From assembly GCA_045116995.1 (NCBI GenBank), contig JBGUMU010000034.1, positions 15,854 through 79,853 of the forward strand: a stretch of DNA of 64,000 nt. The letters run 5' to 3'. The translations under genes were made by a program, and so were the position numbers. Below the pieces are notes generated by a model. It was given only the letters and a program-made list of their open reading frames with translations, made no database searches and was not told the origin of the DNA. This document shows positions 1 to 64,000 of this stretch, in pieces (within the stretch, counting starts at the first letter, position 1; each line of letters begins with the position of its first letter). This DNA is from Bacilli bacterium. GTDB taxonomy: Bacteria > Bacillota_I > Bacilli_A > RFN20 > CAG-826.

Positions 1-1
1 C

Positions 2-190
2 ACCTTATTAGCCAAAGATCACTATAGTGTCCATATTGAATATGAATATCTAGGTAAGTTTGGTGATTGTGTTGATCTTAATACCTTAGATGATACATTC
101 TATGTCTATCCAAAATGTGAGAAGTTCTCTGTTACTAAGATGTCATTAGCGTGTGAAGAACTTTACAAATACTTAAATAACGAAGACTAA
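2..190 (+). CDS. 3' end of an unidentified CDS (partial, enters from upstream of the window)
   Basis: Open frame from position 2 to TAA at 188-190 (..EYEYLGKFGDCVDLNTLDDTFYVYPKCEKFSVTKMSLACEELYKYLNNED*). No recognisable motif. Confidence 0.4.
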   Translation, partial: TLLAKDHYSVHIEYEYLGKFGDCVDLNTLDDTFYVYPKCEKFSVTKMSLACEELYKYLNNED

Positions 191-229
191 TCACTTTGAA
201 AATAATCAAAAAACATCTATATTAATGTT

Positions 230-598
230 ATGAAACGTTTAGAATCCCAAGAAGATTATTTAGAAAAAATATTACAAATCTCACAAGAAAAAGATAATGT
301 TCACGCGATTGATATTGCGCGTGGTTTATCATTTTCTAAGCCTTCTGTTTCTGTCGCTATGAATAAGCTTAAAGAACAAGGCTATATTGAGATTAACGAT
401 AAAGGTGAAATCACCTTAACTCCATCTGGTTTAGCAATTGCTGAAAAGACATTAGAAAAACATACCATCTTAACCGAAATGCTAGTGTATCTCGGTGTGG
501 ATGAAGAAACCGCGAAAGAAGATGCCTGTAAGATGGAGCATGATATCTCAGATAAGACTTGGGACGCTATTAAGAAACACTTCAAAGCTAAAAAATAA
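230..598 (+). CDS. DtxR/MntR-family metal-dependent transcriptional repressor (HTH plus dimerisation domain, no SH3-like tail)
   Basis: N-terminal ..QEDYLEKI.. and an HTH (IDIARGLSFSKPSVSVAMNKLKEQGYI). LGVDEE...EH.IS matches the MntR/DtxR metal-site helix pattern. Lies directly upstream of the feo operon. Confidence 0.85.
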   Translation: MKRLESQEDYLEKILQISQEKDNVHAIDIARGLSFSKPSVSVAMNKLKEQGYIEINDKGEITLTPSGLAIAEKTLEKHTILTEMLVYLGVDEETAKEDACKMEHDISDKTWDAIKKHFKAKK

Positions 599-649
599 GT
601 AATTTATTTACAATAAAGAGATAAGAGTTAGTTAATGCTAACTTTTTTC

Positions 650-677
650 TTTACAGTTGCATTTATGGGTATATAAT
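650..677 (+). promoter_or_regulatory. Candidate sigma-A promoter of the feo operon
   Basis: TTTACA (650-655), 16 nt spacer, TATAAT (672-677). An RBS (AGGAGG) and the feoA ATG follow about 40 nt downstream. Confidence 0.5.
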
Positions 678-715
678 ATTACCGGTTAGATAAGACTAAC
701 TAGGAGGATACTATT

Positions 716-928
716 ATGCCAATCGTTATTGCCCCAACTGATACAGAATTAACAATCATCAAAGTTCTTGCGGATGAAAAGACCAAAAGACACCTTGAAT
801 CTTTAGGCGTGGTAACAAATGGCAAGATTACTATTATTTCCTCTCGTGGTGGAAATACCATTTGTGTTGTCAAAGGTATTCGTTTAGCGTTCAACCGTGA
901 AACCGCGAGCAAAATTCTAGTTGCGTAG
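716..928 (+). CDS. feoA: FeoA-domain protein (copy 1)
   Basis: 70-aa SH3-like FeoA pattern (LADEKTKRHLESLGVVTNGKITIIS...GIRLAFNRETASKILV), directly upstream of feoB. Confidence 0.85.
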   Translation: MPIVIAPTDTELTIIKVLADEKTKRHLESLGVVTNGKITIISSRGGNTICVVKGIRLAFNRETASKILVA

Positions 929-942
929 AAAGGGAGGAATTT

Positions 943-1182
943 ATGCTTAAAAAACTAGACCAAATTGAAAAAGGCGAGACTGGCCTTGTTAGAAGTGTTG
1001 AAGGTGATGGCAAAGTTCGTCGTCGCTTATTCGACATGGGTGTTACTCCAGGTGCAAAAGTAACATTAAGAAAGAAAGCACCATTTGGTGATCCTATTGA
1101 AGTCACCATTCGTGGATATGAACTTTCACTTAGAAAAGCGGAAGCCGTATTAGTCAATATCGAAGTGGAGGACGCTAAGTAA
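943..1182 (+). CDS. feoA: FeoA-domain protein (copy 2)
   Basis: LDQIEKGETGLVRSVEGDGKVRRRLFDMGVTPGAKVTL...IRGYELSLRKAEAVLV is a classic FeoA pattern. Its stop lies 1 nt before the feoB ATG. Confidence 0.88.
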   Translation: MLKKLDQIEKGETGLVRSVEGDGKVRRRLFDMGVTPGAKVTLRKKAPFGDPIEVTIRGYELSLRKAEAVLVNIEVEDAK

Positions 1183-1183
1183 T

Positions 1184-3484
1184 ATGAAAAGATTTGCGTT
1201 AGCGGGTAATCCTAACTCCGGTAAAACCACATTATTTAACTCTTTAACTGGTGCGACAGCGCACGTTGGTAACTGGCCAGGTGTTACTGTTGATAAAAGA
1301 GAAGGTACATATCGTAAACTCGACGAACCAATTTATATCGTTGATTTACCAGGTATTTATTCCTTATCTCCATATACCCCAGAAGAAGTCGTTTCAAGAA
1401 ACTATGTCTTAGACGAAAAGCCTGACTGTGTTATTAACATCGTTGATGCGACTAACTTAGAAAGAAACTTATATTTAACAACACAAATATTGGAAATCGA
1501 TGTTCCAGTGGTCGTGGCCTTAAATATGAGTGACGTTGTGAGAAAAAACGGCGACACAATTGATGCAAAAGCATTACAAGAAAAACTTGGTGTCCCAGTT
1601 ATTGAAATCTCCGCGTTAAAACAAGAAAACTTAGATGAATTAATGCAAGAAGCTGTTAAGGCTAGTAATAAAGCCCGTAAAGGCTCTACCATTATTGAAG
1701 ATAAGTCTTTATTACATTTAATTAGCGATGTGCAAATCGCTTTTGAATTAAAGGGTATTGAAAACCCATTATTCCACGCTGTTAAGTTAGTGGAAATGGA
1801 TGAACTTGAAGTCAAGATGCATCCAGAAGCAGTGGAAACAGTTAACAAATTCAAAGCCACATTTAAAAACGATACATTCGGTTGTGACTTCGAAGCTTTA
1901 ATCGCTGATAACCGCTATGAATATATTGCTAAAAACTATGCCACAGCTTTTAAGAAAGCTAATAACAATGATGGTGGTGAAAAGTTAAGCAAATCAGACA
2001 AGATCGATAAGGTCATGACTCATAGAATCTGGGCTATCCCATTATTCGTGGCCATTATGTTCTTTATCTTCCACTTCACCTTCTCTGAAGATATCTTCTT
2101 CTTAAATAGACTCTTCGGTCTTCAAATCAATCATGAAGGTTGGATCAACTTCTTCACCGGTATGGGTGCTGAATTTGATGAAGTAACAGGTGAACTATTA
2201 CCACTTGAAGGCATCCCATCCATTGGTGTGTTCTTACAATCATGGTTTGGTTGGGCTACTGGCTCATTAATTGACGTCGTCCGTGGCTGGTTTGATGCTG
2301 CTGGCGCTGCCAATAGTTGGTATTGTTCATTAATTTGTGATGGTGTTTTAACAGGTTTAGATGCTGTCTTATCATTCATCCCACAAATTATGATTCTCTT
2401 CTTATTCATTGCTATCCTTGAAGATAGCGGTTATATGGCACGTGTGGCCTTTATCTTAGATAGAGCGTTTAGAAAATTCGGTTTATCTGGTAAAGCCTTC
2501 ATCCCAATGTTAACAGGCTTTGGTTGTAGTGTTCCTGCTATCATGGCTACAAGAACATTAGAAGATGAAAGAGAAAAGAATAGAACAATTAGATTGATGA
2601 CATGCTTCTCTTGTGGCGCTAAAGCACCTATTTGGGCTTTATTAGCTGGTGTCGGCGCTATGGCAGGTTTTGCTGGTGATATCTTCGTCTTTACTATCTA
2701 TTTAGGTGGTATTGCCTGTGCAATTATATTCGCCTTATTCATGAAGTTATTCTCTAGAGATCAATATGTCTCTCCATTCATTATGGAGTTACCACAATAT
2801 CACTTACCACAAGCGAGAAACGTTGGTGCCCATCTTTGGGAAAAATTAAAACACTATGTCATTAAAGCTGGTACCATTATCGCTGCTTGTACAGTCGTTA
2901 TTTGGTTCCTTAAATCATTTGGCTGGGAAGATGGCAAGTTCGGCTTATTACTCTTTGAAGAGATGAATGACGCTGGTGAAATGGAATTAGTCCTTCATAT
3001 CGATAATTCCATCCTTGCTTACTTAGGCAAAGGATTACGCTACTTCTTCTATCCATTAGGATGTTTAGAAACTGGTTGGACCAATAACACTGATGGTTGG
3101 AAATATGTTGTTTCCACAATCACTGGTTTAATCGCTAAAGAAGATGTTGTTGCCACAATGGCAGAACTTGGCTTAGAAGAAGGTACAATCACCTTATCCT
3201 TAGCGGGTGTCTATAGCTTCGCTGTTTATAACTTATTCACCATTCCATGTTTTGCCGCTATTGGCGCGACACATGGTGAACAAAAAGGTAAAGAATTCTG
3301 GCTCACCTTATTATGGTGGTTCGCTATGTCTTATGGCTTTGCCTTAGTAGTGTACTGGCTTGGTACATTATATGAAGTTGCCTGGTGGGGCGGCTTATTA
3401 GTGACTCTCGGTCTTGCTGGTGCGGTTGTCGCTGCTGGTATCGTCGTTAGTAGACGTCACAAATTAGCATTAGCTAATAACTAA
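1184..3484 (+). CDS. feoB: Ferrous iron transporter FeoB (N-terminal G-domain plus polytopic permease)
   Basis: G1 GNPNSGKTTLFN, G3 DLPG, G4-like LNMSD, followed by a long hydrophobic permease region. 766 aa. Confidence 0.97.
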   Translation: MKRFALAGNPNSGKTTLFNSLTGATAHVGNWPGVTVDKREGTYRKLDEPIYIVDLPGIYSLSPYTPEEVVSRNYVLDEKPDCVINIVDATNLERNLYLTTQILEIDVPVVVALNMSDVVRKNGDTIDAKALQEKLGVPVIEISALKQENLDELMQEAVKASNKARKGSTIIEDKSLLHLISDVQIAFELKGIENPLFHAVKLVEMDELEVKMHPEAVETVNKFKATFKNDTFGCDFEALIADNRYEYIAKNYATAFKKANNNDGGEKLSKSDKIDKVMTHRIWAIPLFVAIMFFIFHFTFSEDIFFLNRLFGLQINHEGWINFFTGMGAEFDEVTGELLPLEGIPSIGVFLQSWFGWATGSLIDVVRGWFDAAGAANSWYCSLICDGVLTGLDAVLSFIPQIMILFLFIAILEDSGYMARVAFILDRAFRKFGLSGKAFIPMLTGFGCSVPAIMATRTLEDEREKNRTIRLMTCFSCGAKAPIWALLAGVGAMAGFAGDIFVFTIYLGGIACAIIFALFMKLFSRDQYVSPFIMELPQYHLPQARNVGAHLWEKLKHYVIKAGTIIAACTVVIWFLKSFGWEDGKFGLLLFEEMNDAGEMELVLHIDNSILAYLGKGLRYFFYPLGCLETGWTNNTDGWKYVVSTITGLIAKEDVVATMAELGLEEGTITLSLAGVYSFAVYNLFTIPCFAAIGATHGEQKGKEFWLTLLWWFAMSYGFALVVYWLGTLYEVAWWGGLLVTLGLAGAVVAAGIVVSRRHKLALANN

Positions 3485-3501
3485 TTAAAGGAGGTATATC
3501 A

Positions 3502-3693
3502 ATGTTTGAGAATCCAAATACAATCTGGATTGAAGTCTTAGTCCTTGTCGCGGCTATCTCTTTCGTTACACTCATTCTCGCTAGATATATCTATAAAAAA
3601 GTCCATAACATTCCAACAGGAGATTGTGCTTGTCACCATATCAACGTTAAAAAGATTCTTAAAGAATATCATAAGAATAAGGAAAGCTTATGA
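3502..3693 (+). CDS. Small FeoB-associated Cys-rich membrane protein
   Basis: 63 aa with a single TM (IWIEVLVLVAAISFVTLILA) followed by TGDCACHH. Sits directly after feoB. Its TGA stop overlaps the next ATG (ATGA at 3690-3693). Confidence 0.6.
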   Translation: MFENPNTIWIEVLVLVAAISFVTLILARYIYKKVHNIPTGDCACHHINVKKILKEYHKNKESL

Positions 3694-3938
3694 ATAAATA
3701 CGTTTTAGGAATCGATGGTATGTTATGTGGCATGTGTGAACTTCATGTTGAAGAAGCCATCGCTAAAGGCATAAAAATTAAGAAAGCAAAAGCTTCAAGA
3801 TTTAAAAAGCAAGTAGTGGTCTTCACTGAATTAAACCTCGACCAAGAAGACTTTACGAAAGCGTTAGATCAAACAGGTTATCGCATTACCTCATTTCAAA
3901 GAATGCCGGCGATTAAAAAACTGTTTGGTTGGCGATAA
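3690..3938 (+). CDS. Heavy-metal-associated (HMA) domain protein, CopZ-like
   Basis: GIDGMLCGMCELHVEEAI carries the M-x-C-x-x-C metal-binding loop of the HMA fold. 82 aa, translationally coupled to the feo genes. Confidence 0.75.
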   Translation: MNKYVLGIDGMLCGMCELHVEEAIAKGIKIKKAKASRFKKQVVVFTELNLDQEDFTKALDQTGYRITSFQRMPAIKKLFGWR

Positions 3939-3943
3939 AAACA

Positions 3944-3975
3944 AAAAACCTGGCGTTTCTCCCCAGGTTTTTCTT
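3944..3975 (+). terminator. Rho-independent terminator of the feo operon
   Basis: AAAAACCTGG (3944-3953) and CCAGGTTTTT (3963-3972) are perfect complements with a 9-nt loop, followed by a T-run. Confidence 0.7.
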
Positions 3976-3977
3976 AT

Positions 3978-4000
3978 GAAAAAAGCACCTAGATAGGTGC
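3978..4000 (-). terminator. Terminator after tRNA-Gln (minus strand)
   Basis: GCACCTA (3985-3991) pairs with TAGGTGC (3994-4000). On the minus strand the hairpin is followed by TTTTTTT (complement of the A-run at 3978-3984). Confidence 0.6.
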
Positions 4001-4013
4001 AATAGTTAATAAT

Positions 4014-4088
4014 TGGCTGGGGTGACTGGGATCGAACCAGTGAATGGTGAATTCAGAGTCCACTGCCTTACCGCTTGGCGACACCCCA
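4014..4088 (-). tRNA. tRNA-Gln (anticodon CUG), CCA encoded
   Basis: Reverse complement is TGGGGTGTCGCCAAGCGGTAAGGCAGTGGACTCTGAATTCACCATTCACTGGTTCGATCCCAGTCACCCCAGCCA. It has a U1-A72 acceptor pair, a GCCAAGCGGTAAGGC D-arm like E. coli tRNA-Gln, anticodon loop CTCTGAA, and T-loop TTCGATC. Confidence 0.93.
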
Positions 4089-4099
4089 AATTCAAAAGA

Positions 4100-4345
4100 T
4101 TAATACTGATCTTCCTGGTATAATCTAACTTCAGTAACGCCTGGAACTTCTTCTTGTAAAATGACTTCCACTAAATCTTTGATGTCGTTATTCGCATAAG
4201 CGCAGTCTTGGCAAGCGCCATGTAATCTAACGTATACGACACCATCCACAAAGGAGACGAATTCAACATCGCCGCCATCTCTTTGTAAGAAATGTCTAAT
4301 TTTATCTAAGGTTGCAATAATAAGTTTTTCGCGGTCGTCTTTCAT
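4100..4345 (-). CDS. NifU-like (Nfu C-terminal domain) Fe-S cluster carrier protein
   Basis: IRHFLQRDGGDVEFVSFVDGVVYVRLHGACQDCAYA matches the Nfu/NifU C-terminal pattern DGGD...L.GAC..C. 81 aa. Confidence 0.85.
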   Translation of the reverse strand: MKDDREKLIIATLDKIRHFLQRDGGDVEFVSFVDGVVYVRLHGACQDCAYANNDIKDLVEVILQEEVPGVTEVRLYQEDQY

Positions 4346-4436
4346 AACGATAAAGATATTAGCACATTCAAAATAAAATGTTCACTGAAATGATAAAAAA
4401 TATTTTTATCCCCTCTATTATTGCTATAATAGTGGC

Positions 4437-4850
4437 ATGAAGATTAGTCTTGATGAATACGACAAAGTCAGAGCGATAATCCCTGGTTTGTTTCAGTTTA
4501 ATGAAAATGAAATGTTCACTCAAGCCGCTTTAGCGGTCACTGATGACGAACTATTCTTTTATGATGATAATGCCCCAACACATATCATGGGCGATGTTTA
4601 TCATTACGCTCTTAAAAAGCGAGTGAAACTCGATGATATCATGATGGTGCTTGATGAAAAGATTACCCATAATAAACAACTAAATACCATGGGTAGATTA
4701 AACTTCGTTATGGAAGAGGAAGATGAATCTTTAATCTTTTATTATTATCTAGCCGATAAAGGTGATGTCACTTCATTCCTTAAAGAGCTCTCTTCTGTCG
4801 GTATCAAAGCTAAGAAAAGAGCAGTGGACTTATCACCAGATAAACTTTAA
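4437..4850 (+). CDS. Hypothetical protein
   Basis: 137-aa ORF in a clean intergenic context. No motif recognised. Confidence 0.55.
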   Translation: MKISLDEYDKVRAIIPGLFQFNENEMFTQAALAVTDDELFFYDDNAPTHIMGDVYHYALKKRVKLDDIMMVLDEKITHNKQLNTMGRLNFVMEEEDESLIFYYYLADKGDVTSFLKELSSVGIKAKKRAVDLSPDKL

Positions 4851-4937
4851 GTTCGTAACAAAGTCATTTTTGAATACAAATAAAAGTCTTTTATTTTGAA
4901 TTTAAAATAATTATTCTTGTTGGACGTGGAGAAATTT

Positions 4938-6260
4938 ATGTCAAAAGAGAAATTAACAATTGCTGAACAATTAGCGAAACGTGAATATAAAGAGCCATCC
5001 AACTTTGTGTGGTTTTTATATGGCTGCTTAGCGAGATTCCCATTCTTTGGTCCTAAGTATCACGTTAAATATAAAATCATTGATGATATTAACAAATATA
5101 AAGGTCCCGCTTTTATCATTTGGAATCATCAATCTAGAAGAGACTATTTATTCTTAAAGAATCTTATTGCCCCTCATAAATTTAATATGCTCGCTGGTTA
5201 TCAAGAATTCTTTAGAAAGAAATTCACTTGGCTATTTAAACAAGCCCAAGTCATTCCAAAGAAGAACTTCACTAATGACCCAAAGAGCATTAGAGCCATG
5301 GACCGCATCATTAAAGCGGGTGGCACAATTGCCTTTGCCCCAGAAGGTACATCTTCTATTTTTGGCCATAACCAACCAATCGTTCCAGGCACTGGTAGAT
5401 TCTTAAAATACTATCACGTCCCCGTTTATTTTATGAAATTAGAGGGTGCTTACCTCACTTCTCATAAGGTTTGCATTGATGACCGTATTGGTAGAGTGAA
5501 CGCTACATTATCATTATTATTTAAACCAGAAGACTTATTAAAAATGTCTCCTGAAGAAATCGATAATAAGATTAACGAAGCCTTCCATCACGATGACTAT
5601 AAATGGAATAAAACACAACATATCAGATATAAGAGTAAAGGTCGTATTATGACCAATATGCAAGATATGTTATATAAATGTCCAAGATGCGGTCACGAAT
5701 TAGAAATGGATGCTGCTGGTAAATACATTAGATGCACTAACTGTGGTAATGGTGGTTGCATGGATGATTATTATGACTTCTATCCATTTGATGATACTTG
5801 CAAAGTATTTGACACCCCAACTGATTGGTTAGACTGGGAAAGAGTGCAAGTAATTCATGAAATTAGAGACAATAAAGACTTCTACCTAGAAGAAGAAGTC
5901 GATATTGGTGAATTACCAAAATATAAACCAGTTAAAGACAATAAGAAAACATCCATCCCATGTGGTCATGGTAAGATCAGATTCGACCATGATGGTATCC
6001 ATTTTGATGGTATTAAAAACGGTGAACCTTGGCACTTTGATTTATCCTATAGTGTCATCTATTCTCCAATCATTGAAAACGATTTGACCCAATTCGCCCT
6101 TGCGGTTAATGAACAAATCTATGATTTTGTTCCAAAAAGACATGTTGTAGGCAAGATAATTCTTGTCACTGAGGAAATGCATAGATTACACTTTAACACA
6201 TGGAAAAACTTCCCTTGGAACGATTATATGTATAAGGGAACAGAATTGGAGAAAAAGTAG
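4938..6260 (+). CDS. PlsC-family lysophospholipid acyltransferase with a long C-terminal extension containing a zinc ribbon
   Basis: H-x4-D box (WNHQSRRD) and an APEGTSS box (FPEGTR-like). CPRCGHELEMDAAGKYIRCTNCG is a CxxC...CxxC ribbon. I prefer ATG 4938 (GGAG 7 nt upstream) over the TTG at 4917. Confidence 0.8.
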   Translation: MSKEKLTIAEQLAKREYKEPSNFVWFLYGCLARFPFFGPKYHVKYKIIDDINKYKGPAFIIWNHQSRRDYLFLKNLIAPHKFNMLAGYQEFFRKKFTWLFKQAQVIPKKNFTNDPKSIRAMDRIIKAGGTIAFAPEGTSSIFGHNQPIVPGTGRFLKYYHVPVYFMKLEGAYLTSHKVCIDDRIGRVNATLSLLFKPEDLLKMSPEEIDNKINEAFHHDDYKWNKTQHIRYKSKGRIMTNMQDMLYKCPRCGHELEMDAAGKYIRCTNCGNGGCMDDYYDFYPFDDTCKVFDTPTDWLDWERVQVIHEIRDNKDFYLEEEVDIGELPKYKPVKDNKKTSIPCGHGKIRFDHDGIHFDGIKNGEPWHFDLSYSVIYSPIIENDLTQFALAVNEQIYDFVPKRHVVGKIILVTEEMHRLHFNTWKNFPWNDYMYKGTELEKK

Positions 6261-6262
6261 AT

Positions 6263-7237
6263 ATGCTCAAACCATATTGGAAATCAAAATCACACGTTGC
6301 TATTTTTATTATTACAATTTTAGCCCACCTCTTTATCGTGGTGTCTTTTGCTCTTGATATGTATGCTTATATGAAAGATCCAGCCTCCGCGGATCCTGAG
6401 GCCCCTGCAAGAATCACAACCCTCATCGTGGTCATCGCGGTTCTTGTTAGCTTTATCGTAGATATCATTTTCTTCTCTGATTTATTCCGTTATATCAGGC
6501 TTAAAAGAAGAACTTCTCAAAACATTAAAAGCAATGTTGAAATCTACGCAGAAGGTGCAGGCAAAGAAGACGCTGATAAAGAAGCAAAGAAAATGCTTAG
6601 AATGAGCGAAGTCATCGCTGATGTGACTACAGAAAATCAAAACACCACAGGTGCTGAATTTGATTGCCCACAAGAATCTATTAAACGTCCTTCCTTAAAG
6701 GCCACTCTTGTGACAATGTTTTATGCCGTCGGTTTACCACTTTTAGCAATATTTGCAATGTTCTTCGTGGGTATTTTCTTATTCTTCTTTATGATTGATA
6801 GTGCACATCCTTTAGATGGCTTACGTAACGCTGCTACATATACAGTATTGGTAATAGTTGTCTTTGTTGTGATCATCGCTATATTCATGATCATCCATAG
6901 AATCAGATTAAAGAAAAGAATGCCAAAAGCGGCAGGTATAAGAATCTATCCTGAATATTTAGAACAATATGCTGTTTCTTATAAAGAAGCGATGATGGAA
7001 ACCCGCTATAAAGTCAATTATGACAATATGAAGCGTATGCAAACCAAGAACTTCTATATCATCAAAGGCAAAGTAAATAACCAAACCGCTGTTATCACCA
7101 TTCTTAAGAAAGAACTTCCAGCGGAAGCTCTTGAATTAATCGAAAGTAGATTTTTAAAAGCTAAAGAAGCCAAAGAAGCTCAAAAGAAAGCTCTAAAGGC
7201 TCAAAAGAAATCTAAAGAAGAAAAGAAAGATAAATAA
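6263..7237 (+). CDS. Polytopic membrane protein with Lys-rich C-terminal tail, unknown function
   Basis: Several hydrophobic segments and a C-terminal KAKEAKEAQKKALKAQKKSKEEKKDK tail. No catalytic motif recognised. Confidence 0.6.
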   Translation: MLKPYWKSKSHVAIFIITILAHLFIVVSFALDMYAYMKDPASADPEAPARITTLIVVIAVLVSFIVDIIFFSDLFRYIRLKRRTSQNIKSNVEIYAEGAGKEDADKEAKKMLRMSEVIADVTTENQNTTGAEFDCPQESIKRPSLKATLVTMFYAVGLPLLAIFAMFFVGIFLFFFMIDSAHPLDGLRNAATYTVLVIVVFVVIIAIFMIIHRIRLKKRMPKAAGIRIYPEYLEQYAVSYKEAMMETRYKVNYDNMKRMQTKNFYIIKGKVNNQTAVITILKKELPAEALELIESRFLKAKEAKEAQKKALKAQKKSKEEKKDK

Positions 7238-8446
7238 TTAAATATCTTGGATTTGTTTCCAGTTACTAACAAGGTTAGAGACTAGTTCTCTAGCCTTTTT
7301 ATCATCTATTTGTTTGCTTAAGTAATTATGAATAATAATAGCGACTTCTTCTGCTTGTGCTTTACTGCATCCTCTAGTGGTGACCGCGGCAAAGCCAATA
7401 CGTAAACCACTGGTTTTACCAGGAGTTAATGTATCATTAGGAATCATATTCTTATTGGTGGTGATACCAATGGATTCTAATGCTAATTGGGCTTCTTTAC
7501 CATTGATACCATAGGTATCTAAAACATTAACTAAGAATAAGTGATTATCAGTACCTGATACTTTAGCCCCTAATTCCGCTAATTTATCAGCGCACGCCTT
7601 AGTGTTAACTAATACTTGATTAATATAGTCTTTGAATTCAGGAGTTAAGGCTTCTTTAAAGCAAGTGGCTTTAGCCCCAATAATATGTTCTAATGGTCCA
7701 CCTTGATAATAAGGGAAGATAGCAGAGTTAATCTTTTTAATCATTTCCTCATTATTAGTAAGAATAAGACCACCTCTAGGACCTCTTAATGTTTTATGAG
7801 TAGTGGATGTCACAACGTCCGCATAAGGAACTGGTGAAGGATGTAAGCCCGTAGCCACGAGTCCGGCAATATGGGCCATATCCACCATAAAGAGAGCGCC
7901 TACTTTATCAGCGATTTCTCTAAATCTCTTAAAGTCGATGGTATATGGGTATGAAGAATAGCCTGCCATAATGAGGTCTGGCTTTTCTTCTAAGGCAATT
8001 CTTTCAATTTCATCATAATCAAGATGACCATCTTTTAAAGGATAGTGGACAAAACTATATAGGTGAGAAGAGAAAGACACTGGAGAACCATGAGTTAAAT
8101 GGCCTCCATCATTAAGCACTAAAGAAAGAATCTTACCACCTTCTGGTAATAAGGCTCTATAAGCAGCAGCGTTAGCCTGTGAACCACTATGTGGTTGTAC
8201 ATTAGCGAACTTGCTACCAAATAATTCACATGCTCTATCAATCGCTAAGTTTTCAACTTCGTCAACGACTTCACAGCCCCCATAATATCTATGACCTGGG
8301 AAGCCTTCTGCGTATTTATTAGTAAGAATAGAGCCACAGGCACTTCTTACATCTTTACTTGCGTAGTTTTCACTAGCGATAAGTTCAATACCGTTATTTT
8401 GTCTTTCTTGTTCTAAAAGAATAAGTCTGTTTAATTCTTGATCCAT
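7238..8446 (-). CDS. glyA: Serine hydroxymethyltransferase
   Basis: PLP-lysine box [14 protein letters not shown], plus LIASENY, GYPGxRYYGG-like [11 protein letters not shown] and [10 protein letters not shown]. Start set at ATG 8446 (AAAGGTG RBS) rather than TTG 8473. Confidence 0.97.
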
Positions 8447-8651
8447 AAAATTCACCTTTGCTTCATGATACAAGAAAAAGAAGATGAAATCTATTCTTCT
8501 ACATTAAGGAATTAAAAATATATAAAAATAAAAACTTTTTTAGCAGATATCTATTTTACAAACGTCTAATAGGTGAGAAGTGGAAAACACATTTCTCTAG
8601 TATCTATCTTCATAGATGCTTATAATCAAATAAGGAAAGTAGGTTCGTATT

Positions 8652-9254
8652 ATGAGTAAAAACGAAAACAAACAATTCCCTGTAATTGCCATTATTATTT
8701 CTGCCTTGGCGATTGTCTTATCTGTTATTGCTATTGCCTTTGCTGCTGGTGATAACTATTATGGCGGTGACGCGACATTAGGTATCTTAGAATTAGTGGC
8801 ATCAGTCCTATTCTTAGCAGGCTTAACAACTGGTAAGAAAGTCTTAGCAAGAGTTATCTCTATCATCTCACTTGTGAGTATGATTATTACTTCTTTCGTC
8901 TTAGCAGTCGTTAAAGTCTACTCTCAAGACGTCGCATTATTAGCAATTGCCTTATTAATGCTTGTCGCCTCAGTCTTAGGATTAATTTATTACCTCACAT
9001 CTTTCAGAAACCCACGTATTGGCAAAATGTTCATTGCCACTGGCTTTGTTCTTGGTTTATTGGTTGTGATGTATGCTATCTTCTATATCTCAAGTGATAT
9101 GGCAATGGTCGCAAGAACATCTATTGATGATAACCCAATGACACAAAATTACTTCTTACTCTTTGGTTTAGCAGTCATTAGTGTTATCCCAGCGGTTATC
9201 AAAGTGACCACTAAAGATGATGAAGAAGTCGAAGCTAATAAAGAAGAAGAATAA
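8652..9254 (+). CDS. Polytopic membrane protein, unknown function
   Basis: 200 aa, about 6 hydrophobic helices, acidic C-terminus. Confidence 0.65.
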   Translation: MSKNENKQFPVIAIIISALAIVLSVIAIAFAAGDNYYGGDATLGILELVASVLFLAGLTTGKKVLARVISIISLVSMIITSFVLAVVKVYSQDVALLAIALLMLVASVLGLIYYLTSFRNPRIGKMFIATGFVLGLLVVMYAIFYISSDMAMVARTSIDDNPMTQNYFLLFGLAVISVIPAVIKVTTKDDEEVEANKEEE

Positions 9255-9271
9255 TTACATAATCTAAATAT

Positions 9272-9306
9272 AAAAAGACGACTGTTTAATGCAGTCGTTT
9301 TTTATT
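9272..9306. terminator. Bidirectional terminator between convergent genes
   Basis: ACGACTG (9278-9284) pairs with CAGTCGT (9292-9298). Flanked by an A-run upstream and a T-run downstream. Confidence 0.7.
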
Positions 9307-9993
9307 TTATAAAACTATCATTTCTAATAACTTTAAGTCATCAATTGTTGTGACTTTGAAGTTCGCGGTAGTGCCTTTCACAATATGGACTGGTTGACCG
9401 TTCTCTTTCACTAATGCACTGTCATCAGTCATATTCATTAAGTTCTTCTTAAGTGCATTATCATGCGCATCTCTAATAATCCTAAATCTAAATGATTGAG
9501 GAGTCTGTGCTTGATATAACTCATTACGATCCACGAATCCATCGAGAGTATCATCACCCTTAATAATGGTATCTTTTACCTTAATTGCAGTGGTGACAGC
9601 ATCATACATCTTCACACCCGCGATATTATCAATAATGATGAATTTATCCATTAAAGGTCTTGCAGCATCATGGATTAAGATGATGTCATCATCCTTAACA
9701 CCGTTATCCTCTAACTTCTTAAGAGCATTATAGACACTTTCCTGTCTAGTAGTGCCCCCTAAGATAATGCCTTTAACTTTTTCTAAGTGATATAAGTTTA
9801 GATATTGATTAATTCTTTCATAACATTCCTCATTAGTGACGACATAGACTTCGTCAATGTCCTCTAAATTGTTGAATGTTAAAACACTATACATAAATAA
9901 AGGAACGTTATTTAAAAGATATAACTGTTTAGGCACATTTATATCATTTAAGCGTTCACTTTTACCAGCGGCTAATACAATTGCAATATTCAT
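9307..9993 (-). CDS. IspD/TarI-family cytidylyltransferase (MEP or ribitol-5-phosphate cytidylyltransferase)
   Basis: N-terminal IVLAAGKSERL...PKQ nucleotide-binding loop, HDAARP, QTPQSFRF, and a C-terminal KVTTIDDLKLLE. These match both IspD and TarI, so the substrate cannot be decided by eye. Confidence 0.85.
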   Translation of the reverse strand: MNIAIVLAAGKSERLNDINVPKQLYLLNNVPLFMYSVLTFNNLEDIDEVYVVTNEECYERINQYLNLYHLEKVKGIILGGTTRQESVYNALKKLEDNGVKDDDIILIHDAARPLMDKFIIIDNIAGVKMYDAVTTAIKVKDTIIKGDDTLDGFVDRNELYQAQTPQSFRFRIIRDAHDNALKKNLMNMTDDSALVKENGQPVHIVKGTTANFKVTTIDDLKLLEMIVL

Positions 9994-10129
9994 CGTATAT
10001 ATTTTATATACAATTTATCTAAAAAAGAAATAATATCGCTTATCCCAAAATAGTGGTGCAACTTATTAGACAAAAAGTTGAATATAGAAATATAATTAAG
10101 ACAAGGAAACAATACGGAGATAAAAGATA

Positions 10130-10501
10130 ATGAAATTTTTAAGATGTAAAATATGTGGCAAGATTGTCGCTATGGTAAATGACTGTTCAAGTTGTCCAAC
10201 AAAATGCTGTGGTGAAGCTATGGAAGAAATTCCAGTTAATACACAAGACGGCGCTCATGAAAAGCATGTCCCAGTATATGAAGTAGTGGACAATATCGTA
10301 AATGTTAAAGTTGGTGAAGTAGATCACCCAATGTTAGAAGCCCATTACATTCAATGGGTTGCCTTACAAACAAACTTAGGCAATCAAAGAAAAGTACTTC
10401 AACCAGGACAAGAACCAAAAGCTCAATTTGCTTTATTACCAGGTGAACAAGTTATCGCAGTTTACGAATACTGCAACTTACACGGCTTATACAAAGCGTA
10501 A
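10130..10501 (+). CDS. dfx: Desulfoferrodoxin-type superoxide reductase (2Fe-SOR)
   Basis: N-terminal desulforedoxin-like CKICG...CPTKCC, then EKHVPV, two His, and C-terminal CNLHGL, which are the neelaredoxin-domain ligands. Confidence 0.9.
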   Translation: MKFLRCKICGKIVAMVNDCSSCPTKCCGEAMEEIPVNTQDGAHEKHVPVYEVVDNIVNVKVGEVDHPMLEAHYIQWVALQTNLGNQRKVLQPGQEPKAQFALLPGEQVIAVYEYCNLHGLYKA

Positions 10502-10531
10502 TTAAAATATCCAAGAAAAAAAGCGGGCTAT

Positions 10532-11005
10532 TTAGTCCGCTTTTTCGTTGCCATGAATTATTTCTCTAATCGCATCAAGGAATAGTGGCAATATAATCAA
10601 TGATTGGTTGAAACCAAACTCAAGTTCTGATTTTTCGTGAATATATCTCCAGAAAGCGAATGCGTTGTTAATACCATCTAGAGCCTCATCAAAAGATTCT
10701 GGTCTTCCATTTAATCCCAACTGAACACTTTCCTTAATGTGGCTCTGGTGTTCTGGAGCCAGCAATGAGAAAAGCGCAGAAATATCATGTAAGCGTTTTC
10801 TCTTTTCTTCTGGTATCAAGCTTTTCAAATACAATTCCAATGCAAACGAGCCATTAACAATTGCAGGAATATTTACTACATCAGAAACCGTTCTTCCGAA
10901 TTCATCCATTCGTGTATTTTTGCCTTCTTTACATCTTAAGAACGCTTCATAAAAATCATCTGCAATATCAACTATGCCCACTGGGCACCCACATATTTTC
11001 ATCAT
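10532..11005 (-). CDS. Hypothetical protein (all-helical; any HEPN-like resemblance is speculative)
   Basis: 157-aa ORF. Only weak features (WRYIHE). No confident family. Confidence 0.5.
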   Translation of the reverse strand: MMKICGCPVGIVDIADDFYEAFLRCKEGKNTRMDEFGRTVSDVVNIPAIVNGSFALELYLKSLIPEEKRKRLHDISALFSLLAPEHQSHIKESVQLGLNGRPESFDEALDGINNAFAFWRYIHEKSELEFGFNQSLIILPLFLDAIREIIHGNEKAD

Positions 11006-11043
11006 AAAATCTCCTTGTTCATCTTTTATAATATCATAGCAAT

Positions 11044-11078
11044 AAAAAACGCCAGGTTTGAACCTAGCGTTTTGTTTT
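11044..11078 (-). terminator. Terminator of the 11093-12193 gene
   Basis: AACGCCAGG (11048-11056) pairs with CCTAGCGTT (11063-11071) with one mismatch. On the minus strand the hairpin is followed by a T-run. Confidence 0.7.
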
Positions 11079-11092
11079 TGCTTAATTAATAA

Positions 11093-12193
11093 TTAGGCTT
11101 GAGCATCAAGTGCTGGATCAGAACTGATTAATTTAACGCCGTTAGGTGTTGGTGTTTGAGCACCATCAGTAGCGTTACCGAGTCTGAATTCAAGAGATAA
11201 TTTCCAGTCTCTTGTTAATTCGGCATATGTTGTTGATGTACAGGAGATATCCTCGCCTTCTAACCATAAACGGACAACGATTCTTGTGTAGCTTGTAACG
11301 CCAGCATCAATGTCTGTGGCCGCTTGAGCAGCAGCGTTTGGATTTGTAACGTTACCAAGGGCATGTTCGCCTGAAACAGCTTGTGGTGTAGCACTTGGAG
11401 CGTTGTAATATTTTGTACCTTCTTGATATGTACCAGCAGCTGGACTTTGTCCAAAGCGGTCTGTATAGTATCCGCTGACAGAAGTTGAAGCTGTAAATTC
11501 TGATGTATCAACTTCGGTTCCTTTTTGATTTTGGTTGAAGGCACCATTTAAGCCTAAAACTGTCTTTAATACGAGGCCGCTATCATCGGCTGCTGTATTA
11601 GCGGTTGTGCCAACTGCTAATAAGCCAACTCTCCATGCCAAGCCTTTATTTGTAACAGCTGTATAAGCAGTTCCTGCTTCGTTTTTGTATGTTAAGTTAC
11701 ATTTTGACATATAAAGCACTTGGTCATCAGCAGCAGAAGTAGCTTTAATGTAGAATGAATAGTCAACGTATGCATAGCAAACATTGCTTGTGCTCACAGT
11801 TGTGAAGCCATATGCGCTATTGAAATTGTTGTCATATGCAGATTTGCCTGCTGCGGCGTGATCTTGAGAAGTGCCTTCTGTATAGAGAGTGTAATCATCG
11901 GTTTTGGCATCGCCATCACCTTTAGCACTAGTTGTGTAACGGAAAGCTTTACCATCGACTGTAGAAGCTGGTTCAAGGACAGCAGATCTGCTTTGATTGA
12001 TTGATTCGTTGTAGTTTGCTTCTTGGTTTGTTTCAGCAATTAAGAGGTTGCTGGAAACCCTTGTTGTAACTGTCATACCATCAACTTTGACGGAATTGTT
12101 TGTAGAGAACCATGCAACTGTACCTGTGACAGAAGCGGCTGTGGATAATAATAGGACTGCGAGTGCAGGAACTATAATTTTTGTCTTTTTCAT
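11093..12193 (-). CDS. Secreted TasA/camelysin-like protein with SipW-cognate-type signal peptide; candidate major fibre subunit (paralogue P0)
   Basis: MKKTKIIVPALAVLLLSTAASVTGTVAWFSTNN can be compared with CalY GGGTFAFFSD and TasA GGGTWAAFND. Composition is rich in T/S/A/G/N/Y. C-terminus is VRLWLEGED...WKLSLEFRLG. The gene is monocistronic with its own leader and terminator. ATG 12193 is preferred over GTG 12229. Confidence 0.65.
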   Translation of the reverse strand: MKKTKIIVPALAVLLLSTAASVTGTVAWFSTNNSVKVDGMTVTTRVSSNLLIAETNQEANYNESINQSRSAVLEPASTVDGKAFRYTTSAKGDGDAKTDDYTLYTEGTSQDHAAAGKSAYDNNFNSAYGFTTVSTSNVCYAYVDYSFYIKATSAADDQVLYMSKCNLTYKNEAGTAYTAVTNKGLAWRVGLLAVGTTANTAADDSGLVLKTVLGLNGAFNQNQKGTEVDTSEFTASTSVSGYYTDRFGQSPAAGTYQEGTKYYNAPSATPQAVSGEHALGNVTNPNAAAQAATDIDAGVTSYTRIVVRLWLEGEDISCTSTTYAELTRDWKLSLEFRLGNATDGAQTPTPNGVKLISSDPALDAQA

Positions 12194-12214
12194 ATAATTT
12201 ATTAAACTCCTTAT

Positions 12215-12253
12215 AAACGACAAAATCACTCAACTTATCTTCTAAACTGAGTG
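12215..12253 (-). promoter_or_regulatory. Terminator-like hairpin in the 5' leader of P0 (possible attenuator or riboswitch expression platform)
   Basis: On the minus strand CACTCA-N15-TGAGTG is followed by ATTTTGTCGTTT. This sits immediately upstream of the AAGGAG RBS (12207-12212) and ATG 12193. Confidence 0.4.
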
Positions 12254-12632
12254 GATGATAGATTTTGCATCACATGTCGCCAATAAGAAATGGGACGTTC
12301 TTATCGCTTTCGCTTTGCACAAATAGTATAGAAAAAAATCGTAAAAATAGTCAAACATTATTTTTGTATACAAAGTATAAAACTCGCGAAAAAACAGCAA
12401 ATAAATAAGCTAAAACGGTTTTGAAGGCCGATAACAATGCCACGACATCAAACATTAGATCCAGGATGTGTTTTCCTTCAAATAAACTGTTGAAAAGACT
12501 TATGAAATAAGAATACTGTTTAACCTATCTTTACGTGCATATTTTGAGCGTTATGTGCAAAATTAATTTGCCATTTAAGAAAGAGATATTATAAAATAAC
12601 CTCGTATATACCACTAATTGGTGTTCGTTAAT

Positions 12633-13001
12633 ATGAAAAAAATCAAATTACCTTTAATCATTGCTGGTCTAGTGTTGGATGTTGGTGTTACCATCTTCCT
12701 TTTTGTCATTAGCATCATGATATTAGTTAAGGTTATCCCGGCTGCTACTATCAACGAAGCTATTAATAACTCTCAGAACTGGCCATTAATTCATTACCTA
12801 TTACAAAATCCAACAGTTTATCTCGTTGCGTTTGTCATTCCATTATTTGTTCTCTTGGCATTGAATGTTATTGGCTTAATTATTTACGTCAAGAAAACAA
12901 GTGGTGCCAAACCAGCACAACTCGATGATCTCTCTGAAGAACAAAAAGAAGCTCTCAGACAAGAACTTCTCAAAGATCTCCAAGGCGAGAAAAAAGAATA
13001 A
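12633..13001 (+). CDS. Small membrane protein (3 TM) with charged C-terminal tail
   Basis: MKKIKLPLIIAGLVLDVGVTIFLFVISIMILV... with C-terminal LSEEQKEALRQELLKDLQGEKKE. ATG 12633 is preferred over the upstream TTG. Confidence 0.6.
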   Translation: MKKIKLPLIIAGLVLDVGVTIFLFVISIMILVKVIPAATINEAINNSQNWPLIHYLLQNPTVYLVAFVIPLFVLLALNVIGLIIYVKKTSGAKPAQLDDLSEEQKEALRQELLKDLQGEKKE

Positions 13002-13008
13002 TACACAT

Positions 13009-13027
13009 AGCGCGCAAGCGCTTTTTC
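13009..13027 (+). terminator. Rho-independent terminator
   Basis: AGCGC-GCAA-GCGCT hairpin (13009-13022) followed by TTTTT. Confidence 0.7.
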
Positions 13028-13111
13028 TTTAGTTTCAAGAATTTTATTTTTAATTAAAAATATAAAAAAACTATTGCGCACTTGAAAAATACGTGATAAG
13101 TTATACTCGAG

Positions 13112-13180
13112 TAAAAAGCAAAACCGGAGCAATCCGGCGACGCAAAACTATAGGGTCTTAGTATAAGATAGCCAGCAACC
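13112..13180 (+). promoter_or_regulatory. Candidate c-di-GMP-I (GEMM-I) riboswitch aptamer
   Basis: AAAAAGCAAAACCGGAGCAATCCGGCGACGCAAAACTATAGGGTCTTAGTATAAGATAGCCAGCAACC. It contains GCAAAACC, a CCGGA-GCAA-TCCGG hairpin with a GNRA loop, GACGCAAAAC, a second hairpin (CTAT..CTTA-GTA-TAAG-ATAG), then AGCCAGCAACC. The order and wording resemble the GEMM-I consensus (GGCAAACC-hairpin(GAAA)-GGGACGCAAAGCC-hairpin-AGCxGGGxxACC). Not verified with a covariance model. Confidence 0.45.
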
Positions 13181-13214
13181 TCAATCGATTAACTTTGATT
13201 GAGGTTTTATATTT
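13178..13214 (+). terminator. Leader terminator 1 (overlaps the 3' end of the candidate aptamer)
   Basis: ACCTCAATC (13178-13186) pairs with GATTGAGGT (13197-13205), followed by TTTTATATTT. Confidence 0.6.
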
Positions 13215-13226
13215 CTTAGACAAGAT

Positions 13227-13295
13227 AGCCAGTTGCCTTAGGGGTAATGAAATCCCGCCATTGTAATGGATGATAGGCAACTGGCTTTTAATTTC
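13227..13295 (+). terminator. Leader hairpin 2: 12-bp closing stem around a branched insert, followed by a T-run
   Basis: AGCCAGTTGCCT (13227-13238) pairs perfectly with AGGCAACTGGCT (13275-13286). The interior contains GGG..CCC and CCATT..AATGG mini-hairpins. TTTTAATTT follows. Confidence 0.5.
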
Positions 13296-13354
13296 AAACC
13301 CCATTGGGACAAAATTTAGAAAACAACTACTAACAGGGAAACAAGAAAAAGACT

Positions 13355-14224
13355 ATGTACGATTATGTTTTGGTAAGAAGACGTAGAAGAAGAAAGATCG
13401 CTGCATTAGTCAGTCTCATCTGTTCAATCGGCGTGACTGCATTAATCATCGTTTCATTCCTCGGACAATACACCGGTACTTTTACCGTTTCTTTAACCAA
13501 CTCATCTGTTAGATTGTCACTATCAGAAACTCAAAGTTTCGCTAATCCAACATCTTATCTTCGTATCGATAAGCTCAACTTATTCGAAGAGTCTACGTAT
13601 GTTAACATCAAAGACGAAGGTTTAGATGATGAAACAAAGGCTTATGACTGTGGCCAACACGAAATCAAAATCAAAAATAAAGATGGTAGTGTAACCACAA
13701 AGCAAGTCCTTTCCTATTTCAAGTACACATTCTATGTGGGTAACTTAGGGAGCAAAGCGGCGCAGTACGACATGCAAATTAAATTGTTGGAATGCTCGCA
13801 ATCCACGGATGGTACTAATAGAACTTTGGATGATACTTTAAGAGTTATGATTTATGAAAACGATATCGATGATGATAACAATTCGGGGGTTCATAATGTA
13901 GACGTCTATGCTAAAGAGAACGCTATAGGAAACATTGATATCGATGATGGCAACACAACACGTGAATTTATTTCTTCTCGTCCTAGAAGAGATTATTTAG
14001 GACCACAAAAAGAAGATGAAGATCACAAATTAGCTATTTCTTTCGAGAAATTGGATCTTATTCACACATACAGCCGAGATGGTTTCTTCGCAGGCCAAAT
14101 CCGTAGATATACATTAGTCTCATGGTTAGAAGGAGAGGATAGAGATTCTCTCAACAAACAAGGTACCCCTGTTGGTGCTACTTTAAAATTAGGAGTTGAA
14201 ATAACTGCTTATGAAAATGAATAA
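13355..14224 (+). CDS. Membrane-anchored paralogue P1 of the TasA-like family (degenerate cleavage motif; candidate anchor or base subunit)
   Basis: N-terminal RRRRRRK plus a TM (IAALVSLICSIGVTALIIVSFL), then QYTGTFTVSLT in place of GT-x-A-W-Y/F. It shares the mid-protein LRVMI box and the C-terminal SWLEGEDRD...LKLGVEITA with the paralogues. Confidence 0.6.
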   Translation: MYDYVLVRRRRRRKIAALVSLICSIGVTALIIVSFLGQYTGTFTVSLTNSSVRLSLSETQSFANPTSYLRIDKLNLFEESTYVNIKDEGLDDETKAYDCGQHEIKIKNKDGSVTTKQVLSYFKYTFYVGNLGSKAAQYDMQIKLLECSQSTDGTNRTLDDTLRVMIYENDIDDDNNSGVHNVDVYAKENAIGNIDIDDGNTTREFISSRPRRDYLGPQKEDEDHKLAISFEKLDLIHTYSRDGFFAGQIRRYTLVSWLEGEDRDSLNKQGTPVGATLKLGVEITAYENE

Positions 14225-15173
14225 AATTATAATTCCTGCTGCAATGTTAGCAGTGGGTGTCGCGCTCGTAGGTTCTGTTTCTAGTACCTTAGCGTGGTAT
14301 CAATACTCAACAAAAGCACAAGCAGCGTATATTGGAACCAGCGCCGGAGTTTCTGAAAACTTACAGATTCAAAATAAAAATGGTGATTGGGTTTCAAATT
14401 TATCTTCCTCCGATATCGCAGATTTAATGGAAACTGGTGTTGGTTCTGAACTCACACCAATCTCTCCTGCTATCGAGGGTAATTTAGATGCTACTTCTGC
14501 TCTACCAAATGGCGGTTTCTATAATAGCGTTGAAACTGGCGTTGGTGGTGTTGAAACATATGGTGATCGTAGAGCAAATAATAAGAATTACGTTGAATTC
14601 ACTTTAAAGATTAGATATTTGAAAACAAATTATGCCAATCCAAGCGATCCTTATGGTTATGCAAATAAAGCTTTAAAATTAGTCGATTTAACTATTCTCG
14701 ATGGATCCACAAACGCAGATTTGTACAAAGCTGTTAGAGTTCATATCTCTTCCGCTTCAGGAAACTACTTATTTATGAAGGATTCTACCACCAATGAAAC
14801 AGTCGAAACCGCCACATATGGTAAACTTGATACCGATAGTCGTGATGGTTTAGACACAGGCTGGGCGTATGAATGGGAATCTTCCCCTGAAATCGTTTAT
14901 GGTAAAGATGGATCAATTCAAACAGCGTACAATTCAAACTATTCCGCTGGTTTAAATAAACAAATCGGTGAACTTCCTGCAAGTAATGAAAACGGTTTAG
15001 CCGTGAAAGTTACTATTTGGCTTGAAGGATGGCAAAAATTATCCGGTGTTCCAACCGGTAACGCTGAAGCATCATCTGGTAGTTCTGCTATGTGGGATCC
15101 AACCGTTTATGCCAACAAGCAATTTAAGGTTGGTATGAGATTCCAAGCTGATGATATTCAACAAAATCCATAA
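14211..15173 (+). CDS. SipW-type signal peptide protein, TasA-like paralogue P2
   Basis: MKMNKIIIPAAMLAVGVALVGSVSSTLAWYQYSTKAQA, then AVRVHIS, then TIWLEGWQ...FKVGMRFQA. Overlaps P1 by 14 nt. Confidence 0.65.
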   Translation: MKMNKIIIPAAMLAVGVALVGSVSSTLAWYQYSTKAQAAYIGTSAGVSENLQIQNKNGDWVSNLSSSDIADLMETGVGSELTPISPAIEGNLDATSALPNGGFYNSVETGVGGVETYGDRRANNKNYVEFTLKIRYLKTNYANPSDPYGYANKALKLVDLTILDGSTNADLYKAVRVHISSASGNYLFMKDSTTNETVETATYGKLDTDSRDGLDTGWAYEWESSPEIVYGKDGSIQTAYNSNYSAGLNKQIGELPASNENGLAVKVTIWLEGWQKLSGVPTGNAEASSGSSAMWDPTVYANKQFKVGMRFQADDIQQNP

Positions 15174-15212
15174 TTGATATTTCGTCAAGGATTCGTTTTA
15201 TTTGGAGAATAA

Positions 15213-16370
15213 ATGATGAAATTCAACAAAGTTAAGTTTGTTGTAGCTGCTTTGTCCATGTGCTGCGGAGCCGCCCTCTTGGGTTCGATTTCAAGCACGA
15301 TTGCGTGGTATCAATTTACCACACGTGTATCTGCTGTTATCGTTGGTGCCTCGACAGGTGAGAAGAGCAATTTGAAAATAAGGATTAAAGGGACCAATAA
15401 TTGGAATTCCGACTTGACCTTTCATGATATCAATGAATATCTTGCGTCAGTCAACAAAGGCCAACAAATTACTCCAATTACTTCAGGATTTATGAATGCA
15501 GATGATCCTATTAAAAAAGATAATAACGATCAAATGATTTTTTACCAAAATCCAGGCGAAGAAGATATTGAAAGAGTACCTTATGATAGCCCTTCCTGGA
15601 GAAGAGCGGATGATTCCATGTATGTCTCAATTCCTTTAGAACTTTCATATATCCAAAAAGTCGAAGGAAGTGAACAATTCTTAGAAAAAGATGTGTATAT
15701 CTCTGATTTGCTAATTCAAGAAGATCGCAAAAATAGCATTAATGCTAAAAAAGATTTATCTGAAGCAATCCGTGTACACATCAGCACTTACCAAAGCAAC
15801 GACAAACAAAATACTGAGTTGAATAGATTAATCTCCAAAAATGGTGGAACCATACTGACCGAAGGCCATTTAGATATTGGTGGTGATGGTGATTTAGATG
15901 AATACATCGAAGGTCATCACGGACCAGACTATGGTTTTATTGATGAAGACGATACCGAAAGATACTATGTCACCTATGGTGAAGGTGTCCAAACAGCTTA
16001 CAGTAATCAATATGACGTTCAAGATAATTCATATAAGACACTTAGTGGTCAAACCATTAATGAAAAGGTTTATCCAACAGTAGTCAAATCTATTGATGAT
16101 TCCAACGTTTTAGATGAAGAAAGTTTTGAATATCAAAAAGAAGGCGAAACCGCCAAAACATCTAAATGTATTGGCAAGACAGTAGCCTTTGAAGGTGAGC
16201 AAAATGAAGCTTACCTCAATGTCGTTATGACGATTTGGGTTGAAGGATGGCAACCATTCCCTTCCCCAACGGCCGCTGATCCGAATGCAAAATCACCTAT
16301 CTGGAATGCATCGGACTATATTGGCTCAATGTTTGATGTCGGCATTGAATTTGCCGTACAACAAGACTAA
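15213..16370 (+). CDS. SipW-type signal peptide protein, TasA-like paralogue P3
   Basis: ..ALLGSISSTIAWYQFTTRVSA, then AIRVHIS, then TIWVEGWQ...FDVGIEFAV. Confidence 0.65.
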   Translation: MMKFNKVKFVVAALSMCCGAALLGSISSTIAWYQFTTRVSAVIVGASTGEKSNLKIRIKGTNNWNSDLTFHDINEYLASVNKGQQITPITSGFMNADDPIKKDNNDQMIFYQNPGEEDIERVPYDSPSWRRADDSMYVSIPLELSYIQKVEGSEQFLEKDVYISDLLIQEDRKNSINAKKDLSEAIRVHISTYQSNDKQNTELNRLISKNGGTILTEGHLDIGGDGDLDEYIEGHHGPDYGFIDEDDTERYYVTYGEGVQTAYSNQYDVQDNSYKTLSGQTINEKVYPTVVKSIDDSNVLDEESFEYQKEGETAKTSKCIGKTVAFEGEQNEAYLNVVMTIWVEGWQPFPSPTAADPNAKSPIWNASDYIGSMFDVGIEFAVQQD

Positions 16371-16488
16371 AAAATCCAGATAAACTCCATAAATATTTAT
16401 TAAACTTTTGAATAAGAAAATATCAGCAAAGTCTCATATACATATACACACATGAGGCTTTGCTGGTGTAAAATGAAAGAAAGGGTAT

Positions 16489-17697
16489 ATGAAAAAGACA
16501 ATTAATCCATTAAAACTAGTTATCGGTATTCTCGGCTTATCGTCAGTCGCTGCTTTAGTGGGCTCAATAAGTGGTACCGTTGCGTGGTACGCATATTCAA
16601 CGCGTGCTCTTATTTCATATACCGGCACTTCTGCGCAATCTAGTGCGCAACTTCAAATTGGCTTGAGAGCTACAGAACGTGTTCCGTTGCTTGACGAAGA
16701 TCTTTTAGTTGATGAAGTAATCGAAGAAAATGGTTATTTTTACTACTTCACACATCTCGGCTCAGGCGGTATGCCATCAAGTGTCATTAATAAATATCTC
16801 GGTGGTAGTGGCTTTGCTACAACTACATTGGAGCCTGTATCAACTTATAGTTATGATGGCAGTCAACCATTTGTTTTGAAAAACTGCCCAACAACAAACG
16901 AACCAGAAGAACGCTCAAATGCGCCAACATCAAAGTATGTTAAGATTCCATTTGCGTTCCGTGTGTTCAATACAATTTCAAACGGTCAAACCGTAACAAC
17001 ATCAGTCGCAAATAAAAACATTTATTTAAGCAATGCTGTCGCACAAGTTAGCAATGAAAAGCTTGGTATCGGTGAAGCAATCCGCTTGTTTGTTGATAGA
17101 ACTGATAATTTAAGCGACTATATTTTTAATCCAAACGCTGCAACTGATGGCTCAACCAAAACCGGTGGTGTCTTAGATCTTTCCGGTAATGGATATTTCG
17201 ATTATGACAACAATCCTTCTCATGGTGATATATATCTCCATGAATACATCTATGGCGATTATTCTTATAAGACTGGCTATGGATTAAATAGTGGCTACGT
17301 AAGTCAAGGTGCAAACGATAGCGACTATCATGACATTAACAAAACAGGTGTTGATACCACAGAAGAAGGATTTGATGGTACAACATTTACAGCTAAACAC
17401 CGTAGAGGAACAATGCATTTAGACTACAGCAATGGCGAAGAATTGGAAGACTACGTGACTTTAGGAACGGCTTCTTACCTTGGCAAGAGTTCTGTATTCC
17501 CAACCAAAACCAATGGTGTCCTCTCTGGTAATAACTTTGTTTGTAAAACAGCTGAATCAAACGTTTCCGAAAAGAATATTGGTTCATTTGACTTAACTGT
17601 TTATATAGAAGGCTGGGATCGTGCCACAATCAATCAACATGGTAATGAATATTTCAATCTCGGCTTAACATTCGAAATCGGCGCAACAAATAGCTAA
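16489..17697 (+). CDS. SipW-type signal peptide protein, TasA-like paralogue P4
   Basis: ..ALVGSISGTVAWYAYSTRALI, then AIRLFV, then TVYIEGWD...FNLGLTFEI. Confidence 0.65.
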   Translation: MKKTINPLKLVIGILGLSSVAALVGSISGTVAWYAYSTRALISYTGTSAQSSAQLQIGLRATERVPLLDEDLLVDEVIEENGYFYYFTHLGSGGMPSSVINKYLGGSGFATTTLEPVSTYSYDGSQPFVLKNCPTTNEPEERSNAPTSKYVKIPFAFRVFNTISNGQTVTTSVANKNIYLSNAVAQVSNEKLGIGEAIRLFVDRTDNLSDYIFNPNAATDGSTKTGGVLDLSGNGYFDYDNNPSHGDIYLHEYIYGDYSYKTGYGLNSGYVSQGANDSDYHDINKTGVDTTEEGFDGTTFTAKHRRGTMHLDYSNGEELEDYVTLGTASYLGKSSVFPTKTNGVLSGNNFVCKTAESNVSEKNIGSFDLTVYIEGWDRATINQHGNEYFNLGLTFEIGATNS

Positions 17698-17708
17698 TGA
17701 GGTTTAAC

Positions 17709-18815
17709 ATGAGAAAAAGAAATCTAATCATTTCTCTCATATTAGGAACTGCAGCACTTACTGTGCTGGCTATTCCTGTGGCCACAATTGCATGGTATGC
17801 AAGTAGCGATCGTCTTCAAGTTAATTCAATTGATTTGGATTTAAGAACAGACGAATCTGTTGGCTTACTTATTGGTACAAGCGCTGATGAAGAAGCTTTT
17901 AAAGAAAAACTTGAAACAAAAGACTTAAAAAAAGTTGGTGAGTTTGTTCCTACTTCCAGTATGTTCCAAGATAGTTGGATGAGCACTAAAAGTGATTTAC
18001 CATTATTCTATGATTCAACATCCGATGTTGCTCCAGATGGCATTCCATCTCTAGAAGTTAGTAATAAAGGCTTTTTCCAACAAAAGTTATATCTTTTAAA
18101 CAACATTGATTATTATGTCACACTAGATACTGAGCAATCCTTTGTCACAAGTGACAAAAACTCTAATCATTTACGCGCGCAGGCTCTTGTGGGTAAAGTC
18201 GGTTCATTAACTGTTGATGAAATCGAAGAAAAATTAAACAACTTAGAGAACAGTATTAGATTCTCCATCCTTGTCAATACTCCAAATTACTACAAATACT
18301 TCATTGTTAATCCAAACAAAAAGGAAAACGAAGTCACATATTACGCTGGTAGATTAGACAACAATGGTGATGGTTATTTCGATACTTTTCCAGCTCTTGA
18401 TAATAACAACCAAGTAATTGAAAAAGAGATTATCTATGGTGAAATCGAAAATCGTAATCAAATCGCTTATGACAATCCTCAAAGCGATACATTAGCTCCT
18501 ATTGAAGATTATGATCCGTTTAGACACAATTTCTTTGGTAACTCATTCGAAGGAAAGAGCAAAGAAACTGCCTACACTTACAATGAACAAAATTCACTCC
18601 AAGCGGGTGTTAAATATAAAGAAGAACCATCTATCTCATTAGATGAAATCGCTTCCGATGACAATCCATTATTAATCCCATGCTATAACGGTGTTCCTAC
18701 CGAAATAGTGTTATCCATCTATTTAGAGGGTTGGGATTTAGATTGTTACAACTCCACAATGGGAGCGAGCTTCAATGCACAATTATCTTTTAAATTATTA
18801 AGGGGGATTATCTAA
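17709..18815 (+). CDS. SipW-type signal peptide protein, TasA-like paralogue P5
   Basis: MRKRNLIISLILGTAALTVLAIPVATIAWYASSDRLQV, then SIRFSI, then SIYLEGWD...FNAQLSFKL. ATG 17709 (GAGG 6 nt upstream) is preferred over ATG 17697. Confidence 0.65.
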   Translation: MRKRNLIISLILGTAALTVLAIPVATIAWYASSDRLQVNSIDLDLRTDESVGLLIGTSADEEAFKEKLETKDLKKVGEFVPTSSMFQDSWMSTKSDLPLFYDSTSDVAPDGIPSLEVSNKGFFQQKLYLLNNIDYYVTLDTEQSFVTSDKNSNHLRAQALVGKVGSLTVDEIEEKLNNLENSIRFSILVNTPNYYKYFIVNPNKKENEVTYYAGRLDNNGDGYFDTFPALDNNNQVIEKEIIYGEIENRNQIAYDNPQSDTLAPIEDYDPFRHNFFGNSFEGKSKETAYTYNEQNSLQAGVKYKEEPSISLDEIASDDNPLLIPCYNGVPTEIVLSIYLEGWDLDCYNSTMGASFNAQLSFKLLRGII

Positions 18816-18816
18816 T

Positions 18817-20340
18817 ATGGCTTCTTATTTCGAATATTTAAGGAAAATGTTCCTTTCAGTCCTACAACACATCGGTACATTCCTTTATAAGGCATTTATC
18901 TCACCATGGACTGATTTAGGCCGTAACTTTGCAGTCTATAACGACTACATGGGTGAACACTGGGCAACATTCGGTCCAGTCGGCTGGATTTTCTGGGTTA
19001 TTTTCCTATTATTATTCATCGGCTTAATCGCTGGTCTATTATTCTTACTTATCGTCTTCTTCCGTAAGTATGTACGTTTCGTGCGTAAAGAATTGGACAA
19101 AGAAGAATTATCTAGACAAGTTGATAGACTTAACTATGAGTTATTCCAAGCCATCCAAGAAAAAGATAAAATCCTCAACCTTAAAGTTGGTTATATGGGT
19201 TTACGTGGTGGTGAATCTCAATTAGATAAAGAAAGCCAAGAAATCGTTGAAGAAGTCTCCTCTAGATTCCCAAAACTTATCCATGTTGATAACAAATATA
19301 GAGGTTCTAACATGGATATTCCAAATAGACCAAACTTATCCCTCGAAGAATTATGTAATGCCTTCCGTAACTTCGCTGCATCTCAATTGAAGTTATATTA
19401 TAGGGAAGACGTTATTAAACAATTATTTGCCGGTATGGCCGCCTCTAAGTTAATCATCTTAGAAGGTATCTCTGGTACAGGTAAAACATCCTTAGCGTTC
19501 GCTCTTGGTAAATTCTTCAATTTCGATAGTGCGATTATTCCAGTTCAACCATCCTGGAAAGATAGAAGTGAATTATTAGGTTACTATAACGAATTCACTA
19601 AGAAATTCAATGAAACTGAATTCTTAAGAGCGTTATACACAACCACCTATAGACAAGATTTAGACGTCATCGTCCTCGATGAAATGAACTTAGCCCGTAT
19701 TGAATACTACTTCGCTGAATTCTTATCCATCATGGAAATGAGAGATCCTAACGATTGGGTCATCGATTTAATCCCAGCCCCAATGGCTAATGACCCAGTT
19801 AACTTAAAAGAAGGTAAACTCTTAATTCCTCAAAACGTCATCTTCTTTGGTACCGCCAATAACGATGATAGTACATTCACTATCTCTGATAAGGTCTATG
19901 ACCGTGCGGTCTCTATCTTCTTTGATGATAAGGGCAGACCATTTGAATGCGCTCCTCAAGAAGCCATGAACGTTCCATATAGTCAAATTAGAAAACTATA
20001 TGATGATGCGATTACCCAATTCCCAATCTCTAGAGATATGTCCGACAAGTTCGAACAACTCGATAACTTTGTCATTAAGAAATTCAAACTCGCCTTTGGT
20101 AACCGTATCTTAAAACAATTAGAAACATTTATCCCAGTCTACGTGGCCTGTGGTGGTAAAGAAGTCGATGGTTATGACTTCATCTTCACTAATAAGGTCT
20201 TAAAGAAATTCGAATCTCTTAACATCGCCTTCTTAAAAGACGAATTAAAAGAACTCGATGCTCAATTAGACAAAATGTATGGCAAGGGTAACTTCAAAAT
20301 GGCCCATAGCTATATCGATAACTTAATTAAAAACAACTAA
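18817..20340 (+). CDS. Membrane-anchored McrB-family (AAA_5-type) AAA+ NTPase
   Basis: N-terminal hydrophobic hairpin (GWIFWVIFLLLFIGLIAGLLFLLIVFF). Walker A LEGISGTGKTS (19465-19491). VIVLDEMNLARIEYYFAEFLSIME can be compared with McrB DEINRANLSKVFGE. FFGTANNDDSTFTISDKVYDRA can be compared with McrB GxMNTADRS...D.AxRRRF. Confidence 0.8.
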   Translation: MASYFEYLRKMFLSVLQHIGTFLYKAFISPWTDLGRNFAVYNDYMGEHWATFGPVGWIFWVIFLLLFIGLIAGLLFLLIVFFRKYVRFVRKELDKEELSRQVDRLNYELFQAIQEKDKILNLKVGYMGLRGGESQLDKESQEIVEEVSSRFPKLIHVDNKYRGSNMDIPNRPNLSLEELCNAFRNFAASQLKLYYREDVIKQLFAGMAASKLIILEGISGTGKTSLAFALGKFFNFDSAIIPVQPSWKDRSELLGYYNEFTKKFNETEFLRALYTTTYRQDLDVIVLDEMNLARIEYYFAEFLSIMEMRDPNDWVIDLIPAPMANDPVNLKEGKLLIPQNVIFFGTANNDDSTFTISDKVYDRAVSIFFDDKGRPFECAPQEAMNVPYSQIRKLYDDAITQFPISRDMSDKFEQLDNFVIKKFKLAFGNRILKQLETFIPVYVACGGKEVDGYDFIFTNKVLKKFESLNIAFLKDELKELDAQLDKMYGKGNFKMAHSYIDNLIKNN

Positions 20341-20350
20341 TTAAAACACC

Positions 20351-22597
20351 ATGAAAAAAACGAGTAACAGCAATAAGCAGATCAATAGAGCCTACCATAG
20401 TGCGCTTAAGAAAATCATCAAAGGTTCCCACGAAAAGGAAATCTATGATGCTTTAAGCGCGGGTAAGAACTCTTATTTAAGACTTGATCGTTTAGCGTCT
20501 TCCTCGTTTGATAAGAGCTGGATTGAAGTGATTGAAGGCTGTATCTTCGATTTAGGCGAAATCATCGCTAATCCAAGACAACACACTAAAATCACTGGCA
20601 ACTTAACACCAGTTGAACTCGCTAAAAAGGTCACATCAGAATCTGTCCAACACTTAGCGAGCCATACTCAATATATTAAAGAAGTCGATGAATACGGAAA
20701 CGTCATCCCTTCTAAAATCTTATCCATGAGTAGTGATGATGATTTACATACTTATGAAAATAGATTTATCGCTACATTCGTAAGAAGATTATTCTTATTC
20801 ATTTCTAAACGTTATGAATTCGTTTCTAAATTCGCCGAATTACATAACGAAGAAATCCTATACTTTAAAAACAAATCCATCGTCGATGGAGCGGAAGTAG
20901 AAATTGAAACAAAGATTAAAGTCTCTTATAAGAACGAAAACGAAGAAACTAGAATCAACAGTGGCTACGTTGAAAGAATCAAACAAACTAGAGACTATAT
21001 TTCCTATTTCTATAACTCTCCATTTATGAAACAAATGAAGAATGAAAAGGATGTTAGAAATCCAATCGTTCAAACAAACATCATTAGAAAGAACCCTAAA
21101 TATAGACACTGCTACGAAGTGTATAGATTCATCGAAACCTATGACCGTTTAGGCGTGAACTATAAGGTCGATGAAAACTATTCCATGTTCAATAACGAAG
21201 AGTTGGCGGAACTCAATAGAACATTATTCGCTAACTACGTGACCTTAAGAGGTAATGATGGTAGTAGAGAAAAGAAAGTTAACACTAAAGTCTATAAGCC
21301 ACGTATCTTAACAAGCTTAGAAGATGAATCATTTATATATGGTCCATTACTTGAAGGTCCAATTTCTTTTGCACGTGTGGATGATGGTTATCAAGCCTAT
21401 TTAGATAGCAAGATTAAAAAAGACTTACCACTCCATCCAACTAAGAAAGAAAAAGAATATTACGAAGATGAATACGCTGCGAAGAAAGAAAATCAACAAG
21501 ATCAAAAAGCTAAAGCCGATTTATTAAAACGCAGACAAAAAGAAGTTAACGCTTTTGAAAAGAAAGTGAAGAATATCTTAGCAAAACGTGAAGAAGCGAG
21601 ATTAAAACTCATCGAAGCGGAAAAGAACGCCATTAGACAAGAAGAAGAAGACTTAGTCAACGCCATGAGAAGAGAAATCATTGCTGCTTCGCAAAAAGAC
21701 GTTACTGAGATTGTTAACGCTAATAATGGTGGCAAACCATCTAAGAAAGCCGCTAAAGAAGAAGTTAAGGAATATAATCCAACAGTTTCATTTAATGACG
21801 CTGCGGATGAGATTTGGCCACAATTAAATAATCCAACTCCATTACCAGTGGAAGAAAAGCCAGCACCTCAACCAGTTAAACCAGTAATAGTGGAACAACC
21901 AGTTCAAGCAGAATCTGCCCCTGAAGCTAAACCAGCGCCAGCACCTGCTAAAGTTGAAAAGGTCTACATACCAACTGTTAGCTTCAACGAAGCCGCAGAC
22001 GAAATCTGGCCACAACTTAATAATCCAACCCCAATGGCTAAACCAGTGGAAGAAGTTAAAGTGGCCCCAGCCCCTGCTAAGAAGGCTAAAGTGGTTAAAC
22101 CTGCTCCAGTCGTGGAACAAGCACCAACTGAACAAAAACCAGTGGAAGCTAAACCAGCCCCACAACCAGTCAGAGTGGAAAAGGTTTATGTCCCAACAGT
22201 GAGCTTCAATGATGCTGCTGATGAGATTTGGCCACAATTAAATAATCCAAAACCACTTCCTAAAGAAGAGCCTAAACCAGCGCCAGTGCAAAAGCCTGCT
22301 CCTAAAAAAACAGAACCAGCGCCAGCGCCTGCCAAGGAACCTGTTAAGGAAGAAGCAAAGCCAAAAGGCAAACCAATTAAAAAGTATTTCTATAGAAGTG
22401 ATGGTACAGTGGCCATCATCTATAAGAAAGATAAGGCTCATAAGGAAGAAAAACCTGCTCTTACAAAGGAAGAGCCTAAGAAAGAAGAACCTGTTAAGGA
22501 ACAGCCAAAGGCTGAACCTAAAAAGGAAGAAAAGAAAGAAAACAAACCACAAAATGTGGTGAAGAGTAAAAAGACCCGTAAGAAATTTAGAAAGTAA
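20351..22597 (+). CDS. McrC-position partner protein: N-terminal globular domain (DUF2357/McrC-N-like guess), coiled-coil, Pro/Ala/Lys-rich tail with three conserved 19-aa motifs
   Basis: 748 aa with no TM. TYENRFIATFVRRLFLF resembles the ENRF box I associate with McrC/DUF2357 partners (from memory). There is a K/E-rich coiled-coil around aa 380-460. PTVSFN(D/E)AADEIWPQLNNP occurs three times in a PAPxPxK-type linker. No PD-(D/E)xK nuclease motif is recognisable by eye. Confidence 0.5.
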   Translation: MKKTSNSNKQINRAYHSALKKIIKGSHEKEIYDALSAGKNSYLRLDRLASSSFDKSWIEVIEGCIFDLGEIIANPRQHTKITGNLTPVELAKKVTSESVQHLASHTQYIKEVDEYGNVIPSKILSMSSDDDLHTYENRFIATFVRRLFLFISKRYEFVSKFAELHNEEILYFKNKSIVDGAEVEIETKIKVSYKNENEETRINSGYVERIKQTRDYISYFYNSPFMKQMKNEKDVRNPIVQTNIIRKNPKYRHCYEVYRFIETYDRLGVNYKVDENYSMFNNEELAELNRTLFANYVTLRGNDGSREKKVNTKVYKPRILTSLEDESFIYGPLLEGPISFARVDDGYQAYLDSKIKKDLPLHPTKKEKEYYEDEYAAKKENQQDQKAKADLLKRRQKEVNAFEKKVKNILAKREEARLKLIEAEKNAIRQEEEDLVNAMRREIIAASQKDVTEIVNANNGGKPSKKAAKEEVKEYNPTVSFNDAADEIWPQLNNPTPLPVEEKPAPQPVKPVIVEQPVQAESAPEAKPAPAPAKVEKVYIPTVSFNEAADEIWPQLNNPTPMAKPVEEVKVAPAPAKKAKVVKPAPVVEQAPTEQKPVEAKPAPQPVRVEKVYVPTVSFNDAADEIWPQLNNPKPLPKEEPKPAPVQKPAPKKTEPAPAPAKEPVKEEAKPKGKPIKKYFYRSDGTVAIIYKKDKAHKEEKPALTKEEPKKEEPVKEQPKAEPKKEEKKENKPQNVVKSKKTRKKFRK
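21779..22249 (+). repeat. Three in-frame copies of a 57-nt unit encoding PTVSFN(D/E)AADEIWPQLNNP
   Basis: Copies at 21779-21835, 21971-22027 and 22193-22249. The peptide is identical except for one D/E, while the DNA differs at many synonymous sites. Confidence 0.9.
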
Positions 22598-22600
22598 TTT

Positions 22601-23479
22601 ATGAGCGAAGTAGTTAAAGAAAAACGCGTCAAGAAACCAAAAAGTAAGGCCAGAAAAATCGTGGAATGGATCCTTACTGGTATTTTCCTCGTGATTTTCG
22701 GTGTCGTCATGGCCGCTCAAATTGATGGTATGGTCCATAAGAATGATCACTATGGTCAACAAATTAGATTTGGCTATGGTACCTTCATGGTTAAGACCGA
22801 TTCTATGAAACCAGTGTACGGCATTGATACTGCTTTAATTACTTACTTAGAAGACGCTGATAAAATCTACGACCGTTTCCAAAAGGGTGAAACTGTCGAT
22901 ATCACATTCGTCCATGTTCCAGTGGCTAATAACGAATATACCTCTCCTAGAGATAATCCAGAATTAACCGTTAGAACTAATGCTAGTAGTGATAAGCAAG
23001 TGGACGGCATCCCTATGACCCATAGAGTGAGAGAAATCCACATCAATGAAAGTGTCGCTAAAGGTAAAGGTCGTTACACATTCATCACCGCTGGTATCAA
23101 TACCAGAAGTGAATGGATGGGTTGGCAAGAAGGTCAACCAGATATGGTTATTAACCAATATCAAGCGATCACAGAAAAAGAACTATTAGGTAGAGTGGTG
23201 GTTAACTCTCCATTCTTAGGTGGTGTCTTCTCATTTGTGAGTTCTGTATTTGGTTTATTAATCTTATTACTCATCCCAGCATTTTATTTAGTCATCACTA
23301 GTGTGATTGATATATTTAAGGCTTATAAAGAGCCTGAAGAAGCTAAAGAAGGAGCAGGAGCCACACCAAATAGTGGTGGTACCGTTACTCTTTCCGAAGC
23401 GGACAAAAAGAGACTTAAAGAGCAACTATTAGAAGAAATGATTGCCAAGAAGAAAGGAGAAAGCAATGAAAACAAGTAG
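22601..23479 (+). CDS. sipW: SipW-like (S26B, ER/archaeal-type) signal peptidase I with an enlarged extracytoplasmic domain
   Basis: N-terminal TM. VKTDSMKPVY can be compared with SipW SGSMEP (Ser codon 22802-22804). QKGETVDITF, then MTHRVREI compared with VTHRIVDI (catalytic His). A C-terminal second TM (FGLLILLLIPAFYLVITSVIDIF) as in SipW. The GDNN Asp box reads AGINT. Confidence 0.75.
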   Translation: MSEVVKEKRVKKPKSKARKIVEWILTGIFLVIFGVVMAAQIDGMVHKNDHYGQQIRFGYGTFMVKTDSMKPVYGIDTALITYLEDADKIYDRFQKGETVDITFVHVPVANNEYTSPRDNPELTVRTNASSDKQVDGIPMTHRVREIHINESVAKGKGRYTFITAGINTRSEWMGWQEGQPDMVINQYQAITEKELLGRVVVNSPFLGGVFSFVSSVFGLLILLLIPAFYLVITSVIDIFKAYKEPEEAKEGAGATPNSGGTVTLSEADKKRLKEQLLEEMIAKKKGESNENK

Positions 23480-25007
23480 AGGTCGATTAACTGCAGTTAT
23501 CATTACTGGTATCCTTCTCATCGTCGCCTTTGTCCTCGCGGGTATGGCGATGATTGGTCATGTCTTCGGTGATAACACCCCATTAGCGAATATCATGAAC
23601 GCTTCAGCCATTGGTATGACTGTTTTATTCGTTAGTAGTGTTTATCTTTTAGTTAGTAATCTTTCCATGATTAAGACTTTACAAGATGATAACGAATATA
23701 ACTTAGGTGTTAGAAGTGCCTTTAATAACATGTATGCCTTCCAAAAACGTGTGGAAGTCCTTTCTAGATTAAATAAAATCACCAAGAGACAAGAACACAT
23801 TATCGCCTTTACATTCTCCTCTCTTGTTGTTTCTCAAAACGTTAATAGAAACCATGAAATCTATTTAATCAACAATCACATCGCTAACTTCTTAAATGAT
23901 TTACCAACAAAGATTAACGCTAAGAAGAGAGACTTTGTTTATGCCTTCTCTCGTGGTTCTTTCTTAATCTACTGTGCAAAACAAAATGAACAATCCATTC
24001 AAAACATCTGCGAAATCATCGCTAAAGATATTTATGACTTTGGTGAACAAAACTGCCGTCATATCTGGGTCCAACCATTCTTCGGTGTCACCCGTGTCTA
24101 TGATAGTGAACTTTTAACTCACCAAATTGAAAACGCATTATTAGCTAGAGATAATTCTGAAAGAAACTTTGAAACAGTCACTTATTATCAAGAAACATTC
24201 CGTAAAAGTGTGGCCGCTAACGACATTGAAGAATTAACTCAAGCTTTAGAAAATAAAGAATTCGTTGTCTACTATCAACCAAAGTTTGACTTAGCTAAAA
24301 GACAATTTATTTCTTCAGAAGCTTTAATTAGATGGAACTCCAAGAAGTACGGCTTATTAGCGCCTACTAAGTTCTTAAATAAAGCCGAAGCTATTGGTTT
24401 AATCCATGATATTGATATCTATGTCTTAAGACAAGTTTGTGAAGATTTAAATGAACTTATTAGAAGAGGTAGAAGAGTCTTACCAGTCTCCGTTAACTTC
24501 TCCTTATATGAATTCTATAGTGCGAACTTCTTAGATACCATCATGGGTATCTTAGATGAATTCCATGTTCCAACAAATTTAATTGAAATTGAAATTACAG
24601 AAGCGACATCACAAGCTAACCAATTCTTATCCATCTCCATTATTAAGAAACTTAAAGAAAACGGTATTCGAGTCTTAATGGATGACTTTGGTATTGGTTT
24701 CTCTAACGTCGGTAACTTAAAGAAGATTCCATTCGACGTTGTTAAGATTGATAAATCATTTATTGATGGCATTGTTAACGACACTAAATCACGTGAAATC
24801 GTGAGATTCTTAATTGGTCTTTGTAAGATCAACGGTATGGAAGTCGTTGCCGAAGGTGTTGATAACAAAGAACAAGTTGAAATATTAAAGAAGGCGAAGT
24901 GCGATACAATTCAAGGTTTCTATTATTCTGAAGCTCTTGAAAAGAAAGCTTTCGAAAGATTCTTAGATAATAACCCATTTGAAAAGAAGGAGGGCGTTAA
25001 AGCATGA
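23466..25007 (+). CDS. Membrane-bound EAL-domain c-di-GMP phosphodiesterase with degenerate GGDEF-like middle domain
   Basis: Two N-terminal TMs. The EAL set appears complete: YYQPKF, SEALIRW, SVNFS, EIEITE, MDDFGIGFSN, VKIDKSF, VAEGVD, IQGFYYS. The GGDEF position reads SRGSF. ATG 23466 (AAAGGAG RBS) overlaps the sipW end by 14 nt. Confidence 0.85.
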   Translation: MKTSRGRLTAVIITGILLIVAFVLAGMAMIGHVFGDNTPLANIMNASAIGMTVLFVSSVYLLVSNLSMIKTLQDDNEYNLGVRSAFNNMYAFQKRVEVLSRLNKITKRQEHIIAFTFSSLVVSQNVNRNHEIYLINNHIANFLNDLPTKINAKKRDFVYAFSRGSFLIYCAKQNEQSIQNICEIIAKDIYDFGEQNCRHIWVQPFFGVTRVYDSELLTHQIENALLARDNSERNFETVTYYQETFRKSVAANDIEELTQALENKEFVVYYQPKFDLAKRQFISSEALIRWNSKKYGLLAPTKFLNKAEAIGLIHDIDIYVLRQVCEDLNELIRRGRRVLPVSVNFSLYEFYSANFLDTIMGILDEFHVPTNLIEIEITEATSQANQFLSISIIKKLKENGIRVLMDDFGIGFSNVGNLKKIPFDVVKIDKSFIDGIVNDTKSREIVRFLIGLCKINGMEVVAEGVDNKEQVEILKKAKCDTIQGFYYSEALEKKAFERFLDNNPFEKKEGVKA

Positions 25008-25747
25008 TCATGATTATTGGTAGCCAACATGATGATATCCTCTATTTCGAAAGTGTTATCACTAACAAAAGAGAAGAACTCATCATGGGCAAATTCAAAG
25101 TGACCATTGGTACCATCTTTAACCAAGCGGTCATGTTAGTGGATCAAGTTAAATCTAACTACTTAAGTAGCGCTCTTACTTTATATTTGATTGAAAAATA
25201 CTTCGTCATCCTTGTTTTAGTGGTGGGCCGTTGTGTGGCTTACACGAAAGACTTAAAACCATTAGACATCGTTATCTCTAAGCATGTCGTCTTAGGGGAC
25301 GTTGACCAAGTTAATGAAGATAACGTTAAATACGGACAAATCCCAGGCTTTGAACAAGTCTTTGATGCCTCTGAAGACGTTGTCTCCTATATTGAAAGTG
25401 CTTTTGAAAAGAGAACATACTCTGTCTTTAAAGAAGCTAACTTCATTTCCACATCTGTGGACTACCATAAGAAAGAACAAATCTATGATATCCATGAATT
25501 TGATCATATCTTAGGCTATGACACTAATGTGGTCTTTGACACCAATACCGGTGGTGTTGCTGTCGCTTGTAACTTAACTAAAGTGCCTTTCGTCTCGATT
25601 AAAGTCGTGGAAAGATACTTAGAAAAGAATAGTGATGTCAATACATACTTAAAAGCGATGAAAGAATATGTGAATATCGGTAAAGCTGTTGTTACCTGTA
25701 TCGGTGATATTGGCCGTAACGAAATCATCACAGAAGGAGGTAAGTAA
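25004..25747 (+). CDS. MTA/SAH-nucleosidase (PNP_UDP_1) homologue with degenerate active site
   Basis: Collinear with E. coli MtnN: MIMIIGSQHDD vs MKIGIIGAMEEE; LKPLDIVIS vs LKVGDIVVS; KYGQIPGFEQVF vs EYGQLPGCPAGF; VPFVSIKVVERY vs VPFVVVRAISDV. The catalytic or ligand positions (E12, SGIGK, TGSAGG, EME, SD197) read D, QVKSN, VGRCVA, DTN, VE. The ATGA overlap with the upstream stop is at 25004-25007. Confidence 0.6.
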   Translation: MIMIIGSQHDDILYFESVITNKREELIMGKFKVTIGTIFNQAVMLVDQVKSNYLSSALTLYLIEKYFVILVLVVGRCVAYTKDLKPLDIVISKHVVLGDVDQVNEDNVKYGQIPGFEQVFDASEDVVSYIESAFEKRTYSVFKEANFISTSVDYHKKEQIYDIHEFDHILGYDTNVVFDTNTGGVAVACNLTKVPFVSIKVVERYLEKNSDVNTYLKAMKEYVNIGKAVVTCIGDIGRNEIITEGGK

Positions 25748-25748
25748 T

Positions 25749-28700
25749 ATGGCATTCTATAATAGAAACCGTTCCATTAAAATCTTCTTCCGTTTCGTCA
25801 CAATTTTCCCAATTGTGTTCCTTAACGTTTTAGTCATTGTGATGACACTTTTAACATTCTTCTATGCAAGAACTGATAACTTCGCTTTCTTCTTAGCGAT
25901 TCTCATCTTCGGTGGTGTAATGATTATCTTATATATCGTTCAAACCGTCTACATCATGACGCAGTTTAGAAAGGTCTTTATTAATGGTCTTTATGGTGTC
26001 ACTGTTTCTAACTTTGAAAATATCGCTAGAAATGAAAATGACTTCCGTGAATATCCAAGTAAGCAATACATTGAAATCAACGCTTTAAACGAACACGTTG
26101 ATACATTAAGAAAGAGCCTATTAGGCGCGACCATTATTCCAAGCAACAATGACTTTGATGATATTGAATTAGATTATATCGATAAGGAAAAGAACCTTAT
26201 TACTTTTGAATCTTTCAAAAGAGAATTAGAAAACATCATCTTCAAATCCCAAAACTATCGTAACATCATCATCGAAACATATTATGAATTTGAAGAAGAA
26301 GGCTTAACCAAAAAGAATATCGACTATGTCCTTAAAGTCTTAAAAGATAACTTCTTTGATTATGAAAGCCCATTATATGTCCTTGGTGAAGACAATAAGA
26401 GTGTTTATCTCTACTTACCAAGAATTGATTCTTTAAGCAAAATTAGAGAACAATTAGAAACATGTATGAGAAGTGCTTCTATTTCTAAACGTTTAACTGA
26501 AGGTATTACTCCATTAACCGCACATTTCTCTGTGGTCTGTTACCCATATAGTGACGTTCCAGAATTAATCCCAGACTTACGTTATGCAAAACGTCAAGGT
26601 AACGATATTTTCTTCTATTTACCAAACCGTTTAAATACTTTAAAGAACAATGCGATCTTAAGATATTCCACAAACCTTAACTCTATGAGTAAAATCATCG
26701 CTCCATTATCCACGATGAGGTTTGGTTCTGCTTACACTAAGGAAAATACTAAGATTATCCAAGAGACAATTAAAACCACCGCCCAATACTTTGGTATCAA
26801 CTATGCAGGTATCATCGCTTTAGATGCGGTTAATAAACGTTATGTCATCGCTTATCAAGCAAATGATGACGAAATCAACCCATTAAGTCACGATGGCACT
26901 GTGAACCAGGCTTTAATTAGCATTATGGACGAAACTAAGGACGATAATGGTTCTTACTACTTCTCAATCAGGAATCACGCAAATAACGCCCTAGGACGTC
27001 ATTTAGACCGCATTGGCCTTGAAAGTGGTTTCTATTACGTCATTAAGAGTAATGATGTAGTGCAAGGTGTCATTTATTTCTTTAATAAAAATAAAGAGCT
27101 TAAGTTCGATTCTTATATCCAAGAATCCATGTTAATGCTTTGTACAAGAATTAGCTCCTTCTTAATTAGTGAGAAGAGAGACGTTGAAATCGAAAGCTCA
27201 TTTGATGAAATCGACGCCATTCTTAAAGTTGCTGACTTCTCGACATACCGTGTCAGTGCGGATGACTTCACTTTATTAAATGGTTCTCAAACCATGAAGA
27301 ACTTATTCCCTGAGATTAAATATGGTGAAAAGTGCTATAAGACAATGTATGGCTTAGATGCCCCTTGTAAAGACTGCCCACTTCTCACTGGTAATAAGAA
27401 AATGGTGAAGTATGGACGTGATAACTATGAGACATCATTGTTATTATCTGACCACCATAACATTTATCGTGTTTTATCCATTAAGAATATCTACTCCCAT
27501 AAATCACATGGTCGTTATAACCAAGATCTTCTCATCAACAGTTTCCATACCCTTATTGAAAACTTAGAAGATATCTATGCGATGAATGGTAAAGGTTACT
27601 TATTATTACTTAGAATCGATAACTTAGAACAACTCGTTGAAGAACATGGTTCTGAAGGCACAATTACAATTCTTCGTGACTTCTCTAAACGTGTTAAAAA
27701 AGCCCACCGTGGTTTAGAAAATATCTATTACTACACTAACCAATTCTTAGCGATGCTATTCTACGAATATGGTCAAACTGACATCTTAGATGAATGTGAA
27801 AAGATCTACGCTATCGCTAAAAACGTTGATAAGTCTGCTGACTATGTTTTAGATATCACCTTCTTACCAGTCAGTTATCCTCGTGTTTATCCAAATGCCA
27901 CAAGCTTAATTAAACAAGCCGATGTCTTCTCCACAAGAGGTCATTATGATGTAAATAAAGACTTCATCTATTTCGATGAAAGTAACTATTCAAGAAGTGC
28001 TAATAGAGAAGAATACATTCTTTCTATTATTAAGAAAGCCTTCAGTGATAAGACATACGAAATCAACTTACAACCAATGGTTAATGCTGGTGATAAGCAA
28101 ATCTATGGTGCGGAATTACTTTTACGTATTTCTGATGATTATCGTAATGTCGCAATGCGTACTGATGAAGTCGTTAATGTCGCGGCGAAACACAATCAAA
28201 TTGGTATTATTTCTCACGCCCTTCTTGATTTCACCGCTTCCTTATATAAGGAATATGGTGCGATGTTCTTCTCATCTTTAGGCTTTAGAAGATTTGGTCT
28301 TAATACTGACTATTCCTTCTTTACCGATAAGAACTTCGCTAAAGATATTAAAAAGTATATTGAAAGTCTTAAACTTCCAAAGCACTTCATCGCTTTCGAA
28401 ATTCCTGAAAACGATGTCTCTACCCATATCGATGAATTTAAGCAAATTGGTAAAGTGCTTAGAGATCTCAATATCGTCTTAGTGTGTGACCAATATACTG
28501 GCCGTTATATCTCCGTTGAAATCTTAAAAGAAATCGGTTTCGATGAAGTGAAGATTTCTCGTAACCTTGTCAATCACATCGATAGTGATAACCAACGCTA
28601 TAACGCCTTAAAAGCTTTATTACAATTAATCCGTCGTTTCAACATGAAAGCTTCTATCGTCGGTGTTGAAAACATTGACCAATACTTACTCATTAAAGAA

Positions 28701-28814
28701 GCTGATGCTGATGTCTTACTACAAGGCTTCTACTTCTTCCGTCCATTAGAAAAGCAAGCTTTAATTGAAGCCTTAAGAGGAACGAATAAATATAAGAAAG
28801 CTGATGAAGAATAA
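25749..28814 (+). CDS. Large membrane-anchored signalling protein: two degenerate GGDEF-like domains, a GAF-like segment, a Cys motif, and a C-terminal degenerate EAL domain (probable c-di-GMP receptor)
   Basis: Two N-terminal TMs. The first GGDEF-like block has GEDNK in the signature position. The second is YLLLLRIDNLEQLVEEHGSEGTITILRDFSKRV...YYTNQFLAMLF. CYKTMYGLDAPCKDCP is C-x11-C-x2-C. The EAL-like end reads LQPMV, GAELLLR, CDQYTGRY (for DDFGTGYS), VKISR (for KID), VGVEN (for EGVE), LQGFYF. ATG 25749 (GGAGG RBS) is preferred over the 25689 extension. Confidence 0.7.
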   Translation: MAFYNRNRSIKIFFRFVTIFPIVFLNVLVIVMTLLTFFYARTDNFAFFLAILIFGGVMIILYIVQTVYIMTQFRKVFINGLYGVTVSNFENIARNENDFREYPSKQYIEINALNEHVDTLRKSLLGATIIPSNNDFDDIELDYIDKEKNLITFESFKRELENIIFKSQNYRNIIIETYYEFEEEGLTKKNIDYVLKVLKDNFFDYESPLYVLGEDNKSVYLYLPRIDSLSKIREQLETCMRSASISKRLTEGITPLTAHFSVVCYPYSDVPELIPDLRYAKRQGNDIFFYLPNRLNTLKNNAILRYSTNLNSMSKIIAPLSTMRFGSAYTKENTKIIQETIKTTAQYFGINYAGIIALDAVNKRYVIAYQANDDEINPLSHDGTVNQALISIMDETKDDNGSYYFSIRNHANNALGRHLDRIGLESGFYYVIKSNDVVQGVIYFFNKNKELKFDSYIQESMLMLCTRISSFLISEKRDVEIESSFDEIDAILKVADFSTYRVSADDFTLLNGSQTMKNLFPEIKYGEKCYKTMYGLDAPCKDCPLLTGNKKMVKYGRDNYETSLLLSDHHNIYRVLSIKNIYSHKSHGRYNQDLLINSFHTLIENLEDIYAMNGKGYLLLLRIDNLEQLVEEHGSEGTITILRDFSKRVKKAHRGLENIYYYTNQFLAMLFYEYGQTDILDECEKIYAIAKNVDKSADYVLDITFLPVSYPRVYPNATSLIKQADVFSTRGHYDVNKDFIYFDESNYSRSANREEYILSIIKKAFSDKTYEINLQPMVNAGDKQIYGAELLLRISDDYRNVAMRTDEVVNVAAKHNQIGIISHALLDFTASLYKEYGAMFFSSLGFRRFGLNTDYSFFTDKNFAKDIKKYIESLKLPKHFIAFEIPENDVSTHIDEFKQIGKVLRDLNIVLVCDQYTGRYISVEILKEIGFDEVKISRNLVNHIDSDNQRYNALKALLQLIRRFNMKASIVGVENIDQYLLIKEADADVLLQGFYFFRPLEKQALIEALRGTNKYKKADEE

Positions 28815-28824
28815 ATAATCTTCA

Positions 28825-30201
28825 TTAGCCAATTAAGAAATCTTCTTCTACGAAGCGATATTTGCTTTGGTCATCAAAGCGCATTTTGCTACCCAATAAT
28901 TGTAAGAATGTAATTGGGCCTAATCGACCAATAAACATCAAAAGAATAATAATGATCTTGCTACCATAGCTTAAGTGTGGAGTGACACCCGCACTGACAC
29001 CAACAGTACCGAAAGCGGAGAATACTTCATACGCTAAGGCACTGGCTTTTGTGCTTTCTAAGCCCAAGGCTTGTACATCCATCTTAGCCTCAAAGGCATA
29101 AACACCAATAAAGCTTAAGAAGATAACAGCGACACCAAGAATAACTAAGGACATCGCTTTAACGATAACTTCGTTAGAATATCTTCTATGGAAGGAAGTA
29201 ACCTTACGTCCAGTTAAATAGCAAATCATAGCGAGTACGATAATATACAAAGTAGTGGTCTTAACGCCACCAGCGGTACCTAATGGGTTACCACCGAAGA
29301 ACATTAAGAAACAAGAGAAGACTTTATTTACAACACTTAACTTATCTTGGTCTAAAGTCGCAAAGCCTGCGGTTCTACATGTCACAGATTGGAATAAAGC
29401 GTCAAACGGACGTTGGAATCCTTGACCCATCCAGAACACAAAGAAACCAGTGATAATTAAAGTACCTGTCATCAATAAAGAAATCTTAGTGAAAACACGT
29501 AATTGTGAGAAATTGCGTTTCGCAAAGATATCCATAACCACAAGGAATGAAATGCCACCTAATACGATAAGCACCATGATATAGGAGCATAAATAGTAAT
29601 AGGCCCAATTTGGTAATGAATCAATGAAACCACCGTTACCTCTAATAAGAGAAGCGTTCCCAAATAAATCGAATCCAGCGTTGTTATAAGAAGAAATAGA
29701 AGTGAATAATGAGTTCCATAAGCCACTTCCAACATTTTCAGAATATTGAAGGAAGACAGGTAAACCTAAAAGGAAACCAATTAATTCGCAAGAGAAGGAG
29801 ATTAAGATAATCTTTCTTACGAAAGTGGTGACCTGCGCCATATCTTCATTGTTAACCATTAAGGAAATGAATAAACGATCTTTAAATTGTAATTTACGGT
29901 TAAAGATAGTGAAGACGAATGTAAAGATAGTAATGAATCCTAAACCACCAACTTGGATGAGGAGTAATAAAATTAGTTGACCCGCAAATGTTAATTCAGT
30001 AGCAATACCTTGATGGAAACAGTTAAGACCAGTCACACAAGTGGCGGATGTTGCCAAGAATAAGCAATCAATGTAATTACCATAGTCATTGGCGGTTCTA
30101 GAGAATGGGAACATTAAAAGAACTGAGCCAATCAAGATGATAATGACAAATGAAAGAATAACGAGTAAGTATGGATTCAAACGTTTCTTTTGATTGTTCA
30201 T
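28825..30201 (-). CDS. TrkH/KtrB-family potassium uptake permease
   Basis: Repeated M-P-M pore-loop signatures (ATSATCVTGL, SSYNNAGFD, VTCRTAGFA, SAFGTVGVSAG). Polytopic. The start may be ATG 30201 or TTG 30237. Confidence 0.85.
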   Translation of the reverse strand: MNNQKKRLNPYLLVILSFVIIILIGSVLLMFPFSRTANDYGNYIDCLFLATSATCVTGLNCFHQGIATELTFAGQLILLLLIQVGGLGFITIFTFVFTIFNRKLQFKDRLFISLMVNNEDMAQVTTFVRKIILISFSCELIGFLLGLPVFLQYSENVGSGLWNSLFTSISSYNNAGFDLFGNASLIRGNGGFIDSLPNWAYYYLCSYIMVLIVLGGISFLVVMDIFAKRNFSQLRVFTKISLLMTGTLIITGFFVFWMGQGFQRPFDALFQSVTCRTAGFATLDQDKLSVVNKVFSCFLMFFGGNPLGTAGGVKTTTLYIIVLAMICYLTGRKVTSFHRRYSNEVIVKAMSLVILGVAVIFLSFIGVYAFEAKMDVQALGLESTKASALAYEVFSAFGTVGVSAGVTPHLSYGSKIIIILLMFIGRLGPITFLQLLGSKMRFDDQSKYRFVEEDFLIG

Positions 30202-30261
30202 ACCGATAGGTATACGCCTTTTGTAAAAAAATAGCAAGTTTTTACGCTTGCTATTATTTTT

Positions 30262-31629
30262 TTAGTAAGTTGGCCAGGTTCGGTTATGTTTGAACCAATC
30301 TGACTCTTTTAAGATAACGGAATTGTTACTGCCTGTAACAACATATTCAGTACCAGCTTGGCAGTGGAAATTGATATTACCATTTAATGATTTATAGCCC
30401 TTATCATCATCCGCGACAACAGTGGTGACATAGACTTTATCAGTATATTTTGCAATACGGTTAACTGTGGCTTGAGCAGGGAATGTATTATCAGGATTTG
30501 TAGTATATTCAGTACTACCAGCACAGCAGCAGACACAAACGGTCTTTGGCTTAATAACGCTTAGAAGTACATCAGTATTTGCGGTATAACTACCGTGGTG
30601 ACCACCTTTAAAGAGTTCACATTCAGGTAGGTTATTGAGTTCCACTAAGGAAGCCTCCCCTTTTTCCTCTAAATCACCAGTTAATAAGTAGTGGTTATCA
30701 CCTTGAGTGAATAAGGTACAAACGGAGTAATCATTTTCATCACTTGTCTTTTCGTGATAGAACTTTTGATCAAGGATTTCCATGGTAATACCAGCGGCAA
30801 TATCATAGACCTTAGAAGCACCATTAGTTTGATTAACACAATCCGCAGCGGTGTAGTGATGAGAAATATTGCCGTTAGCGACTTGTTCATCTCTTAATGA
30901 GACATAGTTCTTATAAACAGCGGCATCAGAATTGCTATAAACAAAGTCAATCAATGTATCAATCCTATAGTGTTTTAAGATACCTTCCGCTGAATTGGTA
31001 CCCACAAAACCTGCGATGTGGTCTTGGTGAGCGTGAGTAGCGATAACGTATTCAAGAACGCCATCATCACAGTAAGTATCAATAAATTCACTAATAGTAG
31101 AGGCGCTACCGTTTCTACTACCAGCGTCGATTAAGATATCGGTGTCACCAGCTTTAATAAAGGTGGAGTCGCCTGTGTATTTATTACCTAATTCTAAGAA
31201 GTTAATATCAATGGCTTCGACATCAGTAATGGTGATCTTTCTTTCTAATTCACCAGAGAACTTCTGATAATCTAGTTTGTATTTGGCGGTATATGTGACT
31301 TTTTCTTCAGTGGAGACACTGCTTTTTAATTCACTATTTAAGTAGTATTCAATCTTCACTTCATCATGGATATCTTTACCGTTATAGGTAGCTTTAACAC
31401 CTTGTTCTTTGTATTTAGCACCAACACCAACGTTAACTTGTTCTTTGCCCACTAAAGCAAAGACGACTTTTGGGAACATATTGATATAAACAAAGTATCC
31501 AGCGGCACCAAGGCCTACTAAAAGAACAAGGATAATAACTAAAGCAATAAATCCTTTTGGATTCTTCTTAGCCATCTTCTTTCCTTGCTTGATTATTTTA
31601 CTAGTCGTGGATTTCTTTCTTGTCGCCAT
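30262..31629 (-). CDS. Membrane-anchored extracytoplasmic MBL-fold metallohydrolase (ComEC C-terminal-domain-like)
   Basis: N-terminal TM. DILIDAGS, then ATHAHQDHIAG (HxHxDH), then GGHHGS. An unusual Cys run, CVCCCAGS, is present. Confidence 0.8.
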   Translation of the reverse strand: MATRKKSTTSKIIKQGKKMAKKNPKGFIALVIILVLLVGLGAAGYFVYINMFPKVVFALVGKEQVNVGVGAKYKEQGVKATYNGKDIHDEVKIEYYLNSELKSSVSTEEKVTYTAKYKLDYQKFSGELERKITITDVEAIDINFLELGNKYTGDSTFIKAGDTDILIDAGSRNGSASTISEFIDTYCDDGVLEYVIATHAHQDHIAGFVGTNSAEGILKHYRIDTLIDFVYSNSDAAVYKNYVSLRDEQVANGNISHHYTAADCVNQTNGASKVYDIAAGITMEILDQKFYHEKTSDENDYSVCTLFTQGDNHYLLTGDLEEKGEASLVELNNLPECELFKGGHHGSYTANTDVLLSVIKPKTVCVCCCAGSTEYTTNPDNTFPAQATVNRIAKYTDKVYVTTVVADDDKGYKSLNGNINFHCQAGTEYVVTGSNNSVILKESDWFKHNRTWPTY

Positions 31630-31693
31630 ATGTAATACCCCTCTCTTTCATTATATGAAAAGATAGTATCTAAGATAAAGAAAAAGAGTGATG

Positions 31694-32509
31694 CTACTCA
31701 CTCAATTCCTTATACATAATATCATGGACGTAATTGCATAAGTCTGTCGCATTCATTGAGGAGTAATCCTCGTAGTACAAGACTTGTACAACTTTTAATT
31801 CAACTTTCGTAGATCTTGGGAATCTCTTATGGATTTGACTTGTGCCCTTACATGTCAGAATGACAATTGGACATTTTGTTCTAGTGGCAATATTGAAGGC
31901 CCCATTATGGAAGTCCGCTAAGATGACATGTTCTTCTTGACGACTGCCTTCAGGATAGATACCAACGCTTGATGCTCCAGAACCGATTAATTCCGCGGCT
32001 TTTTTGAATTGTTCAAGAGATTGCATCTTATCCGCTCTATTGACTGGCATATAGCCGTTTCTCCACATGAATCTACCTGCAAGAGGAATCTTCATGTTAT
32101 CTTCTTTAGTCACGAAGGCTAAATCAAATTTACTTAATGCTTGAGCGGTTAACATTGGGTCAAACTTACTCTTATGGTTACTAACAAGTAAGAACTTCTC
32201 ACTTGGTATCTTATCTAAACCAATCTTTTTTACACGAACGTTCGCATGGTTATTGATATAGGAAATGCCACTTGTTAATAAGAAGTGGGCAAATTTAGAT
32301 GGTTTAGTATAGTTTTTCTTGTAAGAAACAGTAAATCTACCGGCTAAATCAAAGAAGACCCAGGCAATCGCTAAACCACCAAAGTAACCAGCGATAAATA
32401 GGACAATTGGTCGATAGATGTCATACCACATTTGTACAGGCCAGAATGTAAAAGCACTGACAATGGATAAAATAGCGCCAACGGCTACACAAAATATAGA
32501 AACTAACAT
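31694..32509 (-). CDS. plsC: 1-acyl-sn-glycerol-3-phosphate acyltransferase
   Basis: SNHKSKFDP (H-x4-D), IYPEGSR, and N-terminal TMs. Confidence 0.85.
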   Translation of the reverse strand: MLVSIFCVAVGAILSIVSAFTFWPVQMWYDIYRPIVLFIAGYFGGLAIAWVFFDLAGRFTVSYKKNYTKPSKFAHFLLTSGISYINNHANVRVKKIGLDKIPSEKFLLVSNHKSKFDPMLTAQALSKFDLAFVTKEDNMKIPLAGRFMWRNGYMPVNRADKMQSLEQFKKAAELIGSGASSVGIYPEGSRQEEHVILADFHNGAFNIATRTKCPIVILTCKGTSQIHKRFPRSTKVELKVVQVLYYEDYSSMNATDLCNYVHDIMYKELSE

Positions 32510-32517
32510 ATTTTCAA

Positions 32518-33468
32518 TTATTCAGCTTTAGGAGCGACTAATTTAATAGCCTTTGGACAAATTTCGACTTTGAATTCTTTACCGCAGATCATTTCGCCAT
32601 CGACACAAACATCAAAGTCTTTTGGAGAAACCATTTTGATTTCTTTAGCTTGGCGATAGACGATTTTCTTTCTTGGTCTATCAAGGTGTTTGCCTTTGGT
32701 ATATGTACCGATAATCATACCTAAACCAAGGAATGTCATAGTCTTTAAAACACAGACATCGATTAAACCATCGGTGTTGCTGCTCTTAGGAGCGCATTTG
32801 AATTGACCACCAACATATTGGCCTTGAGCCAATGTGGCTAATAACATTTGTTTTTCGTTGAGTTTTTCACCATCAGCAAAAACTTCGATATCGTTGAAAC
32901 GACCATACTTCATCGCATCGTGCTTTAAAGCGTAGTCATATGGGTTTGTACCTTCTTTAGCGTCTTTTGGTAAGCCATGTTCTTTATAGTAGTTACCACG
33001 AGCACCGACAATGGCATCGAAACCAAAGTTAATAACGTTAATGGAATACATTGGTTCTCTTAAAGAAGCACCAGAGATTTTGCTTAAGTCAACAGCAACA
33101 GGTTCAGCGTTAATTAATGGTTTGAAATCACGATATTTTTCAACGTTTTCATTTGTGACACCATAGATTTTGACAAAGTCATTACCTGTACCAGTTGGTA
33201 AGATTGCGAGTTCAGCGTTATCAAAATCAACCATACCGTTAACAGCTTCGTTAACTGTGCCGTCACCGCCACAGGCATAAACTCTAACAGTGTCTTTAGC
33301 ATTTTTCTTTAAATAGCCTTTTAAGAAATCGACGACCGCACGTGGGCCTGTTGTTTTATATATTTCGTAATCTAATCCTTCAAAGCTTTCTTTAATCTTT
33401 TGCTCAAAAGCTGCGCCGCCATCATTGGCTTTACCAGCGGCTGGATTAAAAATAATTAAATGTTTCAT
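32518..33468 (-). CDS. Diacylglycerol/lipid kinase (DagK/YegS family)
   Basis: MKHLIIFNPAAGK, ACGGDGTVNEAVNG, LPTGTGNDF. ATG 33468 is preferred over the long upstream extension. Confidence 0.85.
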   Translation of the reverse strand: MKHLIIFNPAAGKANDGGAAFEQKIKESFEGLDYEIYKTTGPRAVVDFLKGYLKKNAKDTVRVYACGGDGTVNEAVNGMVDFDNAELAILPTGTGNDFVKIYGVTNENVEKYRDFKPLINAEPVAVDLSKISGASLREPMYSINVINFGFDAIVGARGNYYKEHGLPKDAKEGTNPYDYALKHDAMKYGRFNDIEVFADGEKLNEKQMLLATLAQGQYVGGQFKCAPKSSNTDGLIDVCVLKTMTFLGLGMIIGTYTKGKHLDRPRKKIVYRQAKEIKMVSPKDFDVCVDGEMICGKEFKVEICPKAIKLVAPKAE

Positions 33469-33593
33469 TATAAAGTTCCCTCTTTCAAACAAGAAAAATA
33501 TATCACACCTACAAAAATATAAAAAATACATTTTTTCGCTAAAGAAAAAGACATTTAACAAAATACCCATTATTGTTTACAATAGAGGTTAGT

Positions 33594-34097
33594 ATGAAAC
33601 TATTACAAAAAGCATTGCTATTAGTATCAATAAGCGGCCTTCTTCTCACAGCCTGTGACTATGAGAAAAGATGCTTTTGTTTAGAAACAGGAACTGAACC
33701 AGATTATGTCGCTGGTCAATGCATGCAAATCTCTAAAAGAGACATCATTGAAACTGCTTATGTTTACTGCCTTCCTGAGAATCCAGATGCTCCTCTTTCT
33801 GAGAAAAAATATGAAGTTACTTGGAATGAGAAAATCAACTGGAAGTACTTCTCTTTCTCTGAAGGTCTAAAAGGTAAGATATTCGATAGCATTACCATTG
33901 TTGGTGATGGCCATACTTTAAAGTTTGATATTCATGGTCTCTTAAGAGACGAGACCGCTACTCACGGTTATATTAAGATTAATCAACAAGCGTTTGTGAG
34001 CCATTCTGAAGAAAGTAGAGATGCTTATCTTTACGCCTATTTTGCGATTGGCGATAGAACCGCAAGTGTAGCAAAACCAACTGATGTTTCTTTCTAA
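33594..34097 (+). CDS. Lipoprotein, unknown function
   Basis: MKLLQKALLLVSISGLLLTAC carries the lipobox LLTAC. ATG 33594 has an AGAGG RBS. Confidence 0.65.
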   Translation: MKLLQKALLLVSISGLLLTACDYEKRCFCLETGTEPDYVAGQCMQISKRDIIETAYVYCLPENPDAPLSEKKYEVTWNEKINWKYFSFSEGLKGKIFDSITIVGDGHTLKFDIHGLLRDETATHGYIKINQQAFVSHSEESRDAYLYAYFAIGDRTASVAKPTDVSF

Positions 34098-34686
34098 TAT
34101 GGATAAATATTTTCTTGCCGCTAAAGAAGCACTAAATAGTCATCAAGTCATTGCCTTTCCAACTGAAACAGTTTTTGGCTTAGGTGTCTTTTATGATGAT
34201 GAAAAAGCCTATGAACTTTTAAATAAGATTAAGAGAAGAAGAGAAGATAAACCATACACCTTAATGCTCTATGATTTAGAGGAAATTAATAAGTATGCTT
34301 TCATTGAAAAAAGCGTATTAAATGCGCTTAAAAAGTTCATGCCTGGGCCAGTGACACTTTTGCTCAGGTGTAAAGAGTGCGTGCCTGCCTATGTCACACA
34401 TAACACAGGCGTGGTAGGGGTGAGAATCCCATCTAATAAAGAAGCGTTAGATTTACTAAAGTATTTAAAAAAACCACTTCTAGTTCCTTCCGCTAATAGA
34501 GCGGATCAAAAACCGGCTATGAATGATAAGGAAGTAAAAGAAATCTTTGGTGAAGAAGTACCAGTTATTATCCCTGGTCAATCAGTGGGTGGACTTCCTT
34601 CCACAATCATTGATCTAACAGGTGAAGAAATCAGACTTGTTAGACAAGGACCTATCAGTTTAGAAGATATTAAAAAAGCCCTTTAG
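34084..34686 (+). CDS. tsaC: L-threonylcarbamoyladenylate synthase (TsaC/YwlC/Sua5 family, short form)
   Basis: VIAFPTETVFGLG, KPYTLM, GVRIPS and VPSANR are family motifs. The start may be 34084 or 34099. Confidence 0.85.
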   Translation: MFLSNMDKYFLAAKEALNSHQVIAFPTETVFGLGVFYDDEKAYELLNKIKRRREDKPYTLMLYDLEEINKYAFIEKSVLNALKKFMPGPVTLLLRCKECVPAYVTHNTGVVGVRIPSNKEALDLLKYLKKPLLVPSANRADQKPAMNDKEVKEIFGEEVPVIIPGQSVGGLPSTIIDLTGEEIRLVRQGPISLEDIKKAL

Positions 34687-34698
34687 GGCTTTTCTTTT
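34672..34698. terminator. Bidirectional terminator
   Basis: AAAGCCC (34675-34681) pairs with GGGCTTT (34686-34692), with flanking A- and T-runs. Lies between convergent genes. Confidence 0.7.
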
Positions 34699-35806
34699 AG
34701 TCTGTGAAATCTTTATCTTCCACAATACTGAAATTGTAATCAGGATATTTTGCTTGTAAGTCATCATGTATTTCTTTGATGAGCTTAGGAGCATCTTTAT
34801 CTTTGAAATCTACAATGACATCAAATGTAATTGATTTACTTTCTTGATCACAGTAGAAACCGTGAATTTGTTTAATAGTGGGGTGCGCTAAGACTTCTTG
34901 TTGGATATCTGCTCTAATCTTATTGATAAGTGGGTCACTATTATTAGAGGCATAAATGCCTATGGTCATAATAATGCCAAACTGTTCGTATACTTCAAAA
35001 GCAATCTTTCTAGTTAATGGATGAATGTCTTTAGCGGTCATCTTGTCATCAACTTCGATATGGATAGAACCAATACCTCTATCTGGACCATAGTTATTAA
35101 CGATTAAATCGTAAGCACCTTTAACTTCAGGATTTTCACAAACAAGATGTTTAATCGCATCACTTGTTTCCTTGCTAGTGCGCTCACCAATAATGCTTGA
35201 TAATGATTGTCTTAAAACATCAATTCCAGACTTAATCATGAATAAGCCAATGACAACACCAATATAACCTTCAATGTTAACTTTCCAAACAAGAGAAACA
35301 ACGATAGCAACGAGGGTGCCTAAGGATAATAAAGCATCGAATAACGCATCAATTCCAGAGCCTTTTAAAGCTTCACTATTTACCTTCTTACCAACGTGTC
35401 TAAAGTATAAACCTAAACCGATTTTAACTAAGACCGCGACAGCGATAAGAATTAATGAAACAACATCGAAACTTGGAGTTTTTTGCTCGATGATACTAAT
35501 GATTGATTCCACAATCGCGGTAGCACCAGCGATAAGAATAATAACGCTGATGATTAAGCTAGTAATATATTCGACTCGACCATGACCATAAGGGTGTTTA
35601 GCGTCTGGTTTCTTTTGTGATAATTTAGTGCCTACAATGGTGATGACACTAGATAAAGCATCACTTAAGTTATTAACGGCGTCCATGATAATCGCAATAC
35701 TACCTGCGATAATACCAACGAATGCCTTAAGTGTGACTAAACCAAGATTGGTGAGAATACCAATAACACTAGTTCTAACAATGACCTTACTTCTATTATT
35801 TGACAT
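34697..35806 (-). CDS. Cation diffusion facilitator (CDF) divalent-metal efflux transporter
   Basis: AVNNLSDALSS, HPYGHGRVEY, six TMs, and a cytoplasmic C-terminal alpha/beta domain. Confidence 0.9.
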   Translation of the reverse strand: MSNNRSKVIVRTSVIGILTNLGLVTLKAFVGIIAGSIAIIMDAVNNLSDALSSVITIVGTKLSQKKPDAKHPYGHGRVEYITSLIISVIILIAGATAIVESIISIIEQKTPSFDVVSLILIAVAVLVKIGLGLYFRHVGKKVNSEALKGSGIDALFDALLSLGTLVAIVVSLVWKVNIEGYIGVVIGLFMIKSGIDVLRQSLSSIIGERTSKETSDAIKHLVCENPEVKGAYDLIVNNYGPDRGIGSIHIEVDDKMTAKDIHPLTRKIAFEVYEQFGIIMTIGIYASNNSDPLINKIRADIQQEVLAHPTIKQIHGFYCDQESKSITFDVIVDFKDKDAPKLIKEIHDDLQAKYPDYNFSIVEDKDFTD

Positions 35807-36233
35807 AAAAACCGTCCAGGACCTTATGCAATAATTGATAAAAAACTATTGCTTCTTCTTTCTTTAAATTTACGCATTTTGCGATTTCAGGTGGTACTTC
35901 TAAAGCTTTTTGCTTAAGCTCTAATCCTTTAGTAGTCACAATGACCACTAACTCACGACCATCTTTATCGCTTTTATTCTTTATAATATAGCCCTTCTTT
36001 TCTAACTTGTTCAAGAGTGGCGTTAAAGTTCCTGAATCAAGGTATAGTTTTTTGCCTAATTCTTTAACAGTGATATGATCCTTTTCCCATAACGCTAATA
36101 AGGTAATGTATTGGGTATATGTTAAGTCCAATTTATTAAGTAAAGGAATATAGCGGCGGACAATTTCCTTACTCGCTACATACATTGGAAAACAGATTTG
36201 ATTTTCAAGTCTTAAGCACTCTTCGTTTTTCAT
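35796..36233 (-). CDS. ohrR: OhrR-type MarR-family organic-peroxide-sensing repressor
   Basis: LENQICFPMYVASKEI..YIPLLNKLDLTYTQYITLLALWE...LYLDSGTLTPLLNKLEKKGYI is near-collinear with B. subtilis OhrR, including the sensing Cys (NQLCF). Confidence 0.85.
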   Translation of the reverse strand: MKNEECLRLENQICFPMYVASKEIVRRYIPLLNKLDLTYTQYITLLALWEKDHITVKELGKKLYLDSGTLTPLLNKLEKKGYIIKNKSDKDGRELVVIVTTKGLELKQKALEVPPEIAKCVNLKKEEAIVFYQLLHKVLDGFYVK

Positions 36234-36234
36234 A

Positions 36235-36714
36235 TTATTTGCCTAAAGCTTTAACGATAGATTCTTCAATGTCTTCTGGTTTAACGGTTGGTTCAAATCT
36301 GCCTAAGAAAGTACCATCTCTACCAATTAAGAATTTGGTGAAATTCCATTTAACTTTCTTAACCTTCTTTTCTTCGTTTTGAGATTCTAAATAAACGAAT
36401 AAAGGATGGGCATCTTTGCCATTAACTTTAATCTTTTCAAATTGTGGGAATTGGGTGTTGTATCTTAAAGAACAAACAGCGTGAATCTCTTCAGAAGTTC
36501 CTGGAGCTTGGGCTAAGAATTGGTTACATGGGAAATCCAAAATCACAAATCCTTGGTCTTTATATTTTTCGTATAAAGCCTCTAAACCTTCATATTGAGG
36601 AGTAAAGCCACATCTTGTCGCGGTGTTAACCACAAGGATGACTTGACCATTGTATTGTTGTAAGGAAACGCTGTTTCCTAAGTAATCGTTTGCTGAGAAA
36701 TCGTAAATGTTCAT
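36235..36714 (-). CDS. gpx: Glutathione peroxidase-family thiol peroxidase
   Basis: VVNTATRCGFTPQY, FPCNQF and WNFTKFL form the catalytic-triad context. ATG 36714 has a GGAGG RBS. Confidence 0.9.
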   Translation of the reverse strand: MNIYDFSANDYLGNSVSLQQYNGQVILVVNTATRCGFTPQYEGLEALYEKYKDQGFVILDFPCNQFLAQAPGTSEEIHAVCSLRYNTQFPQFEKIKVNGKDAHPLFVYLESQNEEKKVKKVKWNFTKFLIGRDGTFLGRFEPTVKPEDIEESIVKALGK

Positions 36715-36788
36715 AATTATTTCCTCCATAATAAATTGTATACAATCTATTTTTATTTGCAAGAAAAAAGACTCATTAACTTTGAGCC

Positions 36789-37502
36789 TTACTTCTTTGT
36801 GAACACTAATGCAGGTTTACCAATGACCACGCGAGTGTTACTTGGTACATCCTCTAATAAGAAGACGTTACTACCGATTGTGACGTTATCACCAATCTTA
36901 ATTGGGCCAAGTAATGAGGCGCCAGCATAAATGGTTACGTTATCACCAACTTGTGGGTGCCTAACAACGCCCCTCATTTTTTCTGCATTACTAAGAGAGA
37001 CCGCACCAAGAGTGACACATTGATAGATCTTCACTCTTTTACCAATGGTGGAGGTTTGACCAATAACAGTACCTGTACCATGGTCAATAAAGAATGGATA
37101 ATCAATCGTTGCACCTGGATGAATATCAATACCAGTTTGAGAATGCGCTAATTCTGAGAAGTAACGAGCGTGAACTGTATAACCTAATTTATATAAAACG
37201 TGTGAGATACGATAAATAGCGATAGCTTTAAACCCAGGATAAGCCATCTTGATTTCATCTAGTGATGAAGCCGCAGGATCGCTATCCATAAAGAACTGTA
37301 AATCTTCTTTTAAGATATCCTTAATGATTTCTAATTCATTTTTAAATACAACAAAGTTGTCTTTATTTTCTTCAATGGTGCGATCAAAAAGTTCTTCTAA
37401 TTTATCGCCGTTGTCATTGCAGATAACATAAGAGAAGGATTCATCTAATAAATCGTATAAATCGTTTTTGCAAATCATATTTCGTTTAGAATTGTGACAC
37501 AT
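36789..37502 (-). CDS. cysE: Serine O-acetyltransferase
   Basis: N-terminal SATase helical domain, then hexapeptide repeats (GIDIHPGATI, FIDHGTGTVIGQTSTIG, VTLGA..). Confidence 0.9.
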   Translation of the reverse strand: MCHNSKRNMICKNDLYDLLDESFSYVICNDNGDKLEELFDRTIEENKDNFVVFKNELEIIKDILKEDLQFFMDSDPAASSLDEIKMAYPGFKAIAIYRISHVLYKLGYTVHARYFSELAHSQTGIDIHPGATIDYPFFIDHGTGTVIGQTSTIGKRVKIYQCVTLGAVSLSNAEKMRGVVRHPQVGDNVTIYAGASLLGPIKIGDNVTIGSNVFLLEDVPSNTRVVIGKPALVFTKK

Positions 37503-37579
37503 TTAATTCGAAAATACAAATGATAAGACAATCTAAAAGTGCTACAATAACTATATAGTTACTATTGGAGAACATTCTC

Positions 37580-38518
37580 ATGATTAAAAAAAGACATTTC
37601 TATATTGTTATCGGCATCTTATTAGCCGGTTTTATTGTTGGTTCATTTGTGGACTTGCAACTCAACGAAGCCATTTACTCAGATGGCAATATGTTTGGTA
37701 AGATTATGGCCGCATTTGGTACATATCCCTGCTATGCAGGATTATCATTCTGCGCTGGTGGTCTTTTAATCACTTCTATTAAGAAAAAAGATTTACATAT
37801 TATTTGGAAATTAATCTCCTGGTTCTTAGTGGCCTTAGGCTATGGCTTATCTGTCTATTTAGGCTCCAAAGATGTTCCATCTGTTAATGGTTTCAATAAT
37901 CCATCCTTACTCATCCCAACAATGGCGGTTAACGTCTTTGTTTTCGGTGGCTTTGGTGCGTTAGGCTTCTTAGTTTGTAAGAAAGGTGATGAAAATACCT
38001 TATGGACGGCTTTAATGGTGATGGCTATCATCTTCATCATGGCCTTAATCCCAACAAGCTACTTAATTAAGTTAGTTATCCATCGTCCACGTTACCGCTA
38101 TGTTGTTAGAAGTGGTGAAGTTGGTTTCAAAAACTGGTGGGAAACATTCCATGGCTATAAAGAATACATTAATGAAGGTCATAACTTATATGGTATTGAT
38201 ATCACAAAAGAAGAATTTAAATCCTTCCCAAGTGGTCACTCAGGTAGTGCTGCTATCTTAATGATGACCTTACCATATTTATCAATGTTCTTTAAGAAAT
38301 TGAAGGGTAAAGAAACAATGATGTTCTACATCGGTTTTGCTTGGACATTATTAATGATGTTCTCCAGAATGTTAGTGGGTGCACACTTCCTCACTGATAC
38401 ATGCATGGGTGCCCTAATTGTGGTAGTTGTGTACTATATTGGCCATACAATCGCTACACATAAAGGCTTAATTTATAAAAGTGAATATCACCCACAAGAA
38501 GAAGCTAAAGCAGAATAA
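37580..38518 (+). CDS. PAP2-family membrane phosphatase
   Basis: KLVIHRPRYRY (KxxxxxxRP), FPSGHSGSA (PSGH), SRMLVGAHFLTD (SRxxxxxHxxxD). ATG 37580 has a GGAGAA RBS. Confidence 0.85.
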   Translation: MIKKRHFYIVIGILLAGFIVGSFVDLQLNEAIYSDGNMFGKIMAAFGTYPCYAGLSFCAGGLLITSIKKKDLHIIWKLISWFLVALGYGLSVYLGSKDVPSVNGFNNPSLLIPTMAVNVFVFGGFGALGFLVCKKGDENTLWTALMVMAIIFIMALIPTSYLIKLVIHRPRYRYVVRSGEVGFKNWWETFHGYKEYINEGHNLYGIDITKEEFKSFPSGHSGSAAILMMTLPYLSMFFKKLKGKETMMFYIGFAWTLLMMFSRMLVGAHFLTDTCMGALIVVVVYYIGHTIATHKGLIYKSEYHPQEEAKAE

Positions 38519-38537
38519 TCATTTGTAGGGTAGCTAT

Positions 38538-40379
38538 ATGAAAAGAAAATCAGCGTTATTATCAATCTTACCTGTCCTACTTCTTTCATCATGTGATTTT
38601 CTTGATATTTTCAATTCCAACTCTGATGAAAAAACAGTGGGCGTTTATGTTTTAGATTTAATTGCTTATGATGATAATCCTCAATTAAGTAAAGCTAATG
38701 TTGGTAGTCTCAATTTACGCTTTAGAAATGGTGAAAAATACGTTCCTTATTTAACAGTAAAACAATATGCTTCTATCTACGATAAGTTCTTTGAAGAAGG
38801 TGTGACTAGTGAAGTATCCACCAGCGGATTTATCACTCAATGGACCATCAAAAAGAATGATGATGTTTATTTTGTCGCGGCAATATCTCCCTTGGAGAAG
38901 ACAGTCATCCGAGCTGGTGATATTTCTAATGTCTTAAGAACAGGTGAAGGTGGTATTACTCCTCCTCTTGATGTTTTAAGCTATGGTGTTGAAAGTTCAC
39001 AAACCTATGAACAACTTGGGGAAAATAACTACTCGACATTTACTTATAAAGATTGTGACTTTGATTATTTAAGAAATGATGGTGATATCTATTTCCCATT
39101 AGGTCTTTTAGACCTCTCATTCTCTGAATCTTCAGGTTTATATGTTACATATAACTATAAAAATCTCTATGCTTCAACCGCTCCAGATGACTTTGGTGAT
39201 CTAGCGTTTAGAGATGGTCTTACTTATACTTCAGTAGATGATCAAATGGCTAAAGCCGTCGGTTATTCAACAATGCCTGATTACCTTATTAAATATAACG
39301 CCAGTGCGTTCTTATACGTCATGCAAAACTTCTATGGTTTAAGACAATATCACGGCATTGAGAATATGAAACAGTTCTATAAGCAAAAGGGCTTATATGA
39401 TAAGTTCTATTCTGGCGTGGCCTCCACTAGAGGATATGCTTTCTCAGAAGCTGTTAATCTCTTTGATGATAACCACACCGGTGTTGTTAGAGTTAACAGT
39501 GCTTGGGGAGAAAACGTTAGAGCCCCATATGCCAAAGGCATTGTGGCAAGAAATAAATTAGAAGAACGCTTAACAACTTTACGTAAAGAAAAGTATCAAG
39601 GCACATCAATTGTTGAACCTGCTGAAGGCGATATCCGCTACAGCGATGATGGTAAAACCGCCATGTTCTATTTTGACTCGTTCAAATACGGTACATACGA
39701 TCAAGTCTTTGATAACTCTGGTCGTGTTAAAGCAGATGCTTATAAATATGACACCTTCTTCTTATTCCGTGACACACTAAAAGAGATTTCTAATCATGGT
39801 TCAGTAGAAAACGTCATTATCGATGTTTCCTTAAATGGTGGTGGTACCCTTGGTGTTTTAATTAAACTTTTACCACTACTCAGCAAAAATAACCAATCGT
39901 CCATTAACTTCTATGATGACTCAGAAGAAATGGTCTTCACCTATAGAAGTACTTCTGATATCAATGGTGACGGTTTATACAATCAAAACGATGCCTATGG
40001 TAATAGATTTAATTTCTATATTCTGACATCTGATTGTTCATTCTCTTGTGGCAATGCTTTCCCGTGCTATGCCCAAGCAATGGGAGTCAAAATTATTGGC
40101 GAAAATTCCGGTGGTGGTGAATGCGCTGTTGCTATCCATTATTTGCCAAATAGCCAATACGTGTATCATTCTTCTAATCTCCACCTTGGGATTTTTGATC
40201 AAACAAAGAAGGAATTCCACGGATTCGAAAATGGTGCGGATCCAGACATCCCATTAACAGAATTCAATCAACCAATGTGTACTGTGGATGATAATGGCAA
40301 TCCAACCTATCACATTCCTGGTGGTTTCTATGATATTAATTCTTTAAACGAAAAAATCATTGAATACGCTAATAAATAG
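38538..40379 (+). CDS. Lipoprotein with peptidase-S41-like C-terminal domain
   Basis: Lipobox LLLSSC. The C-terminal block LNGGGT...ILTSDCSFSCGNAFPCYAQAMGVKIIGENSGGGE resembles the S41 (Ctp/Tsp) core. Paralogous to 48116-50113. Confidence 0.6.
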   Translation: MKRKSALLSILPVLLLSSCDFLDIFNSNSDEKTVGVYVLDLIAYDDNPQLSKANVGSLNLRFRNGEKYVPYLTVKQYASIYDKFFEEGVTSEVSTSGFITQWTIKKNDDVYFVAAISPLEKTVIRAGDISNVLRTGEGGITPPLDVLSYGVESSQTYEQLGENNYSTFTYKDCDFDYLRNDGDIYFPLGLLDLSFSESSGLYVTYNYKNLYASTAPDDFGDLAFRDGLTYTSVDDQMAKAVGYSTMPDYLIKYNASAFLYVMQNFYGLRQYHGIENMKQFYKQKGLYDKFYSGVASTRGYAFSEAVNLFDDNHTGVVRVNSAWGENVRAPYAKGIVARNKLEERLTTLRKEKYQGTSIVEPAEGDIRYSDDGKTAMFYFDSFKYGTYDQVFDNSGRVKADAYKYDTFFLFRDTLKEISNHGSVENVIIDVSLNGGGTLGVLIKLLPLLSKNNQSSINFYDDSEEMVFTYRSTSDINGDGLYNQNDAYGNRFNFYILTSDCSFSCGNAFPCYAQAMGVKIIGENSGGGECAVAIHYLPNSQYVYHSSNLHLGIFDQTKKEFHGFENGADPDIPLTEFNQPMCTVDDNGNPTYHIPGGFYDINSLNEKIIEYANK

Positions 40380-40467
40380 TGAAAATACCCATTATTTAAA
40401 ATAAAAGTTGTAAAATTCTTCATTATTCTTATAATTTTTGTTGTATAACACAAAAGGGAGATATCGC

Positions 40468-40950
40468 ATGGAAAATAAGTATCTTAAACTCCATTCTCTT
40501 CTTAGAATGGCCGCTGCTCTTATCGCGGTAATCACCTTTATCTCAATGTTCATCACCAAACAAATCGTTCACTCAGAATATCCAAATGATGTGTTCTTGA
40601 TGTGGAATGAAGCGTTCTTTGATGACGCTGATACTAAAGGTACCGTTCTTGGCTTTATTGGTTATTTATTCGTCTTATTCGGAGGACTCGCAGGTTTAGC
40701 CTTTGTATTCATCGACGAACTTATCGGTAAAGATCTCACAAAGAAATTATCATTCATCGCCGGTGGCGTTATCGTCTTAGGCGCAGTTATGATGTTATTA
40801 ACAGGCGCCATCTATAGAGGCATGAACGCTGATGGTCTTGGTATTAAATACTTCCAATTAGGTGCAGGTCCAATCGTCTTTGCTATCCTTGCTATGATCG
40901 CAGGTGTTGCAAACGCTGCTGCTCCAATCTTAGAAGATAAAGGTCTTTAA
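40468..40950 (+). CDS. Membrane protein, unknown function
   Basis: About 4 TM helices. ATG 40468 follows AAAGGGAG. Confidence 0.6.
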   Translation: MENKYLKLHSLLRMAAALIAVITFISMFITKQIVHSEYPNDVFLMWNEAFFDDADTKGTVLGFIGYLFVLFGGLAGLAFVFIDELIGKDLTKKLSFIAGGVIVLGAVMMLLTGAIYRGMNADGLGIKYFQLGAGPIVFAILAMIAGVANAAAPILEDKGL

Positions 40951-40970
40951 TATCCATTATTAAGCTAGCA

Positions 40971-41000
40971 AAAACCAGCACGAAAAATGCTGGTTTTTTC
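40971..41000 (+). terminator. Rho-independent terminator
   Basis: AAAACCAGCA-cgaaaaa-TGCTGGTTTT followed by TT. Confidence 0.8.
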
Positions 41001-41074
41001 TATTTTACACTTGTAACATTTTGTAAATCTTCAAAGTAGAATATTGTTGCTATAATGAAAGTGAGGTTTTACAT

Positions 41075-41944
41075 ATGTACACTTTATATACTGATACTGA
41101 TACCGATATCACGCCAGAAGTAGCGGCTAGATACGGTTACAAACTTATTTCTATGCCTTATACAATCAACGGACAAGAAATTCGTCCATATGTTGATTTT
41201 AAGGAATTTGACTACAAAGCTTTCTATAACCAATTAAGAGCGGGTACTATTCCAACCACAAGCGCTCTTTCTCCGGTTGAATACATCAATTACTTCGAAC
41301 CAGAATTTGCCGCGGGCAATGACATTTTATATGTTCACTTCTCCGCTGCGATGTCTGCAACATTTAATTCCCTCCGTTTAGCAATGGAAGAATTGTCTGA
41401 AAAATACCCAGAAAGAAAACTTACCCTTATCGATACCAAAGGTATCACCTTAGGTAGTTATAATATCTGCTTAAGTATTGGTGAGATGTATAAGAATGGT
41501 GCTTCCATTGAAGAAATCCAAAAATGGGCGGCTACTGAAGTTGATAAGACAGCCTTCTACTTCTATGCTGATGACTTAAAGTTCTTCGGTAAAAGTGGTC
41601 GTGTCTCTGGCTTTGCGGCTTTCTTTGGTAACATCATTGGTTTAAAACCAATCATCTATATTGGTGAAGATGGTAAGATGGCTACTAAAGATAAATGTCG
41701 TGGTCGTAAACAAACATTACAAAAACTCTTACAATACGTTATCGATTTAGAAGACGACATTAAAGGTCATAGAGTGATTATCGCTCATACAGACGCCTTA
41801 GAAATCGCTGAAGAATTTGGTAATATGCTTAAAGCTCACTTCGGTCAAGACCTTAACATTGAATACGAAGTGGTGAATCCAACCGCTGGTAGTCACTGTG
41901 GCCCAAACGCGATGGGCGTTAGCTTCCACGCCAAACATCGATAA
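41075..41944 (+). CDS. DegV-family fatty-acid-binding protein
   Basis: 289 aa. The overall DegV pattern is present (TDTDTDITPE.., TTSALSP, GSHCGPNAMGVSF at the C-terminus). Confidence 0.88.
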   Translation: MYTLYTDTDTDITPEVAARYGYKLISMPYTINGQEIRPYVDFKEFDYKAFYNQLRAGTIPTTSALSPVEYINYFEPEFAAGNDILYVHFSAAMSATFNSLRLAMEELSEKYPERKLTLIDTKGITLGSYNICLSIGEMYKNGASIEEIQKWAATEVDKTAFYFYADDLKFFGKSGRVSGFAAFFGNIIGLKPIIYIGEDGKMATKDKCRGRKQTLQKLLQYVIDLEDDIKGHRVIIAHTDALEIAEEFGNMLKAHFGQDLNIEYEVVNPTAGSHCGPNAMGVSFHAKHR

Positions 41945-41950
41945 GAGAAC

Positions 41951-41972
41951 GGCGCTAAGCGCCTTTCTTTTT
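41951..41972 (+). terminator. Rho-independent terminator
   Basis: GGCGC-taa-GCGCC followed by TTTCTTTTT. Confidence 0.7.
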
Positions 41973-42001
41973 ACTCATAAAACCGATATTATTATTTTGT
42001 T

Positions 42002-42556
42002 ATGCAAAGATTAATTATTATCACTGGTGATTTAGCCGCAGGTAAATCAACCTTAGCCGCTTCTTTAAGCCAAGTCTTAGGTATGCCTTTTCTTACTAAA
42101 GACGCCTTAAAGGAAATCGCTTGTGATGTTATCGGTTATCAAAACCGTCAAGAGAATCGCTTACTTTCAGTAACAGCGACGCAAGATATGATCTATTTCT
42201 TTAAGCAATGTGCTTTAGTGAATAATGATTTAATCTTGGAAGCAAACTTTAGAACAGACGAATTAAACGAAATTAAAAGAATTGCTGAAGAATATAACTA
42301 TCAAACAGTTTTACTCGTTTTAACAGGCGATATTCCATTACTCTACCAAAGATTCTTAGATAGATTACCAACTAGACACATCGCTCATCGTTCTTTAAAC
42401 CTAGATTATTCTTTAGAACGTTTTACAGATTATATTAACGAATTGAGGAATCAAGACTTTGTCTTCACTCCTAATTATTTAGATATGTCTAATCTTGATG
42501 AAGATGAAGTGACAGAAGAAGCACTTCAAATCATCAATGATGAACTAGGGGAATAA
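42002..42556 (+). CDS. P-loop kinase-like protein (AAA_33 or chloramphenicol-phosphotransferase-like)
   Basis: IIITGDLAAGKSTLA is a Walker A motif at the extreme N-terminus. 184 aa. Confidence 0.55.
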   Translation: MQRLIIITGDLAAGKSTLAASLSQVLGMPFLTKDALKEIACDVIGYQNRQENRLLSVTATQDMIYFFKQCALVNNDLILEANFRTDELNEIKRIAEEYNYQTVLLVLTGDIPLLYQRFLDRLPTRHIAHRSLNLDYSLERFTDYINELRNQDFVFTPNYLDMSNLDEDEVTEEALQIINDELGE

Positions 42557-42557
42557 T

Positions 42558-43760
42558 ATGCAATCAATTAGAGAAGTCTTTTATATCGGTCATGGTCCTA
42601 GTTCTTCACACACCATCGGACCCACAAACGCTGTTAAATATATTCTCGATAAATATCAAGATATCGCTAGTGTCAAAGTCACATTATGCGGTTCTTTAGC
42701 CTCGACTGGTAAAGGTCACTTAACTGACTACATCATTGATAAGTATTTAAAAGGTGTTAACCATCGTGTTGTTTTTGATACTAGAAAAAGAGTCAAACAT
42801 CCTAATACGATGATCTTTGAAACTACCTTAACCAATAATGAAGTAAAGAAAGATGTTATCGTCTCTATCGGTGGTGGTGTTATCACCATCAATAACGAAA
42901 AGAAGCAAGACGATAATGATTTATATCCACATCATACCTTATCCGAGATTATGGCGTACTGCCGTGATTTTGGCTATTCGTTATGGGAATATGTTCTTTA
43001 TCACGAAGGGGATGAAATACTTTCCTATATCGATAAGATTTACCAAATGATTAAGGATGAAATCGCTAGAGGTATTTACACTGATGGTGAACTTCCTGGT
43101 GAATTACACGTTAAAAGAAAAGCTAAAGTCATGTATGAAAATATGCTTAAAGAACATAAGGAAGATGATATTCAAACAAACGTCGCTATTGCGTCATTTG
43201 CCGCGAGTGAAGAAAATGCTGCGGGTGGCGTAATTGTCGTTGCCCCTACCTGTGGTAGTGCGGGTGTTATTCCTGGCGTTGTTAAATATTTAGAAATGAA
43301 GAAAGTCCCTTACGATGACATCCGCAAAGGTTTCTTAGTAGCGGGTCTTATTGGCTTGTTAGCCAAAAGTAATGCCTCCATCTCAGGTGCGGAAGCAGGC
43401 TGCCAAGCAGAGATAGGTGTGGCATGCGCGATGGGTGCGGCTATGATAGCGACAGCGCTTGGTTATGAATATAAAAAGATTGCCCAATCCGCTGAAGTAG
43501 CGTTAGAGCACTCTTTAGGCTTAACTTGTGACCCTGTTAAAGGCTATGTTCAAATCCCATGTATTGAAAGATGCGCGATATTCGCGCTTAAAGCAATTAA
43601 TGCCGCTTCTATCGTTGGCATCTTACCAATCGAAGCTTCTAAAGTTACTTTTGATGAATCGCTATTAACAATGTATCTAACCGGTAAGGATTTACATGCT
43701 GGATATAGAGAAACAGCGAAAAAGGGTTTATCAAAGGTCATGAAAAAGAAAATAAATTAG
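42558..43760 (+). CDS. sdaA: L-serine ammonia-lyase (iron-sulfur dependent, single-chain)
   Basis: GHGPSSSHTIGP, APTCGSAGVIPG and CDPVKGYVQIPCIERCA carry the Fe-S ligand cysteines. Confidence 0.9.
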   Translation: MQSIREVFYIGHGPSSSHTIGPTNAVKYILDKYQDIASVKVTLCGSLASTGKGHLTDYIIDKYLKGVNHRVVFDTRKRVKHPNTMIFETTLTNNEVKKDVIVSIGGGVITINNEKKQDDNDLYPHHTLSEIMAYCRDFGYSLWEYVLYHEGDEILSYIDKIYQMIKDEIARGIYTDGELPGELHVKRKAKVMYENMLKEHKEDDIQTNVAIASFAASEENAAGGVIVVAPTCGSAGVIPGVVKYLEMKKVPYDDIRKGFLVAGLIGLLAKSNASISGAEAGCQAEIGVACAMGAAMIATALGYEYKKIAQSAEVALEHSLGLTCDPVKGYVQIPCIERCAIFALKAINAASIVGILPIEASKVTFDESLLTMYLTGKDLHAGYRETAKKGLSKVMKKKIN

Positions 43761-43834
43761 TGTATTTATTAACATTTCAACAAAATGTTATAGAATGATT
43801 ATGGTATCGAATTATTTAGAAAGGAAGATTAGAT

Positions 43835-45196
43835 ATGTATCGTAAAAATGCTTGGTTAAAGTATAAAGACACAAAACCAGTCATGGACTTCAACGAAGGC
43901 TATAAAGATTTCATCACTGTCGCTAAGAATGAAAGATTAGCGGTCCGTGAAGCTGAAAAGTTATTAAAGGCCAATGGCTTTAAAAACGCTGAAGAAGTTA
44001 AATCCGTTAAAGCGGGTGACCGTGTCTATTTCATTAACAAAAAGAAAAATGTTGCCGCCTTCATTATCGGCAAAGAACCAATTGAAAATGGTTTAAGAAT
44101 CTTAGGAGCCCACATTGACTCCCCACGTTTAGACTTAAAAGAACACCCATTCTATGAGGCCAAAGGCTTTGCCTTAGGTGACACTCACTACTATGGTGGC
44201 ATTAAGAAATATCAATGGACAACCATCCCACTAGCCTTAATCGGTGTGGTTTGTAAGAAAGATGGTACAGTTGTTGATATTAATATCGGTGATGATCCAA
44301 AAGATCCTATCGTTGGTATTACAGATTTATTAATTCACTTATCCGCTGACCAAATGGCTAAAACCTTAGCAAAAGCTATCGAAGGCGAAAACCTTGATAT
44401 CACTTTAGGTTCTATGCCATTAAATGATGAAGACAAAGAACCAGTTAAGGCCAATGTCTTACGTTTATTAAAAGAAAAATATGACATTGATGAAGAAGAC
44501 TTCATCTCTGCGGAAATCGAAATCGTTCCAGCTGGTGCTGCTAGAGACTATGGTCTAGATAGAAGCATGGTGGCTGGTTATGGCCATGATGATAGAAGCT
44601 GTGCTTATACATCCTTAATGGCCTTATTAGACACTAAGAAAGTTAATAAAACCGCTTGCTGTATCTTAGTTGATAAAGAAGAAATCGGTTCAGTTGGTGC
44701 CACAGGTGCTCAATCCTTATTCTTTGAAAACGCAATTGCTAAACTTCTCGCTTTAGCGGGTAGTGACCACCCATTATGGGCTGCAAGACTTGCAATGGAA
44801 AATAGTGAAATGTTATCTTCTGATGTCAGTGCGGGTTATGACCCATTATATGCATCCGTCAGTGATCCAAAGAACGTTGCTTATTTAGGTGAAGGCTTAG
44901 TCTTCAATAAATATACAGGTGCACGTGGTAAATCTGGTTCTAACGATTCCATGCCAGAATACTATGCATTCATTAGAAAAGTCATGGATGACGCTAATGT
45001 TAACTGGCAAAATGCTGAACTTGGTAAAGTTGACCAAGGTGGTGGTGGTACAATCGCCTACATCTTAGGTAACTACAATATGAAAGTGATTGACGCTGGT
45101 ATTCCAGTGCTCAACATGCACGCTCCAATGGAAATCGTTTCCAAAGTTGATGTTTACGAGGCGTACTTAGGTTATAAGGCATTCCTCGTCGCATAA
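43835..45196 (+). CDS. M18-family aminopeptidase
   Basis: GAHIDSPRLDLK, GYGHDDRSC, DKEEIGS and NMHAPMEI match the M18 metal and catalytic boxes. Confidence 0.85.
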   Translation: MYRKNAWLKYKDTKPVMDFNEGYKDFITVAKNERLAVREAEKLLKANGFKNAEEVKSVKAGDRVYFINKKKNVAAFIIGKEPIENGLRILGAHIDSPRLDLKEHPFYEAKGFALGDTHYYGGIKKYQWTTIPLALIGVVCKKDGTVVDINIGDDPKDPIVGITDLLIHLSADQMAKTLAKAIEGENLDITLGSMPLNDEDKEPVKANVLRLLKEKYDIDEEDFISAEIEIVPAGAARDYGLDRSMVAGYGHDDRSCAYTSLMALLDTKKVNKTACCILVDKEEIGSVGATGAQSLFFENAIAKLLALAGSDHPLWAARLAMENSEMLSSDVSAGYDPLYASVSDPKNVAYLGEGLVFNKYTGARGKSGSNDSMPEYYAFIRKVMDDANVNWQNAELGKVDQGGGGTIAYILGNYNMKVIDAGIPVLNMHAPMEIVSKVDVYEAYLGYKAFLVA

Positions 45197-45222
45197 AAAC
45201 ATAATGTAAAGGAGAAAGAATT

Positions 45223-45450
45223 ATGGGCTATGTAAAATGGATGGAAGGCTTATCCAAAGTGCTCAAAATTGTCTTCTGTATCTTCTACTTAGACTTAACT
45301 TGGATGGTCTATCGTATCATTAAGAAAGTCAACGAGAAGAACTGGGCAATGATGGTTGTTTGGATTCTTATCGCCGTCTTCCTTGGCTGGATCTGGTGGG
45401 TCGTTGACCTCATCACAATGATCACAAGCGAAAAAGTCATTGAATTCTAA
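45223..45450 (+). CDS. Small two-TM membrane protein
   Basis: 75 aa with two hydrophobic helices. GGAGAAAG RBS upstream. Confidence 0.55.
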   Translation: MGYVKWMEGLSKVLKIVFCIFYLDLTWMVYRIIKKVNEKNWAMMVVWILIAVFLGWIWWVVDLITMITSEKVIEF

Positions 45451-45456
45451 TCAAAG

Positions 45457-45503
45457 AAATATCCCGTTTATGCAAACTCTGTATAAGCGGGGTATTTTTT
45501 TCT
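45457..45503 (+). terminator. Rho-independent terminator
   Basis: AATATCCCG (45458-45466) pairs with CGGGGTATT (45488-45496) with one G-U pair, followed by TTTTTT. Confidence 0.7.
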
Positions 45504-45557
45504 TGCTAAAAGACTTTGACAATACCATATAAAAATATTATTATATTTAAGCAATTT

Positions 45558-45635
45558 GGCGGGTGTGGTGAAGAGGCCTAACACACCTGGCTGTGAACCA
45601 GGCATTCGCCAGTTCGAATCTGGTCACTCGCCCCA
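45558..45635 (+). tRNA. tRNA-His (anticodon GUG) with encoded G-1 and CCA
   Basis: G-1 then the GCGGGTG acceptor pairing with CACTCGC. C73 lies opposite G-1. Anticodon stem-loop CCTGG-CTGTGAA-CCAGG. T-loop TTCGAAT. 3' CCA present. Confidence 0.93.
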
Positions 45636-45689
45636 AACTTAAATTTTATCGAAAGCGGTCTCCCGCAAATCGATACACTAAATTTGCAA

Positions 45690-45718
45690 AAAAATGACTG
45701 TCGAAAGTCATTTTTTTC
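45690..45718 (+). terminator. Terminator after tRNA-His
   Basis: AAAAAATGACT-gtcgaa-AGTCATTTTTTT. Confidence 0.75.
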
Positions 45719-45831
45719 TTATTTAATCAATATTTTTGTGTTTTTTAAATATGAAACATATTAAAATGTATCAAAAAGTGTAGGTTTTCGATGGCTTGTT
45801 TTAAAAGTTATCTCTGCATCGAGGAAATGTT

Positions 45832-46920
45832 ATGAAAACTATTATTTATGAGATTGGACAAAAACGTGATAGGTTATTAAAGTTATTTATTTCATCTATC
45901 GTTTTGGCTTTTTCGGTTGGTCTGATAGCGAATTACTGCTGTAATCCAAGCCCTGATAATGTTTGGGCTTTATGGGTAGGATGCGGCATTATTGCTGTCG
46001 TATTTGTTATTTATATCATCTATCGTATTGTAAATAGGAAAAGGGTTTTTGCTTTTAAGGGCACATTTGCATATGACGAGAATAAAAATATGGTGTCTTT
46101 GCCTCGCTATGGTGCTTCTATTGGAATCGCAACCGCTATGAGAGATGCTTTTGCAGAAAATGATGCACTCAAACAATTATGGTTGGGTGGAAAATCATCA
46201 GATCCGTCAGATGCGAAAGAAAATGAAAAAGATTCTCGTGATTTGCTCATAGAAGCAATTGAATTTTGCCTATTAGACAAGTTATCTGTAACTACAACCG
46301 ATTTCTTTAATGGAACTAAGTCAAAGTATTCAGAAGTCTACGAAGGCGAGAAATTGTCTACTCTTATCTTAAATAATAGATTTATCAAATTATTCTCGGA
46401 ACCGATGGAAAATAGAACAGCCTTCAACTCAATTAAGAAGAATAAAATAAAAGGGCGAGGAGAAGTAATTGCTGTTTACACCAATTCAGGAAGGTATCAA
46501 AAGTTTGAATTTAATTTGCCAAAAGGAGCAAAGATAAGCAAACCGAACAAAAAAACTGTTGTTTTTGATTTCAAATTTTTCAAATTATCTATTTCAATTG
46601 AACCCAAGGATTATACAGCAAATGTTCCAATTGATTTTATTAAGTACTACGTTGGCTTAAAAGATGACTGGCGAAAGCTTACGTGCAAATCATTTATAGT
46701 AAATATAGGAATTAGTGAAAAAACGAAGTCGATCTTCTATCCGTTTAAAAAGAAAGAATATCAGTGGATTGATAACTATTTAAACAATATGTTGGATTAT
46801 CTTAGTTTTAATCACTTTTTGGAAACTATTAATTGGAATGCTTTACAAGCACAATTGACAATTGACCAAAACGCAGCAAAAGTGGCGCCAAAAGATAACA
46901 ATCAGAAAGAGCAAGCATAA
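45832..46920 (+). CDS. Hypothetical protein with two N-terminal TM helices
   Basis: 362-aa ORF. TMs LFISSIVLAFSVGLIANYC and ALWVGCGIIAVVFVIYIIY. No catalytic motif recognised. Confidence 0.55.
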   Translation: MKTIIYEIGQKRDRLLKLFISSIVLAFSVGLIANYCCNPSPDNVWALWVGCGIIAVVFVIYIIYRIVNRKRVFAFKGTFAYDENKNMVSLPRYGASIGIATAMRDAFAENDALKQLWLGGKSSDPSDAKENEKDSRDLLIEAIEFCLLDKLSVTTTDFFNGTKSKYSEVYEGEKLSTLILNNRFIKLFSEPMENRTAFNSIKKNKIKGRGEVIAVYTNSGRYQKFEFNLPKGAKISKPNKKTVVFDFKFFKLSISIEPKDYTANVPIDFIKYYVGLKDDWRKLTCKSFIVNIGISEKTKSIFYPFKKKEYQWIDNYLNNMLDYLSFNHFLETINWNALQAQLTIDQNAAKVAPKDNNQKEQA

Positions 46921-46935
46921 ATCTTTGAAATTGTA

Positions 46936-46966
46936 AAAACGGCAGTTAGTAAATTGCCGTTTTTTG
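46936..46966 (+). terminator. Rho-independent terminator
   Basis: AAAACGGCA-N11-TGCCGTTTT followed by TT. Confidence 0.8.
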
Positions 46967-47083
46967 TTTATTAATTACTATTTACGTAAGTTGCAATTTG
47001 CCACTTATGAGTTGAATGTGCTTTTTAACGATTTACTGCCTTATTTATCATTTGCTACTATATACGAGGCGAGGAACAAACAT

Positions 47084-48091
47084 ATGAACTACTCAGAAAA
47101 GATTTACGAACTCCGTAGAAGGGAGAACATTTCCCAAGAAGCTTTAGCCGCATCTGTGGGTACAACTAGACAACAAGTCTCAAGATGGGAATGCGGTAGC
47201 GCAGTACCTAATCCTAAATATTCATACGCGTTAGCGGCATACTTTGGCTGTACTGTGGAAGAACTATATGGTGAAAAAGTTGAAGAAGACCAAAAAGAGA
47301 AAGAGGATGTCATAAAAGATAAATCTGGTTTCCACTTTGGTAACGCTTCTTTATTTATTTCTATCTTCTCTATTATCAGCTATATTCTTTCCGTCGTATT
47401 AGTTGGCATTTGTGTGCACGCAGTTAATTACGCTAAATCGATGTACATCCTGACGGAAAATAGCGAAGGTGGTACGGATAAAATCAATATCCTTAACGAT
47501 TATTCCAAGTTTTTAGAAAACGTCTCATTCGCGGTAAAAATATGGGTTATTGCCTCACTCGCATTATGCTTAATCACATTAATTATCTTGTTTGCCCGTT
47601 ATATTAGTAAATCAAAGAATAAGATTGCCCGTTCTGATTTATTTGATCCATTTATCGCTGCTTTAACATTTGTTATTGGTTCTTTAGTGGCGGGTATCAT
47701 TTTCACATCATTCCCTCCATATGAAGAACGTTCAATCGGTTATATCATCGGCTATGCCGCTGTAATATATCTTGTTTCATTACATCTTTCCGATGTTCTT
47801 ATCACATTAATTAGAATGCCTTTACGTCCATTATTAAAGAAAGCATTTGTCTTAACTCCTTGGAAAGGCACAATTAGAACAACAGAAATAGTGTATGTTT
47901 CTCTTGCGGTCACATTCTTACTTGCTATTGTGATTTATGTTGCCGTAACTTTCCCATACACAATCTTTACATTCTTAAATATTGTCCCAATCATTCTATT
48001 AATTGGTTATTTCCTCTTTGCTGGTGTTTCCTTATTAGTGCACTTCTTATACTGCTATTCTCCTTTCGGAAGAGAAGAGAAAAAGATCTAA
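47084..48091 (+). CDS. XRE-family HTH protein fused to a polytopic membrane domain
   Basis: IYELRRRENISQEALAASVGTTRQQVSRWECGSAVPN is a Cro/C1-type HTH. It is followed by at least 6 hydrophobic helices. ATG 47084 is preferred over the upstream extension. Confidence 0.75.
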   Translation: MNYSEKIYELRRRENISQEALAASVGTTRQQVSRWECGSAVPNPKYSYALAAYFGCTVEELYGEKVEEDQKEKEDVIKDKSGFHFGNASLFISIFSIISYILSVVLVGICVHAVNYAKSMYILTENSEGGTDKINILNDYSKFLENVSFAVKIWVIASLALCLITLIILFARYISKSKNKIARSDLFDPFIAALTFVIGSLVAGIIFTSFPPYEERSIGYIIGYAAVIYLVSLHLSDVLITLIRMPLRPLLKKAFVLTPWKGTIRTTEIVYVSLAVTFLLAIVIYVAVTFPYTIFTFLNIVPIILLIGYFLFAGVSLLVHFLYCYSPFGREEKKI

Positions 48092-48115
48092 TTACTAATT
48101 GCGGAACAGTCGCGC

Positions 48116-50113
48116 TTATGAGTTGGTTTTAGCGAGATTATATAACGTTTCGTTATCATAGAAATAATCTCTTGGTAAAGAAATATCAACTTGCACACCA
48201 TCATCTGGGTGGGTGCTTGGATCGTCTTTAAAACCCGCTCTAGGAGCAATACCTGAAATACGGAAAATCTTTCCATCTGGAGTAGCGGTGATATATGAAT
48301 TAGTGGCACCGCCTGCGGTATTTTCGCCAACAATAGTGGCGCAGCCATTCTCTTTTGCGATATGTGGGAACCAAGTTGCACAGCTAAAAGACAAAGCAGA
48401 AGTCAAAATAAAGAAATGATATTTATTAGCGAGACAATCATCTTCATCAAATTTCTTGTCCAAATTAGTGTCTACTTTATATGAATGAGAAACTGAGTTT
48501 TTAGTTAAAGCGCAGTAAGTAGTTAATTCAACGTTTTCAGTCAAAAAACCTAATATGCCAATGGCAGATGTGACACCGCCACCAGTATTACATGTTAAAT
48601 CGAAATAAATATTTTTAATGCCATCCCTTTTATTGATTTTCTTCATGCAAGAATAGACCATAGCAAAACTATCATAATTCACTAATTGTTCGGCGACATT
48701 ATCAGTCATTTCATATGGATAATACATGAAATTATCAAAAGTAATAATCGCAGTATCAACATAATATCTAAGAGTTGGCACATTTCTACCTAAAGCACTT
48801 AATCTTCTTGCAAGTAAATCCTCTTGATTGTCTATTAAACCATAGTAGCGGTCACTTAAATAACCCCCTCTAGTAAATGTTGATTCTCCACACGCACTAG
48901 CGTTATTACCTGCGCTTGAATGGCAATCACCAATGACGTAGTTGATGATTTTTTCAACAGCTTGGCAATAGAACGTTTCGTTATCACTCTTTAAGTTATT
49001 AACGATATCTGGATGATTCTTTGTTAAATAATCATTAAAGTCATTAATTCGACAATCCATAAAACCATATGAATGGTCTAAATGGAACATTAAAGAATTA
49101 TAGTTATATTCTCTAAAGTCGTAATTATTTCTTGCGTTTTTAAAACGGTAATCGCCTTTATGGAAATCTTTTTCAAAAGATGTGCCAACATAATTCACTG
49201 CGACCGCACCTTTTGAAAAATCCAATATATAGAAGGCTGTACCATTAAAGTTACAACTAGCCCAATAGCAAATGTTAAATGTGATTGAGTTAACAATAGA
49301 AAATGGCAGATAGAAATCATCGTTATATTTATAGATATCTAAGTGATATTTATCTAAATCAAAAATGACATCTTCTGCTCCTTGATAGGTGATGTAATTT
49401 TCTTTAATATGCGTGTCAATTGTATCATTAGTCATGTGGAAGACGTTTCTATCACTTCCTTCAGCACCAATCATGTAATCAAAATTGTGCACTGTGATAG
49501 AGTTCTCGACATGATCAACGGTAAAGATGATATCGTATGGGCATGTATATGTAATCTTATTACCTTCTTTAACAATTTGAACGCCATCATATATAGTGGA
49601 TAACGCCATTTCTAAAGACATATAAGGAATAAAGGTGTTTTCATCTTTAATTGCATATTCTAAATCGCAGGCTTTATATGATACACAATCGTTTCTATTA
49701 CTGGTATATACCGGAATATATAAAGACGCAGACATTAAGGCAAAGTTAACTGGCGGTTCAATATGCGAGCTACTAGAACTAGATGAAGAACTAGATGTGC
49801 TGCTGCTTGAAGATAAACTAGAGCTAGAAGAAATAATACTACTTGAACTACTTATTGAAGAACTACTAGAACTCGAAACACTGCTAGAAGAACTAGAACT
49901 GCTTGTTGAAGAAGATGAACTTGAGCTTGATGAGCTACTGCTAGAAGAACTAGAAGTAGTGCTGCTACTTTCTTCACTTGATGTGCTTTCACTAGAACTT
50001 GTGCTAGTTAAAGAATCACTTGATGAACTACTAGAGATAGACGAACTAGGTGTAGTGTTACAGGAAGCGATGGTGAGTACAAATAGTATAGGAACAATCT
50101 TACTTATTTTCAT
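48116..50113 (-). CDS. Lipoprotein with ~94-aa poly-Ser linker and peptidase-S41-like C-terminal domain
   Basis: Lipobox LTIASC. The Ser-rich tract covers aa 23-116. The C-terminal block TCNTGGGVT...ILTSALSFSCATWFPHIAKENGCATIVGENTAGGA parallels 38538-40379. Confidence 0.6.
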   Translation of the reverse strand: MKISKIVPILFVLTIASCNTTPSSSISSSSSSDSLTSTSSSESTSSEESSSTTSSSSSSSSSSSSSSSSTSSSSSSSSVSSSSSSSISSSSSIISSSSSLSSSSSTSSSSSSSSSSHIEPPVNFALMSASLYIPVYTSNRNDCVSYKACDLEYAIKDENTFIPYMSLEMALSTIYDGVQIVKEGNKITYTCPYDIIFTVDHVENSITVHNFDYMIGAEGSDRNVFHMTNDTIDTHIKENYITYQGAEDVIFDLDKYHLDIYKYNDDFYLPFSIVNSITFNICYWASCNFNGTAFYILDFSKGAVAVNYVGTSFEKDFHKGDYRFKNARNNYDFREYNYNSLMFHLDHSYGFMDCRINDFNDYLTKNHPDIVNNLKSDNETFYCQAVEKIINYVIGDCHSSAGNNASACGESTFTRGGYLSDRYYGLIDNQEDLLARRLSALGRNVPTLRYYVDTAIITFDNFMYYPYEMTDNVAEQLVNYDSFAMVYSCMKKINKRDGIKNIYFDLTCNTGGGVTSAIGILGFLTENVELTTYCALTKNSVSHSYKVDTNLDKKFDEDDCLANKYHFFILTSALSFSCATWFPHIAKENGCATIVGENTAGGATNSYITATPDGKIFRISGIAPRAGFKDDPSTHPDDGVQVDISLPRDYFYDNETLYNLAKTNS
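49766..50047 (-). repeat. Low-complexity poly-serine coding tract
   Basis: The run is almost entirely Ser with occasional T/E/I/L/V/D, encoded by mixed AGC/AGT/TCT/TCA codons. Confidence 0.9.
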
Positions 50114-50149
50114 TTGTGGAAATAATATACCAGTGAAATAAAAATGTAT

Positions 50150-50190
50150 AGCAAAAAATAAAAAATCTAACCATGACGGCTAGACTTTTT
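50150..50190 (-). terminator. Terminator after queT (minus strand)
   Basis: CTAACC (50167-50172) pairs with GGCTAG (50178-50183) with one mismatch. On the minus strand it is followed by ATTTTTTATTTTTT. Confidence 0.5.
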
Positions 50191-50210
50191 TACACTTTTA
50201 AGATTTTTGT

Positions 50211-50777
50211 TTACCACTTATAGTCTGTGTTTCTTGTGGCTAAGACACTCTTATAGAATGATTTATTCTTTTTACTTAATACTAGTATTAATGGATAACC
50301 AACACACATGATACAAACAAACTCACCTAAGAAGACACCACCAAACATAGTGAAGTATGTAGTGAGATTTAATTCCACCGCATCTGGTGTACCAATACAT
50401 GAATAATAAATAACTAATGGAATAACAATCGCATTAGCGAGGCATGGAATTAATCCAGAGGTGAATAAGTTCTTAACGAATCTAGAATACACAATCATGA
50501 TTAAACAAGACACTAATGTGGTTAAGGTACCAAAGATAATATCAAGTGGACCAACAGTGGAGGCTAAGTTAGCAAGTAAGCAGCCTAATGTTAAACCAAT
50601 AGTGTAGCTAGGATTAAAGAACACTAATAAGTTAAATAGTTCACTAATTCTAAACTGTGACCACTCATAGGCTAATGGGCCACAGGCAATAGTGATAGCA
50701 GCGTATAAGGCGGCAATCATGCCGTTAACGCATATTGTTTTGACATCGAAGTATTTTGCTAGGGTGTTTGTTTTCAT
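50211..50777 (-). CDS. queT: QueT-family queuosine-precursor transporter (ECF S-component-like)
   Basis: AAITIACGPLAYEWSQFRISELFNLLVFFNP carries the QFRISE box typical of QueT. About 5 TMs, 188 aa. Confidence 0.75.
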   Translation of the reverse strand: MKTNTLAKYFDVKTICVNGMIAALYAAITIACGPLAYEWSQFRISELFNLLVFFNPSYTIGLTLGCLLANLASTVGPLDIIFGTLTTLVSCLIMIVYSRFVKNLFTSGLIPCLANAIVIPLVIYYSCIGTPDAVELNLTTYFTMFGGVFLGEFVCIMCVGYPLILVLSKKNKSFYKSVLATRNTDYKW

Positions 50778-50778
50778 G

Positions 50779-52062
50779 TTAAATTTGATCCAATTCTTTT
50801 CTAATAGCTTTCTCGTTAAGGTTTTGACCGATAAACACGAGTTTGATTAATCGATCTTGATATTCATCATCCCAGTCATGGGCGAAGTTCTCATCGTTAT
50901 GTCTTAAATATGTAAGTTGTGCTTTTGTTAATGTCGCTGAGAACCATTTTCTTGAATAAGTTAAGGTTGTTTGAGAACCTGCTGATTCATAGATATAAAT
51001 ATTTTCTTTTTCATTAGCGAAGTAGCAAACGCCCTTTGCTCTAATGATATGGTGTTTACCACTTTCTTCTTTGACCCAGTTTTCAAACTTTTCTTGGTCA
51101 AATGGTCTTCTACGATAATAGACGAAGGTATTAATGTCATATTCAAGAGCGGTACCTTCTTCTTCATTTTCAATACCATGGTGATGGTGATGATGGTGGT
51201 GATGATGTTCATGATGTTCATGCTCATGCTCATCTTCATCTTCGTCATCATCGTCGTGGTCATGATGGTGATGGTGTTCTTCTTCCTCATCGTCATCATC
51301 GTCATCGTGATGTTCGACATCGCTATCCCAGTCTTCAAATTCTCTAATCCAAGCAGCGGAGCCACTAGCCTTATCAAAATTGAAGAGACCTGTATCAATT
51401 AATCTATCAATATCAACGTCGCAGTAATCAGATTCAATAATCTCGGCTTCTGGTTGTAAAGCCTTAACAGCGAGTTTCACTCTTCTGAGTTCTTCTTCAC
51501 TAATTAATGAAGCTTTATTTAATAACACAATGTCGCAGAATTCGATTTGTTGAATCACTAAGTTTTCTAAGTTTTCTTCACCACGTGTCGCTTCTTTTAA
51601 TGTTTCACCACAGCCAAATTCATCTCTAAGTCTTAAGGCATCAGTAACAGAAATAACAGCGTCTAACCAATAGAACTTTGGTAAGTGTTGCTTCTCAAAT
51701 TCTTGTTCCATATAGGTAATTGTTTGAGCAATTGGTACTGGTTCACAGATACCAGAAGCTTCAATTAAGATATGGTCATATTTTTGTTGTTTGACTAAGT
51801 CAGCGAGTTGTTGAATTAAGTCTTGCTTTAATGTGCAGCAGATGCAGCCATTAGAGAGAGCCACTAAGTTTTCATCTTTACCTGCGACAACACCATTTTC
51901 TTCAATTAATTCAGCATCGATATTAACTTCACCGATATCGTTGACGATAACGGCCATTTTATGTCCTTTAGCGTTCTTTAATATATGATTGATTAAAGTG
52001 GTTTTACCACTTCCTAAATAACCGGTAATAAGTGTAATTGGCACTGTTTTATAGTTTTCCAT
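50779..52062 (-). CDS. COG0523 (CobW/YjiA/ZigA-type) metallochaperone GTPase with an extended His/Asp/Glu tract
   Basis: ITGYLGSGKTTLINHIL is the P-loop and GCICCTL is the CxCC metal motif. An internal HHDDDDDDEEEEHHHHHDHDDDDEDEDEHEHEHHEHHHHHHHHHH tract is present. ATG 52062 is preferred. Confidence 0.9.
   Translation of the reverse strand: MENYKTVPITLITGYLGSGKTTLINHILKNAKGHKMAVIVNDIGEVNIDAELIEENGVVAGKDENLVALSNGCICCTLKQDLIQQLADLVKQQKYDHILIEASGICEPVPIAQTITYMEQEFEKQHLPKFYWLDAVISVTDALRLRDEFGCGETLKEATRGEENLENLVIQQIEFCDIVLLNKASLISEEELRRVKLAVKALQPEAEIIESDYCDVDIDRLIDTGLFNFDKASGSAAWIREFEDWDSDVEHHDDDDDDEEEEHHHHHDHDDDDEDEDEHEHEHHEHHHHHHHHHHGIENEEEGTALEYDINTFVYYRRRPFDQEKFENWVKEESGKHHIIRAKGVCYFANEKENIYIYESAGSQTTLTYSRKWFSATLTKAQLTYLRHNDENFAHDWDDEYQDRLIKLVFIGQNLNEKAIRKELDQI
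51178..51314 (-). repeat. His/Asp/Glu low-complexity coding tract
   Basis: A run of CAT/CAC, GAT/GAC and GAA/GAG codons inside the COG0523 gene. Confidence 0.9.
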
Positions 52063-52204
52063 GTTCTTACCCCCTATAACGCTCACATATTTTATCATAT
52101 TAATTTCAAATTAATAGTTAAACGTTAAACAATTTTTACTATCGAATTTCTTTATAACAGATTTTTGTGTTTTAATCGTCTTAATTCGTGAGAGGTGAAT
52201 CAAT

Positions 52205-53023
52205 ATGAACTTTCCACAATTATTAGTAACAATTCCATTTATCTTTTCCACTAGGGCAACCGAACCACTTCCAGGTCATTTTGTTGAGCGTAAAGAATAT
52301 CGTGATTTTACCGCGACACTTGTGGAATCAATTCCTGATCCTGAAGATGAAAAATGTACACGCCATAAAGTCCATATCAAAAATACAGGAGAAGGATATA
52401 TAAAAGAATTCAGAATGCTCTCGGCTGAAGGATATACTAATCGCTATAGCCAATGCATAGACGGCAGTGCTCTACAAAATCAAGTGATTGCACCTGGTCA
52501 AGAAGTTGATGAAGTTTTTGATGTTTATTATTCAGTGGAATCATTGGATGACGTCACTATATTAGGCTATGCCTATGTTGATTTTACTGATGAAGTGAAC
52601 TATACGTGTGGCAAGCATCTCGAAAGTCTCAATTCCGTTGATGAAAATTTGTACTGTTATCGTGTTGATATGGTTCTTGATGCCGAAAATGACCAATACT
52701 GCTATGGGGCAATTATCAAAATTAAACACGAAGATATTGAATATTATTTTGAAGCAGATTTAGTAAACAATTTCTCCTTTACCACCCCAGTGGAATTTAA
52801 AGATGATGATAGTGTGGAAGTAATCAAAATCGTTAAAACTGAATATAGATATTCCAGTTGTTATGGTGATAATTACTATAATCAAGGTCAAGATGAAGAA
52901 TTGAACCCTCTTGTTATAATCATTCCCGTTTCATCAATTATTCTTGTAGGAATCGGAACAATTGTGTTCTTCTCCATTCGTTCTTCTAGAAAGAATGGTA
53001 AGAAAAAAGATATAATTAGTTAA
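52205..53023 (+). CDS. Hypothetical protein with C-terminal membrane anchor
   Basis: 272 aa. A C-terminal TM (LVIIIPVSSIILVGIGTIVFF) is followed by the basic tail SIRSSRKNGKKKD. Confidence 0.55.
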   Translation: MNFPQLLVTIPFIFSTRATEPLPGHFVERKEYRDFTATLVESIPDPEDEKCTRHKVHIKNTGEGYIKEFRMLSAEGYTNRYSQCIDGSALQNQVIAPGQEVDEVFDVYYSVESLDDVTILGYAYVDFTDEVNYTCGKHLESLNSVDENLYCYRVDMVLDAENDQYCYGAIIKIKHEDIEYYFEADLVNNFSFTTPVEFKDDDSVEVIKIVKTEYRYSSCYGDNYYNQGQDEELNPLVIIIPVSSIILVGIGTIVFFSIRSSRKNGKKKDIIS

Positions 53024-53066
53024 CAAATAATAAAAACACACTATAATACTAGGCGAGGAAAAAGTT

Positions 53067-53396
53067 ATGAAAGTCGAATTAACACTCGTGTTAAAAACTA
53101 CCGAACGTGCTTATGGTGCATTAGAAGCAATTAAAAGAGCGGGTTATAACGCTACTGTTATGACCAGTGAATCTTTAAGACACGCTGTTGACTATTATCC
53201 AGGCGAACATACATTCATCAATCTTAGACACGTTGAACAAAGAGATGTTTTCGAAAGTATCTTAGGTGTCTTTATCGTTGAAAGTGATCGTTTAGATGAT
53301 TTAAAGAAAGTCATCCGCGAAACCACTAAGAATTTCACAGAAATTAAAGGCTTCATGTATTCTAGAGCAATCGACGACTTTGAAGGTTCTATCTAG
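53067..53396 (+). CDS. Small PII-like (beta-alpha-beta x2) protein, candidate transporter regulator
   Basis: 109 aa. By eye the secondary-structure pattern is beta (VELTLVL), alpha (ERAYGALEAIKRAG), beta (ATVMT), a long loop, beta (ILGVFIV), alpha (DRLDDLKKVIRE), beta (GFMYSRAI). It lies 5 nt upstream of the antiporter gene. Confidence 0.35.
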   Translation: MKVELTLVLKTTERAYGALEAIKRAGYNATVMTSESLRHAVDYYPGEHTFINLRHVEQRDVFESILGVFIVESDRLDDLKKVIRETTKNFTEIKGFMYSRAIDDFEGSI

Positions 53397-53401
53397 GAAT
53401 T

Positions 53402-54703
53402 ATGGAAGTCTTTTCGATATTTGCTTATGTAGCTGCTCTTTTGTTGGTGGCCTTGTTATCAACGCGTTTAATGCGTCTTATCAAATTACCTAATGTGACT
53501 GGTTATATTCTTACCGGTATTATCATGGGACCATTTTTATTTGGTCTATTATTTAATAACTTCTCATTTACTGATATCAAACAAGGTTTAATCTATAACT
53601 TTGTTGATAAGATTGGCTGGGTTTCCACTGTAGCCCTAGGCTTTATCGCTTTCTCTATTGGTACATCATTTAAATTCAGCACAATTAAAGCCTTAGGTAA
53701 AAGAGTCTTAGTTATTACTGTTTTAGAAGCTTTAGGTGCTTCTTTATTAGTGGTGGCCGCTTTATTAGTAGCCCATTTTATCTTCCCTCAATACGTTTCT
53801 TTAGAATTAGCATTAACCTTATCTGCAATTGCCAGTGCAACAGCGCCCGCTGCAACCTTGATGGTTATCAAGCAATATAGAGCACATGGTCCATTAGTGG
53901 ATACCTTACTACCAGTTGTTGCTTTGGACGATGCTGCCGCTTTAATCTTATTTGCTATTCTTTTCCAAATCGCAACCGCTTTAGCGGGTGGTTCTGTTTC
54001 CGTTTATGCGATTATCATTAAGCCATTACTTGAAATCACCATCTCCTTAGGTGTTGGTGCGGTACTTGGCTTTGTGATTAGCTTTGCTAACCGCTTCTTT
54101 AAATCTAGAAACAATAGACTTATTTGGAATATCTTCTCCGTTTTTGCCGCTTTAGGTTTCTATTATTTATTCAAGAGCCCAATGATGGGTGGCTTTGAAC
54201 TTAGCTCATTACTTACCTGCATGATGGCAGGTGCCATATACACTAACTTCGTTAAAGAATCTGGTCGTACATTAGATGTTATGGATAGATTTACTTCTCC
54301 GGTCTATATGATGTTCTTTGTTATCTCAGGTGCATCTTTAGACTTAACTATCTTCTTTAACGGTGATGGTTTAGTGGTGGTTCTTATTGCTTTAACATAT
54401 CTTGTCTTCCGTGTCATTGGTAAATGGTCTGGTGCCTTCGCTGGTGCAACTATTACAAGATGCGAACCTCAAGTTAAGAAATACTTAGGCTTTGCTTTAG
54501 TGCCTCAAGCCGGTGTCGCTATCGGTTTATCTACAACAGCATATAAGTTGTTCTCTCAATATCAAGATCCTGCTATGCAAAAAACAGGCGCTTTAATTCT
54601 CGCCATTATCTTAACAAGTACATTAATCTACGAACTCTTTGGTCCAATGGTGGCCAAGTTTGCGCTTAAGAAAGCTCACGAAATCCCAGAAGAAAACCTT
54701 TAA
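53402..54703 (+). CDS. Cation:proton antiporter (CPA1/CPA2 Na+/H+-exchanger family)
   Basis: N-terminal LPNVTGYILTGIIMGP. About 12 TMs, 433 aa, with no RCK domain. Confidence 0.85.
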   Translation: MEVFSIFAYVAALLLVALLSTRLMRLIKLPNVTGYILTGIIMGPFLFGLLFNNFSFTDIKQGLIYNFVDKIGWVSTVALGFIAFSIGTSFKFSTIKALGKRVLVITVLEALGASLLVVAALLVAHFIFPQYVSLELALTLSAIASATAPAATLMVIKQYRAHGPLVDTLLPVVALDDAAALILFAILFQIATALAGGSVSVYAIIIKPLLEITISLGVGAVLGFVISFANRFFKSRNNRLIWNIFSVFAALGFYYLFKSPMMGGFELSSLLTCMMAGAIYTNFVKESGRTLDVMDRFTSPVYMMFFVISGASLDLTIFFNGDGLVVVLIALTYLVFRVIGKWSGAFAGATITRCEPQVKKYLGFALVPQAGVAIGLSTTAYKLFSQYQDPAMQKTGALILAIILTSTLIYELFGPMVAKFALKKAHEIPEENL

Positions 54704-55773
54704 GCAATTAGTTTTTTCTTCTCAGGCTTAACCATATTTTTAATTAACTTTTTAACAACTCGCATGACGAGTTTTTTATCATCTTTGCTTAAACCCCTGT
54801 AGGCTTTATAAATAGGACCGAACTGTAAAAGAAGTTTCTTAAAGAAGACGACAAAGTCGTCAGCCTCAAACTTTTCTAATTCGCCAAAGATGATTTCAGT
54901 GAATCTTTCTCTATCTTCAGCGTTAAGAGATTCAATCCAACCATTAAGGGACTTTTCTAAATATCTAGAAGACATTGTTCTTTTAGTTAAATAGACAAAG
55001 TCATTATCCTTAATAATCCATTCAAATGGGTTATGTTGTAAGAACATGACCGCTCGACTTTTAATAATCTTAACGTCAGTTTCATTAGAGAAAAGCACAC
55101 CCACGATAGATGATTGAGGGACAATCTTAGTGAACTTTTCTAATCTATCTTCTTTGCCTTTAAACAAGCCCTTAATTCTAAAACCAGGGCCATCAAATGA
55201 ATACACGTGTTCAATATGTGAGACATCTTCAAGCTGACTCAATAAGTAAGTACAGATGTTACCACCCTTACTATGACCACATAAAATAAGCTTTTCTTTA
55301 CTATGTCTTTTAATGACTCTTTTAATAAACTCTTCCGCGTAAGCGTATGAGTGCATTCTATCACTATAGGAAAGAGTGAAGTCTTCCTTCCAACCAGCAT
55401 AGGATGGATCAGTACCTCTTACTGCGATAATGATTTGATTTTTAAACTTAACCGCAACGACAGCGAATTGAATACCTTTTTTACGATCTAGGATATATTC
55501 ATAATCCACAACCTTGGCGTCTTTAAATCTTTCTGAATTAATCATGCGGTTAAGATAGCGGCGTGAAAATCTTGGGAAATAAGAGAAGTAATAAGGTTCT
55601 AACTTTTGATATTCAGGAATATATGCAAAATCACTAATCTTTAAAGGCAATCTATCTTTAACAATGGAAAAATCAAAATACGCCACCCAACTTATGACCA
55701 AAGCGTCAATGATATTAAGTGGAGTTGTCTTGATATCATCTTGGTTTTTCTTTATATAACCAATAACATTCAT
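54700..55773 (-). CDS. Mbeg1-like (DUF2974) alpha/beta-hydrolase or lipase-like protein
   Basis: LILCGHSKGGN is a GHSxG nucleophile elbow in the GHSKGGN form I associate with DUF2974. Confidence 0.7.
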   Translation of the reverse strand: MNVIGYIKKNQDDIKTTPLNIIDALVISWVAYFDFSIVKDRLPLKISDFAYIPEYQKLEPYYFSYFPRFSRRYLNRMINSERFKDAKVVDYEYILDRKKGIQFAVVAVKFKNQIIIAVRGTDPSYAGWKEDFTLSYSDRMHSYAYAEEFIKRVIKRHSKEKLILCGHSKGGNICTYLLSQLEDVSHIEHVYSFDGPGFRIKGLFKGKEDRLEKFTKIVPQSSIVGVLFSNETDVKIIKSRAVMFLQHNPFEWIIKDNDFVYLTKRTMSSRYLEKSLNGWIESLNAEDRERFTEIIFGELEKFEADDFVVFFKKLLLQFGPIYKAYRGLSKDDKKLVMRVVKKLIKNMVKPEKKKLIA

Positions 55774-55847
55774 GCAAATATATTAACATATATGACCTTA
55801 AATGGTGTTAAAATATAAGAGCATAATTATTAGGAGATAAAAACATC

Positions 55848-56252
55848 ATGAAAAAAGCATCAGAAATTATGTTTAAAATTGGTAATATCTTTACCATCAT
55901 CTACCTTGTTCTAGGTGTTGTCTTATTCTTTGTCGGCACTGGTATGGCCATTGGTGGTACTGTTGGTGTTGCCATGGCTGATGGTGATGAAGCTGCGACT
56001 GCTGCTGGTGCAGCCTTACTCGGTTCAGGCGTTTCAACATTACTCATTGGCATTTACTTCTTTGTGACATCTCTTGTCTGCTTAATCCTTGTTCGTAAAG
56101 CTCAAAGAGAACTTGCAAACACCGCCACATCTAACAAGAAGCCATTCATCGTTTCAATCGTCTGTGGTGCTATTGCTAGTAACTATTTCTATGTTCTCGC
56201 TGGTATCTTCGGCATAATCGCTGAAGGCCAACAAGGTAGACAAGCTGAATAG
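55848..56252 (+). CDS. Small membrane protein
   Basis: 134 aa, 4 hydrophobic segments, Gly/Ala-rich. Confidence 0.6.
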   Translation: MKKASEIMFKIGNIFTIIYLVLGVVLFFVGTGMAIGGTVGVAMADGDEAATAAGAALLGSGVSTLLIGIYFFVTSLVCLILVRKAQRELANTATSNKKPFIVSIVCGAIASNYFYVLAGIFGIIAEGQQGRQAE

Positions 56253-56275
56253 TTAAATAACAAACAAGAAAACAT

Positions 56276-56302
56276 GACCCGCTTATGCGGGTCTTTTCTT
56301 TT
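56276..56302 (+). terminator. Rho-independent terminator
   Basis: GACCCGC-ttat-GCGGGTC followed by TTTTCTTTT. Confidence 0.8.
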
Positions 56303-56582
56303 ACGCGCGCGCGTAATCCATTAATAAATAGGGGAATAATCAGGAAAAAATATTTTTTCAATAATTCTCTTAACACTCTTTTAATGTTAATCAAAAGTAG
56401 GCCTTTTCTTGTCTAATATGCCCATCCCGTTATCTAAAGGGCATTATTGGTATAAATCTAACTCCATAATCCTTAACCTATTATTTAATCAAAAAAGTTT
56501 AATTCGGTATTTTTTACGCAAAAATAGGGAGTTGCATATTTTTCTAAAGTAATACATACTAGAATCACAGAGGTTACATAAT

Positions 56583-57623
56583 ATGCGAATGTTTGACTTA
56601 CAGGGTGCTGTCAATGCTCTTTTGACCAACCCTAACATTGTTTCTTTACTTAATTCTATTGAATTATATAAAGGAAAAACTACCGCCGTTAAGAAACTCA
56701 AAAAAGTTGAAAAATTAACGGAACTTGCTTACATCAGTGGCACAGAAGCTAGCTGTGCGATGGGTTCAGTCTTCATTGGTGATGACCGTATGAAAGCTTT
56801 ACTCATTAAGGGACAATCCCCAGCAACCTATACAGAATATGTCTTCAATGGTTATTACAAAGCATTAAAACACATCGATGAATGCTATAAATTCCAACCA
56901 TTCGATCGCTCATTCATCTCCACATTACATTACTATTTATATAAGGACTATAACCCAGAAATGGGTGGTCAATATAAAGACGCCTTAAATTATATTCAAG
57001 AAAGAATGACTGATGGTTCAATGAGAACAATCTTCGTCACCGCTGACCCAAGTGCTGTTCCACAACTATTAGACAATCTTGTTTACCAATATAACCTTGC
57101 TTCACAAAACGAAGAAACAAATAAGCTCGTTCTTATTCTTGCTTTCATGCTCGACTTCGTTTGTATCCATCCATTCAATAGAGCGAATGGCCGTATCTCT
57201 AGATTAATCATGAACTTCTTAATGAAGAAAAATGGTTATGATATCGGTAATTACTTCTCTATCCCATATATCATGAGACAACGCTTCTCTGATTATATTG
57301 ATGCTTTTGAAGCTTCTTCCCAAGGCTGGCATGATAATGAAAACGATTACACCCAATTCGTTACTTATATGCTCAAGTGCATCTTAGAAGCTTATCGTAA
57401 ACTTGACTACATTATGGAAGTCAACGATATGGATGAATTAACCATCGAAAAAGTTTACAAAGTTATCTTTGATAGCGCTAAACCAATTAGCAAACGCGTT
57501 ATTGAAAACGTTTTATACGCAACAAGCTCTGCCACAATTGAAAAAGCTTTAGCAGAACTCGTTAAAGATAATAGAATCCAGCTCATATCTAAAGGTAGAT
57601 ATAGCAAATACTTTAGACTATAA
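56583..57623 (+). CDS. Fic-family protein with variant active-site motif and C-terminal winged-helix-like domain
   Basis: HPFNRANGRISR (57168-57203) versus the canonical HxFx(D/E)GNGRxxR. Confidence 0.85.
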   Translation: MRMFDLQGAVNALLTNPNIVSLLNSIELYKGKTTAVKKLKKVEKLTELAYISGTEASCAMGSVFIGDDRMKALLIKGQSPATYTEYVFNGYYKALKHIDECYKFQPFDRSFISTLHYYLYKDYNPEMGGQYKDALNYIQERMTDGSMRTIFVTADPSAVPQLLDNLVYQYNLASQNEETNKLVLILAFMLDFVCIHPFNRANGRISRLIMNFLMKKNGYDIGNYFSIPYIMRQRFSDYIDAFEASSQGWHDNENDYTQFVTYMLKCILEAYRKLDYIMEVNDMDELTIEKVYKVIFDSAKPISKRVIENVLYATSSATIEKALAELVKDNRIQLISKGRYSKYFRL

Positions 57624-57635
57624 GGAGAATCAATC

Positions 57636-59687
57636 ATGGCAAACTATGATGCAAAAAATATTAGAAATGTTGTTATCTTAGGTCACCAATCAACGGGTAA
57701 AACAACTTTAGCGGAATCCTTAGCGTTTATCGCTGGCTTAATTCCTCAAAAAGGTGAAGTTGAAAAGAAAAATACTCTTAGTGACTACACACCTGATGAA
57801 CAAAAAAGAGGTGGCTCAATTCAAACAGCTGTTATCCCATTAAATTATAAAGATCATAAGATTAACATCATCGATGTTCCAGGTAATGATGACTTCATCT
57901 CTGAATACATCGGTGTCTTAGGCGCAGTTAAAGGTGCGGTCTTAGTAATCGATGCCTCTATCGGTGTCCAAGTCGGTACAGTCAAACACTGGAACCAACT
58001 TAGAAAACGTGGCATTCCAACATTCATCTTCATCAACAAAGTTGATAAAGAAAACGTTAAATTTGATGAATTATTAGATGAAATCCGCGCTAAGTTAGGT
58101 AAGAATGCAATCCCATTCTGCTACCCATTAGGTCATGGTGAAGGCTTTGATGGCTTCGCTAATGTCGTCGACTTAAAAGCCAGAAAACTTCATGGCAATA
58201 AGTGCCAAGATGAACCAATTCATGATGATAAGAAAGAAAAGATCTTTGAACTTCATAACATGATTAGTGAAGAAGTTGCTAAAGCCGATGACGTCTTATT
58301 AGAAAAATTCTTCTCCGGTGAAGAATTCACCGTTCAAGAAGTTCATGAATCTTTAAGAAAACTAGTTTTAGCTGGTGAATTAGTCCCAGTCTTAGTCGGT
58401 AGTGCTACAAAGAATATTGGCGTTGAAACAATGCTTGATATGTTCGTTGACTACTTACCATGTCCAGCGGATTTAAAACCATATGAAGCCAAAGACGAAA
58501 ATGGTAATCCAGTCGAACGTGAAACAAAAGATAGCGAACCATTCTCCGCTTACGTCTTCAAGACAGTTGTTGACCCATATTCAGGCACAATTAATATTAT
58601 TAAAGTTAATTCTGGTGTCTTAAAAGCGGGTGACGATGTCTATGTTGGTAAAGGTGTCCAAAGAGTTTCTATGCTCTATCAAATGACTGGTAAGAAACTA
58701 GACGCTATTCAAGAAGTCCACGCTGGTGATATCGCCGCGATTACAAGACTTGAAGGTGTGGCTAGTGGTATGACCTTATCTTCACCAAAAGCCGTTATCG
58801 AATATAAACCAGCGCATTATCCAACCGCTGTTATCTTCAAAGCCATTATCTTAGCCAATAAGAATGATGAAGCTAAGATTGGTCCAGCCTTAGCGAAGAT
58901 CCAAGCCGAAGATCCAGCCGTTGAAGTCAAACGTAATAATGAAACAAAACAATTATTATTAGGTGGTGTTTCTGATTCCCATATCAGCTTCGTCTTAGGC
59001 AAATTAAAAGATACCTATAAGATCGATGTCACAACTGAACCAATGAAAGTTGTTTATCGTGAATCCATTAAAGGTACCGCCGAAGGCGATGGCCGTTATG
59101 TTAAACAATCTGGTGGTAGTGGTTTCTATGGTGTCGTTAAGATGAGATTTGAACCAGCTGAAGAAAGCGTCTTCGCAGAAGAAGTCTTCGGTGGTGCAGT
59201 TCCAAAGAACTACTTCCCAGCCGTTGAAAAAGGTTTCTTTGAAGCCCTTAACAGTGGCCCATTAGCAGGCTTCCCAGTTATCGGTGTTAAAGGCGTCCTC
59301 GTTGATGGTAAATATCACCCAGTTGATAGTAACGAACAAGCATTCAAAATGGCCGGTATCTTAGCATTCAAAGATGCATATCCAAAGTGCAAACCAATCA
59401 TCTTAGAACCAATCATGAGAATCCATGTTATTGCTCCAACAGAATATACTGGTGATATCATGTCTGACTTAAATACACGTCGTGCTCGTATCCAAAACAT
59501 GGAAGAACACGAAGGTATGCAAGATATTGAAGCTTTAATTCCTGAAGCTGAAATCGTTGACTACGTCACACAACTCAAATCCATCACTCAAGCTTCTGGC
59601 TATTTCAATAGAGAATTCGTCTCTTACGAAGAAGTTCCAGAATACTTAAAAGACAAAGTTATTAAAGAGAACAAAATTTCTCAATAA
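57636..59687 (+). CDS. Elongation factor G paralogue (EF-G2-like) lacking the catalytic histidine
   Basis: Five-domain EF-G length (683 aa). G1 is GHQSTGKTT. G3 is DVPGNDDF instead of DTPGHVDF (Asn codon 57885-57887). G4 is NKVD. Confidence 0.88.
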   Translation: MANYDAKNIRNVVILGHQSTGKTTLAESLAFIAGLIPQKGEVEKKNTLSDYTPDEQKRGGSIQTAVIPLNYKDHKINIIDVPGNDDFISEYIGVLGAVKGAVLVIDASIGVQVGTVKHWNQLRKRGIPTFIFINKVDKENVKFDELLDEIRAKLGKNAIPFCYPLGHGEGFDGFANVVDLKARKLHGNKCQDEPIHDDKKEKIFELHNMISEEVAKADDVLLEKFFSGEEFTVQEVHESLRKLVLAGELVPVLVGSATKNIGVETMLDMFVDYLPCPADLKPYEAKDENGNPVERETKDSEPFSAYVFKTVVDPYSGTINIIKVNSGVLKAGDDVYVGKGVQRVSMLYQMTGKKLDAIQEVHAGDIAAITRLEGVASGMTLSSPKAVIEYKPAHYPTAVIFKAIILANKNDEAKIGPALAKIQAEDPAVEVKRNNETKQLLLGGVSDSHISFVLGKLKDTYKIDVTTEPMKVVYRESIKGTAEGDGRYVKQSGGSGFYGVVKMRFEPAEESVFAEEVFGGAVPKNYFPAVEKGFFEALNSGPLAGFPVIGVKGVLVDGKYHPVDSNEQAFKMAGILAFKDAYPKCKPIILEPIMRIHVIAPTEYTGDIMSDLNTRRARIQNMEEHEGMQDIEALIPEAEIVDYVTQLKSITQASGYFNREFVSYEEVPEYLKDKVIKENKISQ

Positions 59688-59765
59688 TAAAAACCCAAAT
59701 CAGGAAGAGAGGGAATATCGTTTCCCTCTTTTCTTTTGAAAAGAATTATTACAAAATAATGAAGT

Positions 59766-60479
59766 ATGAAATTCCTATTAACTAACGATGATGGCTATAA
59801 CGCTCAAGGAATACTTCTCCTTAAAGACAAACTTTTAAAGTATGGTGAAGTAACAATTGTGGCCCCTTTTGAACACATGTCCGCCAAGAGCGCGGCCATT
59901 ACCTTAGGCGAATGGCTTAAAGTCGATAAGATTGATGAAAATACCTATGCAGTACACGGCACTCCAACAGACTCTGCCCATGTCGCTATTGCGGGTCTTA
60001 AAGTTGATTGTGATGTCGTAGTTTCTGGCTGTAATAACGGTCATAATCTTTCCTATGACACAATCTTAAGTGGCACAATCGGCGCGTGCTTAGGCGCCGC
60101 AATGTTCCGTAAAAAGACAGTTGCCTTCAGTGCACCTTTTGATGATTTCTCATGCTTAATTGAACACTTTGATGAAATCTGGGAATACATCACAAAGTAT
60201 AACCTACTAGATAAGAGATATGTTTTAAATGTCAACTTACCTAGAGGTCAGTATAAAGGTATTAGATTAGGTAGACTTTTTTACCGTAAAGACCATTATT
60301 ATTTTGATCAAAAAGAAGACTTATATTACGCCTTAAGAGACGTACAAGATTATCAAGAAATGCCTGAAGACGCTGATTGTAGATTAGTGAAAGAAGGCTA
60401 TGTTGCTATCACACCTATTTCTCGTATGCCATTTGAAGAAGATGTATATGAAGAACTCAAAAAGAAGGTGCAAGACTAA
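59766..60479 (+). CDS. surE: 5'/3'-nucleotidase SurE
   Basis: MKFLLTNDDGYNAQGI, SGCNNGHN and SGTIGA are SurE signatures. Confidence 0.9.
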   Translation: MKFLLTNDDGYNAQGILLLKDKLLKYGEVTIVAPFEHMSAKSAAITLGEWLKVDKIDENTYAVHGTPTDSAHVAIAGLKVDCDVVVSGCNNGHNLSYDTILSGTIGACLGAAMFRKKTVAFSAPFDDFSCLIEHFDEIWEYITKYNLLDKRYVLNVNLPRGQYKGIRLGRLFYRKDHYYFDQKEDLYYALRDVQDYQEMPEDADCRLVKEGYVAITPISRMPFEEDVYEELKKKVQD

Positions 60480-60481
60480 TA

Positions 60482-61537
60482 ATGCGTTTTGAACTTAACG
60501 AAACAGAAAATAAAAAGCTTCTCGCTTTATTTGAACAACACGAGAAGAATATAGACTATTTGATATACCTCCGCGATTTAATTTGGCAAGAACCACATAT
60601 CGATAGTGGTCTTTTTGCTAATAAGAACAGTTTTGAAATCCGAACAGAATATATAAAGCAAGTATTAGAGAACCATAAAACAGATTCATCTTTTATCAGC
60701 AAAAATCTTCCATGGGACAGTCAAGAAGTGACGCTTGATACTTTCACTAATAATCCATATTATCAAGCACTTAAAAATATTAGTTTTGAAGAAGATGGCT
60801 GGAAGCTAGAAACTAAGAAGATGAAAGCCTTTACTTTATTCCCATATGATGAACAGTATCATTATGGCGCTAACTCGATATTAAAAATGTCTTTAGGCTA
60901 TTTCACTAAAGATTATGACTATCCTACAATTTCTTTATATGATCAAGAATGGATGAGCCTTAATCCACATGAAATTAGAACTATGGAAATGCCAATACAA
61001 GTGGCTAAAGGTAAAGTTCTAACTCTTGGTTTAGGCCTTGGTTATTTTGCCTATATGGTGCATTTAAAAGAAGAAGTTAAAGAAGTCTATATCGTAGAGA
61101 TGGATTTAGAACTTATTAAACTATTCCAAAAGCATCTACTTCCATTGTTCCCATATAAAGAAAAGATCCACATCATCAAGGCAGACGCTTTAGTGTATAT
61201 CAATCAAATCAATGATAGAGATTATGATTTTATCTTCGCGGATCTTTGGCATGATGTCAGTGATGGTTTACCGATGTATATTAAACTCCAAGAAAGATTC
61301 AGCAAGTTCACATATACAAAACGTCATTATTGGATTGAGAATTCATTGATCACGTATTTAAGACTGTTACTCATCGGTGTCATCAAAGATGAATACTATA
61401 AGAACGATAGTGATTATGATGAAATTCAATTAACAATAAAAAAGAATCTAGCAAACTATACACTCCGTAATAGTTATGAACTAGATGCCTTATTAAATAT
61501 TCAAGGAGTAAAAAACTCAGTACTATTCTGTTTATAA
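60482..61537 (+). CDS. Class I SAM-dependent methyltransferase or spermidine-synthase-like protein
   Basis: VLTLGLGLGYFAYMV is a Gly-rich motif I, YIVEMD an acidic motif II, and IFADLW motif IV-like. The substrate is unknown. Confidence 0.45.
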   Translation: MRFELNETENKKLLALFEQHEKNIDYLIYLRDLIWQEPHIDSGLFANKNSFEIRTEYIKQVLENHKTDSSFISKNLPWDSQEVTLDTFTNNPYYQALKNISFEEDGWKLETKKMKAFTLFPYDEQYHYGANSILKMSLGYFTKDYDYPTISLYDQEWMSLNPHEIRTMEMPIQVAKGKVLTLGLGLGYFAYMVHLKEEVKEVYIVEMDLELIKLFQKHLLPLFPYKEKIHIIKADALVYINQINDRDYDFIFADLWHDVSDGLPMYIKLQERFSKFTYTKRHYWIENSLITYLRLLLIGVIKDEYYKNDSDYDEIQLTIKKNLANYTLRNSYELDALLNIQGVKNSVLFCL

Positions 61538-61721
61538 AACTCGCATAAAAAAAGAGTCTCTCACGACTCATTCCCATTAAGTGTTGTGAGGCTCCGTTCT
61601 TATGGTCTTATTATAGCAAATCAATTTGTTTATTCAACAAACCTGTTTGAAAATATTTATCGTATTATTTGTGTAAATAATAAAGTGGTATATAATAATT
61701 CCGGAAAGAAGAGGTATTTAT

Positions 61722-62696
61722 ATGCCATTAGTTAACTCTAAAGAAATGTTTGAAAAGGCCTACAACGGCGGCTATGCGATTGGTGCTTTCAACTGCAACA
61801 ACATGGAAATCGTTCAAGCGATTACAGAAGCTGCAAAAGAATGCAATTCTCCAGTTATTCTCCAAGTCTCCGCTGGTGCCAGAAAATATGCCAAACCAGT
61901 CTACTTAAAGAAAATGGTTGAAGCTGCTGTCGAAGACACCAACTTACCAATCGTTCTCCACTTAGACCACGGCGCAGATTTTGAAATTTGTAAAGATTGT
62001 ATCGACGGTGGTTTCACATCAGTCATGATTGACTGCTCCAGCAAACCATTCGAAGAAAACATCGCCATCACAAAGAAAGTTTGTGAATACGCTCACGCCC
62101 ATGTCCCATACGTTACAGTTGAAGCTGAATTAGGTACATTAGCGGGCATCGAAGATGAAGTTAAAGTTGAACACGGTGCAGAATCCTACACCAGACCAGA
62201 AGACGTCGAAGAATTCGTTCGTAGAACTGGTTGTGACTCCTTAGCTATTGCTATCGGTACATCCCATGGTGCTTATAAGTTCAAACCAGAACAATGCACA
62301 AGAGATCCAGAAACAGGTATCTTATTACCACCTCCATTAAGATTCGACATCTTAGAAGAAGTGAGCAAACGTTTACCAGGTTTCCCAATCGTCTTACACG
62401 GTTCCTCCTCTGTTAACCAAGAATTCGTTAAAATCATTAATGATAACGGCGGTGCCTTAAAAGACGCAGTTGGCGTTCCAGAAGCTCAATTAAGACAAGC
62501 TGCTAGATTAGCCGTTTGTAAAATCAATATCGACAGTGACCTCCGCTTAGCGATGACTGCTGGTATTAGAGAACATATGAAAGCTCATCCAGATCACTTT
62601 GACCCACGTCAATATGTCGGTGATGGCCGTGCTTATGTTAAAGAATTAGTCAAACACAAAATCGTTGATGTGTTAGGCTCAAACGACAAGATCTAA
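61722..62696 (+). CDS. fba: Class II fructose-1,6-bisphosphate aldolase
   Basis: GYAIGAFNCNNME, VILQVS, LHLDHG, GTSHGAYKF and LHGSSS match the class II FBA pattern. Confidence 0.95.
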   Translation: MPLVNSKEMFEKAYNGGYAIGAFNCNNMEIVQAITEAAKECNSPVILQVSAGARKYAKPVYLKKMVEAAVEDTNLPIVLHLDHGADFEICKDCIDGGFTSVMIDCSSKPFEENIAITKKVCEYAHAHVPYVTVEAELGTLAGIEDEVKVEHGAESYTRPEDVEEFVRRTGCDSLAIAIGTSHGAYKFKPEQCTRDPETGILLPPPLRFDILEEVSKRLPGFPIVLHGSSSVNQEFVKIINDNGGALKDAVGVPEAQLRQAARLAVCKINIDSDLRLAMTAGIREHMKAHPDHFDPRQYVGDGRAYVKELVKHKIVDVLGSNDKI

Positions 62697-62722
62697 TCTC
62701 AAACATTTTTAAAAATAGAACC

Positions 62723-62757
62723 AACGGTATTGATATATAAATCGATACCGTTTTTTC
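62723..62757 (+). terminator. Rho-independent terminator of fba
   Basis: AACGGTATTGAT (62723-62734) pairs with ATCGATACCGTT (62741-62752) with one G-U pair, followed by TTTTT. Confidence 0.8.
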
Positions 62758-62814
62758 TTGATATATCCGTTAAAAAATATTAATTTATTGTTAGTGCGTA
62801 AGGAGGGTCTTTTT

Positions 62815-63717
62815 ATGAAAAAGAAAATATTATTTTTATTACCATTAATTGCTACGTCTTTTTCAGTTGTGGGGTGTGGTGAAGCCAACAAAAACACTCA
62901 TAAATACACATACAAGTATGACACTCCGAAAGACTTGCTAGATAATCTTTGGGGTTCAATGACTATCAATTATCCTAAGTATCCTGGGCATAGAAATGGT
63001 CCTGCAAACATGGAAGATTTTAAAGATAGACAAGAAATTGTGATAAACGGGATAAAAAACACTGAAGTCTTCTCAAGAGTGGGCAAAGAGATTCCAGAAT
63101 CTGACAAATCAATATCAGGAAGAACGTTTGTAGCAATTGAGGAATACGATAAGGGCGTGCCCCTCGTTGACTTGTTTAATTTCACTATTTACGCTAGTGG
63201 TTTATTTACTTACGGTTTCTACGGCTCAGGTCCTCGATATTATTATTCTTTCGATGCTAAAATAGCGGAAGAAATGATTGATAATCTAGTCAAAGAAGGC
63301 GACGAAGCGGTAAAAGATTTTGATAATTATATTGCTAACTATAACATAAGTGTTTTCTTCGAAACCTGCGCTAAAGAAGAAGGAAAGCTAAATAGTGTGA
63401 TTGATAAATCGAAGAAGTTTTATAAAGCATTAAAGGGCCTTGAATATAAACTTATGGACCATGAAACAGGGTATAACACTTTTGTGGGATCTAAACTTAA
63501 ATACAAGAGAAAGAATGAAAGATATGTTGAATATCGAGAAGGCCTCGCTTATTCCGAATTAGAAATAGACATCGATAATTTATGCGCTTTGCTTATCATA
63601 TCCGGATACACTTCATATGGAACCTATGTCATGTATACCAAGTATTATTCAATAGAATCTGAAAACGCTAAAGAAGTATTAAAAGACTTGAAAGCACAAA
63701 TTAATAAATACAATTAA
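62815..63717 (+). CDS. Lipoprotein, unknown function
   Basis: MKKKILFLLPLIATSFSVVGC carries the lipobox VVGC. AAGGAGG RBS upstream. ATG 62815 is preferred over the upstream extension. Confidence 0.7.
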   Translation: MKKKILFLLPLIATSFSVVGCGEANKNTHKYTYKYDTPKDLLDNLWGSMTINYPKYPGHRNGPANMEDFKDRQEIVINGIKNTEVFSRVGKEIPESDKSISGRTFVAIEEYDKGVPLVDLFNFTIYASGLFTYGFYGSGPRYYYSFDAKIAEEMIDNLVKEGDEAVKDFDNYIANYNISVFFETCAKEEGKLNSVIDKSKKFYKALKGLEYKLMDHETGYNTFVGSKLKYKRKNERYVEYREGLAYSELEIDIDNLCALLIISGYTSYGTYVMYTKYYSIESENAKEVLKDLKAQINKYN

Positions 63718-63750
63718 AAAAGAAGCGAACTTAATCGCTTCTTTTTGTTT
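63716..63750. terminator. Bidirectional terminator between convergent genes
   Basis: AGAAGCGA (63721-63728) pairs with TCGCTTCT (63735-63742), with A- and T-runs on either side. Confidence 0.7.
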
Positions 63751-63763
63751 TATCTAATCGAAC

Positions 63764-64000
63764 TTATTTCTTCTTTGCTTCTAAGGATTCAGCAATACGT
63801 TTGAGATAATCGAGTTCGGTTGGTTCTGGTTTGCCTGGTTCTGGTGGAACTGGTCTTTCTTCTGGATGCTTTTCGTAGTAAGCTTCTTGAGCTTTTGCTT
63901 TGAGTTCTTCTCTCTTTCTAGCCATTGCGTTGCTAACTTTAACAATAATGAATAAAACAGCGGCAATAATGATGAAGGAGATAATTGCGGTTAATAATGC
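63764..64000 (-). CDS. 3' part of a membrane-anchored protein (partial, continues beyond the window)
   Basis: The minus-strand frame is open from 64000 to TAA (63764-63766): ALLTAIISFIIIAAVLFIIVKVSNAMARKREELKAKAQEAYYEKHPEERPVPPEPGKPEPTELDYLKRIAESLEAKKK*. It is more protein-like than the track ORF 63781-63966, which is in another frame. Confidence 0.55.
   Translation of the reverse strand, partial: ALLTAIISFIIIAAVLFIIVKVSNAMARKREELKAKAQEAYYEKHPEERPVPPEPGKPEPTELDYLKRIAESLEAKKK

Follow-up and report, generated by a model that had tools for sequence, protein, structure and literature searches.

A conserved operon of uncultured Bacilli predicted to couple c-di-GMP to SipW-processed surface subunits and a McrBC-derived GTPase

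The window, a 64,000-nucleotide stretch of contig JBGUMU010000034.1 from a Bacilli bacterium, contains 11 closely spaced genes on the same strand (13355-28814) downstream of a c-di-GMP-I riboswitch. Five of these genes (P1-P5) belong to a paralogous set, and the sixth paralog, P0, is divergent and lies upstream. The features are as follows:

11093..12193, minus strand: P0, divergent sixth paralog, outside riboswitch control (ORF to 12229)
12633..13001, plus strand: small two-TM protein, a conserved neighbor gene with P0 on one side and the riboswitch on the other
13107..13240, plus strand: c-di-GMP-I riboswitch aptamer (Rfam RF01051)
13229..13296, plus strand: expression platform with predicted terminator (MFE fold; competing hairpin in other loci)
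13305..13314, plus strand: leader motif TGGGACAAAA, conserved across loci
13355..14224, plus strand: P1, paralog with Arg-rich N-terminus and one TM segment, candidate anchor or base subunit
14211..15173, plus strand: P2, predicted secreted β-sandwich subunit with TasA-like signal peptide
15213..16370, plus strand: P3, paralogous subunit (P2-ortholog HMM)
16489..17697, plus strand: P4, paralogous subunit (P2-ortholog HMM)
17697..18815, plus strand: P5, paralogous subunit (P2-ortholog HMM, hhalign)
18817..20340, plus strand: McrB-type GTPase (AAA+), predicted to be membrane-anchored (AAA_5, McrB 6hz4; CoCoPALM McrB homolog)
20351..22597, plus strand: McrC-like partner (DUF2357 in orthologs)
22601..23479, plus strand: divergent SipW/archaeal-type signal peptidase I (SipW model, ortholog HMM)
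23442..25007, plus strand: EAL1, two-TM protein with EAL domain
25004..25747, plus strand: PNP-like pseudo-enzyme with MTA/SAH-nucleosidase fold (PNP_UDP_1)
25749..28814, plus strand: EAL2, two-TM protein of 1021 aa with degenerate EAL domain (ORF 25689-28814)

Intergenic distances within the array range from -38 to +39 nt, the exception being the 118 nt between P3 and P4, and the ORFs match the layout given in the initial annotation (a divergent P0 beside a same-strand run with one 118-nt gap). No convincing internal plus-strand terminator is present within the array; judged from gene spacing and this lack of terminators, the 11 genes probably form one operon. P0 probably begins with the ATG at 12193, preceded by an AAGGAG ribosome-binding site, and EAL2 with the ATG at 25749, giving a product of 1021 aa. 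The small two-TM gene (12633-13001) had previously been overlooked. Its TM segments are assigned from hydropathy, blastp matches it to 41 ORFs from the retrieved loci, Pfam gives no informative match, and a terminator-like hairpin at 13009-13022 belongs to it. The genes around the locus are housekeeping genes, so the locus is not a mobile island.

Is this arrangement one multi-gene system or a chance juxtaposition? Comparison of about 65 species-level MAG loci supports the former, as first proposed. The full array of paralogs, McrB-like GTPase, partner, SipW-type peptidase, two EAL proteins and pseudo-nucleosidase is syntenic in every sufficiently long Bacilli locus of this set, and in these loci the GTPase and partner always lie between P5 and SipW. 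Eight Acholeplasmataceae loci carry a P1-like anchor, two W-x-EGWD subunits, SipW and a TM-GTPase (GTPase identity 42-49%); these versions have no EAL or PNP-like genes downstream, and the McrC-like partner is missing in five of the eight loci examined. Co-inheritance of the AAA+ pair with the array, raised initially as a check, thus holds for the long Bacilli loci, but the pair is not universal because some Acholeplasmataceae loci lack the partner. Paralog number varies between loci. The operon is real and widely conserved in uncultured rumen and gut Bacilli.

The leader matches Rfam RF01051, whose gathering score is 35, with 48 bits over 13107-13183; over the longer interval 13107-13240 the match reaches 56.5 bits (E 1.6e-10). 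The second stem of the aptamer carries a 51-nt hairpin insertion (13177-13206). The same aptamer lies upstream of the P1 ortholog in L001, L012, L023, L046, L059, L062 and L071. All six of the Bacilli loci tested have it, as does one locus from Acholeplasmataceae, bearing out the c-di-GMP-I riboswitch recognized at the outset. The aptamer's 3′ strand doubles as the 5′ arm of the terminator (AGCCAGUUGCC), and UUUUAAUUU then follows. The long terminator hairpin is present in the MFE fold, and a competing hairpin with a U-tract and covarying arms is also found in L023, L012, L001, L046 and L071. Since the terminator arm overlaps and competes with the aptamer strand, the leader is predicted to be a transcriptional c-di-GMP ON switch: at high c-di-GMP the bound aptamer would retain AGCCAGUUGCC, no terminator would form and the 11-gene operon would be transcribed. 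In 24 of 53 loci a further element, TGGGACAWW, precedes the P1 start by 36-75 nt, and a 25th match (L037) falls at the called ORF start; three matches are observed in the window, compared with 0.5 expected by chance.

Judged by its sequence, the ATPase encoded after P5 is a McrB-type GTPase with a TM segment and an apparent coiled coil. About 50 aa precede the TM segment (49-89), which is followed by the apparent coiled coil and the AAA+ domain. The protein scores 24 bits with AAA_5 and matches McrB 6hz4 (E 6e-4 and 8.5e-4), DEMNLA aligning with DEINRA and GTANNDDS with GLMNTADRS; together with the TM segment predicted from hydropathy, these matches agree with the McrB-like NTPase described initially. 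All 82 orthologs retain Walker A, Walker B and N-x-D-D without change. DUF2357 was detected in orthologs of the partner, with 45.6 bits in L071:6316-8175 and 24.9 bits in P0318, the latter 56% identical to the partner in the window. The partner comprises an N-terminal DUF2357-type domain, a long coiled coil (about residues 372-457) and a tail rich in Pro and Lys that bears three AADEIWPQL repeats. The three conserved peptide motifs noted earlier were located as copies of PTVSFN[DE]AADEIWPQLNNP starting at residues 475, 539 and 613. Its AF2 prediction is poor (pLDDT 58, with a helix modelled), and a fold search with this model gave no match. No TM segment or nuclease domain is detectable, an ExK-like motif is not conserved across clades and there is no conserved D...ExK, so that the partner appears to be a McrC N-domain (DUF2357) protein without detectable nuclease. 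Systems combining a TM/coiled-coil McrB, a coiled-coil McrC and a signal peptidase have been named “CoCoPALM” (Bell et al., 2024; PMC11090510).

Might the pair instead be a type IV restriction-like or other anti-phage defense system that lies by chance within a surface-protein operon? PDC-M26A, a candidate defense model of PADLOC, matches the core of the GTPase (E 4e-40), as does McrB, and the partner has the McrC N-terminal domain. Defense genes, however, are usually patchy in distribution, whereas this pair is fixed between P5 and SipW in long Bacilli loci, adjoins SipW and subunits in Acholeplasmataceae, and is very highly conserved (GTPase identity 59-95% across loci). Replacement of the DNA-binding domain by a TM segment and coiled coil, the partner's lack of a nuclease domain or conserved D...ExK, and the housekeeping genes all round also speak against defense, which we regard as very improbable.

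EAL1 (EAL domain 226 bits; two TM segments) has the EAL, N, ExxE, DDFG, K, EGVD and Q motifs all in place and, as originally suggested, is apparently an active c-di-GMP phosphodiesterase. EAL2 also has two TM segments and an EAL domain (109 bits), but aligned to EAL1 its DDFG becomes CDQY and its EGVD becomes VGVE, so the general-base Glu is lost; the protein is a candidate c-di-GMP receptor. Pfam finds nothing besides EAL in EAL2 up to E 10, and no GGDEF in EAL1 or EAL2. Of the degenerate GGDEF/EAL protein of 1021 aa described previously, the degenerate EAL part therefore stands and the GGDEF part does not. The PNP-like protein (PNP_UDP_1, 35 bits) has Arg at the position of catalytic Asp197 and Asn at that of Glu174 when compared with the MTAN 4qez. 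These replacements accord with the earlier call of a pseudo-MTA/SAH nucleosidase, and on alignment the protein is a pseudoenzyme with this fold.

The locus could alternatively serve chiefly in c-di-GMP signaling or turnover through EAL1, EAL2 and the PNP-like protein, the surface genes being merely co-transcribed targets and the GTPase doing something unrelated at the membrane, for example in division or membrane remodeling. The N-terminus of the CoCoPALM GTPase has been called FtsB-like (Bell et al., 2024; PMC11090510), and the absence of EAL and PNP-like genes from Acholeplasmataceae versions marks them as a clade-specific add-on. However, the GTPase accompanies the subunits and SipW even without the EAL module, Pfam finds no DivIC/FtsB match in the GTPase and division genes were not found nearby, making this reading improbable.

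The signal peptidase (292 aa) contains insertions and has TM segments at its N- and C-terminus. The NCBIfam SipW model matches its C-terminal region only (31 bits), but the protein aligns lengthwise (E 8e-4) to L077:9190-9831, a relative that scores 63.9 bits with the SipW model and 50.7 bits with TIGR02228. An HMM of 57 orthologs matches the Acholeplasmataceae peptidases (1e-22 to 4e-6; that of L070, 3e-41). The catalytic Ser (TDSM) is present in 55 of the 57 orthologs and the His (THRV) in about 52. The SipW-like assignment made initially is thus upheld through the L077 relative and the retained Ser and His, and the enzyme is classed from these alignments as a divergent SipW/archaeal-type signal peptidase with catalytic residues intact.

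That the six paralogs are related had also been claimed, and profile comparisons and shared terminal motifs agree that they are truly one family. The P2-ortholog HMM matches P3 (1.6e-59), P4 (9e-25) and P5 (1e-10), while hhalign ties P0 and P1 to the other paralogs with 94-99% probability (P0 vs the P2 family 98.6%, E 1.2e-15; P1 vs the P2 family 95.6% and vs P0 93.8%) and links the P4 and P5 families with 99.9%. An N-terminal T-x-A-W-[YF] motif is found in 250 of 262 family members and a C-terminal W-x-E-G-W box in 210. The corresponding segments are SSTIAWYQF and WVEGWQ in P3, SGTVAWYAY and YIEGWD in P4, and VATIAWYAS and YLEGWD in P5; the P0 N-terminus reads ...VTGTVAWFSTN, and its orthologs in other loci reach 34-85% identity. 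Cleavage of P2 is predicted at TLA|WY, and residues flanking the predicted site are near-invariant in 250/262 relatives. P1 has an Arg-rich N-terminus and a TM segment (residues 13-40) without the A-W-[YF] site, and positional orthologs occur in Acholeplasmataceae loci (FYGQSAGNFVMSVD); it is a candidate uncleaved membrane anchor or base subunit.

These proteins had been likened to TasA and CalY by their N-termini, but they are not demonstrably TasA/camelysin-type subunits. The paralogs have no Pfam match, Peptidase_M73 included, and a PDB sequence search with the paralog family profile gave none. The AF2 model of P2 (all-β, pLDDT 84, pTM 0.83) is a confident β sandwich with residues 1-28 disordered and N-terminal strands of low confidence, and has no significant Foldseek match and no PDB or BFVD neighbor. 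The TasA signal peptide aligns with that of the paralogs at only 47% hhalign probability, and the NCBIfam SipW-cognate signal model gives no match. Resemblance to TasA is limited to signal peptides, the mature domain being unlike TasA, and no relationship of this domain to AbpA-type subunits or solved pilins is detectable.

This lack of a structural or sequence tie to TasA or known pilins would fit a family of variable surface proteins or adhesins, processed by SipW and either making up a coat or displayed singly. P1 would then be bound to the membrane and the other paralogs released or attached loosely, with the GTPase acting as a regulator or a quality-control and secretion checkpoint instead of an assembly motor. 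Very fast divergence and variable paralog number are typical of variable surface antigens, and large adhesin-like proteins (1100-2400 aa) accompany the Acholeplasmataceae loci. The post-cleavage N-terminus, however, is near-invariant and strand-like and the C-terminal box is conserved, arguing for an assembly interface common to the paralogs and against free variation. The combination of a dedicated peptidase, several paralogs and an uncleaved anchor paralog mirrors major/minor subunit logic, and pilus assembly was inferred from context by Bell et al. (PMC11090510). P2-P4 are mostly 21-45% identical across loci vs 59-95% for the GTPase in the same loci, a pattern expected of exposed subunits and a conserved motor. 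We consider this non-filament reading unlikely, though deserving of weight.

The reading we favor, with moderate confidence, is a c-di-GMP-switched, SipW-processed surface fiber operon with a McrBC-derived GTPase. P2-P5 and the separately transcribed P0 would be exported by Sec via strongly conserved TasA-like signal peptides, and the dedicated SipW-type peptidase would cleave at T-x-A|W-[YF], exposing the strand-like conserved N-terminus WYQYST[RK]A.AA[YF]. The β-sandwich subunits would then polymerize or stack on the cell surface, probably via strand complementation; P1, without the cleavage motif and with its TM segment kept, would anchor the structure in the membrane. The GTPase, in which a TM segment and coiled coil have taken the place of the McrB DNA-binding domain, may form a ring that is tethered to the membrane and engaged by the McrC-like partner without its nuclease, and GTP hydrolysis on the cytoplasmic side could drive or gate subunit export, cleavage, assembly or anchoring. 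Degradation of c-di-GMP by EAL1 would provide negative feedback, and the catalytically dead EAL2, perhaps together with the nucleosidase-fold pseudoenzyme, may be a nucleotide sensor coupling the machine to c-di-GMP post-translationally. TasA-type fibers form extracellularly with no NTPase involved, and the fiber model thus leaves the GTPase requirement unexplained.

Although initially presented as undescribed, the arrangement was already named CoCoPALM in 2024, without being characterized (PMC11090510). What appears to be new here is the c-di-GMP module, along with the subunit family and the anchor paralog. A role for CoCoPALM in pilus assembly was predicted from context in one paragraph (Bell et al., 2024; PMC11090510), and this prediction provides independent support for the assembly reading of the present locus.

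The divergent gene and the run of 11 plus-strand genes at 13355-28814 were correctly mapped in the initial annotation. P0, one of six paralogues, is encoded on the minus strand; the run is headed by the other five (P1-P5) and continues with genes for a GTPase, its partner protein, a signal peptidase, an EAL-domain protein (EAL1), a nucleosidase-fold (PNP-like) protein and a second EAL protein (EAL2). Spacings within the run are -38 to +39 nt, the sole larger gap being the 118 nt between P3 and P4, and no plus-strand terminator stands out inside it, terminator-like matches being not clearly more numerous than shuffled expectation.

Features of the locus (positions in the window)
11093-12229, minus strand, ORF of P0; the likely start is the ATG at 12193, downstream of an AAGGAG ribosome-binding site
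12633-13001, small gene with two transmembrane (TM) segments between P0 and the operon leader, with its own terminator-like hairpin; overlooked in the initial annotation
18817-20340, plus strand, GTPase
20351-22597, plus strand, partner
22601-23479, plus strand, signal peptidase
23442-25007, plus strand, EAL1
25004-25747, plus strand, PNP-like protein
25749-28814, plus strand, EAL2

The small two-TM protein has blastp matches in 41 ORFs of the loci fetched from other genomes. Upstream of P0, the stretch 12354-12194 on the minus strand comprises a separate sigma-70-like promoter (TTGACT, 18 nt, TATACT) and an approximately 120-nt leader, in which an 11-bp hairpin followed by ATTTTGTCGT lies immediately ahead of the ribosome-binding site; an Rfam search of this upstream region in E-value mode returned no riboswitch and no family match. 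Directly downstream of P0 on the same strand is a 157-aa cytoplasmic protein without a Pfam family (10532-11005, minus strand). The flanking genes are housekeeping genes (IspD, desulfoferrodoxin, TrkH, FeoB, SHMT and EF-G), and the locus is therefore part of the core chromosome rather than an island. Elsewhere in the window, two large proteins (38538-40379 and 48116-50113; 613 and 665 aa) carry C-terminal Peptidase_S41 domains, and 30262-31629 encodes a Lactamase_B protein that also has a bacterial surface Ig-like domain; these three are probable further envelope or surface proteins.

To assess conservation, tblastn and blastp were run across two context look-ups and 80 GTDB-representative loci. 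In every Bacilli locus whose flank is long enough, P1-P5-like genes, GTPase, partner, SipW-type peptidase, EAL1, PNP-like protein and EAL2 lie on one strand, so the neighbourhood is conserved as a unit. The hosts are uncultured rumen and gut MAGs labelled “Bacilli bacterium” or Erysipelotrichaceae, including Candidatus Enterosoma.

The slowest-evolving gene of the locus is that of the GTPase, with 59-95% identity among Bacilli MAGs and 42-49% to the Acholeplasmataceae. The 507-aa product is made up of a hydrophobic segment (49-89), a charged heptad-like stretch (EIEKDEL...EKNKILALK) that is conserved across clades, and an AAA+ core matching AAA_5 (24.1 bits, cut-off 22) and the PADLOC candidate model PDC-M26A (4e-40). 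The proposed membrane-anchored McrB-family NTPase is upheld by the hydrophobic segment and by the match to E. coli McrB (PDB 6hz4; E 6e-4 as a single sequence, 8.5e-4 as a profile), in which Walker B DEMNLA aligns with McrB DEINRA and the signature regions also align. Walker A GISGTGKT, Walker B DE[ML]NLA and GTAN[NK]DDST are invariant in all 82 GTPase orthologues. The N-x-D-D of the last motif fits an “NxD plus second D” signature, and HMMER aligns it ungapped to N-T-A-D, so that it can also be read as NxxD. DivIC/FtsB was not matched in the GTPase by Pfam at E up to 0.1. A search with the GTPase gave at least 8000 matches. Two copies of the system are present in MAG RGIG8901 (JAGAYY01; loci L009 and L050), with GTPases 91% and 67% identical to that of the window, and paralogous loci of the CoCoPALM type (the name given by Bell et al. 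(2024) to systems of TM/coiled-coil McrB, McrC and signal peptidase) can therefore coexist.

The partner gene starts 10 nt after that of the GTPase and encodes 748 aa without a TM segment. The window protein has no direct match in Pfam; its orthologues match DUF2357, the McrC N-domain (cut-off 23.3), at 45.6 bits in the Acholeplasmataceae locus L071 and at 24.9 bits in P0318, a homologue 56% identical to the window partner, and through these orthologues it can be assigned as a McrC homologue. The AlphaFold2 model of the partner is poor (pLDDT 58), with a long helix predicted at residues 372-457, and Foldseek with this low-confidence model was uninformative. Acholeplasmataceae partners end in a Lys/Glu-rich coiled coil, and the partner is missing altogether from five of the eight Acholeplasmataceae loci examined. 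Three conserved peptide motifs had been attributed to the partner: the AADEIWPQL repeats are real, and the motifs are confined to close relatives (11 of 75 loci). A candidate nuclease ExK motif (VEIETK) is not conserved in Acholeplasmataceae and was rejected; no nuclease domain was detected in 51 partner homologues.

An McrBC-like pair could in principle have reached this operon as a piece of a defence island. Such an insertion was rejected because the synteny is fixed, the GTPase has a TM anchor and the partner has no detected nuclease; a stray defence module is very unlikely.

The gene for the peptidase begins 3 nt beyond that of the partner and is syntenic in all long loci. Taken alone, its 292-aa product covers no more of the NCBIfam SipW model (NF046067, 31 bits) than the C-terminal part and finds nothing in PDB or Pfam; because this match is partial, SipW identity is established transitively, through orthologues. 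The window protein aligns along its length with L077:9190-9831 (E 8e-4), TDSM/THRV lying opposite SDSM/THRV, and the L077 protein scores 63.9 bits on NF046067. Sister peptidases in related loci exceed the cut-off of the archaeal-type model TIGR02228 (64.7 and 54.8 against 51.85 bits), and an HMM built from 57 orthologues of the window type recovers the peptidases of the Acholeplasmataceae loci with E-values of 1e-22 to 4e-6 and that of L070 with 3e-41. The catalytic Ser of the SM motif is kept in 55 of the 57 orthologues and the His of THR in about 52. The SipW-like signal peptidase of the initial annotation is thus borne out by these alignments and the retained catalytic residues, and it is a divergent, insertion-bearing and probably active enzyme. 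One Acholeplasmataceae protein in the peptidase position upstream of the GTPase (L081, 9268-9939) has neither the SM Ser nor the HR His motif and may be a degenerate, non-catalytic SipW paralogue.

The six paralogues form one family, as had been proposed: an HMM built from P2 orthologues only matches P3 (1.6e-59), P4 (9e-25) and P5 (1e-10), and hhalign of the orthologue families connects P0 and P1 with the other paralogues at 94-99% probability. The same comparison links the window families to two large Acholeplasmataceae subunits at 96-98% probability. No family was found for any of the six in Pfam and NCBIfam, a precomputed Pfam domain is missing from 119 of 120 listed P2 homologues, and an exhaustive profile search (E <= 1e-3) collected 2528 clusters at 50% identity for which there is no Pfam model. 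The predicted cleavage site is near-fixed on both sides in 250 of 262 members (G-S-[VI]-S-[GS]-T-[VLI]-A | W-[YF]-Q-Y-S-T-[RK]-A-x-A-A-[YF]). The C-terminal box said to be common to the paralogues is recognizable as W-x-E-G-W near the C-terminus in 210 of 262 members. P1 has an Arg-rich N-terminus and one TM segment and is without the A-W-[YF] site; its positional equivalent is the first gene of every Acholeplasmataceae locus. Four members of 600-850 aa (P0427, P0438, P0455 and P0477) are matched by the family profile in two or three stretches, which suggests tandem-domain or fused subunits.

TasA-style N-termini had been assigned to these proteins, and that likeness appears to hold for the signal peptide and not for the mature domain. 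When the family was compared by hhalign with a B. subtilis TasA sequence, which can serve as a lead only, the signal peptide alone aligned (residues 1-30; E 2e-4 for a single comparison, probability 47%), pairing MKMNK.KIIIPA.ALA.G.ALVGSVSGTVAWY with MGMKKKLSLGVASAALGLALVGGGTWAAF. The NCBIfam SipW-cognate signal model gave no match in the paralogues, nor did Peptidase_M73 in any of the six at E up to 0.1, and the family profile found no PDB sequence at E <= 10. The AlphaFold2 model of P2 is all-beta (pLDDT 84, pTM 0.83); residues 1-28 are disordered, the first strands (31-50) are of low confidence and there is no long N-terminal helix. A Foldseek search of this model against PDB and BFVD returned nothing at E <= 0.001 (best PDB E 0.013; TasA not listed), and its weak top matches include jelly-roll or beta-sandwich proteins, among them GH11 xylanase, concanavalin A and picornavirus capsid proteins. 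TasA homology of the mature domain was rejected in view of the absent Pfam, PDB-profile and Foldseek matches; the domain is a new beta-sandwich family.

The Acholeplasmataceae loci keep the P1-like anchor, the TM-GTPase, between one and three SipW-type peptidases and two W-x-EGWD subunits with N-termini of the GTTTFAWFTITN type. Three to five small proteins are found in addition; they have SFAWF N-termini and a motif, PGDxFxFxIxIxNxG, that brings TasA to mind. One of these has a faint Peptidase_M73 match (E 0.04), and neither a profile of the small proteins against PDB nor hhalign against TasA was significant. The Acholeplasmataceae versions of the locus end in giant proteins (1100-2400 aa) that carry a signal peptide; these have no equivalent in the window and are possible tip adhesins, and the one scanned, from L075, has no Pfam domain.

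Giant proteins of Acholeplasmataceae loci (locus, positions in that locus)
L075, 13632-20648
L079, 13682-20971
L081, 13619-20923
L077, 16688-21340
L070, 8515-11913

The leader of the operon contains a c-di-GMP-I riboswitch (RF01051), as the initial annotation had supposed from resemblance. It scores 48 bits over 13107-13183, above the gathering score of 35, and 56.5 bits (E 1.6e-10) over 13107-13240 in an alignment from a more permissive Rfam run; orthologous leaders score 52-71 bits. A GC-poor hairpin of 30 nt at 13177-13206, followed by a U-run, was considered as a terminator and is better explained as lying inside the aptamer, where the longer alignment places it as a 51-nt insertion within the second stem. 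Near this hairpin, GATAGCCAGCAACC (13168-13181) is a second copy of GATAGCCAGTTGCC, the true aptamer 3' strand. L012 has an equally long aptamer match (128 nt), so that the same insertion may be present there. The aptamer 3' strand AGCCAGUUGCC (13229-13240) doubles as the 5' arm of a long hairpin closed by GGCAACUGGCU and followed by UUUUAAUUU. Competition between this strand and the terminator arm, with covarying arms, is also found in L023, L012, L001, L046 and the Acholeplasmataceae locus L071. As the terminator arm overlaps the aptamer 3' strand, ligand should block termination, and the element should therefore act as a transcriptional ON switch for c-di-GMP. The six Bacilli loci scanned all have a riboswitch ahead of the P1 orthologue, as does one of six Acholeplasmataceae loci.

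A second conserved element, TGGGACAWW (13305-13314), follows the riboswitch terminator and precedes P1. It is found in 24 of 53 loci, at a distance of 36-75 nt ahead of the P1 orthologue; L037 provides a 25th match, which falls at the called ORF start. The window holds three matches against 0.5 expected by chance, and the element may be bound by a protein or an RNA. GTCCCA, the reverse complement of its first six bases, is present in the P0 leader (about 12294-12299). Further c-di-GMP riboswitches occur in related loci (L001 20142-20218, L062 764-839 and L071 8868-8942). That of L001 follows EAL2 and precedes ORFs of 272 and 932 aa, and in L071 a c-di-GMP-I-GGC variant (RF03167, 59.1 bits) precedes small TasA-like genes.

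The two EAL proteins differ in their predicted activity. EAL1 has every one of the EAL, N, ExxE, DD, K, E of EGVE and Q residues, whose catalytic and metal-binding roles are established for EAL enzymes, in agreement with the active-looking phosphodiesterase described initially. EAL2, the 1021-aa protein described as degenerate GGDEF/EAL, is indeed a degenerate EAL protein; the GGDEF half of that description has no support in EAL1 or EAL2, Pfam matching no such domain in either. Aligned with EAL1, EAL2 does not have the full set of active-EAL residues: DDFG is replaced by CDQY and EGVD by VGVE, with Val in place of the general-base Glu of EGVE, and it probably binds c-di-GMP without cleaving it. 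The PNP-like protein (PNP_UDP_1, 35 bits) aligns with MTA/SAH nucleosidases, and against 4qez SD becomes ER and EME becomes DTN, so that catalytic Asp197 is Arg and ribose-binding Glu174 is Asn (E. coli numbering). With both residues replaced it is therefore a pseudoenzyme, as had been suspected. EAL1, the PNP-like protein and EAL2 are syntenic throughout the Bacilli clade. In the Acholeplasmataceae versions they are missing from the downstream side, and EAL genes are sometimes found upstream.

Taken together, we lean towards a c-di-GMP-induced, SipW-processed surface filament or adhesin system, a picture held with a little more confidence than doubt, and each of its steps is held less firmly than the whole. 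c-di-GMP would induce the operon and the peptidase would process the subunits into a surface filament or adhesin; P1 would serve as membrane anchor, the McrBC-derived GTPase as an assembly or gating engine on the cytoplasmic face, EAL1 as feedback and EAL2 as sensor. The main rival, in which the same family comprises variable surface proteins that do not polymerize, is improbable, though well ahead of a stray defence module. Within the filament or adhesin picture, a more far-reaching and distinctly tentative proposal is a new NTPase-dependent filament class, in which a membrane-tethered McrB-type GTPase ring and a nuclease-less McrC “shaft”, with DNA translocation repurposed and c-di-GMP gating at two levels, would mechanically drive assembly, anchoring or retraction of strand-complemented beta-sandwich subunits processed by signal peptidase I. 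Wall-less or reduced-genome Bacilli (Acholeplasmataceae and rumen/gut lineages) would use it for adhesion or movement.

If this is true, it would be a fourth energy-coupled pilus principle beside the type IV, conjugative/type IV-secretion and chaperone-usher systems. Should the inferred function hold, the core of the McrBC restriction motor would have become the engine or gate of a bacterial surface appendage, a striking exaptation and a previously uncharacterized route to building or controlling fibres. The system is widespread in uncultured but abundant Bacilli of the rumen and gut and in wall-less Acholeplasmataceae, whose means of adhesion are, to our knowledge, almost unknown. The ON riboswitch, active EAL and dead-EAL receptor would form a compact, testable circuit from second messenger to surface structure in very small genomes.

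How does the locus compare with known systems? The initial annotation considered it undescribed, which is not so: a survey of proteins related to McrBC (Bell et al., 2024, eLife 13:RP94800, PMC11090510) had already flagged the class as CoCoPALM, giving it one paragraph without characterization and deferring its analysis to a later publication. In that paragraph the GTPase is McrB-like, has an NxD signature usually extended by E or a second D, and carries an FtsB-like N-terminus of TM segment and coiled coil; next to it is a McrC homologue (DUF2357), which as a rule also has a coiled coil, and genes of the signal-peptidase family are associated (Bell et al., 2024). The window has the McrB-like AAA+ GTPase with TM segment and apparent coiled coil, the adjacent coiled-coil McrC (DUF2357) with no evident nuclease, and the association with signal-peptidase genes; the NxD signature and FtsB homology are compatible but not proven. 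The CoCoPALM text does not mention the subunit family, the TM-anchored paralogue, the c-di-GMP riboswitch, the EAL1/EAL2/pseudo-nucleosidase module or the distribution in rumen/gut Bacilli and Acholeplasmataceae (Bell et al., 2024). A literature search for CoCoPALM, Acholeplasma with SipW, or McrB with TasA found no later paper, and parts and coordinates are now attached to what was hitherto only a name.

Bacillus tapA-sipW-tasA, B. cereus sipW-tasA-calY and C. perfringens sipW-bsaA likewise place a dedicated SipW-type peptidase beside its substrates, and have similar signal peptides (ALVG..GT.A|aromatic) and several paralogous, beta-rich secreted subunits. These operons are of three to four genes, against 12-13 in the window, and are not known to include an NTPase, a riboswitch or EAL genes; the mature subunits of the window have no detectable homology or fold match to TasA/Peptidase_M73. 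Canonical McrBC (E. coli; PDB 6hz4) shares the AAA+ GTPase core, DExNxA Walker B, N..D signature and McrC N-domain. The window system differs in having a TM segment and coiled coil in place of the N-terminal DNA-binding domain, no PD-(D/E)xK nuclease detected in the partner, and a context of surface proteins rather than defence.

In Clostridioides difficile, c-di-GMP riboswitches reportedly control the pilA1 type IV pili and the CD2831/CD3246 adhesins, a similar case of a c-di-GMP ON switch driving a surface appendage or adhesin operon in a Firmicute. There the machinery is said to be that of type IV pili (PilB ATPase, prepilin peptidase) or a sortase, whereas the window has a class I aptamer, SipW-type peptidase, McrB-type GTPase and built-in EAL feedback. 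Type IV pili and archaeal type IV filaments resemble the window in their paralogous subunits with a conserved N-terminal hydrophobic region, dedicated peptidase and conserved hexameric NTPase as slowest-evolving component; the window differs in a peptidase of the signal peptidase I type on the outer face and a predicted subunit without the long N-terminal helix. The initial annotation was right that sortase and type IV machinery are lacking, PilB/PilT-family ATPase, PilC, prepilin peptidase and sortase being absent by Pfam from the genes at 8652-31629. The window locus is distinct from the TasA family, canonical McrBC and type IV or sortase pili; it is a much elaborated version of a class to which the literature had already drawn attention.

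Follow-up and report, generated by a model that had tools for sequence, protein, structure and literature searches.

The operon and its leader

The 64-kb stretch of DNA analysed here (the window) comes from an uncultured gut/rumen Bacilli bacterium and contains a 15.5-kb operon, with a structured leader at the 5′ end of its mRNA (Table 1). The operon opens with five paralogous genes, of which the first encodes a membrane-anchored product and the other four encode proteins with a signal sequence followed by the motif T(L/I/V)AWY; all five share the C-terminal motif WLEG(W/E)D/Q. No Pfam, NCBIfam or PDB sequence match above threshold was obtained for any of them. AlphaFold models of the paralogues (pLDDT 84 and 82) are β-sandwiches, for which the fold matches returned by Foldseek were weak: the TasA fibre (8aur_A, probability 0.97, TM 0.31/0.37), the Sulfolobus thread (7pnb_A, probability 0.57, TM 0.36) and the bundling pilus 7ueg.

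Further downstream, the divergent signal peptidase belongs to a family of which all 26 members match the SipW model NF046067 (best E 9.5e-12) and 19 match TIGR02228, all of them under the curated cut-offs. A PDB profile search with the peptidase gave no match above threshold, and JGI labels two of its homologues (74-75% identity) “signal peptidase I”. As the preliminary description of this DNA had proposed, the operon ends in an EAL gene and a degenerate EAL gene; in the latter, the 1041-aa protein, the metal site is partly degenerate, with ELLLR kept and DDFGTG changed to CDQYTG. An EAL gene also follows the peptidase gene in two homologous loci (L003 and L009). Judged by its genes, the operon resembles a surface-fibre system that depends on SipW and has EAL feedback built in, and homologues of its first gene (at least 380) and of the peptidase (at least 800) are found in rumen and gut Bacilli.

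Table 1. Features of the leader and operon, by position in the 64-kb window
Feature	Position	Strand	Parts	Basis
Promoter	13074..13102	+	−35 TTGCGC 13074-13079; 17-nt spacer; extended −10 TG 13094-13095 and TAAGTT 13097-13102	
Aptamer 5′ half	13107..13160	+	GAG 13109-13111 (P1 5′ strand); A13117 (Vc2-G20 position); first hairpin 13118-13143, capped by the GNRA loop GCAA; second-hairpin 5′ strand AACU 13146-13149 and GGGUCUU 13153-13159	Rfam c-di-GMP-I alignments; compensatory changes in first hairpin
Copy A, first alternative aptamer 3′ half, AAGAUAGCCAGCAACCUC	13165..13182	+	C92 equivalent C13179; P1 3′ strand CUC 13180-13182	Short-form Rfam match, 48.0 bits
Terminator T1	13177..13217	+	12-bp stem, 13177-13188 with 13195-13206; U-rich tract	Terminator scan
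Copy B, second alternative aptamer 3′ half, AAGAUAGCCAGUUGCCUUAG	13222..13241	+	AGUU 13231-13234, restoring two A-U pairs that copy A does not make; C92 equivalent C13236; P1 3′ strand CUU(A)G	Long-form Rfam match, 56.5 bits
Terminator T2	13227..13295	+	Outer stem of 12 bp (13227-13238/13275-13286) around a three-way junction formed by hairpins a (13241-13256) and b (13258-13269) and junction AUGAU; followed by UUUUAAUUU	MFE folds
Box UUGGGACAAA	13304..13313	+	Downstream of T2	Conservation
Five paralogous β-sandwich protein genes	13355..18815	+		Predicted models, shared motifs
AAA_5-type ATPase gene	18817-20340	+		
748-aa Lys/Pro/Ala-rich protein	20351-22597	+	Three PTVSFN(D/E)AADEIWPQLNNP repeats	
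Putative divergent SipW / archaeal-type signal peptidase I	22601..23479	+		Motifs DSMKP, THRV
Predicted membrane EAL phosphodiesterase	23442-25007	+	EALIR motif	EAL E 5.9e-67
PNP_UDP_1-like protein	25004-25747	+		
1041-aa membrane protein	25689-28814	+	C-terminal EAL	E 3e-31

The comparison with relatives drew on 40 distinct leaders overall, on 11 homology-derived leaders aligned in A1 and on 29 metagenomic leaders included in alignment A3. The metagenomic leaders were retrieved by a pattern on the 3′ arm of T2, and this choice in part dictates that TGGATGATAGGC.ACTGG does not vary in A3; nor does the word vary among the 11 homology-derived leaders of A1. A scan of a genome collection added a sole close relative (L001), whose near-identical leader is useless for covariation.

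In the 11 homology-derived leaders of A1, the TTG, TG and T-A-n-n-n-T elements of the promoter are invariant, as is an A-tract just upstream (13065-13069), and the 11 relatives share the consensus TTGC(A/G)C, 17-nt spacer, TG-n-TAAGTT. Transcription would then start at about 13108-13110. The preliminary description had tentatively placed the promoter at TTGAAA/TATACT with a spacer of 14; both words are present where it had put them, as are all the sequence features that it listed, but their columns vary across the relatives, and we rejected TTGAAA-14-TATACT in favour of TTGC(A/G)C-17-TGnTAAGTT.

One aptamer core, two closing strands and two terminators

By its sequence, the leader is a genuine c-di-GMP-I (GEMM-I) class riboswitch. 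The Rfam c-di-GMP-I model (RF01051) aligns to the plus strand over all of its positions (1-87 of 87) in two forms, a short form at 13107-13183 (48.0 bits) and a long form at 13107-13240 (56.5 bits), both exceeding the curated gathering score of 35 bits. This bears out the candidate assignment in the preliminary description, which had named a plus-strand hit above gathering at about 13112-13180 as its test. The aptamer words GCAAAACC, CCGGA-GCAA-TCCGG and GACGCAAAAC are all present, the two hairpins are joined by GACGCAAA with a GNRA tetraloop capping the first, and the A47 equivalent lies at 13144. Among the leaders, the first hairpin shows compensatory changes at two pairs and carries GCAA, GUGA, GAAA, GUAA or GCGA loops, and in the second hairpin 98% of the cells of the leader alignment are paired. 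A c-di-GMP-I match occurs at the same place in 16/16 homologous operon loci scanned, and in the 29 metagenomic leaders the riboswitch always precedes the same gene.

The two forms are alternative closures of one core. The short form closes with copy A, and the long form closes with copy B, with copy A and T1 inserted in its second hairpin. Both Rfam alignments use 13107-13160 in common; the leader has a single 5′ half and is not a tandem riboswitch. A scan of 13000-13400 with E up to 10 found no second hit, nor did the permissive Rfam scan of this interval reveal a credible second RNA family in T2 or in the downstream box. The exact 11-mer AAGATAGCCAG, whose duplication had already been pointed out, occurs within the window only at 13165-13175 and 13222-13232 (expected exact matches 0.05; none of 100 shuffles reached two), and the likeness of the two copies extends to 14 of 18 bases. 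The 5′ strand GGGUCUU is able to pair with either copy, and copy B is, in the window, a fully competent and higher-scoring aptamer 3′ half.

Each closing strand is tied to a terminator of its own. The 5′ arm of T1 overlaps the C92/P1 tail of copy A, and the terminator scan confirms the overlap that had been noticed between the 3′ ACC of the aptamer and this arm. The T1 stem alone amounts to −15.4 kcal/mol; its upper part shows compensatory changes and GGUUUUAUAU is conserved. The MFE fold likewise recovered the second, branched terminator with its 12-bp stem and U-run, as described earlier. Its 5′ arm is copy B, it reaches −28.3 kcal/mol alone, and the leader as a whole has a z-score of −6.06 in the MFE fold. 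T2 is conserved in 40/40 leaders, with some compensatory changes in its inner hairpins; the apparent mismatches in its outer stem (GGCAACUGGC vs GGCACUGGC) proved to be an artefact of MAFFT gap placement. Two terminators behind one aptamer, an arrangement of the kind known from Bc1, are kept in 32 nested leaders. Beyond T2, the TGGGACA of the downstream box is invariant in 40/40 leaders and its flanks vary. A long-range pairing of GUCUU 13155-13159 with GGGAC suggested by RNAalifold was discarded as unsupported, both sides being invariant and without covariation.

The preliminary description had offered another role for the duplication, namely that AGCCAG of copy A pairs with CUGGCU at 13281-13286 and thereby acts as an anti-terminator of T2. 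The complementarity is present (6 + 3 bp), but the duplex reaches −12.6 kcal/mol compared with −23.2 kcal/mol for that with copy B, which is also nearer. Moreover, unconstrained MFE folds, whether of the window or of its relatives, never show this pairing, it fails to form in the window even with copy B barred from pairing, and relatives devoid of copy A still have T2, all of which leaves this proposal very improbable. Stepwise MFE folding instead passes from the short aptamer with P1 to T1, then to the long aptamer with T1 nested in it, and finally to T2. At the stage at which copy B has emerged, the MFE structure is the long form in 26 of the 32 nested leaders. Holding either terminator open costs about 12-13 kcal/mol, an amount comparable to pM-nM ligand binding.

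The adenine at the G20 position and the ligand

At position 13117, an A replaces the G20 ligand contact, a feature that the preliminary description had overlooked. The same base is found in 35/40 leaders and is the ancestral state. A natural G20-to-A variation is known to keep c-di-GMP binding at nM affinity (PMC6140456), and published data predict weaker c-di-GMP binding here, with possible cGAMP binding; the adenine leaves the physiological ligand ambiguous (PMC6140456), and the EAL genes of the operon favour c-di-GMP.

That the physiological ligand might be 3′,3′-cGAMP instead, as in the GEMM-Ib type, is suggested by this prevalent and ancestral A, since A at G20 is the hallmark of cGAMP-binding GEMM-I variants (PMC6140456, PMC9481103). 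We nevertheless judge this improbable. Both ligands are bound by Vc2 G20A and also by Cbe 1-2, a natural A20 aptamer from a Firmicute (PMC6140456), and orthologous leaders change A to G twice with nothing else altered. The operon encodes EAL domains, that is, c-di-GMP phosphodiesterases, and neither a GGDEF domain or other cyclase nor a CD-NTase motif was found within the 64-kb window, which belongs to an incomplete genome. A GGDEF protein adjoining the L009 operon lacks the Hypr Ser/Thr signature; with Asn at the PleD D344 position it has neither this nor the canonical Asp and is uninformative. Related genomes also have G20 paralogues of the riboswitch.

Use of the two closures and known systems

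The relatives fall into two layouts. Basal lineages have a simple one, an aptamer followed by T2, and in one derived clade, to which the window belongs, copy A and T1 are nested within it. The protein tree has the simple form at its base and the nested form as a single derived clade, placing the insertion of the copy A/T1 module after the simple platform, and one leader (L090) carries an intermediate copy A (GCCAGTAACC). In the simple relatives and in one paralogous riboswitch, the aptamer 3′ strand CCAGUUGCC is at the same time the terminator 5′ arm, a platform that is, by its predicted pairing, of classic ON design. The copy-B-type closure is the sole closure in L009 (58 bits), and a copy-B closure of the long form is found in L003 (57.3 bits). 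One subclade appears to have lost the module again.

In the window, each copy has a terminator of its own, for which its tail supplies the 5′ arm, and this points to an ON switch with two serial checkpoints. We consider it probable, on balance, that the leader is an A20 c-di-GMP-I transcriptional ON switch, with one core, two closures and two serial ligand-dependent terminators. Copy A would be transcribed first, its C92/P1 tail forming the foot of T1, and the ligand-bound short aptamer would block T1 folding. Once the polymerase had moved past T1, copy B would emerge and T1 could fold harmlessly, freeing copy A; the 5′ strand would then re-pair with copy B, and the resulting long form, its second hairpin enclosing T1, would be the better aptamer. 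Copy B is also the 5′ arm of the strong T2, whose formation only the ligand-bound long aptamer would prevent, and the 36-nt branched interior of T2 would delay this decision. In the absence of ligand, transcripts would stop at T1 or T2, and high c-di-GMP would turn on the putative SipW-type secreted-fibre system along with the EAL phosphodiesterases, closing a negative feedback.

It is tempting to go further and speculate that the core is used twice in each round of transcription, copy A taking the polymerase past T1 and a strand swap to copy B taking it past T2, so that c-di-GMP is read at two time points. Such a sequential exchange is conceivable, although we lean somewhat against it. What counts against the serial switch is that swapping the 3′ strand means rebuilding the ligand pocket (C92) and that Vc2-type complexes are extremely long-lived, so that a short form locked by its ligand could keep the 5′ strand from copy B and thus let T2 form. 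As a driver of the exchange we considered an “anti-A” linker after T1, and rejected it: every nested leader is complementary here, but the registers differ and the complementarity is no better than that of shuffled AU-rich linkers (mean z −1.0), which leaves it a weak possibility. Much less likely still, to the point of being a long shot, is that the strongly conserved three-way junction of T2 and the UUGGGACAAA box sense a second input, be it the ligand of a terminator-embedded aptamer or a protein.

Because copies A and B hardly vary, and neither do the strands with which they pair, covariation cannot separate the two closures. It might be that only the long aptamer and T2 work, copy A and T1 being a structured insert in the second hairpin and at most a leak-reducing decoy partner, with no second checkpoint. 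The long form does outscore the short one in the window and in L003, T1 fits neatly inside the long-form hairpin in the MFE fold, and both the basal lineages and, seemingly, the subclade mentioned above manage without the module. The conservation of copy A speaks against this reading. Copy A is identical in 18/18 copy-A-bearing leaders of the homology-derived set and in 30/32 nested leaders overall, the other two (L090/L123) differing by one base, although the proteins encoded downstream are as little as about 46% identical; no terminator stem includes most of it and yet it is near-invariant, including the bases that the long form would place in an internal loop. It also retains the C92 and P1 equivalents and alone scores 42-48 bits, the U-tract of T1 is conserved, and the part of copy A that the T1 5′ arm overlaps is exactly its ligand-dependent tail. 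We regard a mere insert as unlikely.

Conversely, only the short aptamer and T1 might respond; T2 would then be constitutive or otherwise regulated, like that of Bacillus thuringiensis Bc1, and copy B would be a relic of the ancestral platform. A precedent exists in Bc1 itself, where c-di-GMP unfolds T1 while T2 stays functional (PMC11218506), and the 5′ part of copy B drifts in several lineages. Some have lost the conserved bulged A of copy B (GAGAUUGCC), the short form scoring there equally well or better, and in L017 the short form is the best-scoring one. Yet a T2 of −28 kcal/mol followed by a U-run would block the operon with no evident relief, and T2 alone would regulate in the simple relatives. 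The AGA of copy B (13223-13225), outside the T2 stem, is invariant in 40/40 leaders, and GAU-to-GAC and AAG-to-GAG changes leave its pairing with GGGUCUU intact. These observations make a relic a rather remote explanation, and the serial ON switch with two ligand-dependent terminators is the reading that we retain.

Tandem riboswitches are a known route to a sharper, switch-like response, and the c-di-GMP-I class is the one most often found in tandem. The leader described here suggests a more economical route, in which the sensor core is shared and duplication is confined to the closing strand and the terminator; if this holds, a kinetic double-check would provide a response as digital as that of tandem riboswitches from half as much RNA. 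Simple and nested relatives, together with the intermediate, form a natural before-and-after series that makes the idea directly testable, and a shared-core design may help to explain puzzling dual-terminator cases such as Bc1. In addition, the leader would link c-di-GMP signalling to a wholly unannotated operon, widespread among Bacilli of the rumen and gut, and the persistent A at G20 beside G20 paralogues in related genomes is a case in which to study the tuning of affinity or ligand choice between operons.

Among known systems, the operon is closest in gene content to the tapA-sipW-tasA operons of Bacillus and to archaeal donor-strand filaments, with which it would share a dedicated, putative SipW-type peptidase next to several predicted secreted β-sandwich paralogues, an aromatic residue soon after the predicted cleavage site and a weak fold likeness. 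It differs from them in having no sequence-family match and a fold TM below 0.4, and in encoding EAL proteins, an AAA ATPase and a repeat protein as well; the fibre is putative. As for the riboswitch, it has in common with RF01051 (Vibrio cholerae Vc2, and ON switches such as Bacillus thuringiensis Bc2) the full-length match above gathering, the two-hairpin aptamer with a GNRA first loop, the GACGCAAA junction, the A47 and C92 equivalents, a place in the 5′ UTR, an intrinsic-terminator platform and the predicted control of surface/adhesion genes. It departs from this family in the A at G20, the very short second hairpin of the short form, the two 3′ closing strands and the two terminators. The adenine, which reads the alpha base of the ligand, is shared with the GEMM-Ib/A20 variants (Geobacter Gs1761, the bispecific Clostridium beijerinckii Cbe 1-2 and Vc2 G20A), Cbe 1-2 being likewise from a Firmicute host; unlike these, the window operon has EAL genes and its orthologues alternate between A and G.

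The closest parallel for the dual terminators is Bc1 of the Bacillus cereus group, in which one c-di-GMP-I aptamer is also followed by two rho-independent terminators tens of bases apart, the first tied to the aptamer (PMC11218506). In this only studied dual-terminator c-di-GMP riboswitch, T2 is reported to be ligand-independent and to mask T1 (PMC11218506), whereas the T2 of the window is a three-way junction that has the aptamer 3′ half, in its second copy, as its 5′ arm, which would give it a ligand linkage of its own. Finally, tandem c-di-GMP-I doublets and triplets such as Bc3-5 (PMC4759541, PMC9481103) have serial ligand-dependent terminators, as we infer for the window, and a sharper, more digital response to the same ligand is expected of both. 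However, these tandem systems repeat the whole aptamer, whereas the leader in the window duplicates only the 3′ strand and the terminator around one shared 5′ half.

Aptamer and leader anatomy

The leader element is a c-di-GMP-I riboswitch by its score, its architecture, its covariation and its context, as the preliminary description had proposed from a reading of the sequence that we could reproduce. At gathering thresholds, cmscan returned a single riboswitch in the whole window, a c-di-GMP-I match on the plus strand that spans 13107-13183 and model positions 1-87 and scores 48.0 bits (gathering score 35). When the filters were relaxed for 13000-13400, the top alignment extended further (13107-13240; 56.5 bits, E 1.4e-10). 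The two alignments have the 5' half (13107-13160) in common and differ in which copy of a duplicated word closes the second hairpin. In copy A (AGCCAGCAACC), which gives the short form, two basal pairs of the second helix are mismatched (A-C and A-A); in copy B (AGCCAGUUGCC), which gives the long form, the same positions are A-U pairs. Each copy carries an equivalent of C92 (C13179 and C13236), and in both the P1 partner of GAG 13109-13111 is short, being CUC 13180-13182 in copy A and CUU 13237-13239 in copy B; in one homologous leader (L023), an Rfam variant model having an explicit P1 pairs CGAG with CUUAG. The exact 11-mer AAGATAGCCAG is confined to 13165-13175 and 13222-13232 (expectation 0.05), and none of 100 shuffles contained two matches. 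There is only one aptamer 5' half, so that the leader does not qualify as a tandem riboswitch. We also observed that UCGA 13107-13110 can pair with UCGA 13185-13188 in the 5' arm of the first terminator, T1; this alternative 4-bp P1 appears in the minimum free energy (MFE) structure at transcript length 13195 and is limited to the window and its closest relatives, without conservation in other leaders.

The leader (13107-13360) folds at -70.5 kcal/mol, far better than shuffles (z = -6.06), and its MFE structure includes T1 and a large branched hairpin (13227-13286), the second terminator, T2. The T2 interior matches no Rfam family, and its unpaired bases are near-invariant, with some compensatory changes, a conservation that exceeds a terminator's needs. 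Downstream, TGGGACA within a short box is invariant in 40 of 40 leaders amid variable surroundings; for this box, we found no convincing pairing partner and no known motif. The promoter hexamers proposed earlier (TTGAAA/TATACT) are not conserved across 11 leaders and must be abandoned. What these leaders have in common is an A-tract, TTGC(A/G)C (13074-13079), a 17-nt spacer and TG-n-TAAGTT (13094-13102), which places the transcription start at about 13108-13110, at the P1 strand. A gene of 111-228 aa precedes the promoter in every homologous locus reaching far enough upstream.

Features of the leader, its operon and the window
Feature	Position	Description
Upstream gene	12618-13001	small hydrophobic protein, 127 aa, no family; own terminator; directly upstream of the riboswitch promoter
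Upstream gene's terminator	13009-13022	from terminator scan
T1	13177-13206	stem of 12 pairs, then UUAUAUUUCU; from independent terminator scan
T2 interior	13239-13274	three-way junction: hairpins 13241-13256 and 13258-13269, junction AUGAU
Box UUGGGACAAA	13304-13313	~15 nt past T2 U-run, ~45 nt ahead of start codon
748-aa protein gene	20351-22597	three near-identical PTVSFN(D/E)AADEIWPQLNNP repeats, Pro/Ala/Lys-rich linkers, highly basic C-terminus
PNP_UDP_1 gene	25004-25747	nucleoside phosphorylase superfamily (E 1.1e-8); between two EAL genes
tRNA genes	4017-4088 (-), 45559-45632 (+)	Rfam, 57.6 and 57.4 bits

Conservation and origin of the nested leader

The 289-aa first gene has 380 homologues, all unannotated. 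We retrieved their contigs, on which the operon is syntenic, and scanned 16 loci; in all 16, a c-di-GMP-I match exceeding the gathering score occupies the same position, and the leader around it measures ~250-370 nt. A metagenome scan with the T2 3' arm added 29 further distinct leaders with a GEMM-I core, every one preceding ATGTACGA..., that is, the same gene. In the 40-leader alignment (A3), compensatory changes occur in the upper part of the T1 stem as well as in the first hairpin, and 98.3% of cells are paired under the long-form structure. Copy A is identical among the nested leaders, those with copy A and T1, apart from one base in L090/L123. The 5' part of copy B varies (AAGAUA, UAGACA, GAGAUU, AAGACA) with pairing to GGGUCUU kept, and none of the 40 leaders departs from its AGA at 13223-13225, a triplet that is not part of the T2 stem.

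Nine leaders are simple, without copy A and T1 (L009, L031, L039, L055, L099, L101, L120, L130 and L136); in these, the copy-B sequence closes the aptamer directly and is itself the T2 5' arm. This is the ON design of the textbooks, and L009 has it a second time in a paralogous riboswitch, there with a plain hairpin terminator. When the downstream proteins are placed on a neighbour-joining tree, simple leaders occupy basal branches and nested ones fall into a single derived clade; L099, L130 and L136, adjoining L090, look like secondary losses of the module. Together with the L090 copy A (GCCAGTAACC), intermediate between B and A, this distribution shows that the module of copy A and T1 arose by duplication of the aptamer 3' strand within the second-hairpin loop of an ancestral aptamer-T2 switch, and that it has stayed under strong constraint from then on.

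Folding pathway, switching and ligand

We folded the window leader stepwise at growing transcript ends. The MFE structure at 13183 is the short aptamer with P1, which T1 has replaced at 13206; at 13232-13240, the 5' strand re-pairs to copy B, AACU:AGUU forms and T1 becomes nested in the extended second hairpin, until at 13286 the aptamer loses AGCCAGUUGCCU to T2, which alone is worth -28.3 kcal/mol. The order is the same in divergent relatives, and with transcripts that end at copy B, the long form is the MFE structure for 26 of the 32 nested leaders. This thermodynamic pathway is established, as are the leader's anatomy and its conservation. Selection on the post-T1 linker to displace copy A found no support (mean z -1.0 against shuffles). 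By nearest-neighbour energies, holding T1 open costs ~12.4 kcal/mol and holding T2 open via the long aptamer ~13.4 kcal/mol, costs similar in magnitude to what tight ligand binding and tertiary contacts together would provide.

The ligand-dependent tail of copy A overlaps the 5' arm of T1, and that of copy B overlaps the 5' arm of T2. Read most simply, this is an ON switch whose single sensor core serves two ligand-dependent checkpoints in series, in place of the previously suggested anti-terminator pairing of copy A with CUGGCU, which we judge to be wrong. The 36-nt T2 interior contains two small hairpins and would hold back the second decision, which suits a slowly binding ligand. We infer ligand binding, the switch polarity and the hand-over from copy A to copy B. 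The main difficulty is kinetic: if the ligand-bound short form were long-lived, copy B would be left free and T2 would fire. The base aligned with G20 of Vc2 (model position 11) is A13117, and it is tempting to speculate that this A20 may make the complex dynamic enough for hand-over, because A20 lowers the c-di-GMP affinity of Vc2 about a thousand-fold (PMC6140456).

The position is A in 35 of 40 leaders, and on the tree A is ancestral, with two changes to G. An A here is a mark of c-AMP-GMP-leaning aptamers (PMC9481103); Vc2 G20A binds c-di-GMP at 53 nM and cGAMP at 120 nM, and both ligands are also bound by a natural Clostridium beijerinckii aptamer with A20 (PMC6140456). Given the EAL domains of the operon, the A/G alternation among orthologues and the lack of cyclase genes within the window, c-di-GMP is probably the signal; binding of both ligands in vitro is quite possible. 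Related genomes hold further c-di-GMP-I riboswitches (L006 624-701 (+), 60.3 bits, with A at position 20; L009 3974-4048 (-), 62.4 bits, with G), both preceding neighbouring operons with very large unannotated proteins (1373-1486 aa). A GGDEF protein adjoining the homologous operon (L009 6919-8010) has Asn (GHMVGNKVL) at the PleD Asp344 position, where Asp is canonical and the Hypr GGDEFs that make cGAMP have Ser/Thr.

The regulated operon and comparison with known systems

The genes at 13355-28814 are co-directional and tightly packed. Genes 1-5 are paralogues (common motifs RVHI, LD..G.G..D and WLEG(W/E)D/Q) matching no Pfam or NCBIfam family, and T(L/I/V)AWY follows the signal sequence in genes 2-5. 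Confident structure models (pLDDT 84 and 82) are beta-sandwiches, with the first 48 residues of gene 2 disordered. Foldseek matches were weak; those with the best TM or highest probability are filament subunits, namely the TasA fibre 8aur (probability 0.97, TM 0.31/0.37), the Sulfolobus thread 7pnb and the bundling pilus 7ueg. A 292-aa protein with motifs DSMKP and THRV belongs to a family in which 26 of 26 sampled members match the SipW model and 19 match archaeal-type signal peptidase I, in both cases below cut-off; JGI annotates two close homologues as signal peptidase I. The remaining genes encode an AAA_5 ATPase, the repeat-rich 748-aa protein (no family match), a canonical EAL protein, a 1041-aa protein whose EAL is partly degenerate, and the PNP_UDP_1-like protein, which may have a part in turning over nucleotide products. 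A secreted fibre is a tentative reading, somewhat short of an even chance. High c-di-GMP would then turn on a secreted fibre or adhesin system together with a phosphodiesterase, a biologically coherent negative feedback. The syntenic relative L003 carries a lysine riboswitch (4385-4554 (-), 97.8 bits) upstream of an ABC amino-acid transporter operon.

Within the c-di-GMP-I family, the feature at G20 is a known A variant. Tandem riboswitches contain two complete aptamers, unlike the single 5' half here, and a review of them and a 2025 survey describe complete-aptamer repeats only. For two terminators downstream of a single c-di-GMP-I aptamer, the one published precedent is Bc1, in which T2 is ligand-insensitive; its authors describe the arrangement as rarely seen (PMC11218506). 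Nothing closer came from the searchable literature on dual or tandem terminators in riboswitches, so that within this literature there is no description of a second terminator linked to the same aptamer through duplication of the closing strand. The riboswitch family is ordinary; what is unusual, and open to direct testing, is its expression platform together with the natural evolutionary series.

Follow-up and report, generated by a model that had tools for sequence, protein, structure and literature searches.

In published loci of the TasA superfamily, the major subunit is accompanied by minor subunits, by tip or anchor proteins, by a dedicated SPase I and by c-di-GMP enzymes, and AbpX-type proteins are described as acidic. 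The fibre loci compared here were B. subtilis tapA-sipW-tasA and those of the archaeal AbpA bundling pili, the Saci_0406 threads, the CanA cannulae, AbpX and Tafi. Firmicute operons such as Clostridium perfringens Bsa (sipW-bsaA...) and B. cereus sipW-tasA-calY encode a SipW peptidase together with two or more paralogous subunits of a matrix or pilus; BsaA reportedly forms intermolecular isopeptide bonds. The operon analysed here, which lies in a 64,000-nucleotide stretch of a Bacilli bacterium contig (the window), resembles these operons in its SipW peptidase and multiple paralogous subunits; however, their subunits are members of the TasA/camelysin family, which the proteins here, designated A–F, are not.

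The locus shares with the TasA superfamily a Sec signal in which T-x-A precedes an aromatic residue, a dedicated signal peptidase of the SipW/ER type within the operon, an acidic β-sandwich subunit whose N-terminal strand is amphipathic and conserved, several paralogous subunits with a probable anchor, adjoining c-di-GMP enzymes and a probable calcium site. The mature proteins have a pI of 4.3-4.6 and an Asp+Glu content of 11-17%, and the layout of T-x-A↓aromatic (the arrow marking the cleavage site) followed by G-[ST]...L-x-[LVI] is found in TasA (GGGTWA↓AFND...GTLDL) and AbpX (GLTYA↓QWSE...GSLDV), as here. In contrast, the subunits here are 320-400 aa long vs. ~180-260 aa in the TasA superfamily, and they form five or six fixed classes. 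The genes are as follows.

11093-12229, minus strand: paralogue E, 378 aa as listed, its start likely an internal MKKTK
12618-13001, plus strand: small membrane protein, 127 aa
13355-14224, plus strand: paralogue F, 289 aa, its 3′ end overlapping the start of A
14211-15173, plus strand: paralogue A, 320 aa, the shortest of A–D and fast-evolving
15213-16370, plus strand: paralogue B, 385 aa
16489-17697, plus strand: paralogue C, 402 aa
17697-18815, plus strand: paralogue D, 372 aa
18817-20340, plus strand: membrane-anchored McrB-like AAA+ NTPase, 507 aa
20351-22597, plus strand: AAA+ partner protein, 748 aa, with a conserved DUF2357/McrC-like N-terminal region of ~400 aa and a K/P/E-rich tail
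22601-23479, plus strand: divergent SipW/ER-type signal peptidase I, 292 aa
23442-25007, plus strand: membrane EAL-domain protein, c-di-GMP phosphodiesterase type (Pfam EAL 5.9e-67), position conserved across loci
25004-25747, plus strand: PNP_UDP_1-like protein, a conserved operon gene
25689-28814, plus strand: 1041-aa protein with a C-terminal EAL domain, a conserved operon gene

The gene order (E, small membrane protein, F, A/B, C, D, AAA+, DUF2357/McrC-like, signal peptidase, EAL proteins) is fixed in 22 loci, and C-class and D-class genes occur in every locus examined. The operon genes overlap or are closely spaced, with no internal terminator-like sites flagged; such sites lie 3′ of the small membrane protein gene, at 13009-13022 and 13177-13206. 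The EAL proteins of the operon point to c-di-GMP control.

The initial annotation described A–D as homologous paralogues sharing three boxes, and this description stands: the coordinates are right, every quoted string is present, and the N-terminal boxes (SSTLAWYQYSTK..., SSTIAWYQFTTR..., SGTVAWYAYSTR... and ATIAWYASSDR...) are all found in A–D. The boxes are placed as follows.

Paralogue A: N-terminal box 14280-14369; AVRVHI 14730-14747; WLEGWQ 15018-15035; last strand FKVGMRF 15123-15143
Paralogue B: N-terminal box 15291-15380; AIRVHI 15765-15782; WVEGWQ 16236-16253; last strand FDVGIEF 16332-16352
Paralogue C: N-terminal box 16573-16659; AIRLFV 17077-17094; YIEGWD 17602-17619; last strand FNLGLTF 17653-17673
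Paralogue D: N-terminal box 17781-17873; SIRFSI 18252-18269; YLEGWD 18720-18737; last strand FNAQLSF 18771-18791

The C-terminal box occurs in 6 of the 65 window ORFs of at least 100 aa, and the N- and C-terminal boxes together in 5; the control with shuffled proteins gave 0.0 per shuffled set. Pairwise BLASTP gave 4.6e-27 for A-B (full length), 1.5e-13 for B-C and 4.5e-7 for C-D, and profile–profile comparison of the orthologue sets by hhalign gave probabilities of 100% (A-B, A-C, B-C), 99.8% (C-D), 98.9% (A-D) and 98.5% (B-D). The inserts between the boxes had been called unrelated; however, the profile alignments cover the greater part of the proteins (A-B 295 columns, B-C 333, C-D 345). 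Further boxes common to the paralogues are a Y-G box and G-x-L-D-x(3-6)-G-x-x-D, which resembles a DxDxDG calcium loop; B has the calcium-like loop GHLDIGGDGDLD (15864-15899), and C and D carry the boxes GVLDLSGNGYFD (17167-17202) and GRLDNNGDGYFD (18348-18383), respectively. Stray Pfam matches in relatives, to EF-hand and FG-GAP, are consistent with a calcium loop. In D, C350 is invariant and C329 is conserved in at least 90%.

Paralogue E, found in most loci with varying strand, carries the boxes GTVAWFSTN and WLEGED and matches A–D through the N-terminal region at 95-97% (hhalign). Paralogue F, kept in nearly all loci examined, has an Arg-rich N-terminus, a single hydrophobic span and G-T-F-T-V replacing T-x-A-W-Y; it retains WLEGED and a last strand, LKLGVEI, its profile link to A–E is weak (74-84% probability, hhalign), and it is a candidate for a membrane-anchored base subunit.

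The predicted cleavage site in 130 representatives shows Ala at −1 (100%), Thr or Ser at −3 (99%), Trp at +1 (100%) and Tyr or Phe at +2 (98%). The segment behind it, claimed earlier to be conserved, proved to be so: conservation reaches ~25 residues beyond the site with β-strand periodicity, positions 36-45 are alternately hydrophobic and polar, and the segment is also amphipathic and unplaced by AlphaFold in both monomer models (A and D). These AF2 models have confident β-rich folds (pLDDT 85.8 and pTM 0.81 for A, 84.8 and 0.82 for D), except for residues 1-42 of A and 1-41 of D, which are below pLDDT 50 and include the invariant T-x-A↓W-Y and the amphipathic stretch that follows. The boxes lie on equivalent core strands (E47-54, E175-181, E263-272 and E305-315 in A; E45-51, E187-195, E335-344 and E359-367 in D).

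The suggestion of a TasA-like fold is at most weakly supported. Among 350,542 PDB chains, the best two Foldseek matches of A, 7pnb (Saci_0406 thread from Sulfolobus, E 0.018) and 8aur (TasA fibre, E 0.028), with TM 0.23-0.38, are donor-strand fibre subunits, and the other listed matches are mostly β-sandwich or jelly-roll proteins (lectins, furin P domain, capsids, CBM4). However, both fibre matches are marginal and may owe something to isolated donor strands in the cryo-EM chains, to which the long unplaced N-terminal tail would match; monomeric TasA (5of1) is absent from the top 50 matches of A, and D gave no TasA-like match (best E 0.2, AbpA 20th at E 2.2). In hhalign against 111 TasA-family sequences the signal peptide alone aligned, with no homology detected past it, and Pfam/NCBIfam gave no match to the TasA family (PF12389) or the SipW-cognate signal model (TIGR04088). 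The proposed parallel between the last strand and IKLQFSFEATQ of TasA is unconfirmed. Kinship with the biofilm protein TasA is only weakly supported and membership of the TasA superfamily unproven.

We see an even chance that A–F are structural subunits of a heteropolymeric cell-surface fibre working like TasA-type systems, for which we infer polymerisation, cleavage and surface location. The precursors would carry a signal peptide of the Sec type that closes with the invariant T-[VIL]-A↓W-[YF], and the operon's own SipW-like signal peptidase would cut at A↓W, thereby uncovering the conserved amphipathic N-terminal strand. The acidic β-sandwich body would bear the DxDxDG-like loop, probably calcium-binding, and the subunits would be linked by insertion of the N-terminal strand into a neighbour, as in the TasA, AbpA, thread and AbpX fibres. 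Speculatively, the A/B-class proteins, variable, fast-evolving and differing in copy number, would be the exposed units, C and D the universal minor or tip-adaptor units, and F, which has no A↓W site, the membrane-proximal anchor. In keeping with the fibre reading, homologues accommodate inserts of hundreds of residues in a single loop, and A, C and E evolve faster than B, D and F.

It is rather unlikely that the paralogues are instead non-polymerising β-sandwich binders (lectin-like or carbohydrate-binding), secreted or surface-retained, with a shared dedicated sorting signal; the N-terminal segment would then be only a recognition element for the specialised signal peptidase of the operon, and the paralogues would differ in ligand specificity, e.g., for plant or host glycans of the rumen. 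Concanavalin-type lectins, CBM4 and CBM32 do appear in the Foldseek list of A at E 0.15-0.8, near the fibre matches, D matches N-terminal β-sandwich domains of glycosidases, and relatives carry large inserted repeat domains. However, the lectin matches are no stronger than the fibre matches, and a recognition element would not require ~25 conserved post-cleavage residues with β-strand periodicity, left unplaced in both models; the fixed order of five or six classes in every genome better suits an assembled structure.

The McrB-like AAA+ NTPase with its DUF2357 partner is integral to the locus, and this ATPase module is unexpected: it is unreported in the TasA-type loci compared, whose fibres need no NTPase, and the fibre reading leaves it unexplained. 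The NTPase (Walker A 19465-19488; Walker B, LDEMNLA, 19675-19695) scores 24.1 bits against Pfam AAA_5 (cut-off 22), matches the E. coli McrB AAA+ domain 6hz4 (E 6e-4) and PADLOC PDC-M26A (4e-40), and, at 62-95% identity over 19 loci, is better conserved than any other gene here. The likeness to McrBC is twofold: the NTPase matches the AAA+ core of McrB, the DE-x-N-x-A stretch of Walker B included, and 3 of 15 orthologues of its neighbour match DUF2357 (best E 1.7e-5), which is the N-terminal domain of McrC-type proteins. However, a membrane anchor here replaces the N-terminal DNA-binding domain, the partner carries a long repeat tail rich in K, P and E (three PTVSFN[DE]AADEIWPQLNNP repeats, at 21779-21835, 21971-22027 and 22193-22249) and no detected nuclease domain, and the pair lies inside a surface-protein operon rather than a restriction locus. 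By analogy, four or five ordered paralogues with a common N-terminal motif and an adjoining NTPase may recall the minor-pilin sets of type IV pili and type II secretion, although the locus has no class III signal (G↓F...E5), prepilin peptidase or PilB-type ATPase, and its β-sandwich bodies lack the N-terminal helix of pilins.

A SipW-type signal peptidase is present in the operon, as had been claimed: its Ser (TDSM, 22796-22807) and His (THR, 23018-23026) motifs are kept, and its orthologues match the SipW model (15 of 15, best E 2.8e-17) and the archaeal SPase I model (11 of 15, best E 2.3e-14), in both cases with scores under the curated cut-offs. However, it has GIN at 23093-23101 where SipW/Sec11 enzymes carry GDN, so its activity is not certain; it also differs from the TasA-type enzymes in a long conserved cytoplasmic tail, whose motif (23390-23440) is common to the cytoplasmic tail of the small membrane protein (LSEEQKEALRQELLKDL, 12930-12980). 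There is only a small chance that the N-termini stay uncleaved, A–F being single-pass membrane proteins of a fixed hetero-oligomeric envelope complex coupled across the membrane to the McrB-like AAA+/DUF2357 pair (e.g., an adhesion, motility or export machine), with the peptidase-like protein as a scaffold rather than an enzyme. Such a complex would suit the membrane anchoring and high conservation of the AAA+ protein, the GIN replacement and the common tail motif, and also reports that the related orders RFN20 and ML615J-28 are without sortases and some of their families without peptidoglycan; against it stand the small residues, invariant at −1 and −3, that precede W and form a classic signal-peptidase I site, the conserved catalytic motifs and the SipW match of every peptidase orthologue.

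A–F belong to a large family without a name in any database. A profile search of metagenomes returned 4,507 clusters (50% identity), those tested having no Pfam or NCBIfam match, and none of the 156 homologues of A has a name. Across the 130 representatives (19-42% identity to A), A28, W29, R176, G231 and G273 are invariant, and L51, P83, G204, L206, D207, D215, Y230, E272, W274, F305 and F311 are conserved in at least 90%; the boxes, expected to be conserved in other genomes, hold across these distant proteins and within each orthologue class. In 22 MAGs of rumen or gut Bacilli, from uncultured bacteria labelled 'Bacilli', 'Erysipelotrichaceae' or 'Ca. Enteromonas', every paralogue has a separate orthologue, and class-specific orthologues in fixed order in 22 loci fit the earlier proposal of distinct subunits. 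The paralogues are anciently diverged and not recent copies. Recent tandem duplication under immune or phage pressure, i.e., antigenic variation of one subunit, is very improbable: A/B-class copies do number one to three, by genome, and A, C and E do evolve fastest, but orthologues of A/B, C, D and F keep their order even in genomes with as little as 24-35% identity and the window paralogues are merely 19-34% identical, which places the duplications far before these species. For C, D and F, recent duplication is contradicted by the class-specific orthologues in distant genomes. Antigenic diversification, raised in the initial annotation, is thus not the main story, the duplications being ancient; what speaks for it is the variable A/B copy number and the evolutionary rate of A, C and E, ~2x that of B, D and F.

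The A–F proteins form a family of paralogues, four of which (A–D) are encoded in tandem at 14211-18815, and two more (E and F) by genes that flank them:

11093-12229, minus strand: E
13355-14224, plus strand: F, overlapping the start of A
14211-15173, plus strand: A, ORF of 320 aa
15213-16370, plus strand: B, ORF of 385 aa
16489-17697, plus strand: C, ORF of 402 aa
17697-18815, plus strand: D, ORF of 372 aa

The strings by which the initial annotation had recognized A–D as tandem paralogues are all present and were mapped to window coordinates, and the homology was upheld by BLASTP (A–B, E = 4.6e-27; B–C, 1.5e-13; C–D, 4.5e-7). Profile–profile comparison of the orthologue sets of A–D gave 98.5–100% probability over 200–345 aligned columns. 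E is tied to A–D at 95–97%, mainly via the N-terminal region, and the tie of F to the other paralogues is weak, at 74–84%. The C-terminal x-E-G-W box occurs in just six (A–F) of the 65 window ORFs of at least 100 aa, and a chance origin of the boxes was ruled out, as co-occurrence of the N-terminal T-x-A↓W-Y box (the arrow marks the predicted cleavage site) with the C-terminal box was zero in shuffled proteins. The description of the inserts between boxes as unrelated proved too strong, since the profile–profile alignments cover most of each protein. Besides a conserved Pro and a Y-G box, the proteins share a fourth box, G-x-L-D-x(3-6)-G-x-x-D, which is family-wide and located as follows:

A residues 203-215: the box in A
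15864-15899, plus strand: the box in B
17167-17202, plus strand: the box in C
18348-18383, plus strand: the box in D, which reads D-N-N-G-D-G-Y-F-D

Judged by its sequence, this box is probably a calcium-binding loop of the DxDxDG kind, which it resembles. Scans of the six window proteins and 130 relatives against Pfam and NCBIfam assigned no family and returned only stray EF-hand (two relatives) and FG-GAP matches, which are consistent with such a loop. In the D orthologues, a pair of cysteines that is absent from A, B and C flanks the EGW box, with C350 invariant and C329 at least 90% conserved.

In a collection clustered at 90% identity, 156 homologues were found for A and 218 for D, none of which carries a name or a Pfam domain. 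An all-class profile retrieved 4,507 clusters (50% identity) at E ≤ 1e-3, 1,463 at 1e-10 and 471 at 1e-30. The shared boxes, which were expected to persist in homologues from other genomes, are indeed kept in distant relatives: A28, W29, R176, G231 and G273 are invariant in 130 representatives, and conservation of the remaining box residues reaches 90% or more in the same set. PDB sequence searches with the paralogue profiles returned nothing meaningful, and no paper was found on the A–F family or on any TasA-like locus that includes an McrB-like ATPase; the family could now be named and represented by a profile. Four relatives of A/B (P0439, P0499, P0466 and P0471) carry inserts of 200–320 residues that separate the EGW box from the last strand and consist of helical repeats or of W-x-G-x-A-W-V-E-G-G-D-G repeats, as if the subunit displayed cargo domains. 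Long two-domain relatives were inspected as a proxy for cis strand insertion; one, P0380, contains a second, internal signal peptide and resembles a pair of neighbouring genes read through as a single one, and the others have loop inserts.

The most conserved part of these proteins is the signal site, where the pattern T/S-(V/I/L)-A↓W is invariant and the signal peptide is of the SPase-I type. A SipW-like peptidase (22601-23479) is present in the operon of all homologous loci. In an alignment of 15 orthologues of this peptidase, Ser68 is invariant within T-D/N-S-M and His141 is at least 90% conserved within T-H-R, and the protein has a C-terminal membrane span. The SipW model NF046067 was matched by all 15 orthologues (best E = 2.8e-17) and the archaeal signal peptidase I model TIGR02228 by 11 (best E = 2.3e-14), in both cases below the curated cut-offs. 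These matches, together with the Ser and His boxes and the membrane span, identify the protein, on sequence grounds, as a divergent SipW/ER-type signal peptidase. SipW/Sec11-type enzymes carry a conserved Asp in a G-D-N box; this Asp is absent from the peptidase alignment, where the box (23093-23101) reads G-I-N, or G-T-N in one orthologue. The model for SipW-cognate signal peptides, TIGR04088, was not matched at E ≤ 1 by the six window proteins or at E ≤ 0.1 by the 130 relatives, and the sole likeness to this class is a resemblance by eye of the signal region to GGGTWA↓AFND.

The cytoplasmic tail of the peptidase holds the motif LSE(E/A)(D/Q)K(K/E)(R/A)L(K/R)(E/Q)(E/Q)LL, which a six-frame translation of the window locates at one other place only, the tail of a 127-aa small membrane protein (12618-13001). 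The tail peptides of the two proteins are LSEEDKKRLKEELLEEM, and the two sites are:

23390-23440: tail motif LSEADKKRLKEQLLEEM, peptidase cytoplasmic tail
12930-12980: tail motif, small membrane protein

In two orthologues (loci L021 and L022), the peptidase tail carries three to four copies of the motif. Such a common motif may be a docking peptide.

TasA, AbpA, threads, cannulae, AbpX and Tafi fibres represent a cross-domain mode of biofilm building that has been recognized only recently. Direct reading of the N-termini gives GGGTWA↓AFND...FA(A/S)GTLDL for TasA, GLTYA↓QWSETLSLSATISTGSLDV for AbpX and (S/G)T(V/I/L)A↓W(Y/F)QYSTR...G(T)S...NLxI for the A–F family, and a common layout is apparent: small residues at −3 and −1, an aromatic residue at the mature start and then an amphipathic stretch. 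The mature A–F proteins are acidic (pI 4.3–4.6), as AbpX-type proteins are described to be. TasA-superfamily loci have been reported with minor subunits, tip or anchor proteins, a dedicated SPase I and c-di-GMP enzymes, and the locus layout here matches them. A profile link to TasA was not found. PF12389 (TasA) was not matched in the six window proteins or 130 relatives. For hhalign, the TasA query was checked against 8aur (residues 28–261 identical), 120 family members were fetched and 111 were used; each class and the 130-member alignment aligned to these 111 sequences through the signal peptide only (21–22 columns, 27–70%). As a control, the TasA profile was aligned with AbpX, both being accepted superfamily members, and reached just 10% probability, so that the negative hhalign result is weak evidence. 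A single AbpX sequence against the A–F family likewise gave nothing by hhalign, whose sensitivity is low as judged by this control. Among four marks of the superfamily, the signal with its peptidase is the one clearly present. The closest systems in working mode would be the TasA-type, SipW-dependent strand-exchange fibres, of whose superfamily the A–F family is at most a putative member. Two other fibre types were rejected by direct reading: type IV pilins, as the class III G↓F..E5 signal is absent, and sortase pilins, as a C-terminal LPXTG is absent. Neither a prepilin peptidase nor a sortase was matched among the neighbours scanned.

AlphaFold2 models were obtained for A and D with 87 and 79 homologues, respectively. 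Both are confidently beta-rich (A, pLDDT 85.8 and pTM 0.81; D, pLDDT 84.8 and pTM 0.82), and in both the first 41–42 residues, which hold the most conserved motif of the family, are left unplaced with pLDDT < 50. The conserved amphipathic segment that follows the cleavage site is among the unplaced residues of both monomers, an indirect hint of donor-strand polymerisation. In both models the boxes occupy equivalent strands: the first core strand takes up the end of the N-terminal box, a central strand carries x-R-x, a long strand ends in x-E-G-W and the last strand carries F-x-x-G-x-x-F. A Foldseek search of the PDB with the A model placed the Saci_0406 thread 7pnb, at E = 0.018 and probability 0.75, ahead of the TasA fibre 8aur, at E = 0.028 and probability 0.82, with TM values of 0.23–0.38. 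Next in the ranking came lectins, capsid jelly rolls, CBMs and the furin P domain. That two fibre subunits top 350,542 chains is striking, but the scores are marginal and the TM values low. The match may have been helped by the long unplaced tail of the model aligning with isolated donor strands, which is suspected because monomeric TasA (5of1) falls outside the top 50. For D, the best TasA-superfamily match was AbpA at rank 20 (E = 2.2).

The best-supported reading is a fibre model in which the precursors would be exported, the operon peptidase would cut them after the invariant Ala, and the exposed N-terminal strand would drive their assembly into a heteropolymeric surface fibre. A/B-type proteins would then be variable exposed units, C and D universal minor units and F possibly a membrane anchor; calcium would bind at the DxDxDG-like loop, and c-di-GMP would control the system. 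If so, the locus would add a large unannotated family to the strand-exchange biomatrix fibres, and the fixed architecture of five to six subunits offers testable predictions on assembly order, as do the likely calcium loop and the tie to c-di-GMP. A less likely alternative is that these are lectin-like proteins of the cell surface that do not polymerise and share a special sorting signal.

In contrast to the TasA-superfamily loci, for which no counterpart of it is reported, the locus encodes an McrB-like/DUF2357 pair, lying between D and the peptidase in all complete loci. The ATPase (18817-20340, 507 aa) has a single membrane span ahead of an AAA_5 domain (24.1 bits against a Pfam cut-off of 22), and it aligns with the E. 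coli McrB AAA+ core 6hz4 (E = 6e-4), including the Walker B region. It lacks the N-terminal DNA-binding domain of McrB, its N-terminus being the membrane span, and its gene is conserved more strongly than any other of the locus (62–95% identity). Its partner (20351-22597, 748 aa) has a strongly conserved N-terminal part of about 400 aa, and then a tail rich in K, P and E that holds PTVSFN(D/E)AADEIWPQLNNP three times, at a spacing of about 64–74 residues:

21779-21835: first copy
21971-22027: second copy
22193-22249: third copy

Three of the 15 partner orthologues matched DUF2357, the McrC-type N-terminal domain, with a best E of 1.7e-5, so that an McrB-type AAA+ protein is found with a DUF2357/McrC-type partner, the link being weak for the window copy itself; no nuclease family, PD-(D/E)xK included, was matched in the 15 orthologues. 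The pair looks like a restriction-type motor co-opted in a surface-protein operon, and its tight conservation raises the question of the role of an AAA+ motor in a fibre system. One answer, which we regard as unlikely, is a new kind of surface-filament machine, in which strand-exchange subunits, once processed by the SipW-like peptidase, would be assembled, anchored, remodelled or retracted, these steps being controlled by an McrB-like AAA+ ring in the membrane together with an McrC-like partner. The ring and partner may dock on the tail motif common to the peptidase and the small membrane protein, and possible uses of the machine are adhesion or motility of rumen Bacilli with reduced walls and few sortases. 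Among TasA-like fibre systems it would be the first that is NTP-coupled, and it would put McrBC to a use outside defence. A different, unlikely reading is that the paralogues are uncleaved membrane proteins in a complex coupled to the AAA+ pair; the invariant cleavage-site pattern and the conserved Ser and His boxes of the peptidase speak against it.

Scanning one genome from each species turned up 22 such loci, all of them in MAGs of rumen or gut origin that bear the labels Bacilli, Bacillales, Erysipelotrichaceae, Bacillota or Ca. Enteromonas. The surfaces of uncultured rumen and gut Bacilli are almost uncharacterized, and the related uncultured orders RFN20, RF39 and ML615J-28 have been reported to include sortase-less and peptidoglycan-deficient lineages. 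The kept gene order is E, the small membrane protein, F, one to three genes of the A/B class, C and D, followed by the ATPase, the large partner protein and the peptidase, and lastly by two EAL proteins with a PNP_UDP_1-like protein between them. The leanest locus, L025, comprises E, F, a single C-like gene and D. The first 780 residues of the larger EAL protein gave no match, and the downstream genes, kept in most loci, are:

23442-28814: EAL-domain proteins of 521 aa and 1041 aa, together with the PNP_UDP_1-like protein, downstream of the peptidase

The operon genes overlap or almost abut; terminator-like sites lie upstream of F and none within the F-to-EAL stretch, and the attenuating terminator after A that was sought as the mark of a major subunit was not found. 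Since each class has its own orthologue in the kept gene order, the paralogues are ancient. Recent duplication under antigenic diversification was accordingly rejected, the orthologue pattern contradicting it for C, D and F. Among the nearest relatives, A (45–54% identity), C (42–44%) and E (43–48%) evolve faster, and B (65–66%), D (69–71%) and F (68–85%) more slowly, with the peptidase at 84–91% and the ATPase at 88–95%. E lies on the opposite strand in the window and its three closest relatives and on the operon strand in more distant genomes, which points to a local inversion.
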